Shown in pieces: positions 1 to 64,000 of a DNA stretch of 64,000 nt. The position numbers and the translations under genes were made by a program. The DNA is taken from positions 22,905-86,904 of the IMG/VR virus record IMGVR_UViG_3300045973_000445. One strand, 5' to 3'. Source of the DNA: a virus. Each line of letters opens with the position of its first letter. Within the stretch, counting starts at the first letter, position 1. The notes under the pieces are model-generated. The model did not search any database and had not been told where the DNA came from. It saw only the letters and a program-made list of their open reading frames with translations.

Positions 1-594
1 TCCCTTGTAGATAAGTGCGGAATTAACGTCCTACAGGCTGCGGAAAAGTTAACAGTGCTATCTACTTGTCATTTCAATCAAACCCCCACTGAACCCAGCT
101 TAGTTATCAAAGGAAGGAAGATTCTGGTATGGCACGTGATGAATTATCAAAGCAAGCTACCGTGGCCTGGATGTGAAGCTCCTATGGCAGCTAAGTTGCT
201 GAGGAAGTTTCCAGATTATGATTTAATCCTATCGGGGGATAACCACAAGACTTTCCATGAAGAACTCGATGGCAGACATCTGGTAAATCCAGGATCGCTG
301 ATGCGAATGGATGCCGATCAGATTGATCACAAGCCCTGTGTGTGGTTTTGGTTTGCTGAAGACAACGCTGTGGAACAAGTCTTTATTCCAATTGAACAAG
401 GTGTGATTAGCAGAGAACATTTAGAGCGCAAGGAGGAGCGAGACGCTCGGATTGATGCTTTTGTGAGTCGATTGGATACAGAATGGGTAGCTGATGTTTC
501 CTTCGAACAGAATCTTGAGCAGTTTGAGAAAACCAATCAGATCAGAAAAAGTGTCATGGAAATAGTTTTTAAATCCTTAGAGACTAAAATATGA
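1..594 (+). CDS. SbcD/Mre11-like metallophosphoesterase nuclease (5'-truncated by window)
   Basis: Frame is open from position 1. Motifs ILSGDNHK and VNPGSLMR match the calcineurin-like phosphoesterase C-terminus. An SbcC-like gene lies nearby. Confidence 0.8.
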   Translation, partial: SLVDKCGINVLQAAEKLTVLSTCHFNQTPTEPSLVIKGRKILVWHVMNYQSKLPWPGCEAPMAAKLLRKFPDYDLILSGDNHKTFHEELDGRHLVNPGSLMRMDADQIDHKPCVWFWFAEDNAVEQVFIPIEQGVISREHLERKEERDARIDAFVSRLDTEWVADVSFEQNLEQFEKTNQIRKSVMEIVFKSLETKI

Positions 595-773
595 CACCTC
601 TTGAATTGCTAGAAAAACAACTTCAGGGATTTTTAAAGAATATACAGAAATCTAAAGAGGCTCTATCAAAGGGTTTAATCTCCCCTGAACTCCATGAAAA
701 ACACAAGGCAAACAATGAGCTTAAAATAAAGGAATTCAAATACGCAATAAGAGTCTTAACAACATATATGTGA
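591..773 (+). CDS. hypothetical protein
   Basis: 60-aa ORF with ATGA overlap to the upstream gene. Confidence 0.6.
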   Translation: MTPLELLEKQLQGFLKNIQKSKEALSKGLISPELHEKHKANNELKIKEFKYAIRVLTTYM

Positions 774-774
774 T

Positions 775-1011
775 ATGAAAACAGAACAGCAATTACTCGA
801 TCTGAAAAAGAATGTGGATGAAGCCAAAACATCCGTGGCCGAACTGACAGGTCAGCAAAAAAGCCTGATGAAACAGCTAAAGGATGACTGGCAGTGCTCT
901 ACCATTGAAGCTGCTCAAATGAAACTTAAAAGTATGGATAATGACATAGCTAATCTTGATGCCAAGATTGCTAAGGGTACAAAAGAGCTGGAAGAGAAGT
1001 ATAATGTCTAA
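775..1011 (+). CDS. small coiled-coil protein
   Basis: 78 aa, heptad-like K/E/Q/L pattern, tightly packed in the operon. Confidence 0.65.
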   Translation: MKTEQQLLDLKKNVDEAKTSVAELTGQQKSLMKQLKDDWQCSTIEAAQMKLKSMDNDIANLDAKIAKGTKELEEKYNV

Positions 1012-1237
1012 TCAAATGAATATGAAAATTACAACATTACGAGGGGTTACTCTACTTATCGAAGGGGATTATATCGTACGTATAATTAAGACGGGATTTA
1101 CTAAACCTCAACGATACCATGTAATAATTGAAACACCATATGACTATGTTTCTGATGCCAGTATGAAAACGATGGATGAAATATGTAAGACATATAATGT
1201 TACTGCAAAAGAACTAACAGCAAAATTTGATGAATAG
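1004..1237 (+). CDS. hypothetical protein
   Basis: ORF 956..1237. The likely start is ATG 1004 (MSNQMN), overlapping the upstream stop. Confidence 0.55.
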   Translation: MSNQMNMKITTLRGVTLLIEGDYIVRIIKTGFTKPQRYHVIIETPYDYVSDASMKTMDEICKTYNVTAKELTAKFDE

Positions 1238-1856
1238 TATATCTCAACTACGATCTCATCTGGAGCAACAGAAAGGCAAGCGAGCCGAGGTTGTTAAAAC
1301 GATAGACGACACCCAGCTGGAGGTTAAGGAGCTGGAGAAGTCCATGAGACGTCACGAGGAGGCTCGTGAGATTGTTCGGGCTGTGGGATTAAAAACACAG
1401 CAACAAATCCAATATCACATATCTGATATCACATCATTGGCTATGGAAGCCGTCTTTAACAATCCCTACGAACTGAAGGTAGAGTTTATCCAACGTAGGA
1501 ATAAAACCGAATGCGACCTGTATTTTTTAAGGGATGGGAATCGGGTGGATCCTTTGGAAGGTGGAGGTGGTGGAGCTGCCGACGTAGCATCCTTCGCATT
1601 GCGAGTGGCCAGCTGGTCGATGCAAATCCCACGCACCCGAAATGTGCTGGTGCTAGATGAGCCTTTCAAACATCTAAAGGGAGAGAATGAAAACAAGAGG
1701 ATGCTGGATATGATCCGGAAAATCTCCCAGGAATTGAAAGTTCAGATCATTATGATCAGTGATGAGCGCATCAGCCGTGAGGCTACTATTGAAGCTACGG
1801 ATAGGCTATTTGAAACAAAGATTAGGCGAGGTATTACTGAAGTAACTGTAACATAA
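1227..1856 (+). CDS. SbcC/Rad50-like ABC ATPase, C-terminal half
   Basis: Coiled coil, then a signature-like LEGGGGG and Walker B/D-loop VLVLDEPF. No Walker A in this ORF. Confidence 0.8.
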   Translation: MMNSISQLRSHLEQQKGKRAEVVKTIDDTQLEVKELEKSMRRHEEAREIVRAVGLKTQQQIQYHISDITSLAMEAVFNNPYELKVEFIQRRNKTECDLYFLRDGNRVDPLEGGGGGAADVASFALRVASWSMQIPRTRNVLVLDEPFKHLKGENENKRMLDMIRKISQELKVQIIMISDERISREATIEATDRLFETKIRRGITEVTVT

Positions 1857-2245
1857 TGACTAAGAAAGAACGAATAGCTGTCTGGAATAAATACAACAAA
1901 CACTGTGCTTATTGTGGCAAAGAGATAGCTTATAATGAAATGCAGGTTGATCACAAGCATCCTCAGCATTTGGCTTTTTGGAATCAGCATCTTGTCATGA
2001 GGGAAAAGTATCATTTAACAAATGATATAAATGATTTTGAAAACCTCATGCCTTCCTGTAGACGCTGTAATCATTATAAACGAGGTGAGCGTCTAGAAAC
2101 ATTCCGAAAGTCAATGCTAACCCTACATAAACGATTGCAAGAGATCTATATAAATAAAGTAGCCATTGATTATGGTATTATTACCATGCATACTTGGGAT
2201 GGTGTTTTTTATTTTGAACATGATGAATCAGGAGACGGCAGTTAA
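1856..2245 (+). CDS. HNH endonuclease
   Basis: CAYCG...VDH...NLMPSCRRCNHYK. Confidence 0.9.
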   Translation: MTKKERIAVWNKYNKHCAYCGKEIAYNEMQVDHKHPQHLAFWNQHLVMREKYHLTNDINDFENLMPSCRRCNHYKRGERLETFRKSMLTLHKRLQEIYINKVAIDYGIITMHTWDGVFYFEHDESGDGS

Positions 2246-2597
2246 TAAAATGATGCTGGAGATAGAAATCCAAGAAGCTCTTCTTGTTGAGGATAGATAT
2301 ACCCTAGAAGAACGTCATGAGTATTTAAAATCAACCATCAAGCAGAAACTTCAATTGATGTGGGTGGTTGGTTATGATCATAATTTTATAGTTCCACATA
2401 GTAATGGTTGTAAAAAACCAGTAACACAATTTGGATCTGATATGAAATACATAGCGGAATATCCCAGTGCCAAATTCATAACAGACAATCTAAAAATATC
2501 CAAGCACACTATATTAAATGCATTAAAAGATAATCATTTAACTCGTCAGGGGTATTATTGGTTCTACACAGATGAATTACTCAGCAAATCAATATAG
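2220..2597 (+). CDS. hypothetical protein with NUMOD1-like C-terminal HTH
   Basis: KPVTQF...IAEYPSA...I...GYYW pattern. Start uncertain (ORF track gives 2166). Overlaps the convergent minus-strand gene. Confidence 0.5.
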   Translation: MMNQETAVNKMMLEIEIQEALLVEDRYTLEERHEYLKSTIKQKLQLMWVVGYDHNFIVPHSNGCKKPVTQFGSDMKYIAEYPSAKFITDNLKISKHTILNALKDNHLTRQGYYWFYTDELLSKSI

Positions 2598-3082
2598 AAG
2601 CTGGACGGGAATATCCGAGTAACACAATCTATATTTTTCCGAACCACTCCAGATTCTATTTTAAGTATCACCTCTCTGTCTTCTATAAGACATTCCTGAA
2701 TCCTTCCTATTTCCACTTCATTATTAATAACAACACGAACACTTGTACCAATCATGTAATAGTATGAAATATCCCAGTGGCCTTTGATTTTCAACTGATA
2801 CTCATCCCGATAGCAAAACGAGGGCATCCCATCCTTCTTAAAGAACTTCTGAAGGTACTTCTCTCGCTGAACCATATTATTGAATATAGTAGGGATGCAG
2901 TTCTCCAGAGCTATCTGATCTATCTTTTCCTTCTTCTTTGCACAGATATCGGCAAACTTCTTCTTGTCAAAGGGTCTCTGATAAATCAATTCTCTAAATC
3001 GATAGCACAGATATTCCATCTGCAACCGGCTAAAGAAGTCTGACAAAGGAATGATTCGAGTACGAGGTAGTGTTGCTGTCAT
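2564..3082 (-). CDS. hypothetical protein downstream of terminase
   Basis: ORF 2564..3139. The likely start is ATG 3082, immediately after the terminase stop. Confidence 0.6.
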   Translation of the reverse strand: MTATLPRTRIIPLSDFFSRLQMEYLCYRFRELIYQRPFDKKKFADICAKKKEKIDQIALENCIPTIFNNMVQREKYLQKFFKKDGMPSFCYRDEYQLKIKGHWDISYYYMIGTSVRVVINNEVEIGRIQECLIEDREVILKIESGVVRKNIDCVTRIFPSSFYIDLLSNSSV

Positions 3083-3083
3083 G

Positions 3084-4769
3084 TTACATGTAATGAACTT
3101 TAAATACAGATTTGGCTTCCCGAAGGTCAGTGATAGCAAAGAAGGAGCTCATAGCACCGTCATCGTGATCTGAGCTCGATTCCAGCTTACCACTATCCTC
3201 ATGGAAGGTGACGCTATTAAACTCCCCACACAGCCATGCGAAGGTGTTTTTACTCTCCTCATTGCCATAGGGTATTTTGATCTCTCCTCTTTCGAACATT
3301 GCACTTAAACTAGGTAGTCCTTCATATAAATCCTTCTTAAGGTTTGACTCTGTTATAAAGGATTCTATATTAGCTACACCTCTCTCTTTGACCAATTCAA
3401 TCATTACGCTTTGAAAACCATTACCCTCAGCCACAATTTTATTGGGTCGGAATCTATTATTCAAAGAAACAATCTCAGATACCTGTTCTCCATGAGGCAT
3501 TCCCTTTTTGCGGAAGACATGAAGCAGATAGTATTTCTTATCCTCTCCTCGTCCCCAAACGCTAAACACAGAATAGTCAGCACTGACAGCTCCTGATATA
3601 GCAAAGTCACAGCCTAGCACAACTCGCTCTAGCTTCACTGGGAATGAATCTATATTGTTTACTAGTGAGATACTATCCATCCCAACCTTAGCCCTATTGA
3701 GGTACTCCCACGGGAACAGGGATGAGTAATCACTTATTGGTTTAACTAGGTGCTCTCTAGTAAACACGATACTACCCAGAGATTCCTTCAGCTCCATCAG
3801 CTTTTTAAAGTCATATCGATCTGGAGCAAGAATACGACCATCAGGAAATATTCCAGGATAAATAAATGTCTTAAAGTTGGGGTCTTCTTTTATCCGAGAG
3901 TACAAATCCTGGGAGTGAAATGGCGTACCTGATACGATTAAGTACCCTCCAGATTCCACGATGTTCATGATTTCTGCATAAAATACCTCCTCAAACTTAT
4001 CTCTCTGATCTTTTGAATACAGACAGGACTTATCCAAGAAGTCGTCCACGACAACATTGCCTACGTGCAATCCCCTGATAAATGAACCCTTTGAACGGAG
4101 AAGAATAGATGCTCCGTTTTTAGTTCGGATTTGCTCTTTTCCTAGATCATTTCTACTATCTGGTAATAAGATATCATGTAAGAAGTCGTTTACACGAATC
4201 TCCTCTACAATTTTTTCCAAATGTAAGATACCTAGTTTGCTCTCATTGGTAATTAGAACTGTTTCTTTACAGTTTCGATTCTCTCTTGTATCTTTAGACA
4301 TCCAACTAGGTCTCCGATAGCTATAGGCTCTCCAGAGGGGAAACGCAAAGCAAAAATTAAAACTCTTCCCACTTCCCCTTTCACATTGAAATGAACTCCA
4401 GTGATATAACTGTAGTAAATTACACCATTCTATGTTGCGCCACCCCATCGTAAAATTAGGAAGCATGGTAGCTATGAAGTAATTCAGAGATTGTATCTTC
4501 ATCGTCTCATCCATCACAGATTCCAGCTGTGGTAGATAGTCTATGCTTTCTGGATCAATAGATATAGCATTGGTATGAACCACCCGATGTGTCTCCTGAA
4601 GCATACTTAGGAAAAGTTTATCTAAGTCATTATCATATCCACTCATCAATTCATTTAATGCTGCTGGAGATAGGTTGTTTATGATCTGATCCACGTAGGT
4701 GTATAAATCCCTACGCTCCCCCTTAGTTAGAATCTTACCGTTGATAGTATCTGTGTACCCTCTTTCCAT
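3084..4769 (-). CDS. terL: terminase large subunit
   Basis: Walker A ERGSGKS, Walker B VVVDDF, motif III SGTP, RNase H-like nuclease LGCDFA and HDD. Confidence 0.93.
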   Translation of the reverse strand: MERGYTDTINGKILTKGERRDLYTYVDQIINNLSPAALNELMSGYDNDLDKLFLSMLQETHRVVHTNAISIDPESIDYLPQLESVMDETMKIQSLNYFIATMLPNFTMGWRNIEWCNLLQLYHWSSFQCERGSGKSFNFCFAFPLWRAYSYRRPSWMSKDTRENRNCKETVLITNESKLGILHLEKIVEEIRVNDFLHDILLPDSRNDLGKEQIRTKNGASILLRSKGSFIRGLHVGNVVVDDFLDKSCLYSKDQRDKFEEVFYAEIMNIVESGGYLIVSGTPFHSQDLYSRIKEDPNFKTFIYPGIFPDGRILAPDRYDFKKLMELKESLGSIVFTREHLVKPISDYSSLFPWEYLNRAKVGMDSISLVNNIDSFPVKLERVVLGCDFAISGAVSADYSVFSVWGRGEDKKYYLLHVFRKKGMPHGEQVSEIVSLNNRFRPNKIVAEGNGFQSVMIELVKERGVANIESFITESNLKKDLYEGLPSLSAMFERGEIKIPYGNEESKNTFAWLCGEFNSVTFHEDSGKLESSSDHDDGAMSSFFAITDLREAKSVFKVHYM

Positions 4770-4774
4770 AATAA

Positions 4775-5347
4775 TTACTCTGTACGCTCGTTGATAAAAG
4801 TAATCCCAGAATAGTGACTCATGTATTCGTCAAGAAGGACAAAGTCAGCGTCTCGCTGATCCATATCAGAATATGATATAACTTTGTTAGAAGTGACATT
4901 CTTGGCGGAGGTTGTTTCGGGCAAAGGGTTGATAATAATGAGATATTCCATTACCCCCTTAGTTACTTTATACTCGTCTTTTTTCTCATAGCACAGGACA
5001 TGTTCCAAGTCCATCCTGTAGCCTTTGAAGTGAATCCAGTTTCGTGTAAAAATAAGGCCTGTTTTAAAGGGGTTTGTGGGCTTTATTCCCTCGGTGGCGA
5101 TGTCAGCTTCGTCTTCGGGCAAAACCACAGCCTTAGCGTTTAAACCAGCCAAAGCCTCTCGGATTTCGCTATCCTTGAGATATTTATATTGCTCTAGTAC
5201 GATTTTGATTTTTGCCAGCCCTGCTTTATCCATAAGAGCTATCAGCTCTGTGATGATTAACCCATCAGCTGTGCTTATGGGATGGATTAATGCTTGTTTT
5301 AATTCTTTCGGGTAACGCTTACTCGATGATTCCAGATATGTATTCAT
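4775..5347 (-). CDS. hypothetical protein
   Basis: 190-aa ORF directly upstream of terL. No recognised motif. Confidence 0.65.
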   Translation of the reverse strand: MNTYLESSSKRYPKELKQALIHPISTADGLIITELIALMDKAGLAKIKIVLEQYKYLKDSEIREALAGLNAKAVVLPEDEADIATEGIKPTNPFKTGLIFTRNWIHFKGYRMDLEHVLCYEKKDEYKVTKGVMEYLIIINPLPETTSAKNVTSNKVISYSDMDQRDADFVLLDEYMSHYSGITFINERTE

Positions 5348-5367
5348 ATAACAAATTTATTTATTTA

Positions 5368-5985
5368 TCAAATTAAGTCTGTACCAATATCAGCACCGTA
5401 ATAATAATCAGCACCCCAAACTAGTTTAATAGAAATACTGTCTTGTTTTGTCGGCACGACAGGAATGACAAGATCAGAGTTGTTAGGATCCGTGGTATAT
5501 AGATTAGCATCAGATTGTACTAAAGAAGCCAAGTCAGCTATCAGCTGACGAGATATCCAAAGCCCCAACATACCATCAATCTCCACTGATCCTAGTGAAA
5601 CTGCATTGTTTATTCCATTAGCCTCATAGAAATCAGCGTATATGGGTTTGCTGTTTTTAGTAGGTATGTGTTCCATTGCCAATACTCCATTAGCATCGGC
5701 TACTAGATCAACAGCAGCCACTAAAAACTTTGAATAGCTCCCTACAGGAAATTCGAACCACAGCCAAAGGTTCTCTACGGCTACTCCCGTTTCATTTTTA
5801 AGAACCAGTCCCACGTACTCATCTTCTGGGATGTCCTTAGAGAGCAAAAACTGGGATATCTCACCAAACAGATTATCAAAGGCATCGTTTGGTAATGGGC
5901 TTAGTGCTTTATAGCCACCAAGAGATAATCTCGGATCATTTTGAATCTGATCTTGATTTACAGAATTTGTATAGTATAATTTCAT
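5368..5985 (-). CDS. putative virion/baseplate-associated protein
   Basis: 205-aa acidic beta-rich ORF at the end of the tail module. Confidence 0.55.
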   Translation of the reverse strand: MKLYYTNSVNQDQIQNDPRLSLGGYKALSPLPNDAFDNLFGEISQFLLSKDIPEDEYVGLVLKNETGVAVENLWLWFEFPVGSYSKFLVAAVDLVADANGVLAMEHIPTKNSKPIYADFYEANGINNAVSLGSVEIDGMLGLWISRQLIADLASLVQSDANLYTTDPNNSDLVIPVVPTKQDSISIKLVWGADYYYGADIGTDLI

Positions 5986-5986
5986 A

Positions 5987-7612
5987 TTAAGCTATATATT
6001 GAATTGTTACCCACCCCCTATTATAACTAGTTGCAGCAAATGCAGGATCATTAAAAATACCAGTATCAGATCTTAAAAGAATGAGATTGGTTGCATTCAC
6101 ATACCAACAACCATTAGGAACTACAGCATTACCATGATCAAGAGGGAATCGAACTGAATCATCATCTCTTCTTATCAAAACTAGAACAGTTCTGATCTTA
6201 GTCCAAGTTAAACCATGAGCAATTGCCTTAGTACCAGTACTATCCATATTCCAATCTCCTATCTCAACAACTACAGTTAATAGTAAACCCTGTTCATCTT
6301 TTGAATACACATTAAGATTACCCCTTGAAGCAGCTGCATCAACATCACTTAGATTGGCACTTTTCAAACATCTTAAATTATGCTTAACATCTGCTGCTGT
6401 TGTTAAGTCTACGCCTAAATTTGAAGCTGCTGTGGCTGCATTCACATCACTTAAATTAGCACTCTTCAGACATCTTAAAGCAAGAGCTGCATCTACTTGA
6501 GCTGTTGTATAGATAACTAGTTTTGCTAACCATGAACTAACTGTAATATTATCAGCCCCCACATTAGCCTTTCCAGATACATTTGTCATAGCATCTATCT
6601 GAGCCATAGTATAAACACTTAATAAAGATCTCCATGTAGCAAGATTCCCAGCTGTTAAGTTTCCTCCATCTATTGCAGCTTTTCCAGAAAGATAAGAAGT
6701 AATCTGAGCCTGTGTGTATACACTTAATTTAGCTAACCATGAATTAACTGTAATATTATCAGCACCTATATTAGCCTTACTAGCATCTCCTACATTTATA
6801 TTACTAATATTAAACCTGTAGTAATAACTCAGTCTCTTATCATAAAGTGTTACAGCAGCTCCGTTGCAATATACTCTCGCAATATAAAATTCTTCATCTG
6901 TTGTAAGTCCAATTATAGGAGCTGTATCATTAACCTCTTCTGCTACAAACTCAATATTGCAACTATCGTATGAATACAAACCCGTAGATGTAATTGCAGC
7001 TACTGATGTATTTACAGAGAAAGCACCTAATACAACATATCTTAACTGTGTCTCTACCGTGAGATTCCCTGCGATGATTGCTGTATTATCTGAAACAACG
7101 TTAACCACTTCATACGTCCCACTATTTGTTGCTGGGGTAAGTGTTCCGTCATCCGCCTGTGTGTAGAATTTTATTTTTACAGGAAACCCTGAAGAACTAC
7201 CTCTTAACACTTCTGTAAACAGTGTACTAGCACCGGAAATAGTACCATCTACGGCTATATTGACAAACCCAGGTTCATAATTATCATATCGATGAGAAAT
7301 CTTCACCCAATACCATAAACTATCTGTAGGGACAGGTAAGTTATCAAAAGCTCTCTGATAAATCATAGCCCCATTCTTATCCAAAGCATAACTATCAGCT
7401 CCGATTTTAATAGTATTTGCATTCGTCCCAACCTCAACTTTAAAGGCTGTATCATTAGTTGTAGTTGTACCCTGTTGAAGAATCCCAAAAGATTGAGCAT
7501 TACTCACAAATAAAAACAAAGCAGCATTATCATTGATAAAACTCATTAATCGATCCAATTCCTCTTTTTCTAAGAAACTGTCTCTATAAACGTTTAACTT
7601 ACCTTTTGACAT
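5987..7612 (-). CDS. tail fibre/baseplate protein with fibre repeats
   Basis: Internal repeats KAN(I/V)GADNITVxSWLAKL and LRCLKSANLSDV, typical of fibre shafts. Located in the baseplate module. Confidence 0.7.
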   Translation of the reverse strand: MSKGKLNVYRDSFLEKEELDRLMSFINDNAALFLFVSNAQSFGILQQGTTTTNDTAFKVEVGTNANTIKIGADSYALDKNGAMIYQRAFDNLPVPTDSLWYWVKISHRYDNYEPGFVNIAVDGTISGASTLFTEVLRGSSSGFPVKIKFYTQADDGTLTPATNSGTYEVVNVVSDNTAIIAGNLTVETQLRYVVLGAFSVNTSVAAITSTGLYSYDSCNIEFVAEEVNDTAPIIGLTTDEEFYIARVYCNGAAVTLYDKRLSYYYRFNISNINVGDASKANIGADNITVNSWLAKLSVYTQAQITSYLSGKAAIDGGNLTAGNLATWRSLLSVYTMAQIDAMTNVSGKANVGADNITVSSWLAKLVIYTTAQVDAALALRCLKSANLSDVNAATAASNLGVDLTTAADVKHNLRCLKSANLSDVDAAASRGNLNVYSKDEQGLLLTVVVEIGDWNMDSTGTKAIAHGLTWTKIRTVLVLIRRDDDSVRFPLDHGNAVVPNGCWYVNATNLILLRSDTGIFNDPAFAATSYNRGWVTIQYIA

Positions 7613-7614
7613 AA

Positions 7615-9252
7615 TTATAAGAATTTTAATAGTGAAAATGAATTATATGGAATCAGCTGTTCATCAATGATCTTCTTTACTTGAGCATCACTGTAATCAG
7701 CACTTCGATTTCGTAGATAACCTAATATAAAGTTTCTTGAAGAAAGTAAACCTCTTGAAAACCAGAGTGATGCTGGGCGTATCTTAATATCCCAAATACT
7801 AACAATATCTCCTGTAGGAACACCCGTTGAATTTTCAACAATGATTAGGGGAATTAAGAATACTGTATTATAACGAGATCGGAGATTTTGTCCAAACCCT
7901 ATATTTAAAGTATCTCCTGTTACTAGAAGACTATCTGAAGCGTTTAATACCCCCCGAACCCAATACTCCGTGTTAAGTTTCTTTAATGCTAGTTTTGTAA
8001 AGAAACGATTATTAACTGTTCCGTCCGTAATTTGTGTAGCACTTACAGCTGTACCGTTCATGTCGTATAAAGCTACACCAAAAGATAAATCAGCAATAAG
8101 TGATGTCTGTTTTAAAACTTTAAAACTGATCTCATAACTCAAAGATGGGTCAATAACTACAGCCTTTGCGAGATCAAACACGGATGAACCGATACCACAA
8201 CTCAAACCATCAGGAACATTCGCTATCTGTATTTTCTGATTGGGAACAGAAAGATAGGATTCTTCTATTAAAGGATATCTACTAATATCTACTACTTCAC
8301 TATCATATTCATAGGCTTTTATCAAATTTTCAATGTTGTCTGCTCCGGTATATAAAGGAGAACTCTGCCCAATACACCATCCCAATTCAAATCTTGAAGT
8401 GGGAGCAACTAAACATTCATCTGTTAAATCTGTATTCAGTAATCGCACTAATTCCCCATCTACATCAGCATTTAACAAATCCACCCCAATACCCCCACCA
8501 TAGTATGTTGTATCAGCTGAAATATCAAAACTACCAAGTCCCCTACGATAAATTTCTTTTGTCCCTCTTAATTTAATCTCATTAATATAATTAGCATATA
8601 CATACAGAAGCTCCTCAATGTCTGGGTTATTTCTCATGTACACCCCTCTTCCCTTTACATATTCCCGCATCAAAGAGGTATTGGCTGCTATGTTTTCAAA
8701 CCCACGAGCATAATAAACAAGTACAGCAAAAAAATGTGTAATAGAAAACCAAAAGGCTATATAGTCACTATCATCTTTTGAACCAGTATTTCTAGTAATA
8801 TAATTCGGAATGATTCCATTCTTATAAAGTTTTTCCAAAACATTTAAAGCCCAGCCAAGAACAGATACGTTATTTGAAGTAAAGAACGGAGAAAACATTG
8901 AGCCTCCAAAAATAGGAAAGTCTAATGGAAGAAGTGTCCCAGCAATATCAACACTAGTAAACCCTATATCCGAACCGACTCCTATTCTCTTGTATCTATA
9001 CTCTATAACAAAATAGTTTATCTTTTCAATGACAATATTCTGAATATTAAGAGTCGTTAATTCAATCCAATCTGTAAAAGTTAGACCTCCATTAATAGAA
9101 TATCTAAAAGTCTTTTGAAAATATGTAGTACCAGTTTCTCCTGTTGTAGCGTCTGAAAAAGAAGTCAAAGCTACAATCCCTACTATAGGAACATCGGTTT
9201 GAATACTTATAATATCCCCGTCTTCTGTTGCTCTGTTTTCAATTACTGCCAT
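7615..9252 (-). CDS. baseplate structural protein
   Basis: 545 aa, downstream of baseplate J in the tail module. Confidence 0.6.
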   Translation of the reverse strand: MAVIENRATEDGDIISIQTDVPIVGIVALTSFSDATTGETGTTYFQKTFRYSINGGLTFTDWIELTTLNIQNIVIEKINYFVIEYRYKRIGVGSDIGFTSVDIAGTLLPLDFPIFGGSMFSPFFTSNNVSVLGWALNVLEKLYKNGIIPNYITRNTGSKDDSDYIAFWFSITHFFAVLVYYARGFENIAANTSLMREYVKGRGVYMRNNPDIEELLYVYANYINEIKLRGTKEIYRRGLGSFDISADTTYYGGGIGVDLLNADVDGELVRLLNTDLTDECLVAPTSRFELGWCIGQSSPLYTGADNIENLIKAYEYDSEVVDISRYPLIEESYLSVPNQKIQIANVPDGLSCGIGSSVFDLAKAVVIDPSLSYEISFKVLKQTSLIADLSFGVALYDMNGTAVSATQITDGTVNNRFFTKLALKKLNTEYWVRGVLNASDSLLVTGDTLNIGFGQNLRSRYNTVFLIPLIIVENSTGVPTGDIVSIWDIKIRPASLWFSRGLLSSRNFILGYLRNRSADYSDAQVKKIIDEQLIPYNSFSLLKFL

Positions 9253-9253
9253 A

Positions 9254-9592
9254 CTACACTGCTTTTGTCATAACAACATACTGCCAATTTGCTCCATCTG
9301 ATTCAACCAAGTATACTAGTGTGGTTCCTGTTGTATCTGTTATAGTACACTTATACCCAGCACCAGCCACAACAGCAGTTATACCTATAATTGTATTTAA
9401 TTCTGCGTTTGTTGGAGCTCCGTCTGTTACAGCACCTGTTAAATACAATTGTACAGGCTGCCACTTCAAAGTTATTATGTTATATAGTTTTAATACATTA
9501 ACTGTTGTATCATACCATAAAACATCTGTACGAATTGGAGCTGTAGTCTGACGAAATGTTCCTTTAACTAGTCCTAGATTCCTTGTTTCCAT
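9254..9592 (-). CDS. small fibre-associated protein, paralog of the N-terminus of 9598..10524
   Basis: NLGLxKxxFRQxTAPxxTDVLWYDT is shared with the upstream gene. Likely start is METRN at 9592. Confidence 0.7.
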   Translation of the reverse strand: METRNLGLVKGTFRQTTAPIRTDVLWYDTTVNVLKLYNIITLKWQPVQLYLTGAVTDGAPTNAELNTIIGITAVVAGAGYKCTITDTTGTTLVYLVESDGANWQYVVMTKAV

Positions 9593-9597
9593 TATTC

Positions 9598-10524
9598 TTA
9601 ATCTTTTACACAATGAACAGAAAAACCCATCGGTTTATCAAAATTACCTTGAGTAATATAGTCATAATACCCTAATATATAATAGGCACGAGCTTTTCCA
9701 ACACTATATGAATCAGCACTCCACCATACACCATAATCACCTAAACTATTGAAAGCCCCATTATTACTTTGTCTTTGTCCTCCTGGTACTGCTGTAAACC
9801 CAGTTGAATTAGTTGCTCCATTATTAATACTCCAATGAGCTATTCCTACTTCTTTAAGTGATCCCCCACCATGTTCCCACCCACCCACAGAAGCAATTAA
9901 AGCTTCCCAGTCAGCATTTGTAGCTACATGATATCCGGCAGGGGCTATTCCATGTGCATTATGAACAGCATACCAATTATACATCAGTCCATAAACTTCA
10001 GCATAAACAGGGTCATTATTATAATAACAACAAGCTCCAGCAGTATCAGCATCCCAACTAGCATTAGATGTTAAAATTGGAATAGAAGTACCATCAGCAT
10101 ACTTCGTTGCTTTTAGTGGTTCAACTAGCCATGTCTGAGCACCTACTATTACTTTATTATATTCATTCCCATTAGCATCTGTAACACCTACATTCTTTAT
10201 ACTTACTCTGTAAAACCATGAAGTCCCGTCTGAAGTTATTTGATACAATAAACTATCTGTTGTATTTAAAATTGTTACTTGAAAACCAGCTCCAACCTGT
10301 ACAGGTGTTAAACCAATTACTGTTGTAATCTGAGCACTTGTTGGGGTCGTTGCTGTTAGTGTTCCTGATAGCTGTGAACGATATAGTACTGTCCAAGTAA
10401 GAGTCGGAATGTGAAAATACTTAAATACATTATTTATAGTATCATACCATAAAACATCAGTAACAGCAGGTGCTGTAGCCTGTCGAAATATTGTCTTTGT
10501 TAGTCCTAAATTACTTGATAACAT
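9598..10524 (-). CDS. FISUMP (Fib_succ_major) domain tail/receptor-binding protein
   Basis: DANGNEY...GAQTWL...YGLMYNWYAV...APAGYHV...GFTAVPGG...WWS...GFSVHCVKD. Confidence 0.85.
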   Translation of the reverse strand: MLSSNLGLTKTIFRQATAPAVTDVLWYDTINNVFKYFHIPTLTWTVLYRSQLSGTLTATTPTSAQITTVIGLTPVQVGAGFQVTILNTTDSLLYQITSDGTSWFYRVSIKNVGVTDANGNEYNKVIVGAQTWLVEPLKATKYADGTSIPILTSNASWDADTAGACCYYNNDPVYAEVYGLMYNWYAVHNAHGIAPAGYHVATNADWEALIASVGGWEHGGGSLKEVGIAHWSINNGATNSTGFTAVPGGQRQSNNGAFNSLGDYGVWWSADSYSVGKARAYYILGYYDYITQGNFDKPMGFSVHCVKD

Positions 10525-10536
10525 TCTTTCTAGTTT

Positions 10537-12201
10537 TTATATATCTCTCATACAGCGAATTGCTAAACCATAGTTCTTAGGGGCATTTTGAATTTCCGCA
10601 GAACCCCCATCATAACCAACCCTCCATTTTGCATTAAAACTATCCACTGATGTGCTTGACCAATGTAATCCTTCTTCTTTTAAAACAGCAAATGACCCAT
10701 CAAAATCAGTTCTTAAACCAGATCCTAACATTTTAAAACCATACAAATCACGACCATACGCTGATAGCCAGTGCACTGTTCCAGCTTCCTTAATAACATT
10801 AATGTCAAAGTACAAACCACCTCCAATAGGAGTCATACCTATAAAATTCCACAAAATAGTCCAATCTGAATCACTTGGCACTCTCCATCCCGTAGGAGCT
10901 AGTCCATGAACATTATTTACTGCGTACCAATTATATAATGCTCCGTAGTCCGGTTTATTTGCTATATCGTTATTATACCATGCCCTAGCCCCAGTAACAT
11001 CACCAATCCACCCTATAGTAGTCCCAAGATCATTACATAGCTTAGCAGCACTTGTAGTGTGACCAGACTGACCAATAATAGCTAGAGTATTCAAATTCCC
11101 ATACACTGTCTGAGCTGTAGCTCCTATAAGAGTTGTATTTCTGTTTGACCAGATAGAATTAGCAACACTAGTTAATCTACATTCTACATATTTATAAGAC
11201 AACCCACCCCCTAAGTCTGTTTTTTCAGTTATTATACCCCCCAACGGCCCAGTATCTCCTATAGAATATGCTCCATCTGCTATAAAATTCCTTACAGGTC
11301 GAACTTGAAGAGATGTGCTTTTTGCCACATCACTAAAAAGACCTGTATCAAAATTAACCTGATAGGCTGTTGTTGATGTACCTTCTGTTGACGACCAAAA
11401 AATACCAGTCATGCCTAGAGCAACTCTATTAGCATAAAGCCCATTTATTTCTTGGAAACTTGGCAAATACCACAAATTTCCATTTGCTTCAGTTATATTT
11501 GGTATTTTTGTACCATCTCTATATTTAGCTGTCTTTAGATTTTCTACAAGCCACTCTTGTGTACCTATTATTACAGAATGGTATTGATTTCCATCTATAT
11601 CAGTAACTGCTATAATATCTTGAGGAATAGCTAAAATAATATTTGAATCTATACTCGTTTGAATACCATCATAAGCTCGTACTCGATAATAATAAGGTAC
11701 ACTTTCTAACAAACCTGTTATGTTACAAAATAAAACATTACCTAATTCCAAATTTTGATACCCAACAATGAGAGTGTTAAAATGAGCATCTAAAGAGATA
11801 TCGATATAATATTTTGTAGCTCTAGGAACAGCATTCCAATTAGCCTTAAAACCATCAATTACAACTATACTAGCTGGTACAGCAACAGGAGCTACTAAAA
11901 CATCATTATAAATTAGATCTCCTACTCCATCTATTGAATACACAGTCGCATCTACATCAATTGCTATTAATTCTCCATAATCATTCAAAACAAAGCTCGT
12001 ATTTGGTAAGTCATTTATTTGATACCCAAGCTCTCCTTCTGCAAAATTTACATCTCCAACATATCCCAACACATCTTTAATGAAAAAGATGAGAGAGGAC
12101 AAAGTTGCAACCGCTTCATCCCTATATGAAGTGTATATATCAAGGAGGGTGTTACTAACACGAACTATAGTTGTTGTTGATATTTTCTTTGTTTCCGACA
12201 T
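10537..12201 (-). CDS. FN3 + FISUMP domain tail protein with inserted DUF1566-like domain
   Basis: FN3 (WNAV...YYYRVRAY), FISUMP (DIDGNQY...IGTQEWL...YGALYNWYAV...GWRVPS...IRCMRD), and an insert with WYLPS...FWSSTE...VRPVRNF. Confidence 0.85.
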   Translation of the reverse strand: MSETKKISTTTIVRVSNTLLDIYTSYRDEAVATLSSLIFFIKDVLGYVGDVNFAEGELGYQINDLPNTSFVLNDYGELIAIDVDATVYSIDGVGDLIYNDVLVAPVAVPASIVVIDGFKANWNAVPRATKYYIDISLDAHFNTLIVGYQNLELGNVLFCNITGLLESVPYYYRVRAYDGIQTSIDSNIILAIPQDIIAVTDIDGNQYHSVIIGTQEWLVENLKTAKYRDGTKIPNITEANGNLWYLPSFQEINGLYANRVALGMTGIFWSSTEGTSTTAYQVNFDTGLFSDVAKSTSLQVRPVRNFIADGAYSIGDTGPLGGIITEKTDLGGGLSYKYVECRLTSVANSIWSNRNTTLIGATAQTVYGNLNTLAIIGQSGHTTSAAKLCNDLGTTIGWIGDVTGARAWYNNDIANKPDYGALYNWYAVNNVHGLAPTGWRVPSDSDWTILWNFIGMTPIGGGLYFDINVIKEAGTVHWLSAYGRDLYGFKMLGSGLRTDFDGSFAVLKEEGLHWSSTSVDSFNAKWRVGYDGGSAEIQNAPKNYGLAIRCMRDI

Positions 12202-12202
12202 A

Positions 12203-13381
12203 CTATACTATAGGATAAAATATAGGAACAAGGACTGCACTTTCAAATATTATAACTCCGTCGAGATCTCTCATAATGAACTTTTTGGTTCTTGGCAATC
12301 TTCCCAGTGGCACAGTGATATCATAGTGTGGATTGAAATAACCATCTGGAACATACCTTACTCCAGTTACACCCTTTACAATTCCTAATAAGTCTGACCA
12401 TGAGATTGTTTTAGACCAATCCCAATATCTATAATCGATGTAATTAGACATTGCTATCTGTATGTTTTTCCGCACCTCTATTGGATCGTAGTTATCCAAT
12501 AACTGAACACGAAAATCTATCCCTGTGTCTGCTACTTCATCTCCACCTATTGCAAACCAGATAGGATTGATTAATGACAAACCTGTACTGTTTCCATTTG
12601 GTGCAAGGTCAGATACTGCTAAGTAAGGCTCAATATAGTCTAACAAACTAGCCAATTCCGAAACAGTCAAATCTGCACCATTCTGAAGTAATACAGCAAG
12701 TATCTGTTTACCATTCTCATCAATACCATAGTTCAATACCCGCAAGACATCCGAATTAGATACTCTTAGAATCTCCGCAAAATAGGTTAGTGTTTTCTGT
12801 GCTGTTATATTTGGATGCTGTATTATTCTTAATCGGAAATCATCGTCTGACTCAGCATCTCGACCTCCCACGGCTGAGTATTCATTAACCACCCCTATAT
12901 GTCCTGTAGGTGCTGGAGTTACTTTTAAAATGGTCTGTGCATTTACATTAGTATTAACTCCAATTTCTATGCTACGTATCTTAGCATAACCATACCCACC
13001 CACCCCAACCGTAAAATCTTCAGTAAGTTCAAAGGTAATACCATTCTCTCCTGTAAACGTGTTTACTGATTGAGCATACACCGTCCCAGCCAATGCTCGA
13101 ATAAGAATGTATGTAGAACTACCACTTGCCCCCAAGCGAACAGGAGCTCCAAACAGTGCTGCTACATTATCCAGGTACGTCCCATAGGCGTACTGAGGGA
13201 ATATATGACTTTCAACTAAAGAAATATCCTTCATCGCTTTCTGGGCAGTCTTTGCAACCCCAAAGAATATAGCATTGATCACTGACTCATCAGATGCAGC
13301 TGTTACCCTTGTCGTTTTATTATAGAACAACTCGGCTATCAGCGACTTGAGTTTTTCTATAGTATATACTTTAGTTATCAT
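12203..13381 (-). CDS. baseplate J/gp47-like protein
   Basis: AYGTYLD...R.GA..S, GG.DAESDDDFRLRI motifs. Confidence 0.9.
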   Translation of the reverse strand: MITKVYTIEKLKSLIAELFYNKTTRVTAASDESVINAIFFGVAKTAQKAMKDISLVESHIFPQYAYGTYLDNVAALFGAPVRLGASGSSTYILIRALAGTVYAQSVNTFTGENGITFELTEDFTVGVGGYGYAKIRSIEIGVNTNVNAQTILKVTPAPTGHIGVVNEYSAVGGRDAESDDDFRLRIIQHPNITAQKTLTYFAEILRVSNSDVLRVLNYGIDENGKQILAVLLQNGADLTVSELASLLDYIEPYLAVSDLAPNGNSTGLSLINPIWFAIGGDEVADTGIDFRVQLLDNYDPIEVRKNIQIAMSNYIDYRYWDWSKTISWSDLLGIVKGVTGVRYVPDGYFNPHYDITVPLGRLPRTKKFIMRDLDGVIIFESAVLVPIFYPIV

Positions 13382-14295
13382 GGTTGTAATACTAATTTTT
13401 CATCCAGTACATCATCTAATTTAGTTGTGATCTGCATATCTATAATAAGAGCCTCCCCCAGATGAGAAAATCCACTAACTGCAATAGCTTTATATCGATC
13501 ATCTTTTTCAAAGACCAAAGATTGCTGCCTAAGTATCATAGGATACTGAATAGCATTCACATTACTACTTATCAGGTTTTTATCAATCCCATCTTGTGGA
13601 AACTCTGGGACACTCCCCTTTACTAATCCCAGCAATATTAGAGTTTGTTGATTGATATTATCCCGATAACCTAGTACAGCCAGATCATTGTTTTCAAAGT
13701 AGAAGTTACGATCTATGTCAAGACCATACAGCTTCTCCCCACTAATACTATCGATGACAGAGTTTACAAAATAGTTCAAGTTGTTTGTAAATGATATCTT
13801 TAGTTTATTCCCACCTTCAAACGAGTAATCCTCTTCTTTGAGGTTATTGGTAATCGCTATTTGAGACCAGTCATTCGTAGCATCCCCTGATCCTATTTCA
13901 GATGCTAGTTGCTCAAGGCTTTGTTGCTGACGCAATATAAAATCATTACTCACTGCATTACTCCGTAGCACGTTCTTTGTACTTCTGAGCCAGCGACTGG
14001 AATTTACTATTGTAAGTAGCGTCACTTTTGTAGATTCAAAGAAGTCAAGCATCTCCCAAACCTCCACCGTAGTTGCACTCAGCCGATCCCCGTAGACAAA
14101 GAACAAGTCATTTATCTGAGCCATACGACTCATCAGATCATTTACCTTTAGGATTGTATCTGATGTTAGAGGTGTGCCTGTTTGATAATAAGCAGAGATA
14201 CTTTGATAATCAGATAGAACAAATGAGGAGAAGTCCTCAAAGTAACTCTGAATATCAAATCTGGTTATATTTTTAAAGGTATCAAAAATATTCAT
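13378..14295 (-). CDS. baseplate wedge protein (LysM-like + gp25-like)
   Basis: SLEQLA...W.QIA..NNL segment and C-terminal GSVPEFPQDG...DDR. Lies upstream of baseplate J. Confidence 0.65.
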   Translation of the reverse strand: MNIFDTFKNITRFDIQSYFEDFSSFVLSDYQSISAYYQTGTPLTSDTILKVNDLMSRMAQINDLFFVYGDRLSATTVEVWEMLDFFESTKVTLLTIVNSSRWLRSTKNVLRSNAVSNDFILRQQQSLEQLASEIGSGDATNDWSQIAITNNLKEEDYSFEGGNKLKISFTNNLNYFVNSVIDSISGEKLYGLDIDRNFYFENNDLAVLGYRDNINQQTLILLGLVKGSVPEFPQDGIDKNLISSNVNAIQYPMILRQQSLVFEKDDRYKAIAVSGFSHLGEALIIDMQITTKLDDVLDEKLVLQP

Positions 14296-15074
14296 AGCCT
14301 TCTTAATGTTCGAGATAAATAACTGACCACATCCTTTCCGGCCCTGTTAACAGCATTCTGAACTACATTAGCCTCAAAAAGATTCCTAAGAGAAGACAAA
14401 GGAGTTATATTTTTTACTAATTCCAAAGGAGCTATAATGGTAAGATTCAAATTGTAATTCCAGATCATATTCATATTGGCATCATTCTGCTCTAGCGTCA
14501 ATGCCTTAGTGGGAGCTACAACTAAGTAACTCTCCCCCAATGCAAAGTTGTACAGGTATAATCTATATGGGCCGTTTTGATCGCTCCCATCCGACTTCTG
14601 AATAATTGACTGTAATAGCTTAGTAGCTCCGTATCCTGTCTTCACAAATTGATTAAATTGCAGAGAAGGCATAGTTAATCCCTTGCCACTAAACAAACCA
14701 AAAATACCATTCTTGACAGAGGATACAAAAGCGATCCCACTAAGTATCTCTTTAGGGCCAGCTAATATCTTAAATGCCCTACCGAAATTACCCCTGATAT
14801 TTATATCCTGTGGTGTATATGCTGTAGAGGTTAAAATCAGAGTTGATTTGAAAGCCTTCTTGATGTTAATCCTTTTATTCTCTGATTTGGTTATTGCCGA
14901 AGGTAGTATTGGAAATGCAAAGTAGTCAATAGTATCCCCTGCACCATCCACCAGTTCCAGTGCAATCATATAGTACTCGAAGTCTTTAGGATAGGTCTGA
15001 TGTAGCAAAGATCTCCCTAGATCTTCTGCCAACTGGACTGCCCTACGATTAACCGTTGTTAAATCTAAACTCAA
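14292..15074 (-). CDS. tail/baseplate protein (tube initiator-like)
   Basis: FPILPSAIT...INIRGNFG...WNYNLNL pattern. TTG start. Confidence 0.55.
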   Translation of the reverse strand: MSLDLTTVNRRAVQLAEDLGRSLLHQTYPKDFEYYMIALELVDGAGDTIDYFAFPILPSAITKSENKRINIKKAFKSTLILTSTAYTPQDINIRGNFGRAFKILAGPKEILSGIAFVSSVKNGIFGLFSGKGLTMPSLQFNQFVKTGYGATKLLQSIIQKSDGSDQNGPYRLYLYNFALGESYLVVAPTKALTLEQNDANMNMIWNYNLNLTIIAPLELVKNITPLSSLRNLFEANVVQNAVNRAGKDVVSYLSRTLRRL

Positions 15075-15089
15075 GTGCTATATTTTTTA

Positions 15090-15115
15090 TAAAAATAACT
15101 AATCTTTTTAAAAAT
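15090..15115 (-). promoter_or_regulatory. 26-bp conserved upstream motif (putative late promoter), copy 1
   Basis: Plus strand taaaaataactaatctttttaaaaat, near-identical to copies at 24023, 42360, 58225 and 60983. Confidence 0.65.
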
Positions 15116-15960
15116 CAATCTAGAAAAGACTCCGTGCTTTTGATATCCGTGTAGCTCCCCAAAGCCTTTCCGATTATAGCCGTTTTCAGGGCAAGCTGAA
15201 GGGCACTGGGCGCACCAGCTCCTGGTTCGGGTATAGCTGTCTCATTAAGGATAGTTACCAAAGCCTGAAGCAAGTCGTTTGTCTTATTGAGCTGTGTTTG
15301 CAGTTCATCCCCTTTAACCATCGCCTCTGATCCAGTATTGATCTTAAATGTATCTTCTACCTCCAGAGTAGCTGTTTTGGATTTCAAAGCCAGTGCTTCC
15401 TTAGCCTCTATGCTGACATCTTTACTAGATACAATCTTAAGGGTGTCATCCAGTTCTATATTGATGTTTCCATTACAGCGAAGATTAACAACAGCTGTCC
15501 TGTCTTTATTGGCTACTGATATATTAAGCTGGCTCAGTGATCCTCCGTTTACTGTTAAGTTTAACACCCCTGTCTTGGCATCTCCAGATACTGTAACAGA
15601 ACCATCTCCTAGGATTTCGGTGATCTTAAAAAATCCTTCCCGTAGCAACTGGGACTCATCCTCCTTTGAAAGCACCCCGATTACCATCGGAAGTCCATTG
15701 TTTGGATCCATCAGGAACATCACACAGCTACCCAGCTTTTTATAATCTGCTGGGAACTCAATATCTCGAATAGCTGACTTTGTTATATAGCACTCATGGC
15801 TTACTCCTCCTCCTTTTTCAATCAAGATCGATACCCTTTCCCAGCGATAGCACTGTTCTATAAAAGTAGCCCGATCTACATCTGATGGGAGTATGATATA
15901 ACCATACTGTAGTCCTCCATAGTACTGAGATGATTTTATGGGATGTGGTCTATTGTTCAT
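15115..15960 (-). CDS. baseplate spike/gpV-like protein
   Basis: OB-like FP...GSCV...PMVIGVL, then beta-helix-like strands, then AMVKGDEL. Follows the hub gene. Confidence 0.7.
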   Translation of the reverse strand: MNNRPHPIKSSQYYGGLQYGYIILPSDVDRATFIEQCYRWERVSILIEKGGGVSHECYITKSAIRDIEFPADYKKLGSCVMFLMDPNNGLPMVIGVLSKEDESQLLREGFFKITEILGDGSVTVSGDAKTGVLNLTVNGGSLSQLNISVANKDRTAVVNLRCNGNINIELDDTLKIVSSKDVSIEAKEALALKSKTATLEVEDTFKINTGSEAMVKGDELQTQLNKTNDLLQALVTILNETAIPEPGAGAPSALQLALKTAIIGKALGSYTDIKSTESFLD

Positions 15961-15965
15961 GGGAT

Positions 15966-17122
15966 TACGCTAAATGTCAAATATTTGATGTATATTTGTG
16001 TATGAAATTGACATTGAAAATAAAACTTTTGCCCACTCCAGAGCAATTTATTTTTCTTAAAGATACATTGATAGAAGCTAATAATGCTTGTAATGCTATT
16101 TCTGAAATTTCTTTTAATGAAAAACAATACAATCAATATAAACTGCATCATAGAACATACTATGATATAAAACGAGAATTTAATCTTTCTGCTCAAGTAG
16201 TAGCTCGTTGCATTAGTAAAGTAGCTAATGCTTATAAATTGAATAAAACTATTAAAAGTGAATTTAACCCACTTGGTGGTATTACATATGATGCTCGAAT
16301 TCTTTCGTATGTTAAAAAAGGTATTTCTTTGTGGTCTGTTGGGGGTAGAATTAAAGTTCCCTTTATTTGCCATAATCAAAACTATATCCCTTATATAAAG
16401 GGAGAGGCTGATTTGGTATTTAAAAAGGATAAGTTTTATCTTTTTCAAACAGTAGATGTTCCCGAAGAGGGTATTAGAGATGTGGAAGAGTTTATTGGTG
16501 TTGATTTTGGACAAACTGACATAGCAGTATTGTCTGATGGGACTAGTTTTAATTCTGAACAACTTAAAAAAGTTCGTAAAAGATATTCTAAAGTAAGAAC
16601 AAGTATTCAATCCAAAGGCACAAAAGGAAGTAAGAAACTTCTGAAACGGCTTAGTGGGAGGGAAACTCGTTTTGTTTCTATTAATAATCACACAATAAGT
16701 AAACAAATAGTAGCAAAGGCCAAAATAGAAAACAAAGGAATTGCTATTGAGGATTTGACAGATATTCGCAAAACAGCAAAGCCAAAAAGTAAAGTACAAA
16801 AGACAGAATTGAATCGTTGGAGTTTCTTTCAACTCCGCACTTTTCTGACCTATAAGGCATTGCTCAATGGAGTTAAATTGATTGTAGCTCCTCCCGCCTA
16901 TACCTCTCAGACTTGTAATGTTTGTAATCATATTGGTATTAGAACTGGGAAATACTTTAGATGTAAAAATTGTGGTAATATAGCAGATGCAGATCATAAT
17001 GCTGCTCTGAATATAGCTACATGGGGGTGTTCTATAAATCACCCTGAAAAATCGACTATGTTTTGCTCTTTGCATTCATTGTTAGGTTTAAAACTTATCT
17101 AATTCTAATTGATTGGTGTTTT
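15966..17122 (+). mobile_element. IS200/IS605-family tnpB-only element (IS1341-like), antisense to the late operon
   Basis: AT-rich insertion between hub and spike genes, carrying only tnpB. Boundaries are approximate, taken from the flanking ATGGGAT repeats. Confidence 0.7.
16002..17102 (+). CDS. tnpB: TnpB RNA-guided endonuclease
   Basis: MKLTLKIKLLPT start. RuvC-I IGVDFG, RuvC-II IAIEDL, zinc finger CNVC/CKNC, RuvC-III DADHNAALNI. Confidence 0.93.
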   Translation: MKLTLKIKLLPTPEQFIFLKDTLIEANNACNAISEISFNEKQYNQYKLHHRTYYDIKREFNLSAQVVARCISKVANAYKLNKTIKSEFNPLGGITYDARILSYVKKGISLWSVGGRIKVPFICHNQNYIPYIKGEADLVFKKDKFYLFQTVDVPEEGIRDVEEFIGVDFGQTDIAVLSDGTSFNSEQLKKVRKRYSKVRTSIQSKGTKGSKKLLKRLSGRETRFVSINNHTISKQIVAKAKIENKGIAIEDLTDIRKTAKPKSKVQKTELNRWSFFQLRTFLTYKALLNGVKLIVAPPAYTSQTCNVCNHIGIRTGKYFRCKNCGNIADADHNAALNIATWGCSINHPEKSTMFCSLHSLLGLKLI

Positions 17123-19364
17123 ATGGGATAAATTTTCGATGTAAAAAGAAATCAAAGGCATCTTTATCCGTTCCAAAGGAAACCTTAACTGTATTTTTTG
17201 GAACATTAGCTTTTAGCAACGTCCCCACAGCAGCTCCAGCAGCACTAGCCTCGGCTTCAGAACCGTAAATTACCAGTTTCTGTATTAGCACCTTCCGGAT
17301 AACATCCAACTGCACCATGCTCCAATAGGATATCTTCCGACCTAATTCGGCTACTAGCTTTCCACGGATGTAATCGATGTACATTCCCCTACTCACACTT
17401 ATTGTCGTCGAGCCATCGATGCGCTCACCCATCGTTATAAACGAATTGGTAACGGCATCCACATAAAAGAACTGAGCTCCTATCTTAATCCATGCCTTAG
17501 CCTTTATCCTTCTGTCTCGCCTTAGTGTAATTGTGCCGGTTTCCGTAAATGGGAGATTACAAAAACACTCAATAGCATACATAAAATCCTCAATAACCTT
17601 CTGCTTAAATTCATCTCTATTTTCTGATAGATGATCCCCCGTCATTGCACGGGATGATATATAGTTATCTGTAATTTTCATTTGCTTATTCCCGAAAGCC
17701 TCCGCTATCTCCGGAAAGTAAATAATTGGCAAATAAGCCAAAGCAATACTATCTGTACGTCCCAAGAACATATTCCGAGGATCAAACTCAAACCAAGTAA
17801 AGAAATTAGGATCCCAGTCCAAATCCATCTCCTCTACGTCCCGCAGATTAACATCAATATAATCTCCACTGTCCAGAACGCTCAGTATGGCTGCCTGAGT
17901 AAAGGGAGGAGTTCGTGCTATAAAAGTAAACTTATCTCCGTAAGTATCCCCATAAAATTCAACGAAGGGATTCTGACAAAAGGAATCGATTACACTCATC
18001 AGATTTCCATTAGGATTGCTTATCTGACTGTTGGCGATACGCCTGTCATCAATCTGCTCATCTACTAATAAATCTACGATCTGCCAAATTCCACTAACAG
18101 CATTCCATTCAAGTATATTATGACCATCCCCCGTCATCTTCAACGTCTGGGATCGTCTACCTCCTAAACCAGCCCCTATCTGATTATTCCCTTTGCCCAT
18201 ATCATCATAACTACTAAATAAGACATCATTACAACATCCCAAGTTAGATAGCTGATTCACTACAAAGCTCAGAGAATCTCGCACAGATTTCATTTGATAT
18301 AGCCACAAGTAATTGAAGTCCCCCTTCAGGAAGTTACGCTTAAACCACTTACTATCATCCTGAGTATTAAAAAATAATGTATCTGCATTCTCTGTAAATA
18401 ATAAAGGAAAGAAGTAACTCCCGTCCTCCACCAAAAGTTTATTAAGATCTCGTCCAGTTATAGATACCTCCATGTCTGTATTCTGTGGAATCATCCTACT
18501 GCCTACATGATCTATCAGTCCGATCATATCAAACACTTTCCCTGGAAGATTGCTAGCTGACAGCTCCATGCTATCAGCTTCCCTGTCATCAGGAGATTCC
18601 ATCGTCAGTCGCTCAAAGCGAATGAATACTATGTCGTTCTGTTGCAGTATCTTTTTGAACCACGGGATCGGGAGTCTTTCAGATATCAAAGTATCTGGAT
18701 TAACAAAGTCTGATAAGGAATGTCTCTTATTATTAGTATCGATATCAACACGCTGGAAGACCTCGTCCCCTGCTCCTATTCCTAATCCTTTCTCATCTAC
18801 TGCTATGGCCTGAAGGAATATACTAAAGGAATTGCCTATGCCATTAACAGTAGTCGTACAGCTTTCCACGTACTTCGAAACATCCAATAGAGTCGTTCCA
18901 TTTTCACTATGTGCTCTTGACCAAATCCAGACCGATATGCTGTACTCTCGTATATCAATGGTATTATCTTTATCGGTAACAGTAAAAATTGGTGTGTAGG
19001 ATGGGCTTCGGAGCAAATCTAAATAGTGACCATAAAAGGCAGTGAATGATTTAATATCCTTCACAAATAGATTCCTACCCTGTAGGGCAAGCATATCTAC
19101 GGACAGTTCTCCCTTTGGTAAAAATAAGACTGTTCCAGCTTTAACTAAAGTTAATTCTCTAGTAGCTATCTTAGTAGCCTCAGCATCAAGATCTACCTTA
19201 GAGTACTGTGTAATAATACGATCAAAGTTAAACTCACTGTTATTTTGAATGCCTGTAATTAGTAACGGAATGTTATTTTTATATGCACTAAATACAGAAA
19301 GAGGAGCTGAAACCAACTCTTCTAATGTAGTATCAAAATCAACTTTCTGTTCGTAAAAATCCAT
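17121..19364 (-). CDS. baseplate hub-like tail protein
   Basis: Follows the tape measure gene. ITGRDLNKLL, PFVEFYGD...ARTPPF, FYVDAVTNSF...RG motifs as in large myovirus hub proteins. Confidence 0.7.
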   Translation of the reverse strand: MDFYEQKVDFDTTLEELVSAPLSVFSAYKNNIPLLITGIQNNSEFNFDRIITQYSKVDLDAEATKIATRELTLVKAGTVLFLPKGELSVDMLALQGRNLFVKDIKSFTAFYGHYLDLLRSPSYTPIFTVTDKDNTIDIREYSISVWIWSRAHSENGTTLLDVSKYVESCTTTVNGIGNSFSIFLQAIAVDEKGLGIGAGDEVFQRVDIDTNNKRHSLSDFVNPDTLISERLPIPWFKKILQQNDIVFIRFERLTMESPDDREADSMELSASNLPGKVFDMIGLIDHVGSRMIPQNTDMEVSITGRDLNKLLVEDGSYFFPLLFTENADTLFFNTQDDSKWFKRNFLKGDFNYLWLYQMKSVRDSLSFVVNQLSNLGCCNDVLFSSYDDMGKGNNQIGAGLGGRRSQTLKMTGDGHNILEWNAVSGIWQIVDLLVDEQIDDRRIANSQISNPNGNLMSVIDSFCQNPFVEFYGDTYGDKFTFIARTPPFTQAAILSVLDSGDYIDVNLRDVEEMDLDWDPNFFTWFEFDPRNMFLGRTDSIALAYLPIIYFPEIAEAFGNKQMKITDNYISSRAMTGDHLSENRDEFKQKVIEDFMYAIECFCNLPFTETGTITLRRDRRIKAKAWIKIGAQFFYVDAVTNSFITMGERIDGSTTISVSRGMYIDYIRGKLVAELGRKISYWSMVQLDVIRKVLIQKLVIYGSEAEASAAGAAVGTLLKANVPKNTVKVSFGTDKDAFDFFLHRKFIP

Positions 19365-19371
19365 ATATTAA

Positions 19372-21087
19372 TTATTGAGCCAATCCATCTACATAATCAC
19401 GTATCTTTTTATTCAACCTCATTGTATCTGCCATTAAATACGCTCTTCTCTCTTCAGTTTTTTCTTCCTTTAACCATCTAGCATCATTTTTTAATTGCTG
19501 CTTATCCATATAATTATCAAACTTATCCATTAAACCATCTACTTTATGCATTACTACTTTTACTATTGTAGCAGTAGTGGTGGTACTATCTGACATATTT
19601 TCAATTAACATGCCCATTTTCTCTACATTAACAAACCCAGTCCTTTCTGTAAATCCAGATAGACGAGCTGTTCCTTTCTCTGTAATACCAGTCAGCTCTT
19701 TGGCATCTTCTTCATACCCCCCTGTAGGTGTTTTCTTAAACCGATCTATTTCCTTTGAATAGTTTTCAGCCGTTAGATTTTTTCCTGACATACCCATAGC
19801 AATAGTCAATGAAGGAGCTAGCCCAGCATTAAATATACTACGCGCATAATCTTCTTGATTACCCTCTGACATTTTTTTAAGCTGATCAAACATACCTGTT
19901 ACATACTTAGGATTAGCCATCGGATTTTCCATAGCCATCTGCATCTGCATCAAAGAAGATCCCTTTGGCATAGAACGCTCCATTACGGAATACTGCAATG
20001 CTTGTATCGCAGGATTCGTTGATTGTTGTAATCCCTGACGCATTGTATCATATACATTCTGCAATGGTTCTCCTGTAAGACCAAACCCCTTACTTACAGC
20101 AGATACAGAACCAGCAATAGTAGATGAATCCACTTTTCCTGTAACTCGTAATATTGTACCTGCCTCCGTAGTAAATGCCTGTAATATCTCAGGAAGTACT
20201 GCTATGTTTTGTGATGTTGCTCTTAGGTATTTTTCAAAGTAACGCTCGATATTGGTAACCTTACCCTCCCCGTAACGCTCCACCCCCATCACTCCTGAAA
20301 GATTCACCCCTCTAGCTTTCTCCCCCGCAATAATCCCCATCATATCCTCATTTACAACACCAGCCCCAGATCTAGTTAATTGCGCTGATTTTGTAAAGTA
20401 TTGACTAGGTGTCATTCCATATCTCCATAGTCCTATATCTTTTGTAGCAGATACTTCATCTCGCATACCATACATTGATGAGCCTCTGAGAATAGCATAG
20501 TCTCGCACAGCAGGCTCCATCGTGGATGCTCCCTGTATTTCTTTTATCGTTCCAGCTACAGCTAATGCAGCTACAGCTGCCGTAGCAATAGCTGCTATGG
20601 AAGCCCCAGCCACCAAGCCTGTTACCCCCCCACCAACGGCACTAGCCATCCCACCAGTAGACTCAGCCATCATAGCTCCATTAGCGATCCTCATAAAACC
20701 AGAACCCATACGTTCTATTTTCTGCTGAGATACCTTCTGATCATTAGTCCACTGCTTAGTAATTTTGTTAAGCTCCTTGAGCTCCTCTACATCTTCCTTG
20801 CCCTCAGAACGGGTCTCTCGAATAAGTTTAGAACGATCCTTTCCAGATAAAGATGTATCATCATGAAGCCTATTGATTGTTTCCTCTTGTCCCAGCCTGT
20901 TGCGAACCTTCATCAATTCAATCTCTCGCTCCATCCACTGAACACGTTGCTTGGCATTCAGTCCAAGTTCGATTGATTGTTTATTTAATACATTGAATGT
21001 TTCAGTAGCTGCACGAACATACTTTTGGTTCTCCGTCAACGCAGGAGAACTATCCACTGTCATTCGTACCGATGCCTCGTCTGCCAT
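19372..21087 (-). CDS. tape measure protein
   Basis: Helical, A/G/M-rich, with a hydrophobic A-rich segment. Lies after tube and chaperones and before hub. Confidence 0.75.
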   Translation of the reverse strand: MADEASVRMTVDSSPALTENQKYVRAATETFNVLNKQSIELGLNAKQRVQWMEREIELMKVRNRLGQEETINRLHDDTSLSGKDRSKLIRETRSEGKEDVEELKELNKITKQWTNDQKVSQQKIERMGSGFMRIANGAMMAESTGGMASAVGGGVTGLVAGASIAAIATAAVAALAVAGTIKEIQGASTMEPAVRDYAILRGSSMYGMRDEVSATKDIGLWRYGMTPSQYFTKSAQLTRSGAGVVNEDMMGIIAGEKARGVNLSGVMGVERYGEGKVTNIERYFEKYLRATSQNIAVLPEILQAFTTEAGTILRVTGKVDSSTIAGSVSAVSKGFGLTGEPLQNVYDTMRQGLQQSTNPAIQALQYSVMERSMPKGSSLMQMQMAMENPMANPKYVTGMFDQLKKMSEGNQEDYARSIFNAGLAPSLTIAMGMSGKNLTAENYSKEIDRFKKTPTGGYEEDAKELTGITEKGTARLSGFTERTGFVNVEKMGMLIENMSDSTTTTATIVKVVMHKVDGLMDKFDNYMDKQQLKNDARWLKEEKTEERRAYLMADTMRLNKKIRDYVDGLAQ

Positions 21088-21090
21088 TAT

Positions 21091-21444
21091 TTATTTCTTA
21101 TCATCAAATTGACTCAAATCCATTTTTTCAAAGTCTTCTATCTCAGTAGCCTCATCTATTATTTCTTTGCGCTCTTCCAACCAGTCACCCTGTTTATATG
21201 CATCCTTCTTAAGCCTCTCTTCAATTGCTTTGTTGTAAAGCTGCTCCTCTTGCCACTCAATGTAAATGTCCAAAAAAGAAACAACCCTATGCTCAGGCGA
21301 GTTGAACGCTATCTTGTGCCGTTCCCTCCACCATCTGTCAATAGGGTAGTTAACATTCCACTTATAAATGAATGAGTCTATGTCATCTTTAAAAGGCTGT
21401 TTATTTTCAATAAAGACAGCCTTTTTGATGTTTGATCTGGGCAT
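21091..21444 (-). CDS. tail assembly chaperone (second of pair)
   Basis: Between the first chaperone and the tape measure gene. In frame with the upstream ORF. Confidence 0.6.
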   Translation of the reverse strand: MPRSNIKKAVFIENKQPFKDDIDSFIYKWNVNYPIDRWWRERHKIAFNSPEHRVVSFLDIYIEWQEEQLYNKAIEERLKKDAYKQGDWLEERKEIIDEATEIEDFEKMDLSQFDDKK

Positions 21445-21447
21445 ACC

Positions 21448-21792
21448 CTACTTACCATCTTCACCTCTAAACAATTGTAGCCAGATATTCCACCAAGGTA
21501 GGAATTGCTTAGAATAAGCACTCTTTAGCACTTGGTAGTCTTCAGCAGATAGCTTGCTGATATCATCACATTTTAAGTCCTTCATGAGATCAGGACACTG
21601 AACAGAAAAATGACTTTGAATATCAATCACCATCAAGGACTCCTGAGCAGAAACTGTGCTGGTGCGCATCATCTCGTTGTAGTAACCACTTGAGAGTGCC
21701 ATCTTTCTACGCTCAACGTCAATCATGTCTCCTGGTGTGGGGACTTTGATAGTGTAAGTGTTTCCCTTTACTTCGAATTTTAATTCACTCAT
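21448..21792 (-). CDS. tail assembly chaperone
   Basis: Directly after the tube gene. FEVKGNTYTIKVPT pattern. Confidence 0.65.
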   Translation of the reverse strand: MSELKFEVKGNTYTIKVPTPGDMIDVERRKMALSSGYYNEMMRTSTVSAQESLMVIDIQSHFSVQCPDLMKDLKCDDISKLSAEDYQVLKSAYSKQFLPWWNIWLQLFRGEDGK

Positions 21793-21810
21793 AGCAAATT
21801 TATATTAAAT

Positions 21811-22290
21811 TTATGAACCGTTGAATACACACGGAGTCAGGTAGCGTCCGCTGATGTTTGTGCCTGATATCTGACCCTCGGTAACATCAAACGATTGTGA
21901 ATCTGGAAAGAAGTCTTTAATCATGGCTATAGTCTCCCCCTCATTATCCACTTCAGTAACCACATTGTTTACTTCCGTCTTTTTGGTTTTCTTAAAGACC
22001 TGAATCTGACATGGCTGTTCCCCAAGTAATAGTGTGTTGAGGAAGTTGGCTACCGATCCAGCCCTGTTAACCAATGCCTGAAGTTCAGGACGCTTTAGGC
22101 TGATGAAAAAGAAGTCAGCTGTCAGCTGGCAGGTATATCCCGTTGCAGGTACTTCCAGCAAGGTGAGGTTGCTTATGCCCTTGACCTCTCCTCGTTGTAC
22201 GTTTTCGGTACACCGCATGTTACGCATGTAACCACTAGCGATTCCGTTTATCTTAATTACTGCCTTTGGAGCTGTTAATACTAGTCCCAT
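21811..22290 (-). CDS. tail tube protein
   Basis: 159 aa directly after the sheath. AVIKING...G.MRN...ENVQRGEVKGI. Confidence 0.85.
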   Translation of the reverse strand: MGLVLTAPKAVIKINGIASGYMRNMRCTENVQRGEVKGISNLTLLEVPATGYTCQLTADFFFISLKRPELQALVNRAGSVANFLNTLLLGEQPCQIQVFKKTKKTEVNNVVTEVDNEGETIAMIKDFFPDSQSFDVTEGQISGTNISGRYLTPCVFNGS

Positions 22291-22311
22291 ATACTTTGAT
22301 TTTTAATATGT

Positions 22312-23988
22312 TTACTCAATCATAAATCCTGTGAAGAAGATCTTATCAATCTCGTTGTTGATAACAATAGCATAAGAAACCCAGTAGGTATCCTGTTTTG
22401 GAGTTACCACTACATCCTGAAATGAAAGAATCAGATTGTCCTGCGATGCCGTAGCTACCTTTGTTTCCAAGAATGCCATAGTCCAGTTCTTTACAAAGTT
22501 AGCCGACAGGGTGTTTCTGTTCACACCAGCTGGCTGACCAAGAAGTTGAAGTTTGGCATTTACAATCAGATCATGGTTGACCTGACCAATGATCCTCTCG
22601 ACCTGAACACTAAAGGAAGTGCCGTCCTGATTGATAAGGTTGTCATTATTTTGAAGTGAGTTACATCCCTTCAGGCAGACAAAATCATTGAAGTCTGAAT
22701 CGAAGTAGGTTGTCATGATTCCTGCATCCAGTGCCTGTTCCTTCTGGAGCTGAGTCAGATTATGAACCAGTCCATCGACACCCACCGATTTATTTGTTAT
22801 CGGAACCTGTGGAGGTAGTCCGCAAAGCCGTCCCAAAAGATAAGCTGCATGTACCTGAGCATCCCATATCCGGAAGCCCGTAGGGTTTGCCTGAGATACT
22901 TTCTTACATCCACCATGAACCACCAAAGCCTGTGCGCTGTTGAAGTACTCGGCTACGATCTTAGATGAGTTGCTGGATTGTGCAAACTCTCCATCATCCT
23001 GCCCAGCACCGTAAACCATAAACTTCAGGTACTTGGCTTCTGTTTGGATGTGTGCCAGAATCTTACCGACCTCAACTGAAGTGTAATCTAATATTCCGTA
23101 GTTGTCAGATATGACAAACACGTAGTCCAGATCTTTTACCTGCTCAAGGACAAGGTCAAGGTTTGCTGTAGAGTAAACCTCTGTACCGCCTGTAGCCAAG
23201 TTATACCCAGGATGTCCACTTACATCAGCTCCGTTTACGGAAGCATCCCCGTGGACGTGGTTTGAATCAAGAGCTGAAAAGAACTGGTTGAAAAGTCTAT
23301 CTGTTTTTGACCAGTCGATCAAAGTCTGTATGCTATTGAATTCCGGTGATTTTGCTAAAAGCAATGGAGGAGCATCATCAGCCAGAACCTCATCATAAAT
23401 AAGCTCTGCTCCAATAGCCTCTCCGTAATATGTAGCATCATCCGGATACGCTCCTTTATAAGTGCCAACCCAGAACTTCATGATCCACTTGGTAGCATCA
23501 ATAACTCCTGTTTCCAGTGTGAAGGCATATCCTTTATCAAGGTGAGATACTGTTTTGACTCCGTTTCCAATCTGCCCTTCATCCTTTACATAGGCACTAA
23601 ATGTACCTCCCTTTGCGCCACCGCCTGTGGCTGTGAAGTTCAATACGGCAGGAACGGTAGTAGCTGCTTTAACGTGGTATATCTTGCTGACCCCAGGTTC
23701 TGCCTTACGTGGTTTGAAAAGTGGCTCTGCCAGCTTCCAGAACTTACCTCCCTTGAGGAATGATCGGTAATCAAGTAAACTTGAAAAAGTATAAACGGCA
23801 TCAGCCCCATTAGCCAATGATCCGTCAATACCAACTCCACCACCCCACAAAGCACCGAGGCCTGTGTCGATAATCAGCACTGTGCCATAATCAGCTGTTA
23901 ATGGTGTATTTTGAATTCCACTTTTGATAGTAGCATAGACTCCTGGTAGGGATTCTCTGCGACCATTGAAAATATAAGAAGTAGCCAT
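22312..23988 (-). CDS. tail sheath protein
   Basis: N-terminal LPGVYA, PITNKSV...LT..QKEQALDAGI, and a C-terminal sheath domain. Confidence 0.9.
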   Translation of the reverse strand: MATSYIFNGRRESLPGVYATIKSGIQNTPLTADYGTVLIIDTGLGALWGGGVGIDGSLANGADAVYTFSSLLDYRSFLKGGKFWKLAEPLFKPRKAEPGVSKIYHVKAATTVPAVLNFTATGGGAKGGTFSAYVKDEGQIGNGVKTVSHLDKGYAFTLETGVIDATKWIMKFWVGTYKGAYPDDATYYGEAIGAELIYDEVLADDAPPLLLAKSPEFNSIQTLIDWSKTDRLFNQFFSALDSNHVHGDASVNGADVSGHPGYNLATGGTEVYSTANLDLVLEQVKDLDYVFVISDNYGILDYTSVEVGKILAHIQTEAKYLKFMVYGAGQDDGEFAQSSNSSKIVAEYFNSAQALVVHGGCKKVSQANPTGFRIWDAQVHAAYLLGRLCGLPPQVPITNKSVGVDGLVHNLTQLQKEQALDAGIMTTYFDSDFNDFVCLKGCNSLQNNDNLINQDGTSFSVQVERIIGQVNHDLIVNAKLQLLGQPAGVNRNTLSANFVKNWTMAFLETKVATASQDNLILSFQDVVVTPKQDTYWVSYAIVINNEIDKIFFTGFMIE

Positions 23989-24022
23989 TGAAATCGATTA
24001 TTATATGATACCAAATTTTTTA

Positions 24023-24048
24023 TAAAAATAAATAATCTTTTTAAAAAT
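24023..24048 (-). promoter_or_regulatory. 26-bp conserved upstream motif, copy 2 (upstream of sheath)
   Basis: taaaaataaataatctttttaaaaat. Confidence 0.65.
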
Positions 24049-24242
24049 TAACAAATCCTTTGCTCAGAGAACATACGAGACCATTCTTCAATTGAATGAA
24101 CATCATCTTTAAACTTCTTTAGTACATGCGCACGTGTCGTGCCAACCAGCTGAAACTCATTACAAGCCTGATCAGCATTTAAGGATGTCTCAGGTATCTC
24201 AGGAAGAGTTGCTTTTTCTTTTTTTGTAGATTTGCGTTCCAT
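24048..24242 (-). CDS. small protein upstream of sheath
   Basis: 64-aa ORF, tightly packed. Confidence 0.6.
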   Translation of the reverse strand: MERKSTKKEKATLPEIPETSLNADQACNEFQLVGTTRAHVLKKFKDDVHSIEEWSRMFSEQRIC

Positions 24243-24247
24243 GTCTT

Positions 24248-24940
24248 TTATATTAATTCTTCACCTATTGCTTTAACATCATAAACTGTAGCTGGGTAGA
24301 ACTCTACCAGCGAAAGGAATGACTGAGGAGTACCCAGCCGAGGGAACTCCTTAACATAATCCATGTCCATCTGAATGGTCTTGATAAACAGTGGGGTAGA
24401 CATCTCCTCGTTCTTGGCTACCAGCTCTTTTCCCACTATGCTTACATTATTGAAGTACTCAGATAATGTATCAATAGCTCCATTCAATGCAGCATACAAA
24501 ACCTCATATACCAATATCGTCTCCAGCACATTAGGGCTAGTGATTACATACTCAAACACACTTCCTGAGCCTCGGAACAGTTTATCTGTCTGGGATCCGT
24601 CCGTGTTGTTGTAGAATTCGTTAGTATCATATCCCCAGCCGATGGTGTTTATTCCCTTCATCGCTTCACTTGGCTGATGGACGTAGATCGTTGGCAGGGT
24701 AGCCATTCCCAAATCAAAACCCATTCGAGTCTGAATCTGTCTGGCTGAGGCATCCGTGCGGATAAATATATCCTTGCCCTGTTCATAGAAGTCAAAGTCT
24801 CCGAGCGTGTTTCCATACAGCACCCGATATAAGAAAGACTCCTCTTCTATACCTGCTTGCAGTGCTGCATTGTAATCATCCTTTACTAGGGTGATTACAG
24901 CATCTAGAATCTTCTTTATTTTAGTTACCGGTATAAACAT
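24248..24940 (-). CDS. putative tail terminator/neck protein
   Basis: Upstream of sheath. LPTIYV.QPSE pattern. Confidence 0.55.
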   Translation of the reverse strand: MFIPVTKIKKILDAVITLVKDDYNAALQAGIEEESFLYRVLYGNTLGDFDFYEQGKDIFIRTDASARQIQTRMGFDLGMATLPTIYVHQPSEAMKGINTIGWGYDTNEFYNNTDGSQTDKLFRGSGSVFEYVITSPNVLETILVYEVLYAALNGAIDTLSEYFNNVSIVGKELVAKNEEMSTPLFIKTIQMDMDYVKEFPRLGTPQSFLSLVEFYPATVYDVKAIGEELI

Positions 24941-24943
24941 GGC

Positions 24944-26674
24944 TTAGAAGTATCTGATGCCCTGTATTGATTTTTTGACTTCTGCATCTTTCTTTATTTC
25001 AGAACCTTCTTTCAGATGTCTTTTCATAATCCCCACATACAAAGCATTATTAGGATACCCTAGTTCTTTCAAAGCAGATGCTATCTTCTTTTCATTCTGG
25101 ATGTCTTTGAAGTCCAACTTATCATAGACTTTTGCAGCTAAATCAAATAACTTTTCTTTTGCAGCTTTTGCTTCTCTTTCTCCCTTAGCTGCATCAGATT
25201 CTCCTTTATCCTTTTTATTTTGGTACTCGGTTATTTTACCTTTTTCATGTTTGTTATCATCCTCTCTCATCTTCTTCTGTCCTTCTGTCTGAATTTGATC
25301 TCCCTTAAGTTTAGGTTTGTTATCTTTTTTATCTCCACCACCCATAAACTCTTTACTTGGAAATTCTCCCTTGCCGTCAGACGGAGACTCTTCCTTTTTG
25401 CGCCTCTGCAACTCCGTGTGGGCTACCTGTCGGACAGTTGGATCAGGAGAGCTCTTTATGGCGTTTGTCAACGCCTGTTCGCTAGATTGCTTAGCATGTT
25501 CTGACAACGCTTCCTCCGACATCTTCCCTTCTCCACCTTCAGCTGGTTTATCAGCAGATGATTTGCCCTCTCCCTGTTTGATTGGCTGCCAGTCCTTCTT
25601 GCTATCCCCTGATTCCGACACCTTTTTCATCTGTACCCCATGCCATGTTCGGGTTTCCCCGATTTGGCCTTTTTTGCCCTTCTCAAATACATCCTTGCTG
25701 AGAATACCGTCTTCAAAGGCTTTGTATATAGTTTCCAATTCAGAATTGATTGACTTTTGTATCGTATTAGAATCATACTTTACATTACCAAAGTCTCCCG
25801 ATGATGTTGTGTAAGAAACCATATCACCTCTAACACCTGTAACTTTAGCTGATTCAAACATACCTGCATGTTTTTCTACTTTAATTTTATCCCCAACTTT
25901 GAATTTGTTTTTTCCTTTTCCACTTTCCAAATCCTGAGTCGATCCCCCGTTCACCATATTCCCGAATCTCTCCCCAGCACGACCATGTTTGAGATTTTCC
26001 TTTGTTGGCTTGTAAATGCCAGAACGGGACTTCTCAAATTCATCCCCCTCTGCCTTTATAATATGTACAGAGGGGGTGCGATCAAATCCCTTCGGAGATG
26101 CTGGTAGTACATGAGCATGTAGTTTCCCCTCTCCCTGTTTTACAAACTGGGATGCTCTCTTATTGGTAGTTACCATAAAGCCTTTGTTAGTCTTTAAAAC
26201 AGAGTAGTTCTCTGGCTTTGTCAGATGCTTTACTGCCGACTGCACCGTCTCCATCGAGGAGTACTGCATATCGCCATGTGCAGAGGATGCTGTTATGGTA
26301 GGATGACTTATTTTCTCATTCTCAGCTGACTGCTCTTTGGTAAGAGTATTGAGTTTATCAGTATGCTCGTTGAAGTGTTTCTGACGCTCATTGCGATGTT
26401 TTTGAGTAGTGAAATGAAGTTTGTGGGCATCAGACTCCCTCGATATCTCATGATGTTTATCGGCAGCATCCTTATGATCTTGTGCATTGAAGTCCTTATG
26501 CCCTTCATGCTCAAAGGTATCATAGATCGGCTTCCCTGACTTTGTATGTCCGATAACCTTCCCACCACGGGATCCTTCTCCTAATGCTTTCTCAAAGGAT
26601 GCATCGAACTCAGTTTCAACTTTTAGTTGCTGGTTGAGATTGTGCAGTTTTATAGATTTTTCGAAGTTTTCCAT
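24944..26674 (-). CDS. charged modular protein, putative internal head protein
   Basis: K/E/H-rich. Modules GEGSRGGKVIGHTKSGKPIY and GIYKPTKENLKHGRAGERFG. Many FEKS/FEKA/IQKS sites. Confidence 0.6.
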   Translation of the reverse strand: MENFEKSIKLHNLNQQLKVETEFDASFEKALGEGSRGGKVIGHTKSGKPIYDTFEHEGHKDFNAQDHKDAADKHHEISRESDAHKLHFTTQKHRNERQKHFNEHTDKLNTLTKEQSAENEKISHPTITASSAHGDMQYSSMETVQSAVKHLTKPENYSVLKTNKGFMVTTNKRASQFVKQGEGKLHAHVLPASPKGFDRTPSVHIIKAEGDEFEKSRSGIYKPTKENLKHGRAGERFGNMVNGGSTQDLESGKGKNKFKVGDKIKVEKHAGMFESAKVTGVRGDMVSYTTSSGDFGNVKYDSNTIQKSINSELETIYKAFEDGILSKDVFEKGKKGQIGETRTWHGVQMKKVSESGDSKKDWQPIKQGEGKSSADKPAEGGEGKMSEEALSEHAKQSSEQALTNAIKSSPDPTVRQVAHTELQRRKKEESPSDGKGEFPSKEFMGGGDKKDNKPKLKGDQIQTEGQKKMREDDNKHEKGKITEYQNKKDKGESDAAKGEREAKAAKEKLFDLAAKVYDKLDFKDIQNEKKIASALKELGYPNNALYVGIMKRHLKEGSEIKKDAEVKKSIQGIRYF

Positions 26675-26685
26675 TATAGTATATT

Positions 26686-27381
26686 TTATTTTCCTATTTT
26701 CAATCCCAGATATTCTTTAACGGTTTTCCAAACACCAGCTGATGCTTGTTGTCTTTGTTCTTTTGTAGCACCGTGAGTAGTACTTGATCCAGAAGATATG
26801 TATTGAGTAGACATAAATCTATCTACTTCAAATAAAGATTTTCCTTCTTTAAGAAGCTCCTGCATTTTAAGTACAGTATGGGTATATTTAATTCCTTGTA
26901 ATTGATCAGAACCCGTTCCAGCTGGGTATAATGCGCCTGATAACATACCAACACCACGACCCCCTAATTTCACATACCCCCGATTTCTATCCACCACAAC
27001 TTCTTTACCATCTATATGCATTCTACTTCCATGCAAAGTACCCTCTCCCTTAAACTCTATTTTAGATTCATTTGATTTTTCCTTCACTCCCATCTGCTTT
27101 CTCATAAGATGAGCTGTTCCACCATTATCAGGAACACTATCCACTAATCTTTGAAGTCTCTCATCCTCTGTTTCCTTCTCTCCTTCTTTCTTGCTTCCCT
27201 TTGGTACTGGCTTCCAGCCCTCAGCAGTCTTAACAAACTCCCGTCCCCCCTGCCACGTCTTCCTTGTGCCAATCGGTGCTGCCTTTTCGAGGAGCTCCTC
27301 GATAGGCATAACGTAGCCAAATTCTGTATTGATGGCCTTTTGAAGATTATGTTGCTGTAGTTCTTTTTCCCAGTTTTCCAT
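26686..27381 (-). CDS. putative internal head protein
   Basis: N-terminus resembles that of 24944..26674. LEKAAPIGTRKTWQGG module. Confidence 0.55.
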   Translation of the reverse strand: MENWEKELQQHNLQKAINTEFGYVMPIEELLEKAAPIGTRKTWQGGREFVKTAEGWKPVPKGSKKEGEKETEDERLQRLVDSVPDNGGTAHLMRKQMGVKEKSNESKIEFKGEGTLHGSRMHIDGKEVVVDRNRGYVKLGGRGVGMLSGALYPAGTGSDQLQGIKYTHTVLKMQELLKEGKSLFEVDRFMSTQYISSGSSTTHGATKEQRQQASAGVWKTVKEYLGLKIGK

Positions 27382-28265
27382 TATGCTGTTTTTATATTTG
27401 TTATCTCAATATTCTTGTTAGGGTTGTGCTTACAATTATCAAAATGATAATGATACATATTACTCTTTCCCTGAAACCCACAAAAAGGACATGCTAGAAT
27501 AGGTTTATTTCTTAAAGTTTCCCTTATCTTATTTCGATGACTTTCAGATACTACTCGATTTACTTTGCCTTCATTTCCTGGTTTCATTATACAATTATCA
27601 AAATGAAATTGCGTAGTCCCACTCCCACTTTTACTTTGAAAACCACACCACGGACAGGTTTTTAATTCACGAGTATCTGGTTTCTTTTCTTTAATAACTA
27701 CTATTCGATTAGGGTTCTTTTTACAATTATCAAAATGATATGTTCTCATATTAACTTCACTCTTACTTTGAAGCCCACAATAAGGACAGATAAGTATTGG
27801 TTTTTCACTAAATGTCTTTTTTATTTTCTCTTTAGTTGATTCCAATACAACATGCCCTATATTTATCCCTTTGCGATCTTCAATCATTGCAGATACTATT
27901 TTATCATAATCAGGATGATTAGTAAAGGTATCTCCTCCTCCACCCCCATTAGTTATATTATATCCTATTTCCCTATTTGTAGCTTTAAGTTCTGCAATCC
28001 ACCAAATTTCTCTTTCATTAAGATGATACTTATCTTTACAAAATTCAAGAATATCTCTTTTAAAACACTCATACTTATATTTCCTTATAGCATTATGAAG
28101 GGGTGTGTTGTGTCTGACACTACTTTGTCTACGAACACCATCACCAATATACCCATCATTCAATTTTTTAGTTTGATGTTTTCCCACATAGATTTTACCA
28201 TTTATAAGATTTGTAGTCTTATAAACTATAAAAAACATACCATCGTATTTAGTTCGAATCATCAT
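27381..28265 (-). CDS. GIY-YIG homing endonuclease with three CPxCG/HFDNC repeats
   Basis: IVYKTTNLINGKIYVGKH...E..WI...GYNI. Confidence 0.88.
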   Translation of the reverse strand: MMIRTKYDGMFFIVYKTTNLINGKIYVGKHQTKKLNDGYIGDGVRRQSSVRHNTPLHNAIRKYKYECFKRDILEFCKDKYHLNEREIWWIAELKATNREIGYNITNGGGGGDTFTNHPDYDKIVSAMIEDRKGINIGHVVLESTKEKIKKTFSEKPILICPYCGLQSKSEVNMRTYHFDNCKKNPNRIVVIKEKKPDTRELKTCPWCGFQSKSGSGTTQFHFDNCIMKPGNEGKVNRVVSESHRNKIRETLRNKPILACPFCGFQGKSNMYHYHFDNCKHNPNKNIEITNIKTA

Positions 28266-29020
28266 GTACTAAAAAATTCTATTTTAGATTTTCTTATTAT
28301 TGATGCTATGTCTGTTTTAGCTAATGCTTTACCTAATAAATTTCGAGGAAGAAATCCAGGGTGTATGAAAGCATTCTTATCGCTGAGGTCTGAAACTCTC
28401 CGGAATGTTAGATATCCGCTCCTGTTCTCATCCTTATTCGGAACTTTAACCAAGCCCTCAAACTTTGCACTCTTGTGCGTATATGCCTGAAAGGAGCGTC
28501 CAGCAGAGTTAAACCCTGCCCTGATGCCCTTGACCTGCTGATCAGCTGGAAGCTGGGCTAGGGTGAGTGGCTTTGTGGCAGTCTTCACTATCTTATATAC
28601 ACTAACAGGCATCGCTCCAGCAAACACAGCACTCTCTCCAAGTGAATTTGGAGTATTGTGATGGAAGGGGATCGTGATAAACCATCCCTTACCATCCTTC
28701 TTCATAGTCTTCTTGGGACTCATTTGAAATCCGATCTTCTCATCAAATGCGTCCTGTCCAAGCTCAAGATTTACAGCCAGCTTACTCTGACGAGCCGTCA
28801 CTCCAATAACAATAGAATTATCATCCGGACGTTCAACGTATATACCTTTCAGGTATTCATTTCTTGTGCTGTGCAGATTCTCGTTGATCTGATTTGTCCA
28901 CTCATTCTCAAAACCCTCCTTGAGCCTATCCAGCAACAGGTCATGAAAGCCATTGATATCATCAGGACTCAAAGCACTAGATTCTATAAAATTTGATGCA
29001 TCTATCGAGATCTGTAACAT
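28262..29020 (-). CDS. neck/head-tail joining protein
   Basis: GWFITIPF and YLTFRRVSD...FIHPG, as in Herelleviridae-type neck proteins. Confidence 0.65.
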   Translation of the reverse strand: MLQISIDASNFIESSALSPDDINGFHDLLLDRLKEGFENEWTNQINENLHSTRNEYLKGIYVERPDDNSIVIGVTARQSKLAVNLELGQDAFDEKIGFQMSPKKTMKKDGKGWFITIPFHHNTPNSLGESAVFAGAMPVSVYKIVKTATKPLTLAQLPADQQVKGIRAGFNSAGRSFQAYTHKSAKFEGLVKVPNKDENRSGYLTFRRVSDLSDKNAFIHPGFLPRNLLGKALAKTDIASIIRKSKIEFFST

Positions 29021-29796
29021 TACTTGTAGCTATTATCCTGTGTAACAATACCCCCGTCATAATCATTCAATCCCAAAACAACATGAGATTTCTTTAATAC
29101 AGCATTAATCGGCATATTAACTGATTCCATCTGACCGTTATTATTTACAACAGTAGCTGATCGACTGTCATGCGGAATATCTATGACATGATAAGAAGGA
29201 GCACATAAATAAGTAATTGTAACAGTATTATTAAAACCACTAGGAGGTACAAAGTTAAGCAATACTATGTACTTGTTATTTTCATCAATAGAATAATCAC
29301 TCGTACTAAGTTTAACCAAAGGCAGAGTTGATAACTCAAAGTAAAAGATATCTAGTATTTCTGTTGGCAAGTAAGTTGCAAAAACAAATAGCCGACCATC
29401 TACAGATCGTACCCTTAGAGTTTCACTTCGTTTTGATGTTATCTCAGTAAAAGTAATACGATCCATTTCAGCCAGTCTATTTACATTCATTAGTGAAACC
29501 ATTATAGTCCCCTTATTTTCCTCACTCCACTCAGTGCCGTATTTGCCTTTCTTATTGATGTTACTTATAATAGCCCTACTTTTTATAGGATTTAAAAAAT
29601 TCCACCCAAATCCTCTACAATTTTGACAATCTACTCTTGCAGCACCAGACTCTCGTGTTTGGCAAGGGCACTGTCGTGCTTCTTCCAACAAAATGGAGTA
29701 ACCCTGCTGCCAAAGCAAAGCATCAAAAGCCTCGTTGTTAAACGAAGCCTTCGGCTGACCTGCCAGTGGTGGGGGACTCTGAGTTCTTATTGTCAT
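29020..29796 (-). CDS. head closure/neck protein
   Basis: CPC...C..CRG.GW motif. Located after the adaptor. Confidence 0.65.
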   Translation of the reverse strand: MTIRTQSPPPLAGQPKASFNNEAFDALLWQQGYSILLEEARQCPCQTRESGAARVDCQNCRGFGWNFLNPIKSRAIISNINKKGKYGTEWSEENKGTIMVSLMNVNRLAEMDRITFTEITSKRSETLRVRSVDGRLFVFATYLPTEILDIFYFELSTLPLVKLSTSDYSIDENNKYIVLLNFVPPSGFNNTVTITYLCAPSYHVIDIPHDSRSATVVNNNGQMESVNMPINAVLKKSHVVLGLNDYDGGIVTQDNSYK

Positions 29797-30926
29797 GCCG
29801 TAGCTAATTGTTTAATGTTCACAGATTCAACCGTTCGGTTGGGATTGTGCTTGCAGTTACCCCCATGATATCGTAACATCAGGCTTTTATTTTGACTTTG
29901 CATACCACAATACTCACAAGTAGTATATGGTTGTTTTTTAAAAGAATCACTTTTTCTTTTACTAGATTCCATTGAATGTACACGACCTCTATTGGATGCT
30001 CCCTTTTTTATATTTGTTTCTTTTTCCTTTTCAATTTGCTCCTGCGTAAGTACTCTATTTGGATTAAATTTACAGTTATCAAAATGAAACTGTGTGATAT
30101 TAGTCGCTCTACTTTGAAAACCACAATGAGGGCATATTCGCAATTCTCTCTGAGGAGGTATTACTCGATTAGGATTCATTTTACAATTATCAAAATGCCA
30201 ATGATACATAAATCCACTTTTTCCTAGCTTACCACAATGAGGGCAGATTAGCATAGGCCGATTATCCATCACAATTTTTATTAAATCTTTATACTCTTGT
30301 TTAGTACATGTTTCCCTATGTTTTTGATTGGATGCTTCCGTATGTGTCTTTCCTAAATTAGCTTCTCTCAAATGCTGTCTATGAATTTCCGACTTAGGTA
30401 CTCCTGCTAAGGCAACACTAATATTATTACATTGTTCTTTTGTTGCTATGTGTTTTTTTCCAGCATTTCCCGATGGTATTCCTCTTCGAGTCGGATGTCC
30501 TTTTTCTTTAATTTCTTTTGCCCGCTCAACCCCATATAATTCTACAAATGTTCCTCTATGAGCATCACCTACAGCTTTCTTTATCTTATTTTGAACATAT
30601 ACTGGTAATAAATTATAAATATCACCTCCTTTACCACCTTCATGTATATTATATCCTATTTTCTTATTACGAGCATCATGTTCTTTAATCCAAAATACTT
30701 CTTGTACAATCATATGTTCAAAAGAAACACAATATTCTATTACTTCTCGTTTAAACATATCAACACCATACTTATCTACAGCATTATTAAAAGCTGTACC
30801 AGATCCGATGTAACCATCATTTAATTTTTTAGTTTTTCGTCTACCTACATAAATCTTACCATTCACAAGATTTGTAGTCTTGTAAATTAAATAAAACCAA
30901 CCATCATATTTTGTTCGGATCATCAT
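29793..30926 (-). CDS. GIY-YIG homing endonuclease with NUMOD3-like and CPxCG/HFDNC repeats
   Basis: LIYKTTNLVNGKIYVGR...YIGSG...GYNI. Paralog of 27381..28265. Confidence 0.88.
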   Translation of the reverse strand: MMIRTKYDGWFYLIYKTTNLVNGKIYVGRRKTKKLNDGYIGSGTAFNNAVDKYGVDMFKREVIEYCVSFEHMIVQEVFWIKEHDARNKKIGYNIHEGGKGGDIYNLLPVYVQNKIKKAVGDAHRGTFVELYGVERAKEIKEKGHPTRRGIPSGNAGKKHIATKEQCNNISVALAGVPKSEIHRQHLREANLGKTHTEASNQKHRETCTKQEYKDLIKIVMDNRPMLICPHCGKLGKSGFMYHWHFDNCKMNPNRVIPPQRELRICPHCGFQSRATNITQFHFDNCKFNPNRVLTQEQIEKEKETNIKKGASNRGRVHSMESSKRKSDSFKKQPYTTCEYCGMQSQNKSLMLRYHGGNCKHNPNRTVESVNIKQLATA

Positions 30927-30948
30927 AGACTATGATACAAATAATAAT

Positions 30949-31740
30949 TTAGAGAACAGCAAAGTTTACTCCAGTGTATGTTATTTTTAATCTCAACAAA
31001 GTATCTTTTATATCCTGTAGGTACTGTGATATTCTACCTGAAAAAGCACCACCCTTTGCACTAATTACAGTATTAATACTCTGACTAAGTCCGTCTATAC
31101 TTAGGCTACTACCCGAAAGTCCAGGAGGAAGAACAACATCACCATAAATACTTAGTATTTGTACGGCTGCCAATTTACCAACAATATCTACTAATTCCAT
31201 TGGCATTTTTTGTGGAGTCCATCCAGTAAGATATTGTACCGACCAATATTGAGGCACAATATTTAATGAACGTAGCCCTAATTGTGACATTAACCCCATA
31301 AGAATTAGAGATGTTGCACCTGTAGCCGATCCAGATGGTATTAAGCTGATTCTCCTCATTGCCCACTCATCTGAACTTTCATAACATGATAGCCATGATT
31401 GGGGATAGCGAATCTGCTCTACATTATTTATTTTACCTAAAAGGGTTACTGGCTTAACTACTGGAAAAGACGAGGAAAGTAAAGGAAGATTGTTAAGGTA
31501 ATCATCCCGAAAGTACGTCAACGTTTCACTAAACAATTGACGTACTATCTTAATTGCCAGAAACTTCTCTATCTCACTCTGAGCACTTTTAATCTTCTGT
31601 TCCCACACGTATGTAGGTATTTCCGATCCGTCTCGTGCCTTCGGGTTTATTCCATAGAGATAAAGTTCCTTAAGTTCCGTAGGACTTAAAACAGCACCTG
31701 TGTTCTTTTTATATTTTATGCTATAGGTTAATGAGCTCAT
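30949..31740 (-). CDS. head-tail adaptor protein
   Basis: PQYWSVQYLTGW...MP.EL...VGKLAA...SLSIDGLSQS pattern. Lies after the capsid gene. Confidence 0.7.
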   Translation of the reverse strand: MSSLTYSIKYKKNTGAVLSPTELKELYLYGINPKARDGSEIPTYVWEQKIKSAQSEIEKFLAIKIVRQLFSETLTYFRDDYLNNLPLLSSSFPVVKPVTLLGKINNVEQIRYPQSWLSCYESSDEWAMRRISLIPSGSATGATSLILMGLMSQLGLRSLNIVPQYWSVQYLTGWTPQKMPMELVDIVGKLAAVQILSIYGDVVLPPGLSGSSLSIDGLSQSINTVISAKGGAFSGRISQYLQDIKDTLLRLKITYTGVNFAVL

Positions 31741-32334
31741 TTAAGCATTTGTCTTTTCTACAAGATACTCGACCAGTTTTGCTTTGTTCAGTTTACTATA
31801 TTCCTCAATCGGAAGATTCAGCTCCACTGCAAATGCCTGAAGCTCCTTGACAGTCTTAGCTTCCAGCTTAGCCGTCAAAGCTGCTAAATCCGCCTCGATC
31901 TTCTCTTCTGCGGATAGCTCTTTGACTTCCTCTTTAGGAGCATCCTCGGCTGGCTTTCCAGCCAACTGTGCCTTCAATCCTTTGATCTCAGTCATCAGCT
32001 CATCGCACTTGTCTCTCCACATCTTCTCACCATTCTTGGCTACATCAGCTGAAGCCTTATGATCCCCAACTAAGCGATTAGCTTTCTGAAGGGATATCTT
32101 CAACTCGGCTACGGTTTCATTATCTTTTCCGGATGTCGTAGGCACTGAGCGAACCATCGCTGGCTTTGGAACCTGTCCAGCAGGATATATCAGACCTTTG
32201 TATTTTTCAATCAGGTCTTCCCCATCCTCTTCGCTGACCTCAGCGATGCCCTTACTGTCGTAAGTAACTACAATACTACCCGAATATTTAACTGGATGTC
32301 CAGCATGTGAAGGAACTGTTGTTTCAATTTTCAT
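31741..32334 (-). CDS. hypothetical protein with C-terminal Rho-N/HeH-like domain
   Basis: KTVKELQAFAVELNL..YSKLNKAKLVEYL. Confidence 0.6.
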   Translation of the reverse strand: MKIETTVPSHAGHPVKYSGSIVVTYDSKGIAEVSEEDGEDLIEKYKGLIYPAGQVPKPAMVRSVPTTSGKDNETVAELKISLQKANRLVGDHKASADVAKNGEKMWRDKCDELMTEIKGLKAQLAGKPAEDAPKEEVKELSAEEKIEADLAALTAKLEAKTVKELQAFAVELNLPIEEYSKLNKAKLVEYLVEKTNA

Positions 32335-32361
32335 GACTTAACAAATTAATTATTTAATATT

Positions 32362-32393
32362 AAAAAAGGGCGAGCGTTTGTATGGCTCGCCCT
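32362..32393 (-). terminator. intrinsic terminator after the major capsid gene
   Basis: Stem AGGGCGAGC/GCTCGCCCT followed by a T-run on the minus strand. Confidence 0.85.
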
Positions 32394-32418
32394 GATGACT
32401 GATTAAGGAAAGAGAAGA

Positions 32419-33939
32419 CTAAGCTGGTATTGCTTTTCCGATATTCACAATCCTGGCAATCTTCTTAGGCGCAAAGAGCACCATCGTAAGGTAAGCCAAA
32501 ATCATAAATCTGAACGATGGGCTGGTTCTGGCCAGATCCATTCTCATGATCGGTGCAAGTTGTTTAAGAGCCCATACATCCAATGAGTTGTCAAGGACGA
32601 TGGTTGAGTGAGTGTTCGGGATGACCCTGTTACGGTCACGTACAGAAAGCTGAGCTGCTCCATCATAACCGGCTGCAAGTTCCGACTTGGTTATTGTTAT
32701 GATCGGGTAGAACTTAGCGGAAGCGTATGCTGTAGCTGCTTTCTCTGTGCGATATATAATAAGGCACTCAGCTGCGTATGCTCCATCCACATGTGTGAAG
32801 GTCAAATCCACCGATTCTGTTGCAACAACAGCCTGAACAGCTGTATCAAGAAGAGTCATTGCAGATTCACCGTAACGGTTCTTTGCAGTTACACCGTACC
32901 AGTATGAGCCCGCCCCATCGGTAAACCGTGTCTGGGTATCAGCAGGTACTGCTGTAGTTGAGTTTGTTATCGGGTTGGTTGATAAAGGAGCAGTAGGTGC
33001 TTTAGCACTTGTTGCAGCCTCGTTGTAGGCTTTCGATACTTTATAATCAAAGAAGATGTCACTTACAACGTTGATCTTGCCAAACTGTGTCATGATGTCG
33101 TTGACCGACTGACCCATTGTAGCTCCCTCAACACCACCCTGTTGACCAACGATGATCCTCTTGGATTCGTGGAACTGGCTGACGTAGTTTGAGAATACGA
33201 TTGGAGGCCCTATGATGGTACTTACCATTCCGAAGTTGTCGTTTACAACGCCATGAGCAGCATCTTCAACCATCTTATCAGAAAGGATGTATCCACGAGC
33301 ATCAACAACGCTCGAATCGGCAAAATACTTGTTCAGGTTGGCTGCACTTGGAAGAGCTGCACCAGTTACGCCTGTATAATGCTGTTTGAAGATTCCATCG
33401 AATTCGTCTTCGATCAAACGGCTGTCCGATACAGGATATGCTTTGTTGAGAGCCCTCAGAAGGAACTGAGTTTTATTTTTTACTTCCTGTGCAAGAGCAT
33501 CTCCTACACCTGATCCAAGTCTTACAAGTGTAAACGGGTGGGTGACCTCACCTGATACTCCGGTATACTTGATCAGCACAGATTCCCTACGGTAGATCGA
33601 ATCAGTAAACTGAGGGGTTTCCCCTTCTTTGTTAAAGATTCCGATATTCAAACCGTAATCAACCAGCTGGTTGAATTCTTCCACGGTGTTGTATGCATTC
33701 TGTTTCGGCAGAATCTTGTGCAACACGATGTGCTTATCCTGAGATGTTAAAATCTTCAGCATTGGTTCCAGTGATTCTGTTTTCAAAGCAGCTCCACTTG
33801 TCAGAGTGCCGATAAGACCCTGTCCTGTGGTATCACCAGCAGACATTGCCTTAGCAAGTTCATAAATCTTATCCGGAGAATCAATACCAGGGAACACCCC
33901 AGTCTCAAGCCCAGCGTAGTTGTATAAATCAGCGTTCAT
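32419..33939 (-). CDS. major capsid protein (Herelleviridae-like)
   Basis: KAMSAG...GAALKTESL..LKILT, TVEEFNQL..YG, EGETPQFTDS.Y.R, EFDGI, QLAPIMRMDLA. Confidence 0.92.
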   Translation of the reverse strand: MNADLYNYAGLETGVFPGIDSPDKIYELAKAMSAGDTTGQGLIGTLTSGAALKTESLEPMLKILTSQDKHIVLHKILPKQNAYNTVEEFNQLVDYGLNIGIFNKEGETPQFTDSIYRRESVLIKYTGVSGEVTHPFTLVRLGSGVGDALAQEVKNKTQFLLRALNKAYPVSDSRLIEDEFDGIFKQHYTGVTGAALPSAANLNKYFADSSVVDARGYILSDKMVEDAAHGVVNDNFGMVSTIIGPPIVFSNYVSQFHESKRIIVGQQGGVEGATMGQSVNDIMTQFGKINVVSDIFFDYKVSKAYNEAATSAKAPTAPLSTNPITNSTTAVPADTQTRFTDGAGSYWYGVTAKNRYGESAMTLLDTAVQAVVATESVDLTFTHVDGAYAAECLIIYRTEKAATAYASAKFYPIITITKSELAAGYDGAAQLSVRDRNRVIPNTHSTIVLDNSLDVWALKQLAPIMRMDLARTSPSFRFMILAYLTMVLFAPKKIARIVNIGKAIPA

Positions 33940-33974
33940 TGTTTCGTATTATATTATTAATGTCAAAATTTTTC

Positions 33975-34688
33975 TTATTTAACCAGGCGGATGCCGAAGT
34001 TCTCAAACAAGTCCATCGCAACGGTCTGGTTTATTGTTCCACCCCCACCATTGTATCGTACGATAGAATCCTCGTAGCTTTTCTTAAGCTCAGGCTCAAC
34101 GGCTTTATTCATGCCGTCTTCAAGACTCTTCAGGATCTGCTCCTTGTGAGCTGATACAGAAAGCATCTTCTTTCCACTCTCATCTTCCTGCTCGCCACCG
34201 AGGGCTTTCTCAAAGAAGTTAGCTCCCATTGCGTTTTTGATTGCTTTATTGCCAAGAGGCATGTCCGCAATCTTCTCAACGAGGGTAGTTACAGAATCGA
34301 TAGATTTCTGAAGATCAGCAATCCTGTCCTCTGTATCGAGCGACTTCTGAATCATCTCGGTAACAGTCTTGAACTTGCTGTTCATCTCATCTGAGAGACC
34401 CTTTAGCATTTCAGAAGAAACTGCTTTTTCAGTATCCTCTTCTTTTTTCTCTTTCTCTTTGGATTCCCCAGCTTCGTGTTCTTCCTTATCTTCCTTGTCA
34501 TCTTCCTTGTCATCTTCTTCCCCTTCTTTGTCTTTTTCCCACGGCTTCTCGCCCTTTAGGAACTCGACAACTTCAGGGAATGCACGAAGTTTAGAGGAGT
34601 CTTCACTCTTCATAAACTCGGCATAATCATCTGTCGACAGTAATGTCTTGAATGATTTTATGGTTTCAATAGCCTGATTGCCTGTCAT
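33975..34688 (-). CDS. putative scaffolding protein
   Basis: Acidic/coiled-coil protein between protease and capsid, rich in xxKS/KA/KG sites. Confidence 0.7.
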   Translation of the reverse strand: MTGNQAIETIKSFKTLLSTDDYAEFMKSEDSSKLRAFPEVVEFLKGEKPWEKDKEGEEDDKEDDKEDKEEHEAGESKEKEKKEEDTEKAVSSEMLKGLSDEMNSKFKTVTEMIQKSLDTEDRIADLQKSIDSVTTLVEKIADMPLGNKAIKNAMGANFFEKALGGEQEDESGKKMLSVSAHKEQILKSLEDGMNKAVEPELKKSYEDSIVRYNGGGGTINQTVAMDLFENFGIRLVK

Positions 34689-34769
34689 GTTTATTAACGT
34701 TAATTATTAATTGTCAGATTTAAATATCAAAATTACACTATGATGTAGTTTAAATAATCACTACTAGGA

Positions 34770-35603
34770 TTAATTTTTTAGTTTATTATGCAACCCCTTC
34801 TGAATCGCCTTCTTTGTATCCTTTGTGAAGTTGTCCCAGTTGTCCGCAGCCCAGTTTACACTGGCTATCGGAATAGTTAAGATTTTTAAATCAGGATCCA
34901 ATGATTCTGTTTTAAGAGCTGCCCCACTTGTTAAATCCCCTACAAGCCCCTGTCCTGTTTCAGCACCAGCACTCATTGCCTTGGTAATTGTGAAGTCCTT
35001 GTTCAAAGTAAATTCACAGTCTCCCAACATCCCTTTAAAAAGATAATCCACGTTTGCAGGGATGTCATAATCAAGACTTTCCTGAACCGTACTCATACCT
35101 CCCTTACATATATCAGCATATGTCTGACCATTTTTTGGCATGAACGTTAATGCCATATGGGTGATCATTGCTTTAGTGATATGATTCTTGTTATGAGGAT
35201 CCAATTGTAAAGGAACACCCTCAATAGACCAAGCTAACTTTCTGTCACTTCCTGATTCCTTCATGATATGCACAGTATCCCAAAGATCACGAGCCAATGG
35301 CGACTTCTCCCACAATCTAGCTTTTACAAAAAGTTTATTGTCCTTAATCTCAGCCATTACAGGTTCTCCTACGAATGCCTTTGGTGATTTCTTTGCCCCG
35401 TGTTCGTAGTTCACAAGTCCTTTGCTTTTGAATACACTCAGCTCAAATCCACTAGGTTCTAGTGATTGCTCATCTGTATCATATGCATTAGTTGAAGCAC
35501 ATCCCTGAAGATACATATTTTTATATCTGTTCTCTCCTGTTTGTTCTCCTGCTTTTTCTAATCCATCTACAGGCACAAAGAAATTAAAATGTTCGTTTTT
35601 CAT
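34770..35603 (-). CDS. prohead protease (HK97/herpes-type fold)
   Basis: G.AST...D...Q, VNYEH, WSIEG, ALT..P.N. Confidence 0.88.
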   Translation of the reverse strand: MKNEHFNFFVPVDGLEKAGEQTGENRYKNMYLQGCASTNAYDTDEQSLEPSGFELSVFKSKGLVNYEHGAKKSPKAFVGEPVMAEIKDNKLFVKARLWEKSPLARDLWDTVHIMKESGSDRKLAWSIEGVPLQLDPHNKNHITKAMITHMALTFMPKNGQTYADICKGGMSTVQESLDYDIPANVDYLFKGMLGDCEFTLNKDFTITKAMSAGAETGQGLVGDLTSGAALKTESLDPDLKILTIPIASVNWAADNWDNFTKDTKKAIQKGLHNKLKN

Positions 35604-35608
35604 ATCTT

Positions 35609-38600
35609 TTATTTTAATTCAGTTACTTTTGCTTTCATCTTTCCAATCTCTTTCTCTAAACTCTTTACATTCTCTTCTTTTGATTTGATCTTAAGCTGCT
35701 TAAAAGAGTCCAACGTTTGTTGTCTGTATTTTAATTTTGATGCATCATACGTCTCTTTACTATTATTAAAATTAACAGCTGCCCCTCGACTTACGATTTC
35801 GTCCCAGTCAACATTAAGACGCATATAATTCTCACTCTGTTGTAAGATTTCATCATCTGTTAATTTCTTAGCTGTTTCGACTTCTTGTTTATACAACACA
35901 ACCCGTTTTGTGTAAGATTCGATTTCTTTATTGAGTTTTTGTACTTTAGTTAACTTTTGGATCTTTTCTTTAATCTTATCCGCTTCCTCTGTGTTGTTTG
36001 TTTTTGGTAATCTTGTATTTGTTAGATAACGGAAATGCAACTGTTGTATATTATATCCACCAGCATATATAACTTCTGTATGAAAATGATACCTTTGTCC
36101 ATCTCTATTTATGGACGCTTCAACTACAAAAGAACCGTTATTACCAACCCTCGAACTTAAATCGCTTAAAACATCTGTAGGTTTAGTATATACATTAATA
36201 GCTTTAACTAAATTCCAAACTAATGACAATCTAGTCAATTCTTTATCATACTTACCCATTTGAGATCTGTCATGTTCCTTAGCGTAGGCATCTTCATATA
36301 ATTTAGCAATACGTTCTATTTCCGGATCCATCACAGCAAGGATCGACTCAGTTAAAGTATTAGATTTTTGTTGATTAGTATTACCCCTCTCCATACCATA
36401 ATGCTGACCAACTCTACCTAATTTACGATTCTCATCATCATTCACATAAACACCTTTCTCAAACACATCCTCCATCGCCTTCTGAAGTTCAGGAGACCCA
36501 CAAATATCTGACATCGTCTTGAGCACCCCGTGATTATCCAGGATAACATCCATCGGGATCAAAGCATCTCTGTAAATAAGCCCATTCACACGCACCGCAG
36601 GTGCTATCTGCTTTGGTACAAAGTCATCCGCATGTTGTGTGTAAACACAATCAGCTATTTCAGTATCCTTCATCCCCTTCCCTCGCAAAGCATAGTACTG
36701 CTCCTTTGTTATCTCGATGCAAGGCACTAGCTGTTTATTCATCTTAGCCACCTCCAGCCTCACCCCTCCATCAATAACCAATCGGTTCATCCCATCCTTT
36801 ACAGCAACCACGGGAGGCATCGAGTGAATCGAGTAATCCTTTCTTAACTTAATTGTAGGCTTGTGTAGCTTTACCTTCTCCTCCTGACTGATTCCCATAG
36901 TCCACGGAGAATTCAAAGTAATACTATGCTCATCTCCTCTCTCAGAAAGCCCTCGCTCAACCTCTTTATACTGACTCCAATGATCCAAACTCATCTTATC
37001 AACCCTATGTGGGAGCATCTTAGATATAGGCTGTTCCGAGGATACACTCTTTGCCGTGATCCTACTATGTACGTTCAATACTGTTCTGTCATTCGTTTTG
37101 AAGTACTTGTCAAAATGCTCTTTATTCAGATTGTAAAAGGAATAATACTCCGCAAACGCTTCACTGGGTGATTTATGCGAGTAATCCGTTATCAAAGTAA
37201 CTGATGCATTCGATCCCCCTCTTGGTATATTCTTTTGATCGCCTGTAGCGGATAAACCTCTTCTCAGCTCTTCCTGCTGATACGACCATCCACATTCAAC
37301 AGTAAACTTCTTATAATCATACGTGGCTTTTCCACCTATCTTTTTATCTACGGCATGTCCTATTTCATGTAGCATGACCGATTTGAACTCTGTAGGCTTG
37401 CCTAAGACACCCCAGTCGGCTGCTCGCTCCACGCACTTGGCACTCAGATTGATTCGTTTTTCATTCGCACTGTACCAAGCATATCCTCCATGATCGCCCC
37501 CAGAGTAATCCTTATTTGTAATCAGGTTCAGCTCATCGTTTGTTTTGAAATGCCCGTCTGGAAGTTCATTTATGATATTCTCCAAGTTCTGAATCGCTGG
37601 CAGATGATCCATCGTCCAATCTCCCTCTACTGATTTATTGTAATGCTTCATAAACCGTAGGTAAATCAGATCTTTGAACCCACCCCCAAACTCATCATAG
37701 TCCTTTGATAACTTAACACCTCCCGACTTCAGTCGTTCAATCAAATTCAGTTCAAGACCATCATCTCTTTTGTAAGTAAGCTCATCATGTGTAGTTTCAT
37801 TATCATCCACAGCCTTAATTGTCTTCCAAAATAAACGTACTCGATGTGTTCCTGACCAATCTGTTATTATTGTAATCTCCTTTCCTACATACTTTTCCAG
37901 AAAACTATAGTCCTGATTCTTTGCCTTTGCATAAATCTTAGAATAAAACTCATCCGGAGTCATATCGATAGTCACTCCGTACATCTTCATCTGCTCGTCC
38001 AAAGAATCCTGAGTGATTCGATCCGAATACTTCTTAACATACTCATCGAACTTCTTCTGAGCATAGTCCTTGCACGATTCCCGTACTCCCCAGTTGTCTT
38101 GGAACGCCCCCTCAATCATATCTACGGCATCAAACTTAGTCATTCTTTTCTCTGACATCAGCTTATACTCCTCTGGCAAAGAATCTGCCAGTTTCTTAAA
38201 CTCATCATAGATTGCTTTCTTTTCAGGATCCTTAAAATCCAACCCCTCTTTTACCTGATCCCGTGTGCGCTTTACAATATCCAGTAGCTGTAATGCCTTC
38301 TCCTCATTTATAATATCTGGATCAGATTTAAAATCAGCTCGTACCTGTTTGCGTATTTCTTTTTTTGTTTCATCTGAAAGTTTATCAAGAACACGATCAC
38401 CACCAGCATCCTTATTAGCATCATTTAATGCATTAGCAATAGCCTCGGAAAGATTCATGTCATTCTTCATAAATAGTTCAGAGAATTTATTTCTGAAAGC
38501 ATACCTACCTGCACCATACCATCCTTCAGATTTTTTAAATTCATCTGAATTAAAGAAATTCCCCCCTTCAGCTTCTCCAAATAAATTAATCTCATGGTCA

Positions 38601-38803
38601 AGGCACTTCTCACCATTGATAGGAACTTTGCAACCTATAATCTCCCGTGCAGTAGCATCTGCCTCTCTACCAATCTGATCAAAGCGAGCGTTTGTCTTGA
38701 CAGGAATCCAGCCTGAACTATAGGGGGGAAGAGGATCATGGGCTTTTATCATCGGCCCCTGAGCCCATTCATGAATCACGCCCACAGGACAGACTTTTCC
38801 CAT
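35609..38803 (-). CDS. multidomain protein: zincin metallopeptidase + ParB-like domain
   Basis: VMLHEIGHAVD...YSHKSPSEAFAE. ParB-like PPVVAV...LVIDGGVRLEVAK. Confidence 0.75.
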   Translation of the reverse strand: MGKVCPVGVIHEWAQGPMIKAHDPLPPYSSGWIPVKTNARFDQIGREADATAREIIGCKVPINGEKCLDHEINLFGEAEGGNFFNSDEFKKSEGWYGAGRYAFRNKFSELFMKNDMNLSEAIANALNDANKDAGGDRVLDKLSDETKKEIRKQVRADFKSDPDIINEEKALQLLDIVKRTRDQVKEGLDFKDPEKKAIYDEFKKLADSLPEEYKLMSEKRMTKFDAVDMIEGAFQDNWGVRESCKDYAQKKFDEYVKKYSDRITQDSLDEQMKMYGVTIDMTPDEFYSKIYAKAKNQDYSFLEKYVGKEITIITDWSGTHRVRLFWKTIKAVDDNETTHDELTYKRDDGLELNLIERLKSGGVKLSKDYDEFGGGFKDLIYLRFMKHYNKSVEGDWTMDHLPAIQNLENIINELPDGHFKTNDELNLITNKDYSGGDHGGYAWYSANEKRINLSAKCVERAADWGVLGKPTEFKSVMLHEIGHAVDKKIGGKATYDYKKFTVECGWSYQQEELRRGLSATGDQKNIPRGGSNASVTLITDYSHKSPSEAFAEYYSFYNLNKEHFDKYFKTNDRTVLNVHSRITAKSVSSEQPISKMLPHRVDKMSLDHWSQYKEVERGLSERGDEHSITLNSPWTMGISQEEKVKLHKPTIKLRKDYSIHSMPPVVAVKDGMNRLVIDGGVRLEVAKMNKQLVPCIEITKEQYYALRGKGMKDTEIADCVYTQHADDFVPKQIAPAVRVNGLIYRDALIPMDVILDNHGVLKTMSDICGSPELQKAMEDVFEKGVYVNDDENRKLGRVGQHYGMERGNTNQQKSNTLTESILAVMDPEIERIAKLYEDAYAKEHDRSQMGKYDKELTRLSLVWNLVKAINVYTKPTDVLSDLSSRVGNNGSFVVEASINRDGQRYHFHTEVIYAGGYNIQQLHFRYLTNTRLPKTNNTEEADKIKEKIQKLTKVQKLNKEIESYTKRVVLYKQEVETAKKLTDDEILQQSENYMRLNVDWDEIVSRGAAVNFNNSKETYDASKLKYRQQTLDSFKQLKIKSKEENVKSLEKEIGKMKAKVTELK

Positions 38804-38961
38804 TAGATTAGAACTTCTTTTCTTTTGTTTATTTCAGTAGCCAACTCATCGGCAAAAGGACTGTCGATATCGATATACACCTCATTCTTCAGTAATGATT
38901 CCAATCGCTCTATTGAGAGTTGCTCTAAATCAATCTCTTTGATTTTACTAATGTTAGCCAT
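38803..38961 (-). CDS. small hypothetical protein (52 aa)
   Basis: MANISKIKEIDLEQ... fills the gap exactly. Its TAA overlaps the next ATG (TAATG). Confidence 0.6.
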   Translation of the reverse strand: MANISKIKEIDLEQLSIERLESLLKNEVYIDIDSPFADELATEINKRKEVLI

Positions 38962-38962
38962 A

Positions 38963-41434
38963 TTATTTACTTTTACTTCTCATCATTTCATCAAAAGCAC
39001 CTATTACACTATCAAAGTTAGATACTATCTTTCTCTTGATCCTATCTGTATCCAATCCCTGATTTAAAGCTCTGTTGGCTATAACCACTGCCGTGTAGTA
39101 TGTTCTGGTATTCAGATCGTTTCCTAGCTTATCCTTATTCTCTTTGATCATTTCATAAGCCAAATCACGTGCTTCTTGAGTTACAGGGATAATAGTTGTT
39201 TTATCAGCTGAATAAATATCTATTTTATCTTTAATCATACCTAGCTTTAAGACAGTCTCATCTACTGTCATGGTGAGATTACTACAAAGAGCTCTAGACT
39301 TAACTGCCTGTGCTATATCCTTCGTGGTTAAGTTTGTAATTGCAATAACCCGTCCTTTAAATGAGAATACATCTGGTATTTTTCCAGATTCCTTATCTCC
39401 CTCAATTATATAAGCATTCCTTCCTGTTTTGTTATCTATCTGAGAATCTTCTCCGGAATCCAAACCAGATTTTAAAAATCCCTGCACGTCTTCCGTTATC
39501 AAAAACGAATCACAGTCATCAAAAATGATTAACTTATCCCGATGCCGAAACATCTCTGCGTAAACCTGAACAGGAGATATCCTACCCTTTATAACCACAT
39601 AATCATACTGATCTTTATTAGGTTGAATCTCAGCATCAAATCTCCTGAGATTCATTTCTTTTAGTAATCTATTTAGCTCAAAGGTTTTCCCAACCCCGCC
39701 TGTACCATATGCTATTGCAAACTTAGCTCCAGCATCCCCCTCAATAACCATCTGAAGGCTGTCCTTGTAATCATCCCACAACTCTTGTATATCTTCTGGT
39801 TTACGAGTAAGCATCTTGTTTTGCTCTTTAGCTTCTGGAGTATCGTTGTTGGCCTGTTCCTTCCGAATCTCGGTCTTTATCGTTTCGGACTGATCTGGCA
39901 GATCTTTGAGATTGATATCGGCCTGCTTGATATATCGCTGTGGATAGGTCTCCCCTGTGAGAAGTGTCAGAACTTTAGGATCGTATATCCCCATGTTGAT
40001 TAAGCTGTAGACCTTCTCATTCTTCTTCATCGATCCTCCAGCTATAGCTGCCACTGCATCTTCAAAGGTTTGCCCTTCGACCTTTTCCGTTTCCTTTGTA
40101 TCTGCAAACTTCTCCGACTCGCCTGTTGCTGGGTTCACCCAGCGAATAGCGTAGTGAATCTGGCCAGACTTGGCTTTAATTTGGACTTTCTTTGGGATCA
40201 GGTGTCCTAGTGCTCTTGCCTTCTCAAACTCGGCAAACTCGCTCTTTTCGATGGTTTTCAGCTTGCTGTAGTATTTTGGATTTTCCCACAAGTGATCCCT
40301 TGTTATCTCACTTCTTTCTTCGGCATCAGTAGTATGTTCTCTCTCTTCCGTTACACCAATCTGCCATTCCTTTGTAAGCTCTTCAAGGCTGATTTTATGT
40401 TTCTTAGCGATGTCCTCAAGAGTCTTCCCATCGGCACGACCTCCCTGAAGTTTCTCTTCTTTTTCAAAATCAGGGGGCTGCATCTTCTGTGCTTTCATAA
40501 ACCCACCCTCAACCATCTTCCCGATAATCTTCTCATCCGATAGAGATATCACTTTCTCATTCTTGACCAGTCCTTCGGCCACAGCCTTCTTAATACTTAC
40601 CACCTCTTCAATACCAAGAATCTTATAGACGTTATCCCACATATTTATAAATTGAGTAGGATAACTATAAAGATCTTTAACTGAAATAAAAGCAGTAGCC
40701 CGTGTTTCATCAACATCCACTACAGGAGACTGCTCCCTATCATCAATCATCGACATAAAATAATCTATGTGAATCTTATCTTCCTCAAACTCACCTACCC
40801 ACCTACAATCATCTACTTCAAAGCCTGTTTCCTCCAATAACTCCCTCCTTGCTGCCACTTTTATATCCTCTCCCAAATCCACATGTCCTCCAGGAAGAAC
40901 CCATAAATTTGTACCCTTTTCTGCACCACCAAGAGGCTGACGCTGCACAATCAAAATCTCCCCGTTCTGATTAAACACAATGTTATCAGAATACCTAACT
41001 TTGTCCTTTGTAATGGCCTTGATCAACATATCACACTCATCCAAAGCCAGCTCATTATTCCGATAAGATAAGAGGGTGTTTTCTATAAAGTCATTCCTTT
41101 TCAAATCGGCTAATGCTTTCTCAAAATCAGGATGCTTTACTATATATGATTTTTTGCTGTCTTCCAGCTTGGTGTATTCCTGTTTCTTTCCACTCAAGAA
41201 ATTCAGATATCTCGATGTCAGACCATCCTGCTGGGATTTGATCAGCTCCAGAACCTCTGGTTCCTTTTCTGCTTTTTGCCATACATCCAGTTCCTTCGTA
41301 CTGTTCAAGTACTCTCGTGCCATCAGATCAATCTCTGACTTTAGCAATTCCGACTGCTCTATCACTAACGCAAAATCACGAAGGGCTTCCTCCGTGCTTT
41401 CCAAATGCAAAAAACGTCTGAGTTCTTGAAACAT
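38963..41434 (-). CDS. multidomain protein: NUDIX hydrolase + DUF5661-like + P-loop ATPase
   Basis: NUDIX box GGHVDLGEDIKVAARRELLEETG. G..EEREHT...DHL.E.P.YY. Walker A GTGGVGKT, Walker B LIIFDDCD. Confidence 0.85.
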   Translation of the reverse strand: MFQELRRFLHLESTEEALRDFALVIEQSELLKSEIDLMAREYLNSTKELDVWQKAEKEPEVLELIKSQQDGLTSRYLNFLSGKKQEYTKLEDSKKSYIVKHPDFEKALADLKRNDFIENTLLSYRNNELALDECDMLIKAITKDKVRYSDNIVFNQNGEILIVQRQPLGGAEKGTNLWVLPGGHVDLGEDIKVAARRELLEETGFEVDDCRWVGEFEEDKIHIDYFMSMIDDREQSPVVDVDETRATAFISVKDLYSYPTQFINMWDNVYKILGIEEVVSIKKAVAEGLVKNEKVISLSDEKIIGKMVEGGFMKAQKMQPPDFEKEEKLQGGRADGKTLEDIAKKHKISLEELTKEWQIGVTEEREHTTDAEERSEITRDHLWENPKYYSKLKTIEKSEFAEFEKARALGHLIPKKVQIKAKSGQIHYAIRWVNPATGESEKFADTKETEKVEGQTFEDAVAAIAGGSMKKNEKVYSLINMGIYDPKVLTLLTGETYPQRYIKQADINLKDLPDQSETIKTEIRKEQANNDTPEAKEQNKMLTRKPEDIQELWDDYKDSLQMVIEGDAGAKFAIAYGTGGVGKTFELNRLLKEMNLRRFDAEIQPNKDQYDYVVIKGRISPVQVYAEMFRHRDKLIIFDDCDSFLITEDVQGFLKSGLDSGEDSQIDNKTGRNAYIIEGDKESGKIPDVFSFKGRVIAITNLTTKDIAQAVKSRALCSNLTMTVDETVLKLGMIKDKIDIYSADKTTIIPVTQEARDLAYEMIKENKDKLGNDLNTRTYYTAVVIANRALNQGLDTDRIKRKIVSNFDSVIGAFDEMMRSKSK

Positions 41435-41444
41435 ATCTGTAAAA

Positions 41445-41945
41445 TTAAAATCCTAACTGATCCACAAGAGATTTAGATAATATCACAATCCTATCATCTG
41501 CTATATTAGCTATCACCGTCTGGAGCTTGAGCTCTTCTACGCTCCCACGAACATACACTCCAGCCACCTGATTGAACTCCCTCATCGGTACTGATTTCTG
41601 TAAATCAGAGTGTATCTGATCAAGACTATATTGTTTTGGCAAATCCCCGATAGTAATCTCAAAGCCTTTTATCAGAGCCCTGTCAATGCTTCCTGTAGGC
41701 AAGTATCCAATGGACTTTACTAAAGAGCCCATCCTATCCAGATTGGACTTTTTATTCGCACGGAGCATATCTGTCTCAGCGAATAACCTCTCTTTAATTT
41801 CCTGTCCAGATTTCTCAATCTTCTCTTCAGCTACAGCTGGTTTGCTATCCAGAGACTTCTCAAAGGAATTCACATTCTGCAATTGAAAAGAAATAGAAAG
41901 AATGCGCTCTATGTTCTTTGCACTAATTTCGTTCTCCCAGTTCAT
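41445..41945 (-). CDS. hypothetical protein, putative head-associated
   Basis: MNWENEI leader and multiple FEKS/IEKS/LQKS sites. Confidence 0.55.
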   Translation of the reverse strand: MNWENEISAKNIERILSISFQLQNVNSFEKSLDSKPAVAEEKIEKSGQEIKERLFAETDMLRANKKSNLDRMGSLVKSIGYLPTGSIDRALIKGFEITIGDLPKQYSLDQIHSDLQKSVPMREFNQVAGVYVRGSVEELKLQTVIANIADDRIVILSKSLVDQLGF

Positions 41946-41972
41946 TGTACTTTTTATTAATATTAATCAAAA

Positions 41973-42344
41973 CTATGTCGTTTTTGAAGTTTTATCAACT
42001 GTTGTTGTTGTACTACTACTCTCTGATGTATCCTTGATCCCAGTCTTTGCTTCAGCAAACTTCTGGATAACCTTTGGGGCTACCGTGGCCGTGACAAGAA
42101 GTAAAAGGATATCCCAATCAATCATTTTAGTCTGAGTAAAAAGAACATTGAAGCTCTGTTCTGTAATGACCTTATCCCTTAGTAGCTTTGTAAACTCAGC
42201 TACATTGGTTTTATAAGATAGATAAGAAAGAATCACAAAACCACACAGCAAAACAAAAAACAGAGCTGAAAGCCCCCTGATAAAACTATCAGAGACAGAT
42301 CCATCTGCCTGCAACTCCTGAAAAAATCCGATTTTTGCCTTCAT
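41973..42344 (-). CDS. two-TM membrane protein, holin-like
   Basis: Two hydrophobic helices, APKVIQKFAE, polar tail. Confidence 0.5.
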   Translation of the reverse strand: MKAKIGFFQELQADGSVSDSFIRGLSALFFVLLCGFVILSYLSYKTNVAEFTKLLRDKVITEQSFNVLFTQTKMIDWDILLLLVTATVAPKVIQKFAEAKTGIKDTSESSSTTTTVDKTSKTT

Positions 42345-42359
42345 GCTATTTTAAAAAGA

Positions 42360-42385
42360 TAAAATTACATAATCATTTTAAAAAT
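42360..42385 (-). promoter_or_regulatory. 26-bp conserved upstream motif, copy 3
   Basis: taaaattacataatcattttaaaaat. Confidence 0.55.
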
Positions 42386-42392
42386 TAACATA

Positions 42393-42692
42393 CTAAGTAC
42401 CCTCAGCCCACACCTTAATCTTAATTGGAGTTCCAGGAGCTACTCTATCACTAGTAAAAATAACATATGCCCAGAAAGTCCAGTCCCCCGCTACATTCAA
42501 ATCCCCCACTTTAAAATCATAATAAATAGCACCTACTGTAGTAGCTATATGAGCATCGTATTCATAAACTGCTGTTGAATTAGGCTTCTGATATTTAATT
42601 TTAGTTGATACCACATCCAACATATCCGTTGCACTCAACCCTGTATTCACCTGTAGCCGTAGCTTACTCTGATTAACGTATATCTTTGCCAT
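42393..42692 (-). CDS. BppU N-terminal-like Ig-fold virion protein
   Basis: IKYQKP...IYYDF..GDLNVAGDW.FWAYV.F. Confidence 0.6.
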   Translation of the reverse strand: MAKIYVNQSKLRLQVNTGLSATDMLDVVSTKIKYQKPNSTAVYEYDAHIATTVGAIYYDFKVGDLNVAGDWTFWAYVIFTSDRVAPGTPIKIKVWAEGT

Positions 42693-43662
42693 GTAGTACT
42701 TTACTTAAGATTATTAACTTAGTTACAATAATAGAATCCACCACAGCTATCAACTTAACCAAACTATCCCCTGAAACATACTCCAAATAAACAGGAGCTG
42801 GTTTAATATAAATACCATTATTTATTACGATAACAGCAATGACTTCACTCTCTTTAACTATCTGAACCGTAACAAATGAATCAATCCACAATATGCTGAT
42901 AGGAGATGGATCAATGCCAAGAATAACAATAGCATCTAAACTATCCAAAACCCCCAACATCTCAACTATATTAGCTGTAAGAAGATATGTAGCATCCATT
43001 AGATCTTCCCCAGAACCCAATTCATTAATTATAGCATTCAGAATGGAGCTGCTATTTATTATATCTGTAACCGGAGATGATTCATCAACCCCAGCCAAAG
43101 CTATCATCCCCCCACTCACCTGATCTACAGCAATCACTGATTCCGTGATATTTGATATTTGAATAAGAGTAGCATCAGGATTATCAACTAATGTGCTCTG
43201 TTCAACTACTGCTGCAACTAATATTTTTGTAGCCGATATAATATCTGAAGCTGAAGTATACTCAGAAATCCCAACTACACCAATATACGTACTGGATATA
43301 TTATCAACAATAGATACTGATTCGGTTTGAGATACTGCTGTAACTATAACCCCACTTTGTGCATCGACTCCACTGGAAGACTCTACTATGCTAGCATTTT
43401 GTTTTTGAGTAGCATCACTCGATTCAGATGCGGGTGAAGATTCAACTATACCAACAACCCCAATAATAGTAGAACTAACAGACTCTATACCCGAAACAGA
43501 CTCCGATATACTAACAACCCCAATTATAATAGAACTAGCAGAATCTAAAGCTGGAGCAGCCTCAGATATAGATACACTATAAGCAACTGGGCCACCTGAA
43601 AAAGATGGATTGCTAAATATATAGCCTGAGATGTAATATTGTCCGTCCCAGTTAATTATCAT
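42673..43662 (-). CDS. repetitive fibre-like protein
   Basis: About 21-aa repeats of (I/V)xES...D...S. S/I/V-rich. Confidence 0.6.
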   Translation of the reverse strand: MIINWDGQYYISGYIFSNPSFSGGPVAYSVSISEAAPALDSASSIIIGVVSISESVSGIESVSSTIIGVVGIVESSPASESSDATQKQNASIVESSSGVDAQSGVIVTAVSQTESVSIVDNISSTYIGVVGISEYTSASDIISATKILVAAVVEQSTLVDNPDATLIQISNITESVIAVDQVSGGMIALAGVDESSPVTDIINSSSILNAIINELGSGEDLMDATYLLTANIVEMLGVLDSLDAIVILGIDPSPISILWIDSFVTVQIVKESEVIAVIVINNGIYIKPAPVYLEYVSGDSLVKLIAVVDSIIVTKLIILSKVLHGKDIR

Positions 43663-44219
43663 GGCTCAGTCACGATTGTTAATAGTCGTGCATCAGTAGC
43701 TGATGCTGTAAATCGAAGTGTCACTATATCCCCATTCAGATCCGTAGTTGCTAAGTTCAACTTATACATTCCATTAGCAACTTCCGATACTGAATTAGCA
43801 CATGCTCCAAAAGCACCTCCATCAATAGATCTCTCAGCATTTACTGTCCGTCCTGTCTTAGGAGTGACGTGATCCGTGGAGTCTACCAAAAGAAACATGA
43901 AGTTATTTAATGCTGTATTCTTTTTAATCCCTGAAGGTGTGTGAGATACTACTCTACAAAACAGATCAACAGGATCCGCTGATTCTGATGTTATGTGAAT
44001 AGCTAAATCCCCTAGTGTATCCAGATGCGAAGTTGTCAAAGCTAAGTTGTACCAGCCATACCCTCGTTCAGTTACCGTAGGCGAGATAGAAGCAAAAGCA
44101 CCCCCATCCTTAGATGCTAATACGGTTAACGTTCCCCCTACTCTTCCTGTTACATGATCAGAAGAGTTTGTCATCAGTACCATTATATTTGCTGCTACAT
44201 TTTGCTTTAGCTCTCTCAT
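43659..44219 (-). CDS. virion protein with tandem duplicated domain
   Basis: Two repeats of S.DHVT...G.T....S.DGGAF......V.E...G.Y.L.L.T..L. Confidence 0.65.
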   Translation of the reverse strand: MRELKQNVAANIMVLMTNSSDHVTGRVGGTLTVLASKDGGAFASISPTVTERGYGWYNLALTTSHLDTLGDLAIHITSESADPVDLFCRVVSHTPSGIKKNTALNNFMFLLVDSTDHVTPKTGRTVNAERSIDGGAFGACANSVSEVANGMYKLNLATTDLNGDIVTLRFTASATDARLLTIVTEP

Positions 44220-44222
44220 GCT

Positions 44223-44435
44223 CTAATTATTTACAACACGTGATCTAGGATAACCTGCATTAGGTATCTCATTTACAGCTTCATCAAATACAATGTCGTT
44301 CACTGTACCATTTACACCTACAATCTCTTCTATAGCTGGATTATCAAATACTATGTCATTCACAGTACCATTCACTCCTGCCAATTCAAATGTTGCGGAA
44401 TCAGACTCAGCAAAAACAATATCATTGATCGCCAT
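44223..44435 (-). CDS. small repeat protein
   Basis: Three NDIVF repeats (GVNGTVNDIVFD twice). Confidence 0.55.
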   Translation of the reverse strand: MAINDIVFAESDSATFELAGVNGTVNDIVFDNPAIEEIVGVNGTVNDIVFDEAVNEIPNAGYPRSRVVNN

Positions 44436-47400
44436 TATAATAAAGTTAACACTGCTTTAATTACTATATTATTAGCTGTACTAGCTGGAGTATATCTCAA
44501 ATAAGTAATATCATTAGCTTTATCAGCATTTGTCCAAGCTACCCAAGTTGAACCATTATCCGTTGACTTTTCAAATGTCCCTGCTGCTGGATTTGTACTT
44601 GTATTATCATCGCACTGTTGAACTCCAGATACTGCATCATATAATCGTACTCTTAATGCAGGAACGGAAGAACCAAATGCTGTAGCAAACTTCCATACAA
44701 ACCGTTTATCCGCTACAATTGACTTACCTACCGAAGGTTGATAGTGACTATCTGCTGTAACACTATCTTCCCATGTCACCCCAAGAGAAGTTATCTCAGG
44801 AGAAACACAAGTCCAGTTAAGAATATCAAATACAATCTTAAACTGTATTGATGATGCTGCAACCACACTCGCAAGTGAGGCTTCATCGTTGATCTTTGTC
44901 CATGCCCCTGAGTTGTCTGATATGCCAGTAGTACGATAGTACAGATCATATCTTTCTTTTCCATAACTACCACTACCACCACGAACCTCAGAAGTATAAA
45001 CTCTGTAAAATGCCGTTGCATTGACGGTAGCTATCTCTTTTGTAATAACATAACCTCCCTGCGCACCTACGTCAATCATTAGTAGTTGTTGTGCAGCTGG
45101 AGCTGCTGCCGTCAATCCTTGTCTTGGAATAACTAATGTTCTATCTCCATAACTACATCTCGCTGTTAACATAGATGCAGCTACAACAGGTAATTCTCCT
45201 GCTGCAATAGGATTAGTTTCAAAGTTTATAATTCCAAAAAACCTCTCTTGTGGCAGACCCGGATTATATACTGTTCGATAATCCCTGAATGATCCGTTAG
45301 TTATAATTATGAAGTAATCATTATCTTCATCATAAGCCAGTCCAGCCCAGTTATTTACTGCCTGCTGGATGGTTGCTCCAAGTGGAGGTATATCAGTTAT
45401 ATAATCATCTTCACCTATCAGTGTTGCTATAACCCTACCTGCTGTATCGGCTACAATGGTTTCATTAGGGCCGATATTCGGGTATTGGATTGTAGTACCT
45501 GTTACCGTTCCAAGTACAACCTGTGTTCCCGGCTCTTTCCCAAATGTACCGCTATTATACCCCACACCACCAACACTCTGAACATAAACTCTTTGTCCTG
45601 TTGTGAATCCATGCGAAACAAAGGTTAACGTGGCTACGTTATTAAGTCGTGATCTATATGTTGTAGATGTTGTTGCATTGAATCTACTAATAACAATCCT
45701 ACTTACTCTTGATGCTGCTGTTCCTCTTGTACAAAATACAGCAGGAACCCCTGTAATACCAGCACCATGATTTGCTCCTGGTACCGCATAGTCCATCTGG
45801 GATAGTAAAGCTGAAGGTAGGTTAGATGCCCACTCAGATGTCATAATAGCAGAACTCAATCTACATGTATCTGGTAATGTAATGATGCCGTTCTGTGCTG
45901 CTGGAAGTACACCTAAGTCAAGTTTATGTAATGCTGGTGCAGCTACTGTGTTTGTTGATTGCATTATAAATAATAGAAAGTTTCCTGCCCCACTATTTAA
46001 TGCACCAGTATTTGTTGATGTAGCAAAAGATACTATCGCTGATAAAACATTGTTTGTTGACCCTACCTTTGCTGGATACATATTTGGTGCAGGACTACAA
46101 CCAACTGCCTGTCCTATCAATAAAGGCACGTTAGTTAAGTTACCAACCCACGTAGCACCATCATGAGAATAAGCAGATGTAAATGATCCTGCTCCTTTTG
46201 TCCCTACAGCTGTAAAGACTGTCCCATTAAAGCAAACCCCATTACCTCCCGATATAGCAGGAAACATTGTAACTCCTGCACCAGTCCAGTTTATACCATC
46301 TGTAGAGTAAGCTATTGTATGTGATGCTCCTATACCAACAGCAACCCATCTATTACTAATTGCTGTTCCTGGTGCATTTATATTACCTATCTGTGATCCC
46401 CAACAAACAGCATTACCCTGAGTGAATGGTGGAGTAGCACAAGCTGTCCATGTTGTACCATTAGATGAATAAGCCATAGTCATGCCACCGATGCCCATTG
46501 CAACATACTGTGTACCATTAAAGGCTATCCCATAACCAGCTGTAGAAAATGGAGCATGTCCAGCACCTCCATCAGCAGCCTGTCCATAAGCTGTCCATGT
46601 TATGCCATCAGGTGATGAAGCTAAAGTATTACCCCCCTGACCTACTGCCCAGAATAAACTACCATCCCAACAAACACCATAAGCACCTGTTGTAAAAATA
46701 CCTCCTGAAGTAACTCCTTGTGCTGGTATAACCCAGTTAATACCATCATTTGAATATATAATACTGTTTGTACCAACCCCTACTGCAACCCAGCGACCCC
46801 CTACACCAGCAATCTCACCATAAGCAACCCCACGACATCTTGTTGTAAAGTTTCCTACTGCTGATGCAATACCAGTCCATGTAATCCCATCATAAGACCA
46901 TGCTAGTGAGTTTGTGCCTTCTCCTCCTGCAAGCCATAATCCACCACCATACGCTACTGCCCATCCTGATGTAGTAAAGATTGTAGTTAGTGCAGACCAT
47001 GTAACTGCTCCTGCTTGAGTGGCTAGTGTTGTACCGTTTTGTGTTGAATATGCTATGAAGTTTGTCCCGTTCCCTACCATGACCGTCCTATCTATCACCC
47101 CTGAACGAATCAAAAAGCACATTCTTGGTGCTATAACATTTATTCCAACAGGAAGAGTAATACCAGACCAATCATTAGTAGTAAGACCATAAACCCATGC
47201 AATACCTCCTTGTAGTGCTGTAGCTGCTGTAAAGCCCACTATCACTTCAGTAGATGCTGCGTTGACCCAAATATCCCTACAGGTATTTATTTCAGATGTC
47301 TTAGATAGTGTCATTATAATATACCCTGCCCATACCTGAGTAGTTTTATTCCACCTGTTTACTCTGACAGTTAATCCTGAAGCCATAGTAGTAACTGTAT

Positions 47401-47602
47401 ATATATACCCTGCATCAGAATAAACAGCATTCGCCAATAACGCTAAGTTACCCTGTTCCAGATATGGGATGCTTCGTGGAAGTGGGGCTCTTATAATCCC
47501 ATTGACATTTTCTATTCCCCCATATATACTGTTTTTTGTAGGATCGTATGAACCTAGTGAATTAGATTCTGTAAAATCAACTACACTCCATTGCTTTGCC
47601 AT
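44435..47602 (-). CDS. large fibre/receptor-binding protein with beta-propeller repeats
   Basis: Repeated WVAVG.G.NS.AYS.DGI.WT blades. G/T/A-rich. Confidence 0.75.
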   Translation of the reverse strand: MAKQWSVVDFTESNSLGSYDPTKNSIYGGIENVNGIIRAPLPRSIPYLEQGNLALLANAVYSDAGYIYTVTTMASGLTVRVNRWNKTTQVWAGYIIMTLSKTSEINTCRDIWVNAASTEVIVGFTAATALQGGIAWVYGLTTNDWSGITLPVGINVIAPRMCFLIRSGVIDRTVMVGNGTNFIAYSTQNGTTLATQAGAVTWSALTTIFTTSGWAVAYGGGLWLAGGEGTNSLAWSYDGITWTGIASAVGNFTTRCRGVAYGEIAGVGGRWVAVGVGTNSIIYSNDGINWVIPAQGVTSGGIFTTGAYGVCWDGSLFWAVGQGGNTLASSPDGITWTAYGQAADGGAGHAPFSTAGYGIAFNGTQYVAMGIGGMTMAYSSNGTTWTACATPPFTQGNAVCWGSQIGNINAPGTAISNRWVAVGIGASHTIAYSTDGINWTGAGVTMFPAISGGNGVCFNGTVFTAVGTKGAGSFTSAYSHDGATWVGNLTNVPLLIGQAVGCSPAPNMYPAKVGSTNNVLSAIVSFATSTNTGALNSGAGNFLLFIMQSTNTVAAPALHKLDLGVLPAAQNGIITLPDTCRLSSAIMTSEWASNLPSALLSQMDYAVPGANHGAGITGVPAVFCTRGTAASRVSRIVISRFNATTSTTYRSRLNNVATLTFVSHGFTTGQRVYVQSVGGVGYNSGTFGKEPGTQVVLGTVTGTTIQYPNIGPNETIVADTAGRVIATLIGEDDYITDIPPLGATIQQAVNNWAGLAYDEDNDYFIIITNGSFRDYRTVYNPGLPQERFFGIINFETNPIAAGELPVVAASMLTARCSYGDRTLVIPRQGLTAAAPAAQQLLMIDVGAQGGYVITKEIATVNATAFYRVYTSEVRGGSGSYGKERYDLYYRTTGISDNSGAWTKINDEASLASVVAASSIQFKIVFDILNWTCVSPEITSLGVTWEDSVTADSHYQPSVGKSIVADKRFVWKFATAFGSSVPALRVRLYDAVSGVQQCDDNTSTNPAAGTFEKSTDNGSTWVAWTNADKANDITYLRYTPASTANNIVIKAVLTLL

Positions 47603-47623
47603 ATCCTTATTATTTTATAAAAC

Positions 47624-48235
47624 CTAAATTGATGTTGAGTAACTGACCTGTAAAGTATCCCCGACTCCTACAATCTTATCTCCTCCGGAAAACACACCAG
47701 CTGAATATAAAACACCAGATGTGTTATTGTTAGTAGCCACCGCCCCCGTTCCAAACACAAGAAAACAGCCCTTAACCGTTCCTCCTGTTCCAGAGATTAC
47801 AAAACTAGCTACTGCACTTAATGCTTTTGCCCTTGCTCCAGCAGCTGCAAATGATACAGCCACTCTAGCATTTGATGCTGGGGTTGACCATAATGGGTAG
47901 TTCGATCCGTTACCTGCCTCAGCCCAAACATGACCTCCAGAACTATGTGATCCCATAGTATCTGCTGCAACAGGAATACCCGTATATCCTACAGAGCTGA
48001 TAAGACCCAAGAATGGGCCAGACACTGGCCCAGCTCCAAATGCGGAATCCAATAATTGATTAGCCCCTACGTCTGTCACCACATTCTTTGCTTTGGCAGT
48101 CCACTTTAGCTTACCATTCTTATCGTAGCACTTAGCTGTGTAAGTACCCTTAGCACTTAGCCTTTCAGCTAAATCAGAACCACGCAATACTGTAGCTCCC
48201 ATATTATCTTTAACATTTACTTTTTCGCATTCCAT
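47624..48235 (-). CDS. fibre-associated virion protein
   Basis: W..KNVVTDVGANQLLD...GTVKGCFL...GDTLQVSY. Confidence 0.6.
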   Translation of the reverse strand: MECEKVNVKDNMGATVLRGSDLAERLSAKGTYTAKCYDKNGKLKWTAKAKNVVTDVGANQLLDSAFGAGPVSGPFLGLISSVGYTGIPVAADTMGSHSSGGHVWAEAGNGSNYPLWSTPASNARVAVSFAAAGARAKALSAVASFVISGTGGTVKGCFLVFGTGAVATNNNTSGVLYSAGVFSGGDKIVGVGDTLQVSYSTSI

Positions 48236-48251
48236 TGTATCTTATATTAAA

Positions 48252-49196
48252 TTATGCTGTATATGTTTTATCCCCTACTGTTACTGTAACTGTTCCTTTA
48301 ATACCCAGTCGCTTCTCTTCCCGTGCCAGTGCTTCATCATCATAAACAAACTGCTTCTTGACCTTATCCCAGATCTGATAATCATTCTTTTTTCTTAGCA
48401 AACATCTACAAAATGGATGAATTCCTGTAACTGTTCCTTTCCAATCCCCTACCTTCCTCCCGATATTGCTCCCATTCGCAATCAACTCGCTCAAGCGAAA
48501 CAGCCTCGGCTCACTACCCAGTCCCTTTGTTGTGTACAACGCTATGCAGTGTCTACAAGCTCCTGCATATACATCTTTATAAACCCACGGATCCTTTCCT
48601 TTATTAGCCTCAGCAATCGTCACAGCTCGTCCCTGTTGAAAGATGTTATTCATCTCGGTATCCACGATCCTTCCCAGATCTTTGCTCCAGTCACCCGTCC
48701 TGTGACCAATATCACTTACAATATTAGTCAAGGCTTTGCGCTGAGCCACTCCAGCTATAATCTCTTCCTTAATTATATTTTCATACTCAGACCGAGCCAG
48801 CCAGCCGTTGATCGATCCCTCAACATCTGACCTGATCCTATTATCGAGATTCTTCAGATGCTTGTATGTCGCTTGCCGAGCTATGTTATATTGAATCGTC
48901 TCGAAGGGTGTCAGTGGCTGATACTGATTCTTCTGTAAATACTTCTCAAAGTCAGCATACTCTAACTTTTTAGAATTTGCATCTCCTATTAACTGAGTCA
49001 ATCGCCCCAACAAAAACATCCTATAGTAAGCAGGATACAATCCACCCAGTCCTACTACATTCAATCCAGCAGATGTCAGGATTGCTTTATCCACCTCTGA
49101 CAGAACTCCCTCGCCTAGATTCACACCAATATAGACCAATATGTTCTTACTGATCTGCCTGAGTATGTTTTCTATCTGGAAAGGGTTTAATATCAT
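48252..49196 (-). CDS. MuF/SPP1 gp7-like minor head protein
   Basis: RIVDTEM, AC.HC, IHPFCRC. Confidence 0.85.
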   Translation of the reverse strand: MILNPFQIENILRQISKNILVYIGVNLGEGVLSEVDKAILTSAGLNVVGLGGLYPAYYRMFLLGRLTQLIGDANSKKLEYADFEKYLQKNQYQPLTPFETIQYNIARQATYKHLKNLDNRIRSDVEGSINGWLARSEYENIIKEEIIAGVAQRKALTNIVSDIGHRTGDWSKDLGRIVDTEMNNIFQQGRAVTIAEANKGKDPWVYKDVYAGACRHCIALYTTKGLGSEPRLFRLSELIANGSNIGRKVGDWKGTVTGIHPFCRCLLRKKNDYQIWDKVKKQFVYDDEALAREEKRLGIKGTVTVTVGDKTYTA

Positions 49197-49339
49197 TTCT
49201 GTTTCACTTCTTTTGTTAACTGCTTTGTTATATCAATGATGATTTTCTTGCTAACCAGCTCAAACTGCTTCTTCATCCCATTCTCTATGGGAAGTATGAG
49301 TTTTGGATATCGTGGCGGATCAAGATGTTTATTTTCCAT
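49193..49339 (-). CDS. small hypothetical protein (48 aa)
   Basis: MENKHLDPPRYPK... with TAATG and ATGA overlaps on both sides. Confidence 0.6.
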   Translation of the reverse strand: MENKHLDPPRYPKLILPIENGMKKQFELVSKKIIIDITKQLTKEVKQK

Positions 49340-49968
49340 TATTTCTTAGTTGTGTCTTTAAAATTCTGATATTCCATATTTCTAAAATACTTGATAGAAT
49401 CTCCTTTAGGAAGATTCCCAATTTCTCCTCTACTAGTTATAACAACTGGCTGCCCTAGATCATCCTTTACTGATTTCACATCTTCTTTAGTTGCTGTTTT
49501 TCTATTAATGTTATAATTTAGAATTGAGAAGATTGTCAGAACTATTAATGAAAGTATAGCAACGATAACAGGGATCTTACTCCATGTGAATGTTCTTTTC
49601 TTTAATTTAATCTCAAGGTTCTCTCTTGCCTCTCTTATTAGTTTTTCTTTTTCTGCTTGAACTCTTCTCTGTACTTCCAACTCAGTATTGATCTCAGTTA
49701 CAGTCCCTAGTTTTTCTTTTATATCATGAATGTCAGTAAGTACGACTGCGTGTTCATTAACAAACTTTCTTACAACAAATAGTAATCCGTCTTCTTCATG
49801 CCCGTTTCCTAAACTTACTTTACTCAACCTATTAAGAAGAACAGTATTTCTTTTTATAGCTCTTGTCTGTGATCTTAAATCAGATGCTTGCCTTGCTAAG
49901 ACTAGTTCTTTCGAACAGGGATGATCTGGTTTTGGTTCCCGAATGACGGGTTTGCTTTTTGTTGTCAT
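49339..49968 (-). CDS. coiled-coil membrane protein
   Basis: Coiled coil followed by one TM helix IPVIVAILSLIVLTIFSIL. Confidence 0.6.
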   Translation of the reverse strand: MTTKSKPVIREPKPDHPCSKELVLARQASDLRSQTRAIKRNTVLLNRLSKVSLGNGHEEDGLLFVVRKFVNEHAVVLTDIHDIKEKLGTVTEINTELEVQRRVQAEKEKLIREARENLEIKLKKRTFTWSKIPVIVAILSLIVLTIFSILNYNINRKTATKEDVKSVKDDLGQPVVITSRGEIGNLPKGDSIKYFRNMEYQNFKDTTKK

Positions 49969-50061
49969 TGTGCTATTATTTCAGAGTGCTATTTTCAATT
50001 AATCCTTTTTTGCTTTTAGCGTTACTCGTTTTTTTGCTCTTTACTTGTTGAGTTGTGTACG

Positions 50062-50132
50062 ATACCCACTATTTCATTTAGTTATGTAGAATACATACCC
50101 ACTATTTTATTTAGCTATATTAAATACATACC
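50062..50132. repeat. 33-bp tandem repeat (2 copies + partial)
   Basis: atacccactatttcatttagttatgtagaatac / atacccactattttatttagctatattaaatac (28/33 identical), then atacc. Confidence 0.8.
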
Positions 50133-50134
50133 AA

Positions 50135-53100
50135 CTAAGGCATTAATATTTCTTTAATTGATATTGCAGTTACATTCCCATCAAAAGCAGGTGACGAATA
50201 TGAATATAACCATAATGCTGTAGAATCAGGGGTGTAATTTCTAATAAAAGTCCCTGAATTTAAATTATACCCGGGTAATGATCCTCCTCCATAAGGACTG
50301 GATAAGTAACCTGTCCCTACCTGAGTAATACTCGTTTTGTATGTTTTTGTTGTATTCCAAAAACCACCTCTAGCAAGAAATCCAGACGCATTACTGATTA
50401 TTTTACTATTGTCTCCAGACCAGTTTGCATCTTTAGCCCCATTCCACCAAGCCAATCCTGATGCAGCCCATGTTGCAAGTGACGGCATCATTTCTGCACT
50501 TAGCATTGCAATAGATTTTATTGGAGTGTATGCTGAATATACTGCACCATTTTTAGACCTTGCTTTCCAGTATCTTAAATCGACAGGACTCTTGGTTTCG
50601 CTTTTTGTTGTTACTCCTGCATTTAAAGTATCAATTAAAGTAAAATTAACTCCATCATCGCTACCATAAACTTCTGTTTGGCACACACCGCCTGAACCAT
50701 CCGTCCAATCTCCCTTTACTCCTCCGGATATTAAACTAAGTGTTAGATTGATAGGTTGTGTATTTACAGCAGTATCAATTTCCCATAAAGGATAAGCACC
50801 ATTATTATTTGGCGACCTATATGATTGTAAATAAGCCTTATCATCTACCCCTTGACCAGTTGGAGTTTGACTTCCTCCTGTTGATAAATCAATTATTCTG
50901 TACCCTGAATGTAATCTAGCAATATCCTTATTAGTTCGAATATCAGCCAATAATTGATTTACTTCTGCACTTGTAAAATAATGCCCACTATTAAAATATG
51001 ACATTCTTGTTAATAAGTTAAGTCTCGTTGGCTTTGTTACATTATCAAGAGCATTACTAATGACAAAATCTTCTAGATTAGTAAGATTAGTTATGTTAAT
51101 TGTTAACTCACTTTTTGAATTATCTTTGAAATTCCATAGATTAGTTAAACCTGAAATATCTCCTGTAAATTTAGATAGATTAGAACTATGTTCTACATAT
51201 TCAAGAAGTGTACAGGTTGATAAATCTCCTGTTAAATTACTCCATAATGGTAATCCATAACATAATTGTTTAAATGCTGCCTTATTAGTTAAACTACCCT
51301 GTAATCTAAGTTTATTTGTTACAAATTGACAATCTATACTTTCAATATTTGTCATATTTGTTATATCAATTAACATATCAGGGTCAGCTCCACTACCCCA
51401 ATTGAAAATTGCAATATTAACCAGATTTATTGCCCCTGATAAATCTCCTGTTAAACTTGCCTCGATAACAAATTTTGTTAGTGAGGTAAACAGATTAACC
51501 CCGCCTATTACTCCGGCAGCGTCATATAAATACAATTCTTTTAATCCTGTATTTAATCCAATAATAGTTCCACCTATCGGAATTAAATTACCAGACCACC
51601 AAAGTTTTTCAATGTTAATCGCCTTATGAAATTCATTTATTAATGCTCCTTTAGGAGTTATAGAACACGAACTTGCTTCTGTTGAAGAAGTTCCTCCAAG
51701 TGTATATTTAAAAATATTTACCCGTTCAGGATTTGTAATACAAATAAGATAGTTTTCAGTTCCAGAATAATTCTTTGAAAGTGTTGTTTCGGTTGTGCCG
51801 ATTGATATTGATTTAATTAATGTCCCATCCCCCCAGTATACCTTAGACTTTTCGTTTCCATCTGTAACTTTAAGATTAAAACTGATATTAGCAAGAACAT
51901 TGGCGTCACAATAAAGTATAATCGAATCATTTAACTGTTTATCATCTCCTGTATACTTGATAATTTTATCTATATCGCTTCCAATCTTGTTGCTAGCAAA
52001 ACTGAATATATCATCTAAATACTTTCTACTTGTCAAAGACCCATCGGTAATTTTAAAGAAATTTAATCCCTTATGAGAAGACTTACATCTTTGTGAAAAT
52101 AATAAGTAGTTTAATTCTGAAATATACCAGTTATAACTATTTGCTACATTATAAAATGTATAACTCCTAACTGCGTTTTCAAATATTGTTGTACTCGCCT
52201 TGTCCCATTGTGCAGTTGAGATATTCAACATACTATCTGCTAAATTATGTCTTGTCAAACTACCTACATGATCACTTTCATGTAAATATCCCGTAAGGTG
52301 ACTTATAACTGCTGTACTATCCAAAGGACTCCCATCAACTCCATAAGGAACTGATATGTCAGGGTAGGATGTTTTATCCTCACTCCTGTAATATACAGAA
52401 TGTCCTTTATCAAGACAGTATGTTGATATATTTGAATAATACCAGTTATTAAAATTAATTGAATTTCTTGTTAAATGATGCCCCGACCCACTTACATCTA
52501 TTCCATCTAAAAGAGTAGGATAATATAATTGCAAATCCGTCACATAATCATTATCCTTACACTGAGCAAGCGTTTTAATGCCAGTAAATTTCTTTAGATC
52601 ACAAAATCCCCAATTAATCCCTAATACCCTATAATCAAGATAATTATCATCAATATTAAAGATATAGGTACTAATATCTACATTTGATGCAGTTCCTATT
52701 TCTGCTCCATCACTTACTTTATAAATATGGCTTGTTAATCTATTTGTAATCATATATATAGTACAAATCACATCAACCCAACCTGCTGGGATTAATATAT
52801 TTTCTAATGACGCTATGACCTTAGTTTCTCCATGAACCGTACCGTCTGATTGGTGTAAATATAGTTCATCTCCTATTGTGTAAAATAAAATTCCTCTCTG
52901 TGCTCCACCGTCATTTCCAAAACACATAACCCTCTGCACTCCACTTGAAAGTTCTATTTGTTTTAACTTAAAATAGATTGTGTAACTATTACCATCAAAA
53001 ACTTTTTCAAGTGAAGATGTTTTATCCCCCATAATTGAACTTGAACCATAACCTCGATATGTAGGAGTTGTTATAGTCACATCATTTCCACCAACGCCAT

Positions 53101-53242
53101 CAGGCATAGTCAATCCATTACGACCTTTTACCCAGAAGTTAACTGATTCCCCTGCTAATGGTTTTAGTGGGTTCCAAGGAGCAACTCCACTAAGTCCTAA
53201 TCCTAGTCCTATAATAGGTTTTGATGTCCCTAGTCTCTTCAT
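50135..53242 (-). CDS. putative head-spike fibre (LamG-like + LRR-like + FN3-like)
   Basis: N-terminal IGLGLGLSG, LRR-like (L/F)TGD(L/I)S.LTNL repeats, AT-rich. Confidence 0.6.
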   Translation of the reverse strand: MKRLGTSKPIIGLGLGLSGVAPWNPLKPLAGESVNFWVKGRNGLTMPDGVGGNDVTITTPTYRGYGSSSIMGDKTSSLEKVFDGNSYTIYFKLKQIELSSGVQRVMCFGNDGGAQRGILFYTIGDELYLHQSDGTVHGETKVIASLENILIPAGWVDVICTIYMITNRLTSHIYKVSDGAEIGTASNVDISTYIFNIDDNYLDYRVLGINWGFCDLKKFTGIKTLAQCKDNDYVTDLQLYYPTLLDGIDVSGSGHHLTRNSINFNNWYYSNISTYCLDKGHSVYYRSEDKTSYPDISVPYGVDGSPLDSTAVISHLTGYLHESDHVGSLTRHNLADSMLNISTAQWDKASTTIFENAVRSYTFYNVANSYNWYISELNYLLFSQRCKSSHKGLNFFKITDGSLTSRKYLDDIFSFASNKIGSDIDKIIKYTGDDKQLNDSIILYCDANVLANISFNLKVTDGNEKSKVYWGDGTLIKSISIGTTETTLSKNYSGTENYLICITNPERVNIFKYTLGGTSSTEASSCSITPKGALINEFHKAINIEKLWWSGNLIPIGGTIIGLNTGLKELYLYDAAGVIGGVNLFTSLTKFVIEASLTGDLSGAINLVNIAIFNWGSGADPDMLIDITNMTNIESIDCQFVTNKLRLQGSLTNKAAFKQLCYGLPLWSNLTGDLSTCTLLEYVEHSSNLSKFTGDISGLTNLWNFKDNSKSELTINITNLTNLEDFVISNALDNVTKPTRLNLLTRMSYFNSGHYFTSAEVNQLLADIRTNKDIARLHSGYRIIDLSTGGSQTPTGQGVDDKAYLQSYRSPNNNGAYPLWEIDTAVNTQPINLTLSLISGGVKGDWTDGSGGVCQTEVYGSDDGVNFTLIDTLNAGVTTKSETKSPVDLRYWKARSKNGAVYSAYTPIKSIAMLSAEMMPSLATWAASGLAWWNGAKDANWSGDNSKIISNASGFLARGGFWNTTKTYKTSITQVGTGYLSSPYGGGSLPGYNLNSGTFIRNYTPDSTALWLYSYSSPAFDGNVTAISIKEILMP

Positions 53243-53243
53243 T

Positions 53244-53585
53244 CTACCAGAAAATAGAGAATGTTGCTGTTGTACCTGTTTTGTAAACCTTCTTAATTAG
53301 AAAGGGTAGTGCCTGACCAATATAAACAGCCAGCTGTGCTGCTGTAAATATGAAGTACTGTGTTCCCGTCTGATTTATCAGTTGGACCTTGATCTCACCA
53401 GCATCCACTTCAGGAATGATCTGAAAATAAGGGGGAATCCGACTCAACTTCTCATCGTTGTTCCCTACACCAAACTGTGAAGGTTCAAGGTCTACTGATC
53501 TTGTAGACATATCAATAATAGGACTTGGCTGATCTGGACTCCAGGAATCTACACCAAATAACTTATCAACTGTCAATACTCCCAT
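53244..53585 (-). CDS. putative head-spike base protein (RcGTA Rcc01079-like)
   Basis: C-terminal G..LP..IKKVYKTGTTAT...W. Directly precedes the GLGLGL fibre. Confidence 0.6.
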   Translation of the reverse strand: MGVLTVDKLFGVDSWSPDQPSPIIDMSTRSVDLEPSQFGVGNNDEKLSRIPPYFQIIPEVDAGEIKVQLINQTGTQYFIFTAAQLAVYIGQALPFLIKKVYKTGTTATFSIFW

Positions 53586-53606
53586 TGTATTCTATATTAA
53601 ATAACT

Positions 53607-54338
53607 TCAAAATTTACCTGTTAAACCTCTACGCACACCTTCCCAAACACCAACCCCAATTAATGAATGAACCCACCACTTATCAATCCATCTCTGATTA
53701 TCCTGGATGATGACCACATCCATTGTATTTATCTTTATATACTTGTTTTCTGTAGAGAATATACCCTTTGGCACTAACTTCAAATTCAGAAATCCAGTTC
53801 CAACATAACCTATTGAAATACTACCTGAAAAAGGAGTATCCAACTTAAACCATGCTTTCTTTGTAGAATCCAGCCCAGCATCAAGATTCAGATATTTATC
53901 ATGCTGTTCTAGTAATTGGAACGGATACCGAACATAGTTCCTTTTGACTCCTGATGAATCCTTTATTGTTATATACTCTGTTTTTGGAGGTAGTCCTAGT
54001 AATGAGTCCTGTCTATGTATAGTTCCTGACAGTTCTGTATTCGTAACCAGATCTTTCATGTGTATCTTCTTCAGAAGCTCTTCTCTTACCAGTCCTGCTT
54101 TGATAGCATCTTCCTGTCCTATTATAATAGCATTCTTTTCCCAGACCTGATTCTGCACCCCCTTTATCTTTACGGTAAGATGTCCTATGGAATCTTTAAG
54201 GGCTATTATGTTGCTCACCTGCTGCTCTAACACTCTCTTGGTGCTGCACTTGCCAGCTACAAACGCAAGGGCTACAAGCCCAGCAAACAGGCAAACGAGC
54301 ACTACTATTTTCTTATACTTTAACCAGATCTCTTTCAT
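53607..54338 (-). CDS. membrane protein with N- and C-terminal TM segments, possible spanin
   Basis: N-terminal TM ending AGKC, coiled coil, C-terminal WWVHSLIGVGVW. Confidence 0.45.
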   Translation of the reverse strand: MKEIWLKYKKIVVLVCLFAGLVALAFVAGKCSTKRVLEQQVSNIIALKDSIGHLTVKIKGVQNQVWEKNAIIIGQEDAIKAGLVREELLKKIHMKDLVTNTELSGTIHRQDSLLGLPPKTEYITIKDSSGVKRNYVRYPFQLLEQHDKYLNLDAGLDSTKKAWFKLDTPFSGSISIGYVGTGFLNLKLVPKGIFSTENKYIKINTMDVVIIQDNQRWIDKWWVHSLIGVGVWEGVRRGLTGKF

Positions 54339-56038
54339 TTTGCGGATAATTCAGTATTTATGTATTTTATCAATTCATTTGTAATCGGGTCTTCTGACTT
54401 CCCCTTCTGCATCCCTTCTTCAAAAGAATCAAATGGATTTTTTGCCCCACTGGAATCTCCTCCATTTTGCTGGTCAACCATTCCGTTCATTCCTGCGCCC
54501 CCGAAAGCCTGCTGAGCTTTTTGTTGTGCGTACACGCTATTTAAAATTGTATCCTTTTCAGGATCGAATACTCTCCCAGAATACTCTTTAAATTTATCCT
54601 CAAGTGAAACCATGCCGTTAGCCAACTTCTTTACATCATTGTCTAGTTTTTGCGTCTGGTCTTCCACATCAACTCCTGTAAAAACAAACTGATAATTTGA
54701 ATCAAACTCAGAAACTATAAACTTGTCTATATTCTTTTGAATCACTTTAAGCAGGGGCTTCAGCCCTTTATCCTTGCTGTGATCCTGACGTTGCTTTTGT
54801 CCCCCCTCACCAAACAGAGTGGTCTGCTGACTAAACCGAAATCCTAGCTCTGAGGGATCCATGTGAAACACGCTACAGGCCACCAACGTCAGAAACTCCA
54901 TCCATTTGCTGAACTCCATCTCTTTGTTGGTATTTTGCATATCCACCCAGTTCAGCTTATCCGCCTCAAAGATCGGAACCTTATGAGCATTCTGCCAACC
55001 TGTAACCATCGATCTCCAAGCCGACCGGAAGTCATTAAGCATTCTGGGGTCTACCCCACCCTGCATCGTAAAGAACCCACGTGGGTTTGATCCATTCGTA
55101 AAGAACCGACCATTATACTCCATTGACTCCAGAAGCCATGTGACGACACGCATCAGAACCTCCAGTTCGCTCTGACCGTATCCATTGGCCATAATAGAAC
55201 TCTGCTTGTTGCGTACCGCAAAGCACATCTCCCACGGATACCAAATCACATCCTGTTTTGTTTTTGGATTCTGAAGAACCCTCTCACGCCACACCTGAAC
55301 ATAATGAGGAAGATACTCATGCCCTTTGTAATTCAAAGACTCATACTTCCCATTTTCTGTGTTGTAATTAGGATCGATGGTCTCCAGCAACCTGATCGTT
55401 GCACTGTCCACACAATCATACGATAGCAAATCCCCTCCCCGTGTGCGCTGAGTCTCAAAGCACCCCTGATCAAGCTCAAGCATGTCCTTTGGGAATATCT
55501 TTAAAAAGTCATGGAAGTCATTGTGAACAGTAAACTTGGCATCAATACCCCCGTTCTCCAAGAAGTCAATTATCTTCTCAATAGCCCGTTTATCCTTATC
55601 TGTGTTCTTATACTCCTCTTCGAATCGTCCCATCCTACGTTTGATCGTCCACCCAGGCTTTCCTTCATCATCCGAATAATCAGCAAAATCTAGTATCTGA
55701 TTGATACGTGTGCTGATTACAGAAAAGATCATCGGGGTAGCTCCCATCGAACGCAAGAAGTCAAACGGCACAGTCTTAACGGCTGTCTTGTAGCCCATAC
55801 CTGTATAAAACTCATTATCGGGAGCAAACAGGAATGCCTTCTGCTGATCTTTAAAATCCTTACCAGTCATCGACTGCTGATACTGCAATGCCTTCATAAT
55901 ATCATCTGGCTTATTGCTCTCCAGCAACCGCTGATGCAACAGCGACTTATGAATAGATAACTTCTGCATCTGTTCATCAATCGCTGGCAGCGTCTGAGGA
56001 AGCCTTATTGCTGTATTTCTGCTTTTTCGATTTGACAT
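54335..56038 (-). CDS. portal protein
   Basis: GYGQSELE...FFTNGSNPRG...W...G.QNAHKVP...EMEFSKW...DPSELGF...GLKPLL. Confidence 0.92.
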   Translation of the reverse strand: MSNRKSRNTAIRLPQTLPAIDEQMQKLSIHKSLLHQRLLESNKPDDIMKALQYQQSMTGKDFKDQQKAFLFAPDNEFYTGMGYKTAVKTVPFDFLRSMGATPMIFSVISTRINQILDFADYSDDEGKPGWTIKRRMGRFEEEYKNTDKDKRAIEKIIDFLENGGIDAKFTVHNDFHDFLKIFPKDMLELDQGCFETQRTRGGDLLSYDCVDSATIRLLETIDPNYNTENGKYESLNYKGHEYLPHYVQVWRERVLQNPKTKQDVIWYPWEMCFAVRNKQSSIMANGYGQSELEVLMRVVTWLLESMEYNGRFFTNGSNPRGFFTMQGGVDPRMLNDFRSAWRSMVTGWQNAHKVPIFEADKLNWVDMQNTNKEMEFSKWMEFLTLVACSVFHMDPSELGFRFSQQTTLFGEGGQKQRQDHSKDKGLKPLLKVIQKNIDKFIVSEFDSNYQFVFTGVDVEDQTQKLDNDVKKLANGMVSLEDKFKEYSGRVFDPEKDTILNSVYAQQKAQQAFGGAGMNGMVDQQNGGDSSGAKNPFDSFEEGMQKGKSEDPITNELIKYINTELSAK

Positions 56039-56907
56039 TCTTGAAATAGATATTCATTAACAAAGGCTGTCACCTTATTATATAGCTCTGGGCATTCTCT
56101 AGATAGTCGTGCCTTAACGAGCTGACCCACCCGATCCTGTTTCTTTATCCCACCCCACAAATGGCTATAGCCATTATCTGTATTCTTTACCAGATCCGTA
56201 GCATCATCTGATATAACCTGCACCTGATCCCTCATCTGATGTGCTTTTATTAATGATGCTGCAAAGTACTGTTCATGGAACAGGTTCTGATGCATCAGCA
56301 CATTCTTAAAGTTCTCAAAGAAGATACTCTGGTTTTCCGGAGCAAAGATATACTCTGAACTGCATTTGATCCACTCTTTGAAAAAAGATAAATTGTGTCC
56401 CCCACAGATTCCGCAGTTGTATGCAAAATCAGTAACTTCATTATCTACAATAATCTGTGGTCTTACCTTTGCATGATCCCAGCTGGGTCTCAGAACATCA
56501 TACCATTTATAGTTTGGTACGTTCATGATCTCCTTGCTTTGAAAGCAAAGCTCTGCATCCAATATTCGCTGGGGTAGTGGTTTCCAAAGGAACACATCAT
56601 TGTCGATATGAACAAACGGCTCAGTCTGCTTGGTATACGCTACCAGTTTGCCGTATGCCCAGAACCACTTTGAGATTCCCTTTATTGAATCCAGCTCCGA
56701 TGTATATTGTGTTGCTGGAATACCGACTGCTTTTAATACTTTAACCCCCCAAGAACTAGTCACAATCTGAACATCCTCGAAATGACGCATGGCTAGATAA
56801 GTAGCCAGTGTCATCGAGTAGAGAAAGTCAGAGTAATTCTTGAAGCCCGCTTTATTGCTAAAGGACTCATCGGGGTTAAAGTACGAAAAGACAGCCCGTT
56901 TGATCAT
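56005..56907 (-). CDS. DUF6734-like / glycosyltransferase-like protein
   Basis: FWAYGKL.AY..Q.EPFVHIDNDVFLW, YNCGICGG, YSHLWG. Confidence 0.65.
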   Translation of the reverse strand: MIKRAVFSYFNPDESFSNKAGFKNYSDFLYSMTLATYLAMRHFEDVQIVTSSWGVKVLKAVGIPATQYTSELDSIKGISKWFWAYGKLVAYTKQTEPFVHIDNDVFLWKPLPQRILDAELCFQSKEIMNVPNYKWYDVLRPSWDHAKVRPQIIVDNEVTDFAYNCGICGGHNLSFFKEWIKCSSEYIFAPENQSIFFENFKNVLMHQNLFHEQYFAASLIKAHQMRDQVQVISDDATDLVKNTDNGYSHLWGGIKKQDRVGQLVKARLSRECPELYNKVTAFVNEYLFQECQIEKAEIQQ

Positions 56908-56920
56908 TGATCAGGGAATA

Positions 56921-57235
56921 TTACAGAAGTTCTAAGCCAATAGCACCACCATAATACGTTCCCTGATACAAGACATCATCCTCACGGCCAGTTTCAACTG
57001 CCGTCAGGGTCAGATCATTATCAGATGCAAACTGAATCATCTCACCAAGATCGTATTCAGAAATAGCAAAATCGAACCCTGCTCTGATTGTAGCATCGGT
57101 GAGTCCTATCTGCATCTTGCCCGATGAGTCACGCTCCTGAATCTGATACACGGTAAACTGCTGATTACCATCGATCAGGTCTGTGAGAAGCTCCACCTGC
57201 AATCCACTATCGTCTTGAAATATTAAAGTCTTCAT
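56921..57235 (-). CDS. acidic hypothetical protein
   Basis: 104-aa ORF ending YYGGAIGLELL. Confidence 0.6.
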   Translation of the reverse strand: MKTLIFQDDSGLQVELLTDLIDGNQQFTVYQIQERDSSGKMQIGLTDATIRAGFDFAISEYDLGEMIQFASDNDLTLTAVETGREDDVLYQGTYYGGAIGLELL

Positions 57236-57279
57236 TTATTAAAAAGTTTATATTATTGTCAAATATGGTTATTTCTTAT

Positions 57280-58191
57280 TTATTCTACTGGAGTTACCTT
57301 CTTCACAAGTTTTGTAACGTATCGAGGATATTCATATCCTTGAGGATCAATTAGAAACCTTGTGCCGTTTACTTCAGCAATGTAGGGATTTCCTTTTGCC
57401 TCTTTGGGACAATCCTTACTCAAAAAATTAGTACCTTGTTCATGTACAGGTAATCTGTCAATCAATGCCTTTATTTCTGGTGTGATTGCTGTCTGTTCAA
57501 CATCATCTACATTAGGCTCTTTCCGAGAGTAGTTAACCAAATCATGTAGTTTATCCACTTCAGCTGTAGATAGCTTTTTCCCTCCTTTATTTTGCTCTTT
57601 TTCAATCTCTTCTTTAGACATATCCTGATCAGGCATGTAATCCCTTCCCTGTTTTTTCAAATCATCCTTCTTTTTCTGAAAAAGATCATCTGCTAGTTTT
57701 TTCATACTTGGTGAAAGTTCCTTCTTCTCACCACCTTCTTTTTTGTATTTAGCTGGCCATTCTTTTGCCTGTTCCTTTAGTGTACGATGCTTAATAGCAT
57801 CTGTTTCATTTGAATTAGCCTCACCATACTTCTGACCAACCCTACCCAGCTTCTTATTCACACCAGTGAGTTTATACACACCACCTCTTGCCTTCAGAAT
57901 CTCCCCGAATTCCCCACGCTCAGGCTCGTCCCAAGCGATCTGTTCCCGTCTCGTATAAACCACCGCCTTTGAGAAATCGTTCCTTAGAACGCACCACTGT
58001 TGCATTCCTCCAACCTCGGCTATCATCTCATTAGAGTCAGCTTTCTCAATCTCAGATAACTCTGAAGTGAGAGCCTTCTCCATGTATCCCTTTATGATGT
58101 TGGTATTTTGTACCAGCTGAGACTGAGTGATAACCTCCAAGTGCTGGAGTCTCACCATGCTGAGGAAGTCGTCTTTGGTTATTGTTTGCAT
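57280..58191 (-). CDS. putative internal head protein
   Basis: ILKARGGVYKLTGVNKKLGRVGQKYG module. Likely start is MQTITK at 58191. Confidence 0.6.
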   Translation of the reverse strand: MQTITKDDFLSMVRLQHLEVITQSQLVQNTNIIKGYMEKALTSELSEIEKADSNEMIAEVGGMQQWCVLRNDFSKAVVYTRREQIAWDEPERGEFGEILKARGGVYKLTGVNKKLGRVGQKYGEANSNETDAIKHRTLKEQAKEWPAKYKKEGGEKKELSPSMKKLADDLFQKKKDDLKKQGRDYMPDQDMSKEEIEKEQNKGGKKLSTAEVDKLHDLVNYSRKEPNVDDVEQTAITPEIKALIDRLPVHEQGTNFLSKDCPKEAKGNPYIAEVNGTRFLIDPQGYEYPRYVTKLVKKVTPVE

Positions 58192-58224
58192 ATTATAATA
58201 ATAGAATTGAATCAAATATAAAGT

Positions 58225-58250
58225 CAAAAATAAATAATCTTTTTAAAAAT
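58225..58250 (-). promoter_or_regulatory. 26-bp conserved upstream motif, copy 4
   Basis: caaaaataaataatctttttaaaaat. The minus strand ends in TATTTTTG (TAnnTTTG). Confidence 0.65.
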
Positions 58251-58263
58251 TAAGAAGACTACA

Positions 58264-58857
58264 TCACAAGTCATAATTTTGAAACTCCTTCAGATAGGTT
58301 GCTATTGATGTGCCAAAGATATCATGGCTGTTATACTGTTTCTGCTTCTTGGCATGGTAGATATCCAAACGGTGACCATCAATTAATATATAAGTACCCC
58401 ATGATAGCAGATATTTTGAAACAGCCGTCATGCCTCCTAAATGAACTGCTGCCAGCAGACCTGACTCTGTTACAGGAATACCATCGATAACAGTACCTAT
58501 ATAACATTCATAGGGTTTCAACATCGTTTTATTTAAGTCCACCAGACTTCGTAATGCCTGTAGCTGAGCACTGGGTGGAAAGATCATCGGATTCACTTTG
58601 AACTTTCTTAAAGAGATATCACGATATCCAAGTAAGTGTAGTGTTGCTTCCTTCCACTGATGTTCCCCAAAACAGCCTATCTTATTAATGATCTTGTAAT
58701 TGTTGCGGGATTCCCGCCACCCCAAGTCATCTGCATAATGAATAAATCCCCTTCTAAGTGGCTGTGTTCTTAATATATCAAAATGAATAGGCACTACAGG
58801 TGCTGTGCAAACTATATGATTCATTACTATCAATACCAATATAATAATTCGTTTCAT
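58264..58857 (-). CDS. lysozyme-like (lytic transglycosylase-type) protein with signal peptide
   Basis: RESRNNY...N..G..G..Q, VTESGLLAAVHLGG. Likely start is MKRIII at 58857. Confidence 0.7.
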   Translation of the reverse strand: MKRIIILVLIVMNHIVCTAPVVPIHFDILRTQPLRRGFIHYADDLGWRESRNNYKIINKIGCFGEHQWKEATLHLLGYRDISLRKFKVNPMIFPPSAQLQALRSLVDLNKTMLKPYECYIGTVIDGIPVTESGLLAAVHLGGMTAVSKYLLSWGTYILIDGHRLDIYHAKKQKQYNSHDIFGTSIATYLKEFQNYDL

Positions 58858-58890
58858 TTCTTTTGATTTCGTTAAAACTAATGTACGACA

Positions 58891-58924
58891 AAAACCCACA
58901 AGTATTTAATAACCTGTGGGTTTT
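58891..58924. terminator. inverted repeat / intrinsic terminator
   Basis: aaaacccaca...tgtgggtttt perfect 10-bp stem with T-runs on both strands. Confidence 0.7.
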
Positions 58925-58945
58925 ACGTAATATGAATTTATTGAT

Positions 58946-59386
58946 TTAACTTATGTCAGATGCTCTCTCACCGATATCAAGTCTGGTATTGACCCCTCTT
59001 AAATCGGTTTGGTTTGCTCCTCTATTGGCAAGTAAACTGTAATTGGAATTCACATCTGATACTTCTTCAACAGTACCGGAATTAACCCGACATAAACCCA
59101 TGCTTTGATTTTGGTAATAATTATGAGTCATTCTTGCACTCAGTCCCAGATACGGTACACTGACCCCTCTGACAATCTGTGTGCTCACAACCGGCTCATT
59201 TACGACCTGGAAAATTGGTGTTTCAATGATAACATTATTTACTATCTGCACAGGGGGAGGATTAGTAATCTCCGACTGATAAAGGGGTGCGCCCTTTACA
59301 GGATTACCTTGCATCGATCCCATCGCAAACAATAAAGCAGCAATCAGAAACAATCCGCTCAAAAAATAACCTCTTGGATTCTTCAT
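58946..59386 (-). CDS. secreted/membrane hypothetical protein
   Basis: N-terminal signal-like hydrophobic stretch. Confidence 0.55.
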   Translation of the reverse strand: MKNPRGYFLSGLFLIAALLFAMGSMQGNPVKGAPLYQSEITNPPPVQIVNNVIIETPIFQVVNEPVVSTQIVRGVSVPYLGLSARMTHNYYQNQSMGLCRVNSGTVEEVSDVNSNYSLLANRGANQTDLRGVNTRLDIGERASDIS

Positions 59387-59728
59387 TTCGATTTCATTTT
59401 TAATTGTTTGGTACTAGTGTTTATAATCATTATACAATAAACAAATATAATCTATCTATTTTAAAATTAAAAGTAGTGGTTTGAGAGTAGTGACGCTAAC
59501 CAACGTCAGGACGGATGGTCTCCCTTGACTACTCTCCTACTTACCAGAGCTCTCCATCTATTCCTTATAAAGACATCCATCTTCCTTACAATTAGAACGA
59601 GAGTTGGATTTTAATATTTTTAGAGCAGATTTCAACATCCCGTGCTTACCAGCACATTTGTAGATTTCCAGAGATGTAAGGATCCTCTCCGATGTCTATG
59701 ATCTACTCTAATATCTTTCAAAGAACTT

Positions 59729-59995
59729 CTATTCCTCTTTTATATCTATTGTGCTAAAGTCAACCTCCTCGATAATCTCCTCTTCATCCACCTCCGCTGT
59801 GTGATCCACCTCCAGCTTCTCCTTCCCCACAACCAGCACCTCTCTGTATGTCAGCGGATGATCTCCTGTCTTTTCCAAGCGATAAGTATTGTGCTTGCCA
59901 TACTTTTCCTGTTTTACTTTATTCAGTATTATCCTAGCATTCTGCACCCTTGCCAAATCACTCTCCCCAGAAACCCAATTTGTAATACTACTCAT
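59729..59995 (-). CDS. hypothetical protein
   Basis: 88 aa with an acidic tail. Confidence 0.55.
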   Translation of the reverse strand: MSSITNWVSGESDLARVQNARIILNKVKQEKYGKHNTYRLEKTGDHPLTYREVLVVGKEKLEVDHTAEVDEEEIIEEVDFSTIDIKEE

Positions 59996-59996
59996 A

Positions 59997-60098
59997 TCAA
60001 TTGAAGATAAGTCCTAATACTATAGCAGCCACGATCACAAAGAACAGTATGAACGGGAGATATCCCGTGAGCTCTGCTGTATGTGATTGTGCTTTCAT
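59997..60098 (-). CDS. small membrane peptide (33 aa)
   Basis: MKAQSHTAELTGYLPFILFFVIVAAIVLGLIFN. Abuts the next ATG. Confidence 0.45.
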   Translation of the reverse strand: MKAQSHTAELTGYLPFILFFVIVAAIVLGLIFN

Positions 60099-60115
60099 GC
60101 TACATTATACAAATA

Positions 60116-60322
60116 TTATTTCGGACTCTGTTTGATCTCGTTAATTGTCAGTAGAACTGCCCAGACAACCAAAAGGATGCCTACGAGCTTACTGTGAAAT
60201 AAGTAAGTAAATACTCCTATTGCACCTATTGTAATCTGAGATGCATACGCAAACTTCAGAAACTTACCTACTGCCTTTAGAGCTATTAGTAAGTATGACC
60301 AGATCAATTTTAATGTTTTCAT
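60116..60322 (-). CDS. small membrane protein
   Basis: 68 aa with two hydrophobic segments. Confidence 0.55.
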   Translation of the reverse strand: MKTLKLIWSYLLIALKAVGKFLKFAYASQITIGAIGVFTYLFHSKLVGILLVVWAVLLTINEIKQSPK

Positions 60323-60340
60323 AATAATACTTTTTACTTT

Positions 60341-60451
60341 TTATATTGGTAAAATCTTGCTTTCATTCTCCTGTTTAGTGACGTTGCAATACGGATCAGT
60401 TAAATAGTTTACTGTTGTGCCTGCGTTATTATTAAATGAAAGAGTCTTCAT
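60341..60451 (-). CDS. small hypothetical peptide (36 aa)
   Basis: ATG lies 1 nt after the upstream stop and the ORF fills the gap. Confidence 0.35.
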   Translation of the reverse strand: MKTLSFNNNAGTTVNYLTDPYCNVTKQENESKILPI

Positions 60452-60452
60452 T

Positions 60453-60977
60453 CTATTGTAATTGTGGTAAATTCGCAAATTCAGCTGTTATTGTATATCC
60501 TTCAGCTATTTTCTTTTCTATTTCTACTCTTAGAGCATCCTTCATACCATTATAAAGAGTAGGCTCGGATGTAACTCGTAAATCAGAGTATGTTGGAGGT
60601 ACTATATTCTTACCAATCAAAACACAGGCATCAGTATCAGCAAAGGTCACTCCATTATGAAACAAAACATCAGTCCAGGTTAACCCATTCCATTTGATTG
60701 TTCTCTTATCATCCTCGGTATATAAAATCAGAGTTTTACCATAATGAGCGTTTTCAAACAACCCCACATTACACTTCAATCCAGCTGGCAAACAAGTCTC
60801 CCCATACACCTTCACATTATCTGGCCGAAGAGTATCTCCTAAAGTATAGCAGAACTCCTCTTTGACCTGTACAAGTGGTAGCTGAACATAATCTTTAATA
60901 TACTGAAAAAACAACCTACCTATTGTTGTTCTGGTGGTATGCAAGTACCACTCTGTGAGTATAACTAGTTCTTTCAT
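60453..60977 (-). CDS. DUF5675 family protein (putative cell-wall enzyme)
   Basis: TTIGRL...FCYTL...KVYGETCLPAG...H.G....DT..CVLIG. Likely start is 60977. Confidence 0.8.
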   Translation of the reverse strand: MKELVILTEWYLHTTRTTIGRLFFQYIKDYVQLPLVQVKEEFCYTLGDTLRPDNVKVYGETCLPAGLKCNVGLFENAHYGKTLILYTEDDKRTIKWNGLTWTDVLFHNGVTFADTDACVLIGKNIVPPTYSDLRVTSEPTLYNGMKDALRVEIEKKIAEGYTITAEFANLPQLQ

Positions 60978-60982
60978 AGATG

Positions 60983-61008
60983 TAAAAATAAACAATAGTT
61001 TTTAAAAT
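60983..61008 (-). promoter_or_regulatory. 26-bp conserved upstream motif, copy 5
   Basis: taaaaataaacaatagtttttaaaat. Confidence 0.55.
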
Positions 61009-61730
61009 TAAGGGCGTCTCCTGTACTGCTGATTCCGCATGACCGAGCCCTCCTCATCATGATGTCCTGTTATTGTTGTCGTGATACATCCTTCTTTTCC
61101 TGTAGCCTTCATCTCATTTCTCAGCTGCTCCCAAAGATAAGCATCGCAGGGAGATTGAATTCCTTCCACATGTAACCTATCCATCACACGTATCTTTGTA
61201 TCTGTGTATTTTACACAAGTAACTGAAGCCACAATCCCCCCGTCAATCGGATAAAATGGAAGCATCTCATTTGTAATCGGTAATCCTGGAAGAATGTGTG
61301 CTCCAAGATACGTGGCCGAGGTACAGCAGAATATAGGCTTCCTCTCCTCAACCATCCTGTTGATAACCTCCAGATGGTTCATTTCCCAAACATCATCGTG
61401 TGCCTGATGACAGATATACTCGTAGCCATCGGCTAAAGCCATCTCAATGCCTTTATTTACCGCAGTAACGCCTCCTGCACACCAGATGTTCATATTCCCA
61501 ACTCCGTATCGGTCTCGCTCCACGGATCGCACCAAGTTAACGCAAACCACGCCCACGTGCCTCTTGGCTATTGCTTTCAACTCAGCATCGTCCCTGTAGG
61601 CATCCCCAATCAGATATATCTTATAGTCCCTGAAGGTCTGCCTGTCAATACAATCCAAAGTGCGCTCCAAGTACATGGGAGACTTCCCATCCAGCCTTTG
61701 GTACGTAGCGATAATAATAGCTAATCTCAT
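61008..61730 (-). CDS. glycosyltransferase family 2
   Basis: IIIATYQR...QTFRDYKIYLIGD...N.GI...YICHQAHDDVW. Confidence 0.85.
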   Translation of the reverse strand: MRLAIIIATYQRLDGKSPMYLERTLDCIDRQTFRDYKIYLIGDAYRDDAELKAIAKRHVGVVCVNLVRSVERDRYGVGNMNIWCAGGVTAVNKGIEMALADGYEYICHQAHDDVWEMNHLEVINRMVEERKPIFCCTSATYLGAHILPGLPITNEMLPFYPIDGGIVASVTCVKYTDTKIRVMDRLHVEGIQSPCDAYLWEQLRNEMKATGKEGCITTTITGHHDEEGSVMRNQQYRRRP

Positions 61731-61732
61731 AA

Positions 61733-62461
61733 TCAGTCTAGATGATATCCGTTAGTAGCTCTTACTGTTCCCATTCCTGCATGATTTTCATTATGCTGAA
61801 CAAACTGCATTTTATGCTGCCACAAGTCATCCGTCAGCCACTGAGCCCTTTGCAATATCGACTCACTCTTCCCAGCAATATATATCTGCCTCATGGCCTC
61901 AATCAGAGGAGCTCCTCCTTTAATTGGATCAGCATACTGCTTTGCCACATCCTTATTTATAAGAGCAAAGGCAGGATGCAAATAATCCACCCATATCTTA
62001 TTTTTACTCTCCCTAACGCCAGTTGTCTGCTGTCTTGTATTTCCTGTTCTGAATCTTGATTTTATAGAACCAATAGTAACTGGAATCCTAGCTATGATCG
62101 TCTCCATATAAAACTCCTTTTGTATATCCCCAATACCATAACTATCCTTTCGCAACTCGCTCTCCATCATCTCCAGCCACCCCCTACCATGTATAATCAT
62201 ATCAGAGTCCACTAGGAGAATCTGATCTGTTTTTATATGGTTTATCCCATACACCATTCCTGGGCCGTGATGAATATTATAATCAAAATGAATCAACTCA
62301 ACATTATACTTCTTTGGGAAATTCTTTATCTTCTTATAGTACCCCTCCGAGGATCCGTCAATAACCAGATAAGGTACATCCGGATAAAACTTCCGAAAGG
62401 ATGATAGTAATCGATCCAGATATTCTGGAGTATTGTAATTAACCGTTAGTACTGTTGTCAT
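61733..62461 (-). CDS. glycosyltransferase family 2
   Basis: TVNYNT...LVIDGS...NIHHGPG...ILLVDSD. Likely start is MTTVLT at 62461. Confidence 0.85.
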   Translation of the reverse strand: MTTVLTVNYNTPEYLDRLLSSFRKFYPDVPYLVIDGSSEGYYKKIKNFPKKYNVELIHFDYNIHHGPGMVYGINHIKTDQILLVDSDMIIHGRGWLEMMESELRKDSYGIGDIQKEFYMETIIARIPVTIGSIKSRFRTGNTRQQTTGVRESKNKIWVDYLHPAFALINKDVAKQYADPIKGGAPLIEAMRQIYIAGKSESILQRAQWLTDDLWQHKMQFVQHNENHAGMGTVRATNGYHLD

Positions 62462-63083
62462 TTGTGTATATTGGATAAATAGAAATATCTGGATATAATG
62501 ATTCCACATCAGGGCAGTCCCTCTTATTACCAGCCAGATCATAAAACTGACCTATCAGCTGTAGTCCTAGTGTTGAAAAGATCGGATGCAAGTAAAAATT
62601 CCACCCAAGCATCTCAAAGCTGTCCGCAAAGTAATCACACTCATCTCTTCCGGAGAACCGAGCCTTCTTAAACCATTTGTACGCATCCTCATTATCTGTA
62701 AGGATACATCCTCCCTTGCCGAGCTTCATCGGTTTATACTTTCCTGTAAAGGAACAGCACATAAATGTATCTGGCTTATACATGTCTGCTGTAAACCGCA
62801 ATGCACTATCCCATGTCTTTGATCCAATGAGCTGATAAGCTCCTTTGATCTTATCCCCTCCTTCCATTGGAAGAAACTTAACCAACCCCCCTGCATGAAT
62901 GATTTCACAAGGGACACTCATGTATGTTCTACTTGGTATCGCTATAACCTTCCCTTTGATACCTTCATACATCAAGGATAAAAACATAGCATTACTACAG
63001 CTATCCAGTGCCACCACGTATGGTGCGCCAGTATAATCAGCTATTGCTTTTTCAAACTCTTCTGTTACTTTATACGGATTCAT
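62439..63083 (-). CDS. DegT/DnrJ/EryC1/StrS-type sugar aminotransferase (short form)
   Basis: EFEKAIADYTGAPYVVALDSCSNA, IP..TY.SVP, DSA, SF...K...GKGG.ILTD. Confidence 0.85.
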   Translation of the reverse strand: MNPYKVTEEFEKAIADYTGAPYVVALDSCSNAMFLSLMYEGIKGKVIAIPSRTYMSVPCEIIHAGGLVKFLPMEGGDKIKGAYQLIGSKTWDSALRFTADMYKPDTFMCCSFTGKYKPMKLGKGGCILTDNEDAYKWFKKARFSGRDECDYFADSFEMLGWNFYLHPIFSTLGLQLIGQFYDLAGNKRDCPDVESLYPDISIYPIYTNDNSTNG

Positions 63084-63489
63084 TTTTATATTTTATAAAT
63101 TCATCATAGTTTCTTATGTAATCACTCTCATCATACAATTCGGATGCCAGCACCAAACACACAGCATCCTCTGAAAACTGATCCAGCTCTCGCCATATCC
63201 CAGGAACGACCAGCAACCCTTTATGAGGTAATCTCAACTTTACATTCCACCTCCTGATACCATCATTTAAGATTACCCGAAACGAACCGTTCACAGGAAT
63301 GATCAGCTGATATAATGATTTGTGAGCATGATTCCCTCTGACGGATCCGTCAGGCACATCGTAGATATAATAAGCTCGCTTAATATCAAACTTTTCATTC
63401 TGGACGATTGTCAGCTTGCCCTCATCCCTCAGTACTGTTTTCAGTGAGATCAGATGGCAATTATATATGGTTGATTCTACCCCGTTCAT
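63070..63489 (-). CDS. FdtA/QdtA (WxcM-like) sugar 3,4-ketoisomerase
   Basis: FDIKRAYYIYDVP.G.VRG.HAHK.L.Q...GSF...LVLASELYDE.DYIRNY. Confidence 0.92.
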   Translation of the reverse strand: MNGVESTIYNCHLISLKTVLRDEGKLTIVQNEKFDIKRAYYIYDVPDGSVRGNHAHKSLYQLIIPVNGSFRVILNDGIRRWNVKLRLPHKGLLVVPGIWRELDQFSEDAVCLVLASELYDESDYIRNYDEFIKYKNESV

Positions 63490-64000
63490 TTACGATGCTT
63501 ATCTAATAGCAAATCTATCTTAGCAGAGTACTCTGGGTAGTCCTCCTTAAACAATGACAAGAAGTATAGGCTCTGAGGCTCTCCCTTAAGCAAAACATGA
63601 TCCACAAAGAACCCCTCTTCACTCATGCCGAGATATCGTTGCAAATCATAAACCTTCTCATTCTTGCTATTGATTGTACCTGATATCTTTCTGAAGTTCA
63701 TCTTATTAAATACGTAGCCATATGTTAACTTCAATGCCTCCAGACCATACGGAGTTGATTTATGAACAAATGAATCATGCAAAAGAAGTCTCCCTACATT
63801 TGAAACACCATTAACCCAGTTGCAATCGTAAATGGAAACCATGCCCACCTTATGAACTCCAACAGAATCATATATAATGTAATTCACTTCATCTCCTGTT
63901 CGGCTTTCCTGCCACTTCAACTGCATCTCTAATGAATATCCCTCTGGACAGTTCAGATACTCAGCTGATTTACTTGAGCGCAATTGATGTATAAATGAAG
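63486..64000 (-). CDS. GNAT N-acetyltransferase (5'-truncated by window)
   Basis: VGMVSIY...VGRL...YGLEA...N.KV..L...LG..EEG. The frame stays open to the window end. Confidence 0.75.
   Translation of the reverse strand, partial: SFIHQLRSSKSAEYLNCPEGYSLEMQLKWQESRTGDEVNYIIYDSVGVHKVGMVSIYDCNWVNGVSNVGRLLLHDSFVHKSTPYGLEALKLTYGYVFNKMNFRKISGTINSKNEKVYDLQRYLGMSEEGFFVDHVLLKGEPQSLYFLSLFKEDYPEYSAKIDLLLDKHRK

Follow-up and report, generated by a model that had tools for sequence, protein, structure and literature searches.

A conserved short peptide behind a putative protease site precedes variable payloads in head-region proteins of uncultured phages

The internal proteins of phage T4 carry capsid-targeting sequences that are cut by gp21, and the propeptide of Alt comprises only seven residues, as set out in parts of PMC9026906. 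To the extent that this source covers them, the locus described here resembles these proteins (IPI-III, Alt) in that small conserved N-terminal elements head unrelated payloads with a protease site at the junction, in that the payloads include an ADP-ribosyltransferase, and in that propeptides can be very short. It differs in that the site reads Lys-[Ser/Gly/Ala] rather than [L/I]-x-Glu, in that an 18-residue core following the site would remain attached to the payload, the targeting sequence of T4 being cut away, and in that capsid and protease are of the SPO1/Herelleviridae lineage, in a system known here from sequence alone. A further described group are the polyvalent proteins of phages and conjugative elements, which are predicted to be packaged, processed and injected, and from which eukaryotic capture of binding domains has been recorded (Iyer, Burroughs, Anand, de Souza and Aravind 2017, sections of PMC5512222). 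A likeness to these, as far as those sections describe them, would lie in multidomain late-gene products with host-directed enzyme domains, a combination seen here in an 823-aa neighbour protein and in database carriers but not in the three window carriers. Unlike them, the module is absent from prokaryote genomes and hence from prophages and conjugative elements (185,579 species, strict pattern), and processing is attributed to a head serine protease, not to a zincin, although a HEIGH motif in one 1064-aa protein keeps a zincin conceivable.

We analysed a window of 64,000 nucleotides (positions 22,905 to 86,904 of IMG/VR record IMGVR_UViG_3300045973_000445). The original prediction had placed a short module in three of its proteins. 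All three peptides are present as quoted, and when the entire contig (86.9 kb; 86,904 bases) was scanned in six frames with a regular expression, exactly these three copies were returned, each in a minus-strand gene of the head region (Table 1). Of the three genes, one adjoins the portal gene, one immediately precedes the protease gene and one is situated between the genes for sheath and capsid. Copy 1 belongs to a subfamily with the variant N-L-K-[HQ]-G-R-A-G-E-R-[YF]-G-N-M, copy 2 is a short form with the Lys three residues ahead of the Tyr, and copy 3 forms the final conserved block ahead of variable tails in an alignment of relatives.

Table 1. Features of the window (window positions; ↓ marks a putative cleavage bond)
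Feature	Position	Strand	Details
Module copy 1	25961-26038	minus	FEKSRSGIYKPTKENLKHGRAGERFG; with preceding site FEK↓SRSGIYKPTKENLKHGRAGERFG; residues 213-238 of 576-aa protein (ORF 24944-26674)
Module copy 2	36395-36463	minus	FEKGVYVNDDENRKLGRVGQHYG; with preceding site FEK↓GVYVNDDENRKLGRVGQHYG; residues 781-803 of 1064-aa protein (ORF 35609-38803)
Module copy 3	57823-57900	minus	ILKARGGVYKLTGVNKKLGRVGQKYG; with preceding site ILK↓ARGGVYKLTGVNKKLGRVGQKYG; canonical long form; in ORF 57280-58227
576-aa protein	24944-26674	minus	string of modules; homologue P0004
231-aa protein	26686-27381	minus	leader MENWEKELQQHNL... common to 576-aa protein
Major capsid protein	32419-33939	minus	SPO1/Herelleviridae type
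Putative capsid maturation bond	33847-33852		K30↓A31
Scaffold-like acidic protein	33975-34688	minus	carries NFFEK↓ALGG
Head maturation protease	34770-35603	minus	phrog_1028, 4.4e-35
1064-aa protein	35609-38803	minus	directly upstream of protease gene
823-aa cargo-type protein	38963-41434	minus	NUDIX, DUF5661, P-loop domain
Portal protein	54335-56038	minus	upstream end of head/cargo gene block
303-aa protein	57280-58191	minus	start: ATG at 58191

Scored against a core-only HMM (20 residues, built from 156 database copies, among them P0014, which agrees with the 576-aa protein of the window in length and in its module stretch), the three copies reach E values of 1.4e-10, 1.4e-8 and 2.2e-8, and the next best match lies at 2.5. 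Copy by copy, the scores are 30.4 bits (domain E 2.1e-8) for copy 1, 36.3 bits (1.4e-10) for copy 2 and 30.4 bits (2.2e-8) for copy 3. Nine residues are invariant in all three. In the corresponding DNA alignment 31 of 108 columns are invariant and many codon positions differ, which argues that the peptide is conserved rather than that the DNA was recently duplicated.

The carriers themselves have little in common. That the proteins would be unrelated, with an unrelated domain following each copy, had been part of the original prediction, and indeed all-against-all BLASTP of the three carriers revealed no common downstream domain except one weak low-complexity match. The 576-aa protein starts with a leader, MENFEKSIKLHNL..., and contains four hydrophobic-E-K-[SGA] sites, copy 1 and more short modules; in the neighbouring 231-aa protein the leader is followed by LEK↓A and then by a different short module (..RKTWQGG..GWKPV). 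The 1064-aa protein consists of a conserved trunk up to FEK783, copy 2 and an unrelated C-terminal part, the trunk containing the HEIGH motif and a ParB-like stretch, both recognised by eye only. Its homologue P0054 is collinear with it up to residue 783 (43-53% identity), ending exactly at ...FEK, past which the window protein has the module and P0054 has DUF5661. For the third carrier, ATG 58191 is most likely the real start of the open reading frame, giving a 303-aa protein with a conserved N-terminal domain of ~95 residues, copy 3 and a variable tail. Pfam (E<=1) and PHROGs yielded no recognisable domain in any of the three window carriers, and the Pfam polyvalent-associated families gave no match in them either.

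The module is an undescribed, widespread peptide. A profile of the three copies, a check suggested along with the original prediction, detected further homologues in plenty: 760 protein clusters pass E<=0.001, of which 100 also reach E<=1e-10. Among the best 150 of the 760 clusters, 129 are phage-type; these were retrieved with a profile containing upstream residues and their upstream consensus is therefore biased, whereas a core-only search of relatives is free of this bias. The phage consensus reads hydrophobic-x-Lys-[Ser/Gly/Ala], 0-5 residues, [VIT]-Y-x-[DN]-[TN]-x-x-N-R-K-L-G-R-V-G-x-x-Y-G. The 26-residue peptide, with its 18-residue core, recurs in hundreds of uncultured-phage proteins, many of which are small and have a helical leader at the N-terminus, then the module and finally a tail that varies. 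For the module region there was no relevant match in Pfam (E<=1) and none in PHROGs or NCBIfam; a profile search of PDB sequences gave only CheR at E~1, a chance match to 'LEKARSGIY', and Foldseek against the PDB gave no match at E<=0.001. A BFVD search matched only uncharacterised phage proteins, and a full-text literature search with motif strings, which included PMC5512222, found no mention of it.

Module genes lie at most 10 kb from homologues of portal, protease, capsid, scaffold or terminase genes in 11 of 11 IMG/VR loci (9 contigs). Five related records contain 6, 1, 2, 1 and 1 module matches, the three rated 97-100% complete accounting for the 6, 1 and 2. Bacteroides phage DAC19 has five copies and is an exception to the head-gene rule, since four of them are located 75-90 kb from its head genes and adjoin large fibre-like genes. 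Among 759 phage records with a capsid relative, module matches were confined to the six Bacteroides phage records, with no match in the Firmicutes phages of this set. The strict pattern N-R-K-L-G-R-V-G-Q-x-Y-G is found in 15 stretches of IMG/VR. Across 185,579 prokaryote species, each represented by a single genome, its DNA form has no match; the module is accordingly no feature of prophages or plasmids.

A Lys-[Ser/Gly/Ala] dipeptide directly ahead of each copy had likewise been predicted, and it precedes all three: K-S, K-G or K-A is found 0 or 3 residues ahead of [VI]-Y. The same holds for relatives when they are searched with the core-only HMM, which carries no upstream information. This search returned 21 copies in 12 loci, and all 21 have [FLIMVY]-x-K-[SGA] 0-5 residues ahead of [VIT]-Y. 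Judged by these alignments, the Lys site is part of the conserved phage module. Its spacing varies, the Lys being found at -3, -4, -6 or -8, as is expected more of an independent functional element than of a single rigid fold. The 23 head-block genes contain 17 hydrophobic-E-K-[SGA] sites as compared to 2.8 +/- 1.7 in shuffles, this gene set having been chosen partly after the motif was seen, and the 32 other genes contain two, where 2.1 are expected.

The capsid protein has a matching site. It belongs to the same family as Herelleviridae capsids (PDB 9vel, 2e-55; 5lii and 9row, about 1e-12) and reads ELAK30↓AMSAG, with K30 invariant and A31 at least 90% conserved among 47 homologues. The protease carries a copy of this stretch at its C-terminus, where residues 201-243 match capsid residues 23-65, K↓AMSAG included, at 72% identity across 43 aa, and K↓A-x-S-[AG] is common to capsid protein, protease tail and module. 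The junction type recurs in SPO1 Gp6.1, in which ALNK↓ALEAG aligns with ELAK↓AMSAG, and in the 463-aa Mcp of the K-like phage Staph1N, which reads ...DVVK24↓S25FQTGYG. The PDB holds chains of 463 and 439 residues of the K-like capsid protein, offset by 24 residues; these deposited chain lengths imply that the Staphylococcus kayvirus capsid protein is cut at Lys24↓Ser25. In its residues, the phage Lys-[SGA] element resembles both this boundary and capsid K30↓A31. In K-like Staphylococcus phages and SPO1 only a cut in the capsid protein is implied; here the same type of junction appears 17 times in proteins of cargo type and is fused to a conserved tag. Of the traits of T4-type head cargo, head-gene location and a putative cleavage motif shared with capsid and scaffold were both found. 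The head maturation protease is a candidate enzyme for the Lys-[SGA] sites. Two points count against such processing. At the leader site MENFEK↓S (residues 4-7), a cut would remove only six residues, and AlphaFold places the module of the 303-aa protein against its N-domain (pLDDT 73-84), an arrangement in which the Lys-Ala bond could be buried.

Conservation ends right after G-Q-K-Y-G, both among 32 proteins related to the 303-aa protein and among 32 of the leader type. The latter have 12 invariant residues and six more that are at least 90% conserved. The sequence further downstream is unrelated between homologues and includes NUDIX, zeta-toxin-like and ADP-ribosyltransferase domains, in agreement with the diverse cargo domains that the suggested check asks for. 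A scan of 66 proteins identified the payload families NUDIX (7), DUF5661 (4), DUF6496 (3), Zeta_toxin, ADPrib_exo_Tox and MORN_2; DAC19_77 matches Zeta_toxin at 1e-32, and database carriers combine NUDIX, DUF5661 and DUF6496. Short motifs between a delivery part and a variable effector are also found in bacterial secretion, namely the VENN motif at the pre-toxin junction of the polymorphic toxin CdiA and MIX in type VI effectors. The module likewise sits exactly where the conserved delivery part ends and the variable effector begins; the parallel is one of analogy only, as sequence, delivery machine (here a phage head) and taxa all differ. So sharp a boundary, with trunks ending exactly at ...FEK, would also be expected if the module, itself without activity, were a conserved linker or a recombination joint and did no more than mark the point of domain swapping. 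We regard this as very improbable: the 31 invariant columns among 108 and the many differing codon positions show that the DNA identity useful for recombination is not kept, the 12 invariant and six highly conserved residues persist across the leader-type proteins, and the same residues are retained in eukaryotic repeats (see below).

Building on the motif, its constancy, position and neighbourhood and the similarity of the sites, we infer cutting, packaging and a binding partner of the core. Slightly short of an even chance, in our estimate from the sequences, the module is a protease-cut junction plus a tag that is kept on packaged, probably ejected, head cargo. The junction would belong to a clade of large lytic myoviruses with an SPO1-type capsid, whose only cultured members found here infect Bacteroides and which would build their head cargo with a two-part junction. 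The first part, hydrophobic-x-Lys↓[Ser/Gly/Ala], would most likely be cut by the phage's own head-maturation protease, as is proposed for the capsid protein, and the second, the core Y-x-[DN]-[TN]-x-x-N-R-K-L-G-R-V-G-x-x-Y-G, would become the new N-terminus of the downstream part. Conserved delivery parts would lie upstream, either a 22-residue helical leader (helix predicted with pLDDT ~90), the ~95-residue N-domain or a large trunk protein, and fast-swapping payloads downstream, among them NUDIX, a zeta-toxin-like kinase, an ADP-ribosyltransferase, a P-loop ATPase and many of unrecognised type. The precursor would enter the procapsid via its upstream part, whereupon the protease would cut at the Lys site. 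On the freed payload, the basic, glycine-rich core may remain as a tag that ties it to some generic partner, in the simplest case the packaged DNA, and the payload may thus stay in the head and leave with the genome. If the junction rule holds, packaged and injected proteins become readable from sequence for an entire clade of uncultured gut and environmental phages, cultured Bacteroides phages among them: anything after hydrophobic-x-Lys↓[SGA] plus the core would count as cargo, and the fast-changing payloads would be candidate counter-defence and host-takeover enzymes. Leader, cut site and 20-residue tag could also serve as a handle for loading foreign proteins into phage heads, like the T4 targeting sequence.

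Encapsulin cargo-loading peptides, short glycine-rich tags that bind the lumen of an HK97-fold shell, and AT-hook motifs, which bind the DNA minor groove, illustrate that short glycine-rich peptides are usable as transferable tags or arrays. The likeness to AT-hooks is limited to the Gly-flanked Arg and the array layout; the R-G-R-P core is absent, since the module reads L-G-R-V-G and has no proline. To our knowledge, the module has no sequence relation to known encapsulin cargo-loading peptides. By analogy with the latter, the core might instead act before cleavage as a capsid-loading peptide, through which the precursor docks on scaffold, portal or the inside of the HK97-fold capsid protein until the Lys site releases it. 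Its constant position at the head of variable payloads, its head-gene neighbourhood and its short, glycine-rich, hydrophobic-spaced character (L-G-R-V-G) would suit this role, and peptide-based addressing seems to exist in the phage, given that the protease is seemingly addressed by a copy of the capsid protein's N-arm; the T4 capsid-targeting sequence, as portrayed in parts of PMC9026906, is a precedent. We nevertheless think it unlikely, as the conserved upstream parts (leader helix, N-domain) are already better addressing candidates and, among the 759 records above, the module is missing from Herelleviridae that share the capsid and protease family. Moreover, 14 of 118 proteins contain two or three copies, each ahead of its own payload, which suggests that each fragment needs the tag after separation.

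Eukaryotic tandem arrays of the core, which have no capsid partner, likewise speak against capsid loading. In snail, oyster, starfish and a protist, protein kinases carry 3-13 repeats of the 18-residue core with a period of ~40 residues and Ser-rich linkers. The same core residues are conserved as in the phage copies. Against a phage-only model, individual repeats from eukaryotes reach up to 37.9 bits, on a par with the copies in the window, and 150 of 174 repeats attain at least 20 bits, the shuffled maximum being 9.0 bits. The repeats lack the Lys-[SGA] site. Neither outcome that was to refute the original prediction was seen, since homologues are numerous and the phage copies have the site and lie in head-gene neighbourhoods; the kinases, which are not virion proteins, were not foreseen in it. 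Because the kinases carry the core without Lys-[SGA] and have nothing to do with capsids, the function of the core cannot be capsid-specific.

One possibility is that the core, as a portable peptide, binds a target within the cell. It would guide payloads to some conserved component there, either only once they have been delivered or in proteins that never enter the head, and would recruit in the same way in the kinase arrays. The equal scores of eukaryotic repeats, the beads-on-a-string layout typical of multivalent binding motifs and the host-directed enzyme types among the payloads agree with this, and eukaryotes have taken DNA-binding domains from phage polyvalent proteins, according to sections of PMC5512222. 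It would, however, leave the constant phage Lys-[SGA] site and the head-gene context unexplained, and no target common to Bacteroidota, molluscs, starfish and a metamonad is known besides nucleic acids or membranes; we consider it quite unlikely. Alternatively, the core might be self-associating, copies zipping together so that cargo co-assembles as one internal head body and kinase arrays cluster and activate each other. Such a homotypic function could move between kingdoms without a shared partner, and it would go along with several carriers per genome (three here, six matches in one complete relative, five in DAC19) and with the many repeats per kinase. Given a motif that is highly charged and has few hydrophobic residues, we deem it improbable.

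The same 18 residues in animal and protist kinases constitute an unexplained cross-kingdom link that points to a generic ligand. In its boldest form, which from sequence comparison we hold to be doubtful, Y-x-D-[NT]-x-x-N-R-x-L-G-R-V-G-x-x-x-G would be an autonomous portable binding peptide of a new kind, which phages weld behind a protease site for their payloads to carry into and out of the capsid, and which molluscs, an echinoderm and a metamonad use in 3-13-copy arrays before TKL-type kinases. It would then be a single mini-domain, either ancient or transferred horizontally, and all its carriers would share one ligand, in the simplest case nucleic acid. Were this so, head cargo could be predicted and engineered by a sequence rule, and kinases of invertebrates would have a new sensor module.

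The 823-aa cargo-type protein of the window has three hydrophobic-E-K-[SGA] sites but lacks the module. Over residues 549-734 it shares 37% identity with residues 90-282 of DAC19_82, a stand-alone protein of 354 aa with leader and module at its head.

The original prediction had singled out a short peptide module that directly follows a predicted Lys-[Ser/Gly/Ala] cleavage site in three unrelated proteins. All three quoted peptides are indeed present in the window, on the minus strand and in three separate proteins (see table), and a six-frame pattern scan revealed no further copy on the whole virus contig of 86,904 bases. The copies differ from each other at many codon positions, which rules out a recent internal duplication as their source and indicates that selection acts on the peptide. 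The window represents the structural half of a large myovirus, all on one strand, and also encodes four proteins of 823–1064 residues. Its closest named relatives are the Bacteroides thetaiotaomicron phages DAC16–23 and SJC03 (capsid identity 39%). Two paralogous homing-endonuclease genes (27381–28265 and 29793–30926) lie within the structural gene block; they match phrog_314 (5e-37 and 1e-44) and contain zinc-ribbon repeats, and GIY-YIG homing-endonuclease families appear among their weaker matches. Between the tail genes, a 390-aa ORF on the plus strand (15930–17102) lies opposite a 372-aa ORF on the minus strand (15957–17075).

Positions of the module copies and of structural genes in the window
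Feature	Position	Strand	Remark
Module copy 1	25961–26038	minus	576-aa protein
Module copy 2	36395–36463	minus	1064-aa protein
Module copy 3	57823–57900	minus	303-aa protein (listed as 315)
Terminase	3084–4769
Baseplate and sheath genes	within window
Capsid protein	32419–33939		SPO1/Herelleviridae-type
Scaffold-like protein	33975–34688
Head protease	34770–35603
Portal	54335–56038

As anticipated, an HMM built from the three copies retrieved further homologues: a search of 1.84 billion representative proteins returned 760 matches at E<=0.001, of which 100 reached E<=1e-10. Class counts and consensus rest on the best 150 of these 760 matches, of which 129 are phage-type and 21 eukaryotic. A strict match is present in 118 of the 129 phage-type proteins, the other 11 containing looser copies, and the 118 proteins carry 134 copies (104 single, 12 double, 2 triple). 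The long form of the module reads acidic-acidic-[ILF]-E-K-[AS]-[RK]-[SG]-G-[VIT]-Y-x-[DN]-T-x-E-N-R-K-L-G-R-V-G-Q-[KR]-Y-G; copy 2 exemplifies a shorter variant, [ILF]-E-K-[GA]-[VIT]-Y. At the DNA level, a strict pattern for N-R-K-L-G-R-V-G-Q-x-Y-G detected 15 stretches on 9 IMG/VR contigs and had no match across 185,579 prokaryote species, each represented by one genome. Four stretches were left out as overlapping others, and in all 11 loci analysed a homologue of the portal, protease, capsid, scaffold or terminase gene of the window lies no more than 10 kb from the module gene. Five related records contain 6, 1, 2, 1 and 1 pattern matches, with 6, 1 and 2 in the three that are rated 97–100% complete. 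Bacteroides phage DAC19 has five copies, one located between portal and protease and four clustered next to large fibre-like genes. When a 45-residue stretch was compared with 50,697 phage records by tblastn, 9 records matched, 6 of them Bacteroides phages (E 0.03–8); the three Haloarcula virus DNA-polymerase matches (E 3–7) were taken as chance. Among these records the module was found only in the six Bacteroides phages and not in Herelleviridae with the same capsid family.

The carrier proteins follow three layouts. In the first, an N-terminal helix of 22 residues (pLDDT about 90), whose end reads I-x-K-[SAG]-F, leads into an acidic spacer; the module (residues 25–75) and unrelated tails come next. 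Of the 118 strict phage-type proteins, 59 have their first module no later than residue 80. The second layout, represented by the family of the 303-aa protein, comprises a conserved N-domain of ~95 residues, the module and again unrelated tails. AlphaFold modelled the 303-aa protein with a mean pLDDT of 80.6 (module 73–84), and a fold search with it gave no match in the PDB and exclusively uncharacterised phage proteins in BFVD. In the third layout, a large trunk precedes one to three modules, each placed ahead of a different domain (database proteins P0026, P0054, P0063 and P0012). P0054 and the 1064-aa protein can be aligned collinearly as far as FEK783, beyond which the window protein continues with the module and P0054 with DUF5661. 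Conservation ends directly after G-Q-K-Y-G in every alignment made. In agreement with the claim that the module heads diverse domains, the payloads of 66 scanned proteins included NUDIX (7), DUF5661 (4) and DUF6496 (3) as well as Zeta_toxin, ADPrib_exo_Tox and MORN_2, while 34 of the 66 had no family. The DAC19 protein DAC19_77 consists of leader, module and Zeta_toxin (1e-32), and residues 90–282 of DAC19_82, which come after its leader and module, share 37% identity with residues 549–734, the P-loop part, of the 823-aa head-block protein of the window.

Several features of individual proteins deserve separate mention. The 576-aa protein (24944–26674) and the adjacent 231-aa protein (26686–27381) have a common N-terminal leader, MEN[FW]EK..(I/L)..HNL.. 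(36% identity over 72 residues), which also heads many database carriers. By eye, the 1064-aa protein (35609–38803) contains a zincin-like HEIGH motif and later a ParB-like stretch, VIDGGVRLEVAKMNK, a combination that recalls phage P1 DdrB as presented in PMC5512222; searches of Pfam, PHROGs, NCBIfam and PDB sequences returned nothing that backs either label. Outside the window, P0023, P0054 and P0063 have a common C-terminal hydrophobic Gly-rich segment (..AIKT.(F/G).HMALVIGS..GG..), which looks membrane-active, and these proteins might be candidates for ejection proteins entering the host envelope.

Because the query profile included the residues upstream of the core, the upstream consensus of the best 150 matches is biased, and a second model, restricted to the 20-residue core, was therefore built. 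With this model, the window copies reached E-values of 1e-10 to 2e-8, the next best match having an E-value of 2.5. It was run on 12 loci of relatives, which were either retrieved with a DNA pattern for the core alone or taken from DAC19, and it recovered the K-[S/G/A] element ahead of the core throughout: all 21 copies have [FLIMVY]-x-K-[SGA] 0–5 residues ahead of [VIT]-Y, with the Lys at position -3, -4, -6 or -8. In 23 head-block genes, a set chosen in part after the motif was seen, hydrophobic-E-K-[SGA] occurs 17 times as compared to 2.8 +/- 1.7 in residue shuffles (maximum 9 in 1000), and in 32 other genes it occurs twice, with 2.1 expected. The site-bearing head-block proteins are the three carriers, the 823-aa, 166-aa, 231-aa and 1055-aa proteins, the scaffold and the protease.

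A similar site is present in the capsid protein, which reads ELAK30|A31MSAG; K30 does not vary across 47 homologues with identities as low as 49%, and A31 is kept in at least 90% of them. Hydrophobic-x-K|A is also kept in the capsid proteins of four IMG/VR relatives and DAC19, and K|A-R-S-G of the module resembles K|A-M-S-A-G of the capsid. The C-terminal residues 201–243 of the protease are 72% identical over 43 residues to capsid residues 23–65, including K|AMSAG, and this likeness of protease tail and capsid N-arm recurs in the related locus L010. It looks as if the protease is targeted to the procapsid through mimicry of the capsid N-arm and then cut loose. In SPO1 Gp6.1 (PDB), ALNKALEAG aligns with the K30|A31 stretch. 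The capsid protein of a K-like Staphylococcus phage is deposited in the PDB with 463 (5lii) and 439 residues (9row), an offset of 24, and Mcp of the K-like phage Staph1N, also 463 residues long, reads DVVK24|S25FQTGYG; Cps of Listeria phage LP-125 reads DALK|SFTTGYG. From the deposited chain lengths we infer that the K-like capsid protein is probably cleaved after Lys.

The 21 eukaryotic proteins contain 149 repeats (3–13 each) that recur about every 40 residues, and a Pkinase domain was detected in 19 of the 20 scanned (P0043 had no family match; P0130 was outside the scan). Their consensus comprises a Ser-rich linker and [KR]-[TV]-Y-V-D-N-[AS]-x-N-R-x-L-G-R-V-G-[ML]-P-x-G-[ST]; the Lys-[SGA] element is missing. 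Named sources are the gastropods Physella, Biomphalaria, Bulinus, Candidula, Plakobranchus and Gigantopelta, the oyster Saccostrea, the starfish Acanthaster and the metamonad Carpediemonas, and the named copies sit on contigs of 0.13–47 Mb. When 174 repeats were scored singly against a model restricted to phage copies, 150 reached at least 20 bits and 42 at least 30 bits; the top repeat, at 37.9 bits, was level with the window copies, as compared to a shuffled maximum of 9.0 bits. Thus, the match is not due to repeat number, which rules out a repeat-inflated artefact.

None of the three carriers had a match in Pfam, PHROGs or NCBIfam. The module profile found no true match among PDB sequences; LEKARSGIY in CheR (1af7/1bc5), equal to the start of the long form, was taken as chance (E~1). 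ESM Atlas gave no usable feature match for the module region, with structural rows at TM<0.5, a full-text literature search for the motif strings gave no paper relevant by title among the matches listed, and a word-indexed homologue search with residues 765–815 of the 1064-aa protein gave five candidates, none of which scored. When the capsid protein (47-row alignment) was modelled in complex with a 45-residue module stretch, the prediction, run without controls, had a score of 0.00 and is neutral on binding.

The most economical account of these sequences is a two-part junction, in which a head-protease site would precede a tag that the payload keeps after its release. The conserved upstream parts would mediate uptake of the precursor into the procapsid, where the head protease may cut at the Lys-[SGA] site and release the payload with the core tag retained. 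Variable Lys spacing, a trunk that ends at FEK whether or not the module comes next, and multi-copy proteins argue for two distinct functions, site and core, that became joined. The eukaryotic arrays argue for a generic binding partner of the core, or for binding to itself, and nucleic acid is weakly favoured as its ligand. Parallels are provided by T4 capsid-targeting sequences and gp21 processing, as described in PMC9026906, and by the polyvalent-protein idea of PMC5512222. However, in contrast to these systems, the module family is missing from prophages and plasmids, and the conserved peptide is situated after the predicted cut.

Further short conserved peptides begin right after hydrophobic-E-K-[SGA] in the genes of the 576-aa and 231-aa proteins and at 38963–41434. 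These are ..G-x-x-R-T-W-x-G...W-x-P-[IV] in the 576-aa and 231-aa proteins, ALGEGSRGGKVIGHTKSGKPIY in the 576-aa protein and ARALGHLIPKKVQIKAKSGQIHYAIRWVNP in the 823-aa protein; several different mini-modules thus appear to make use of the Lys junction.
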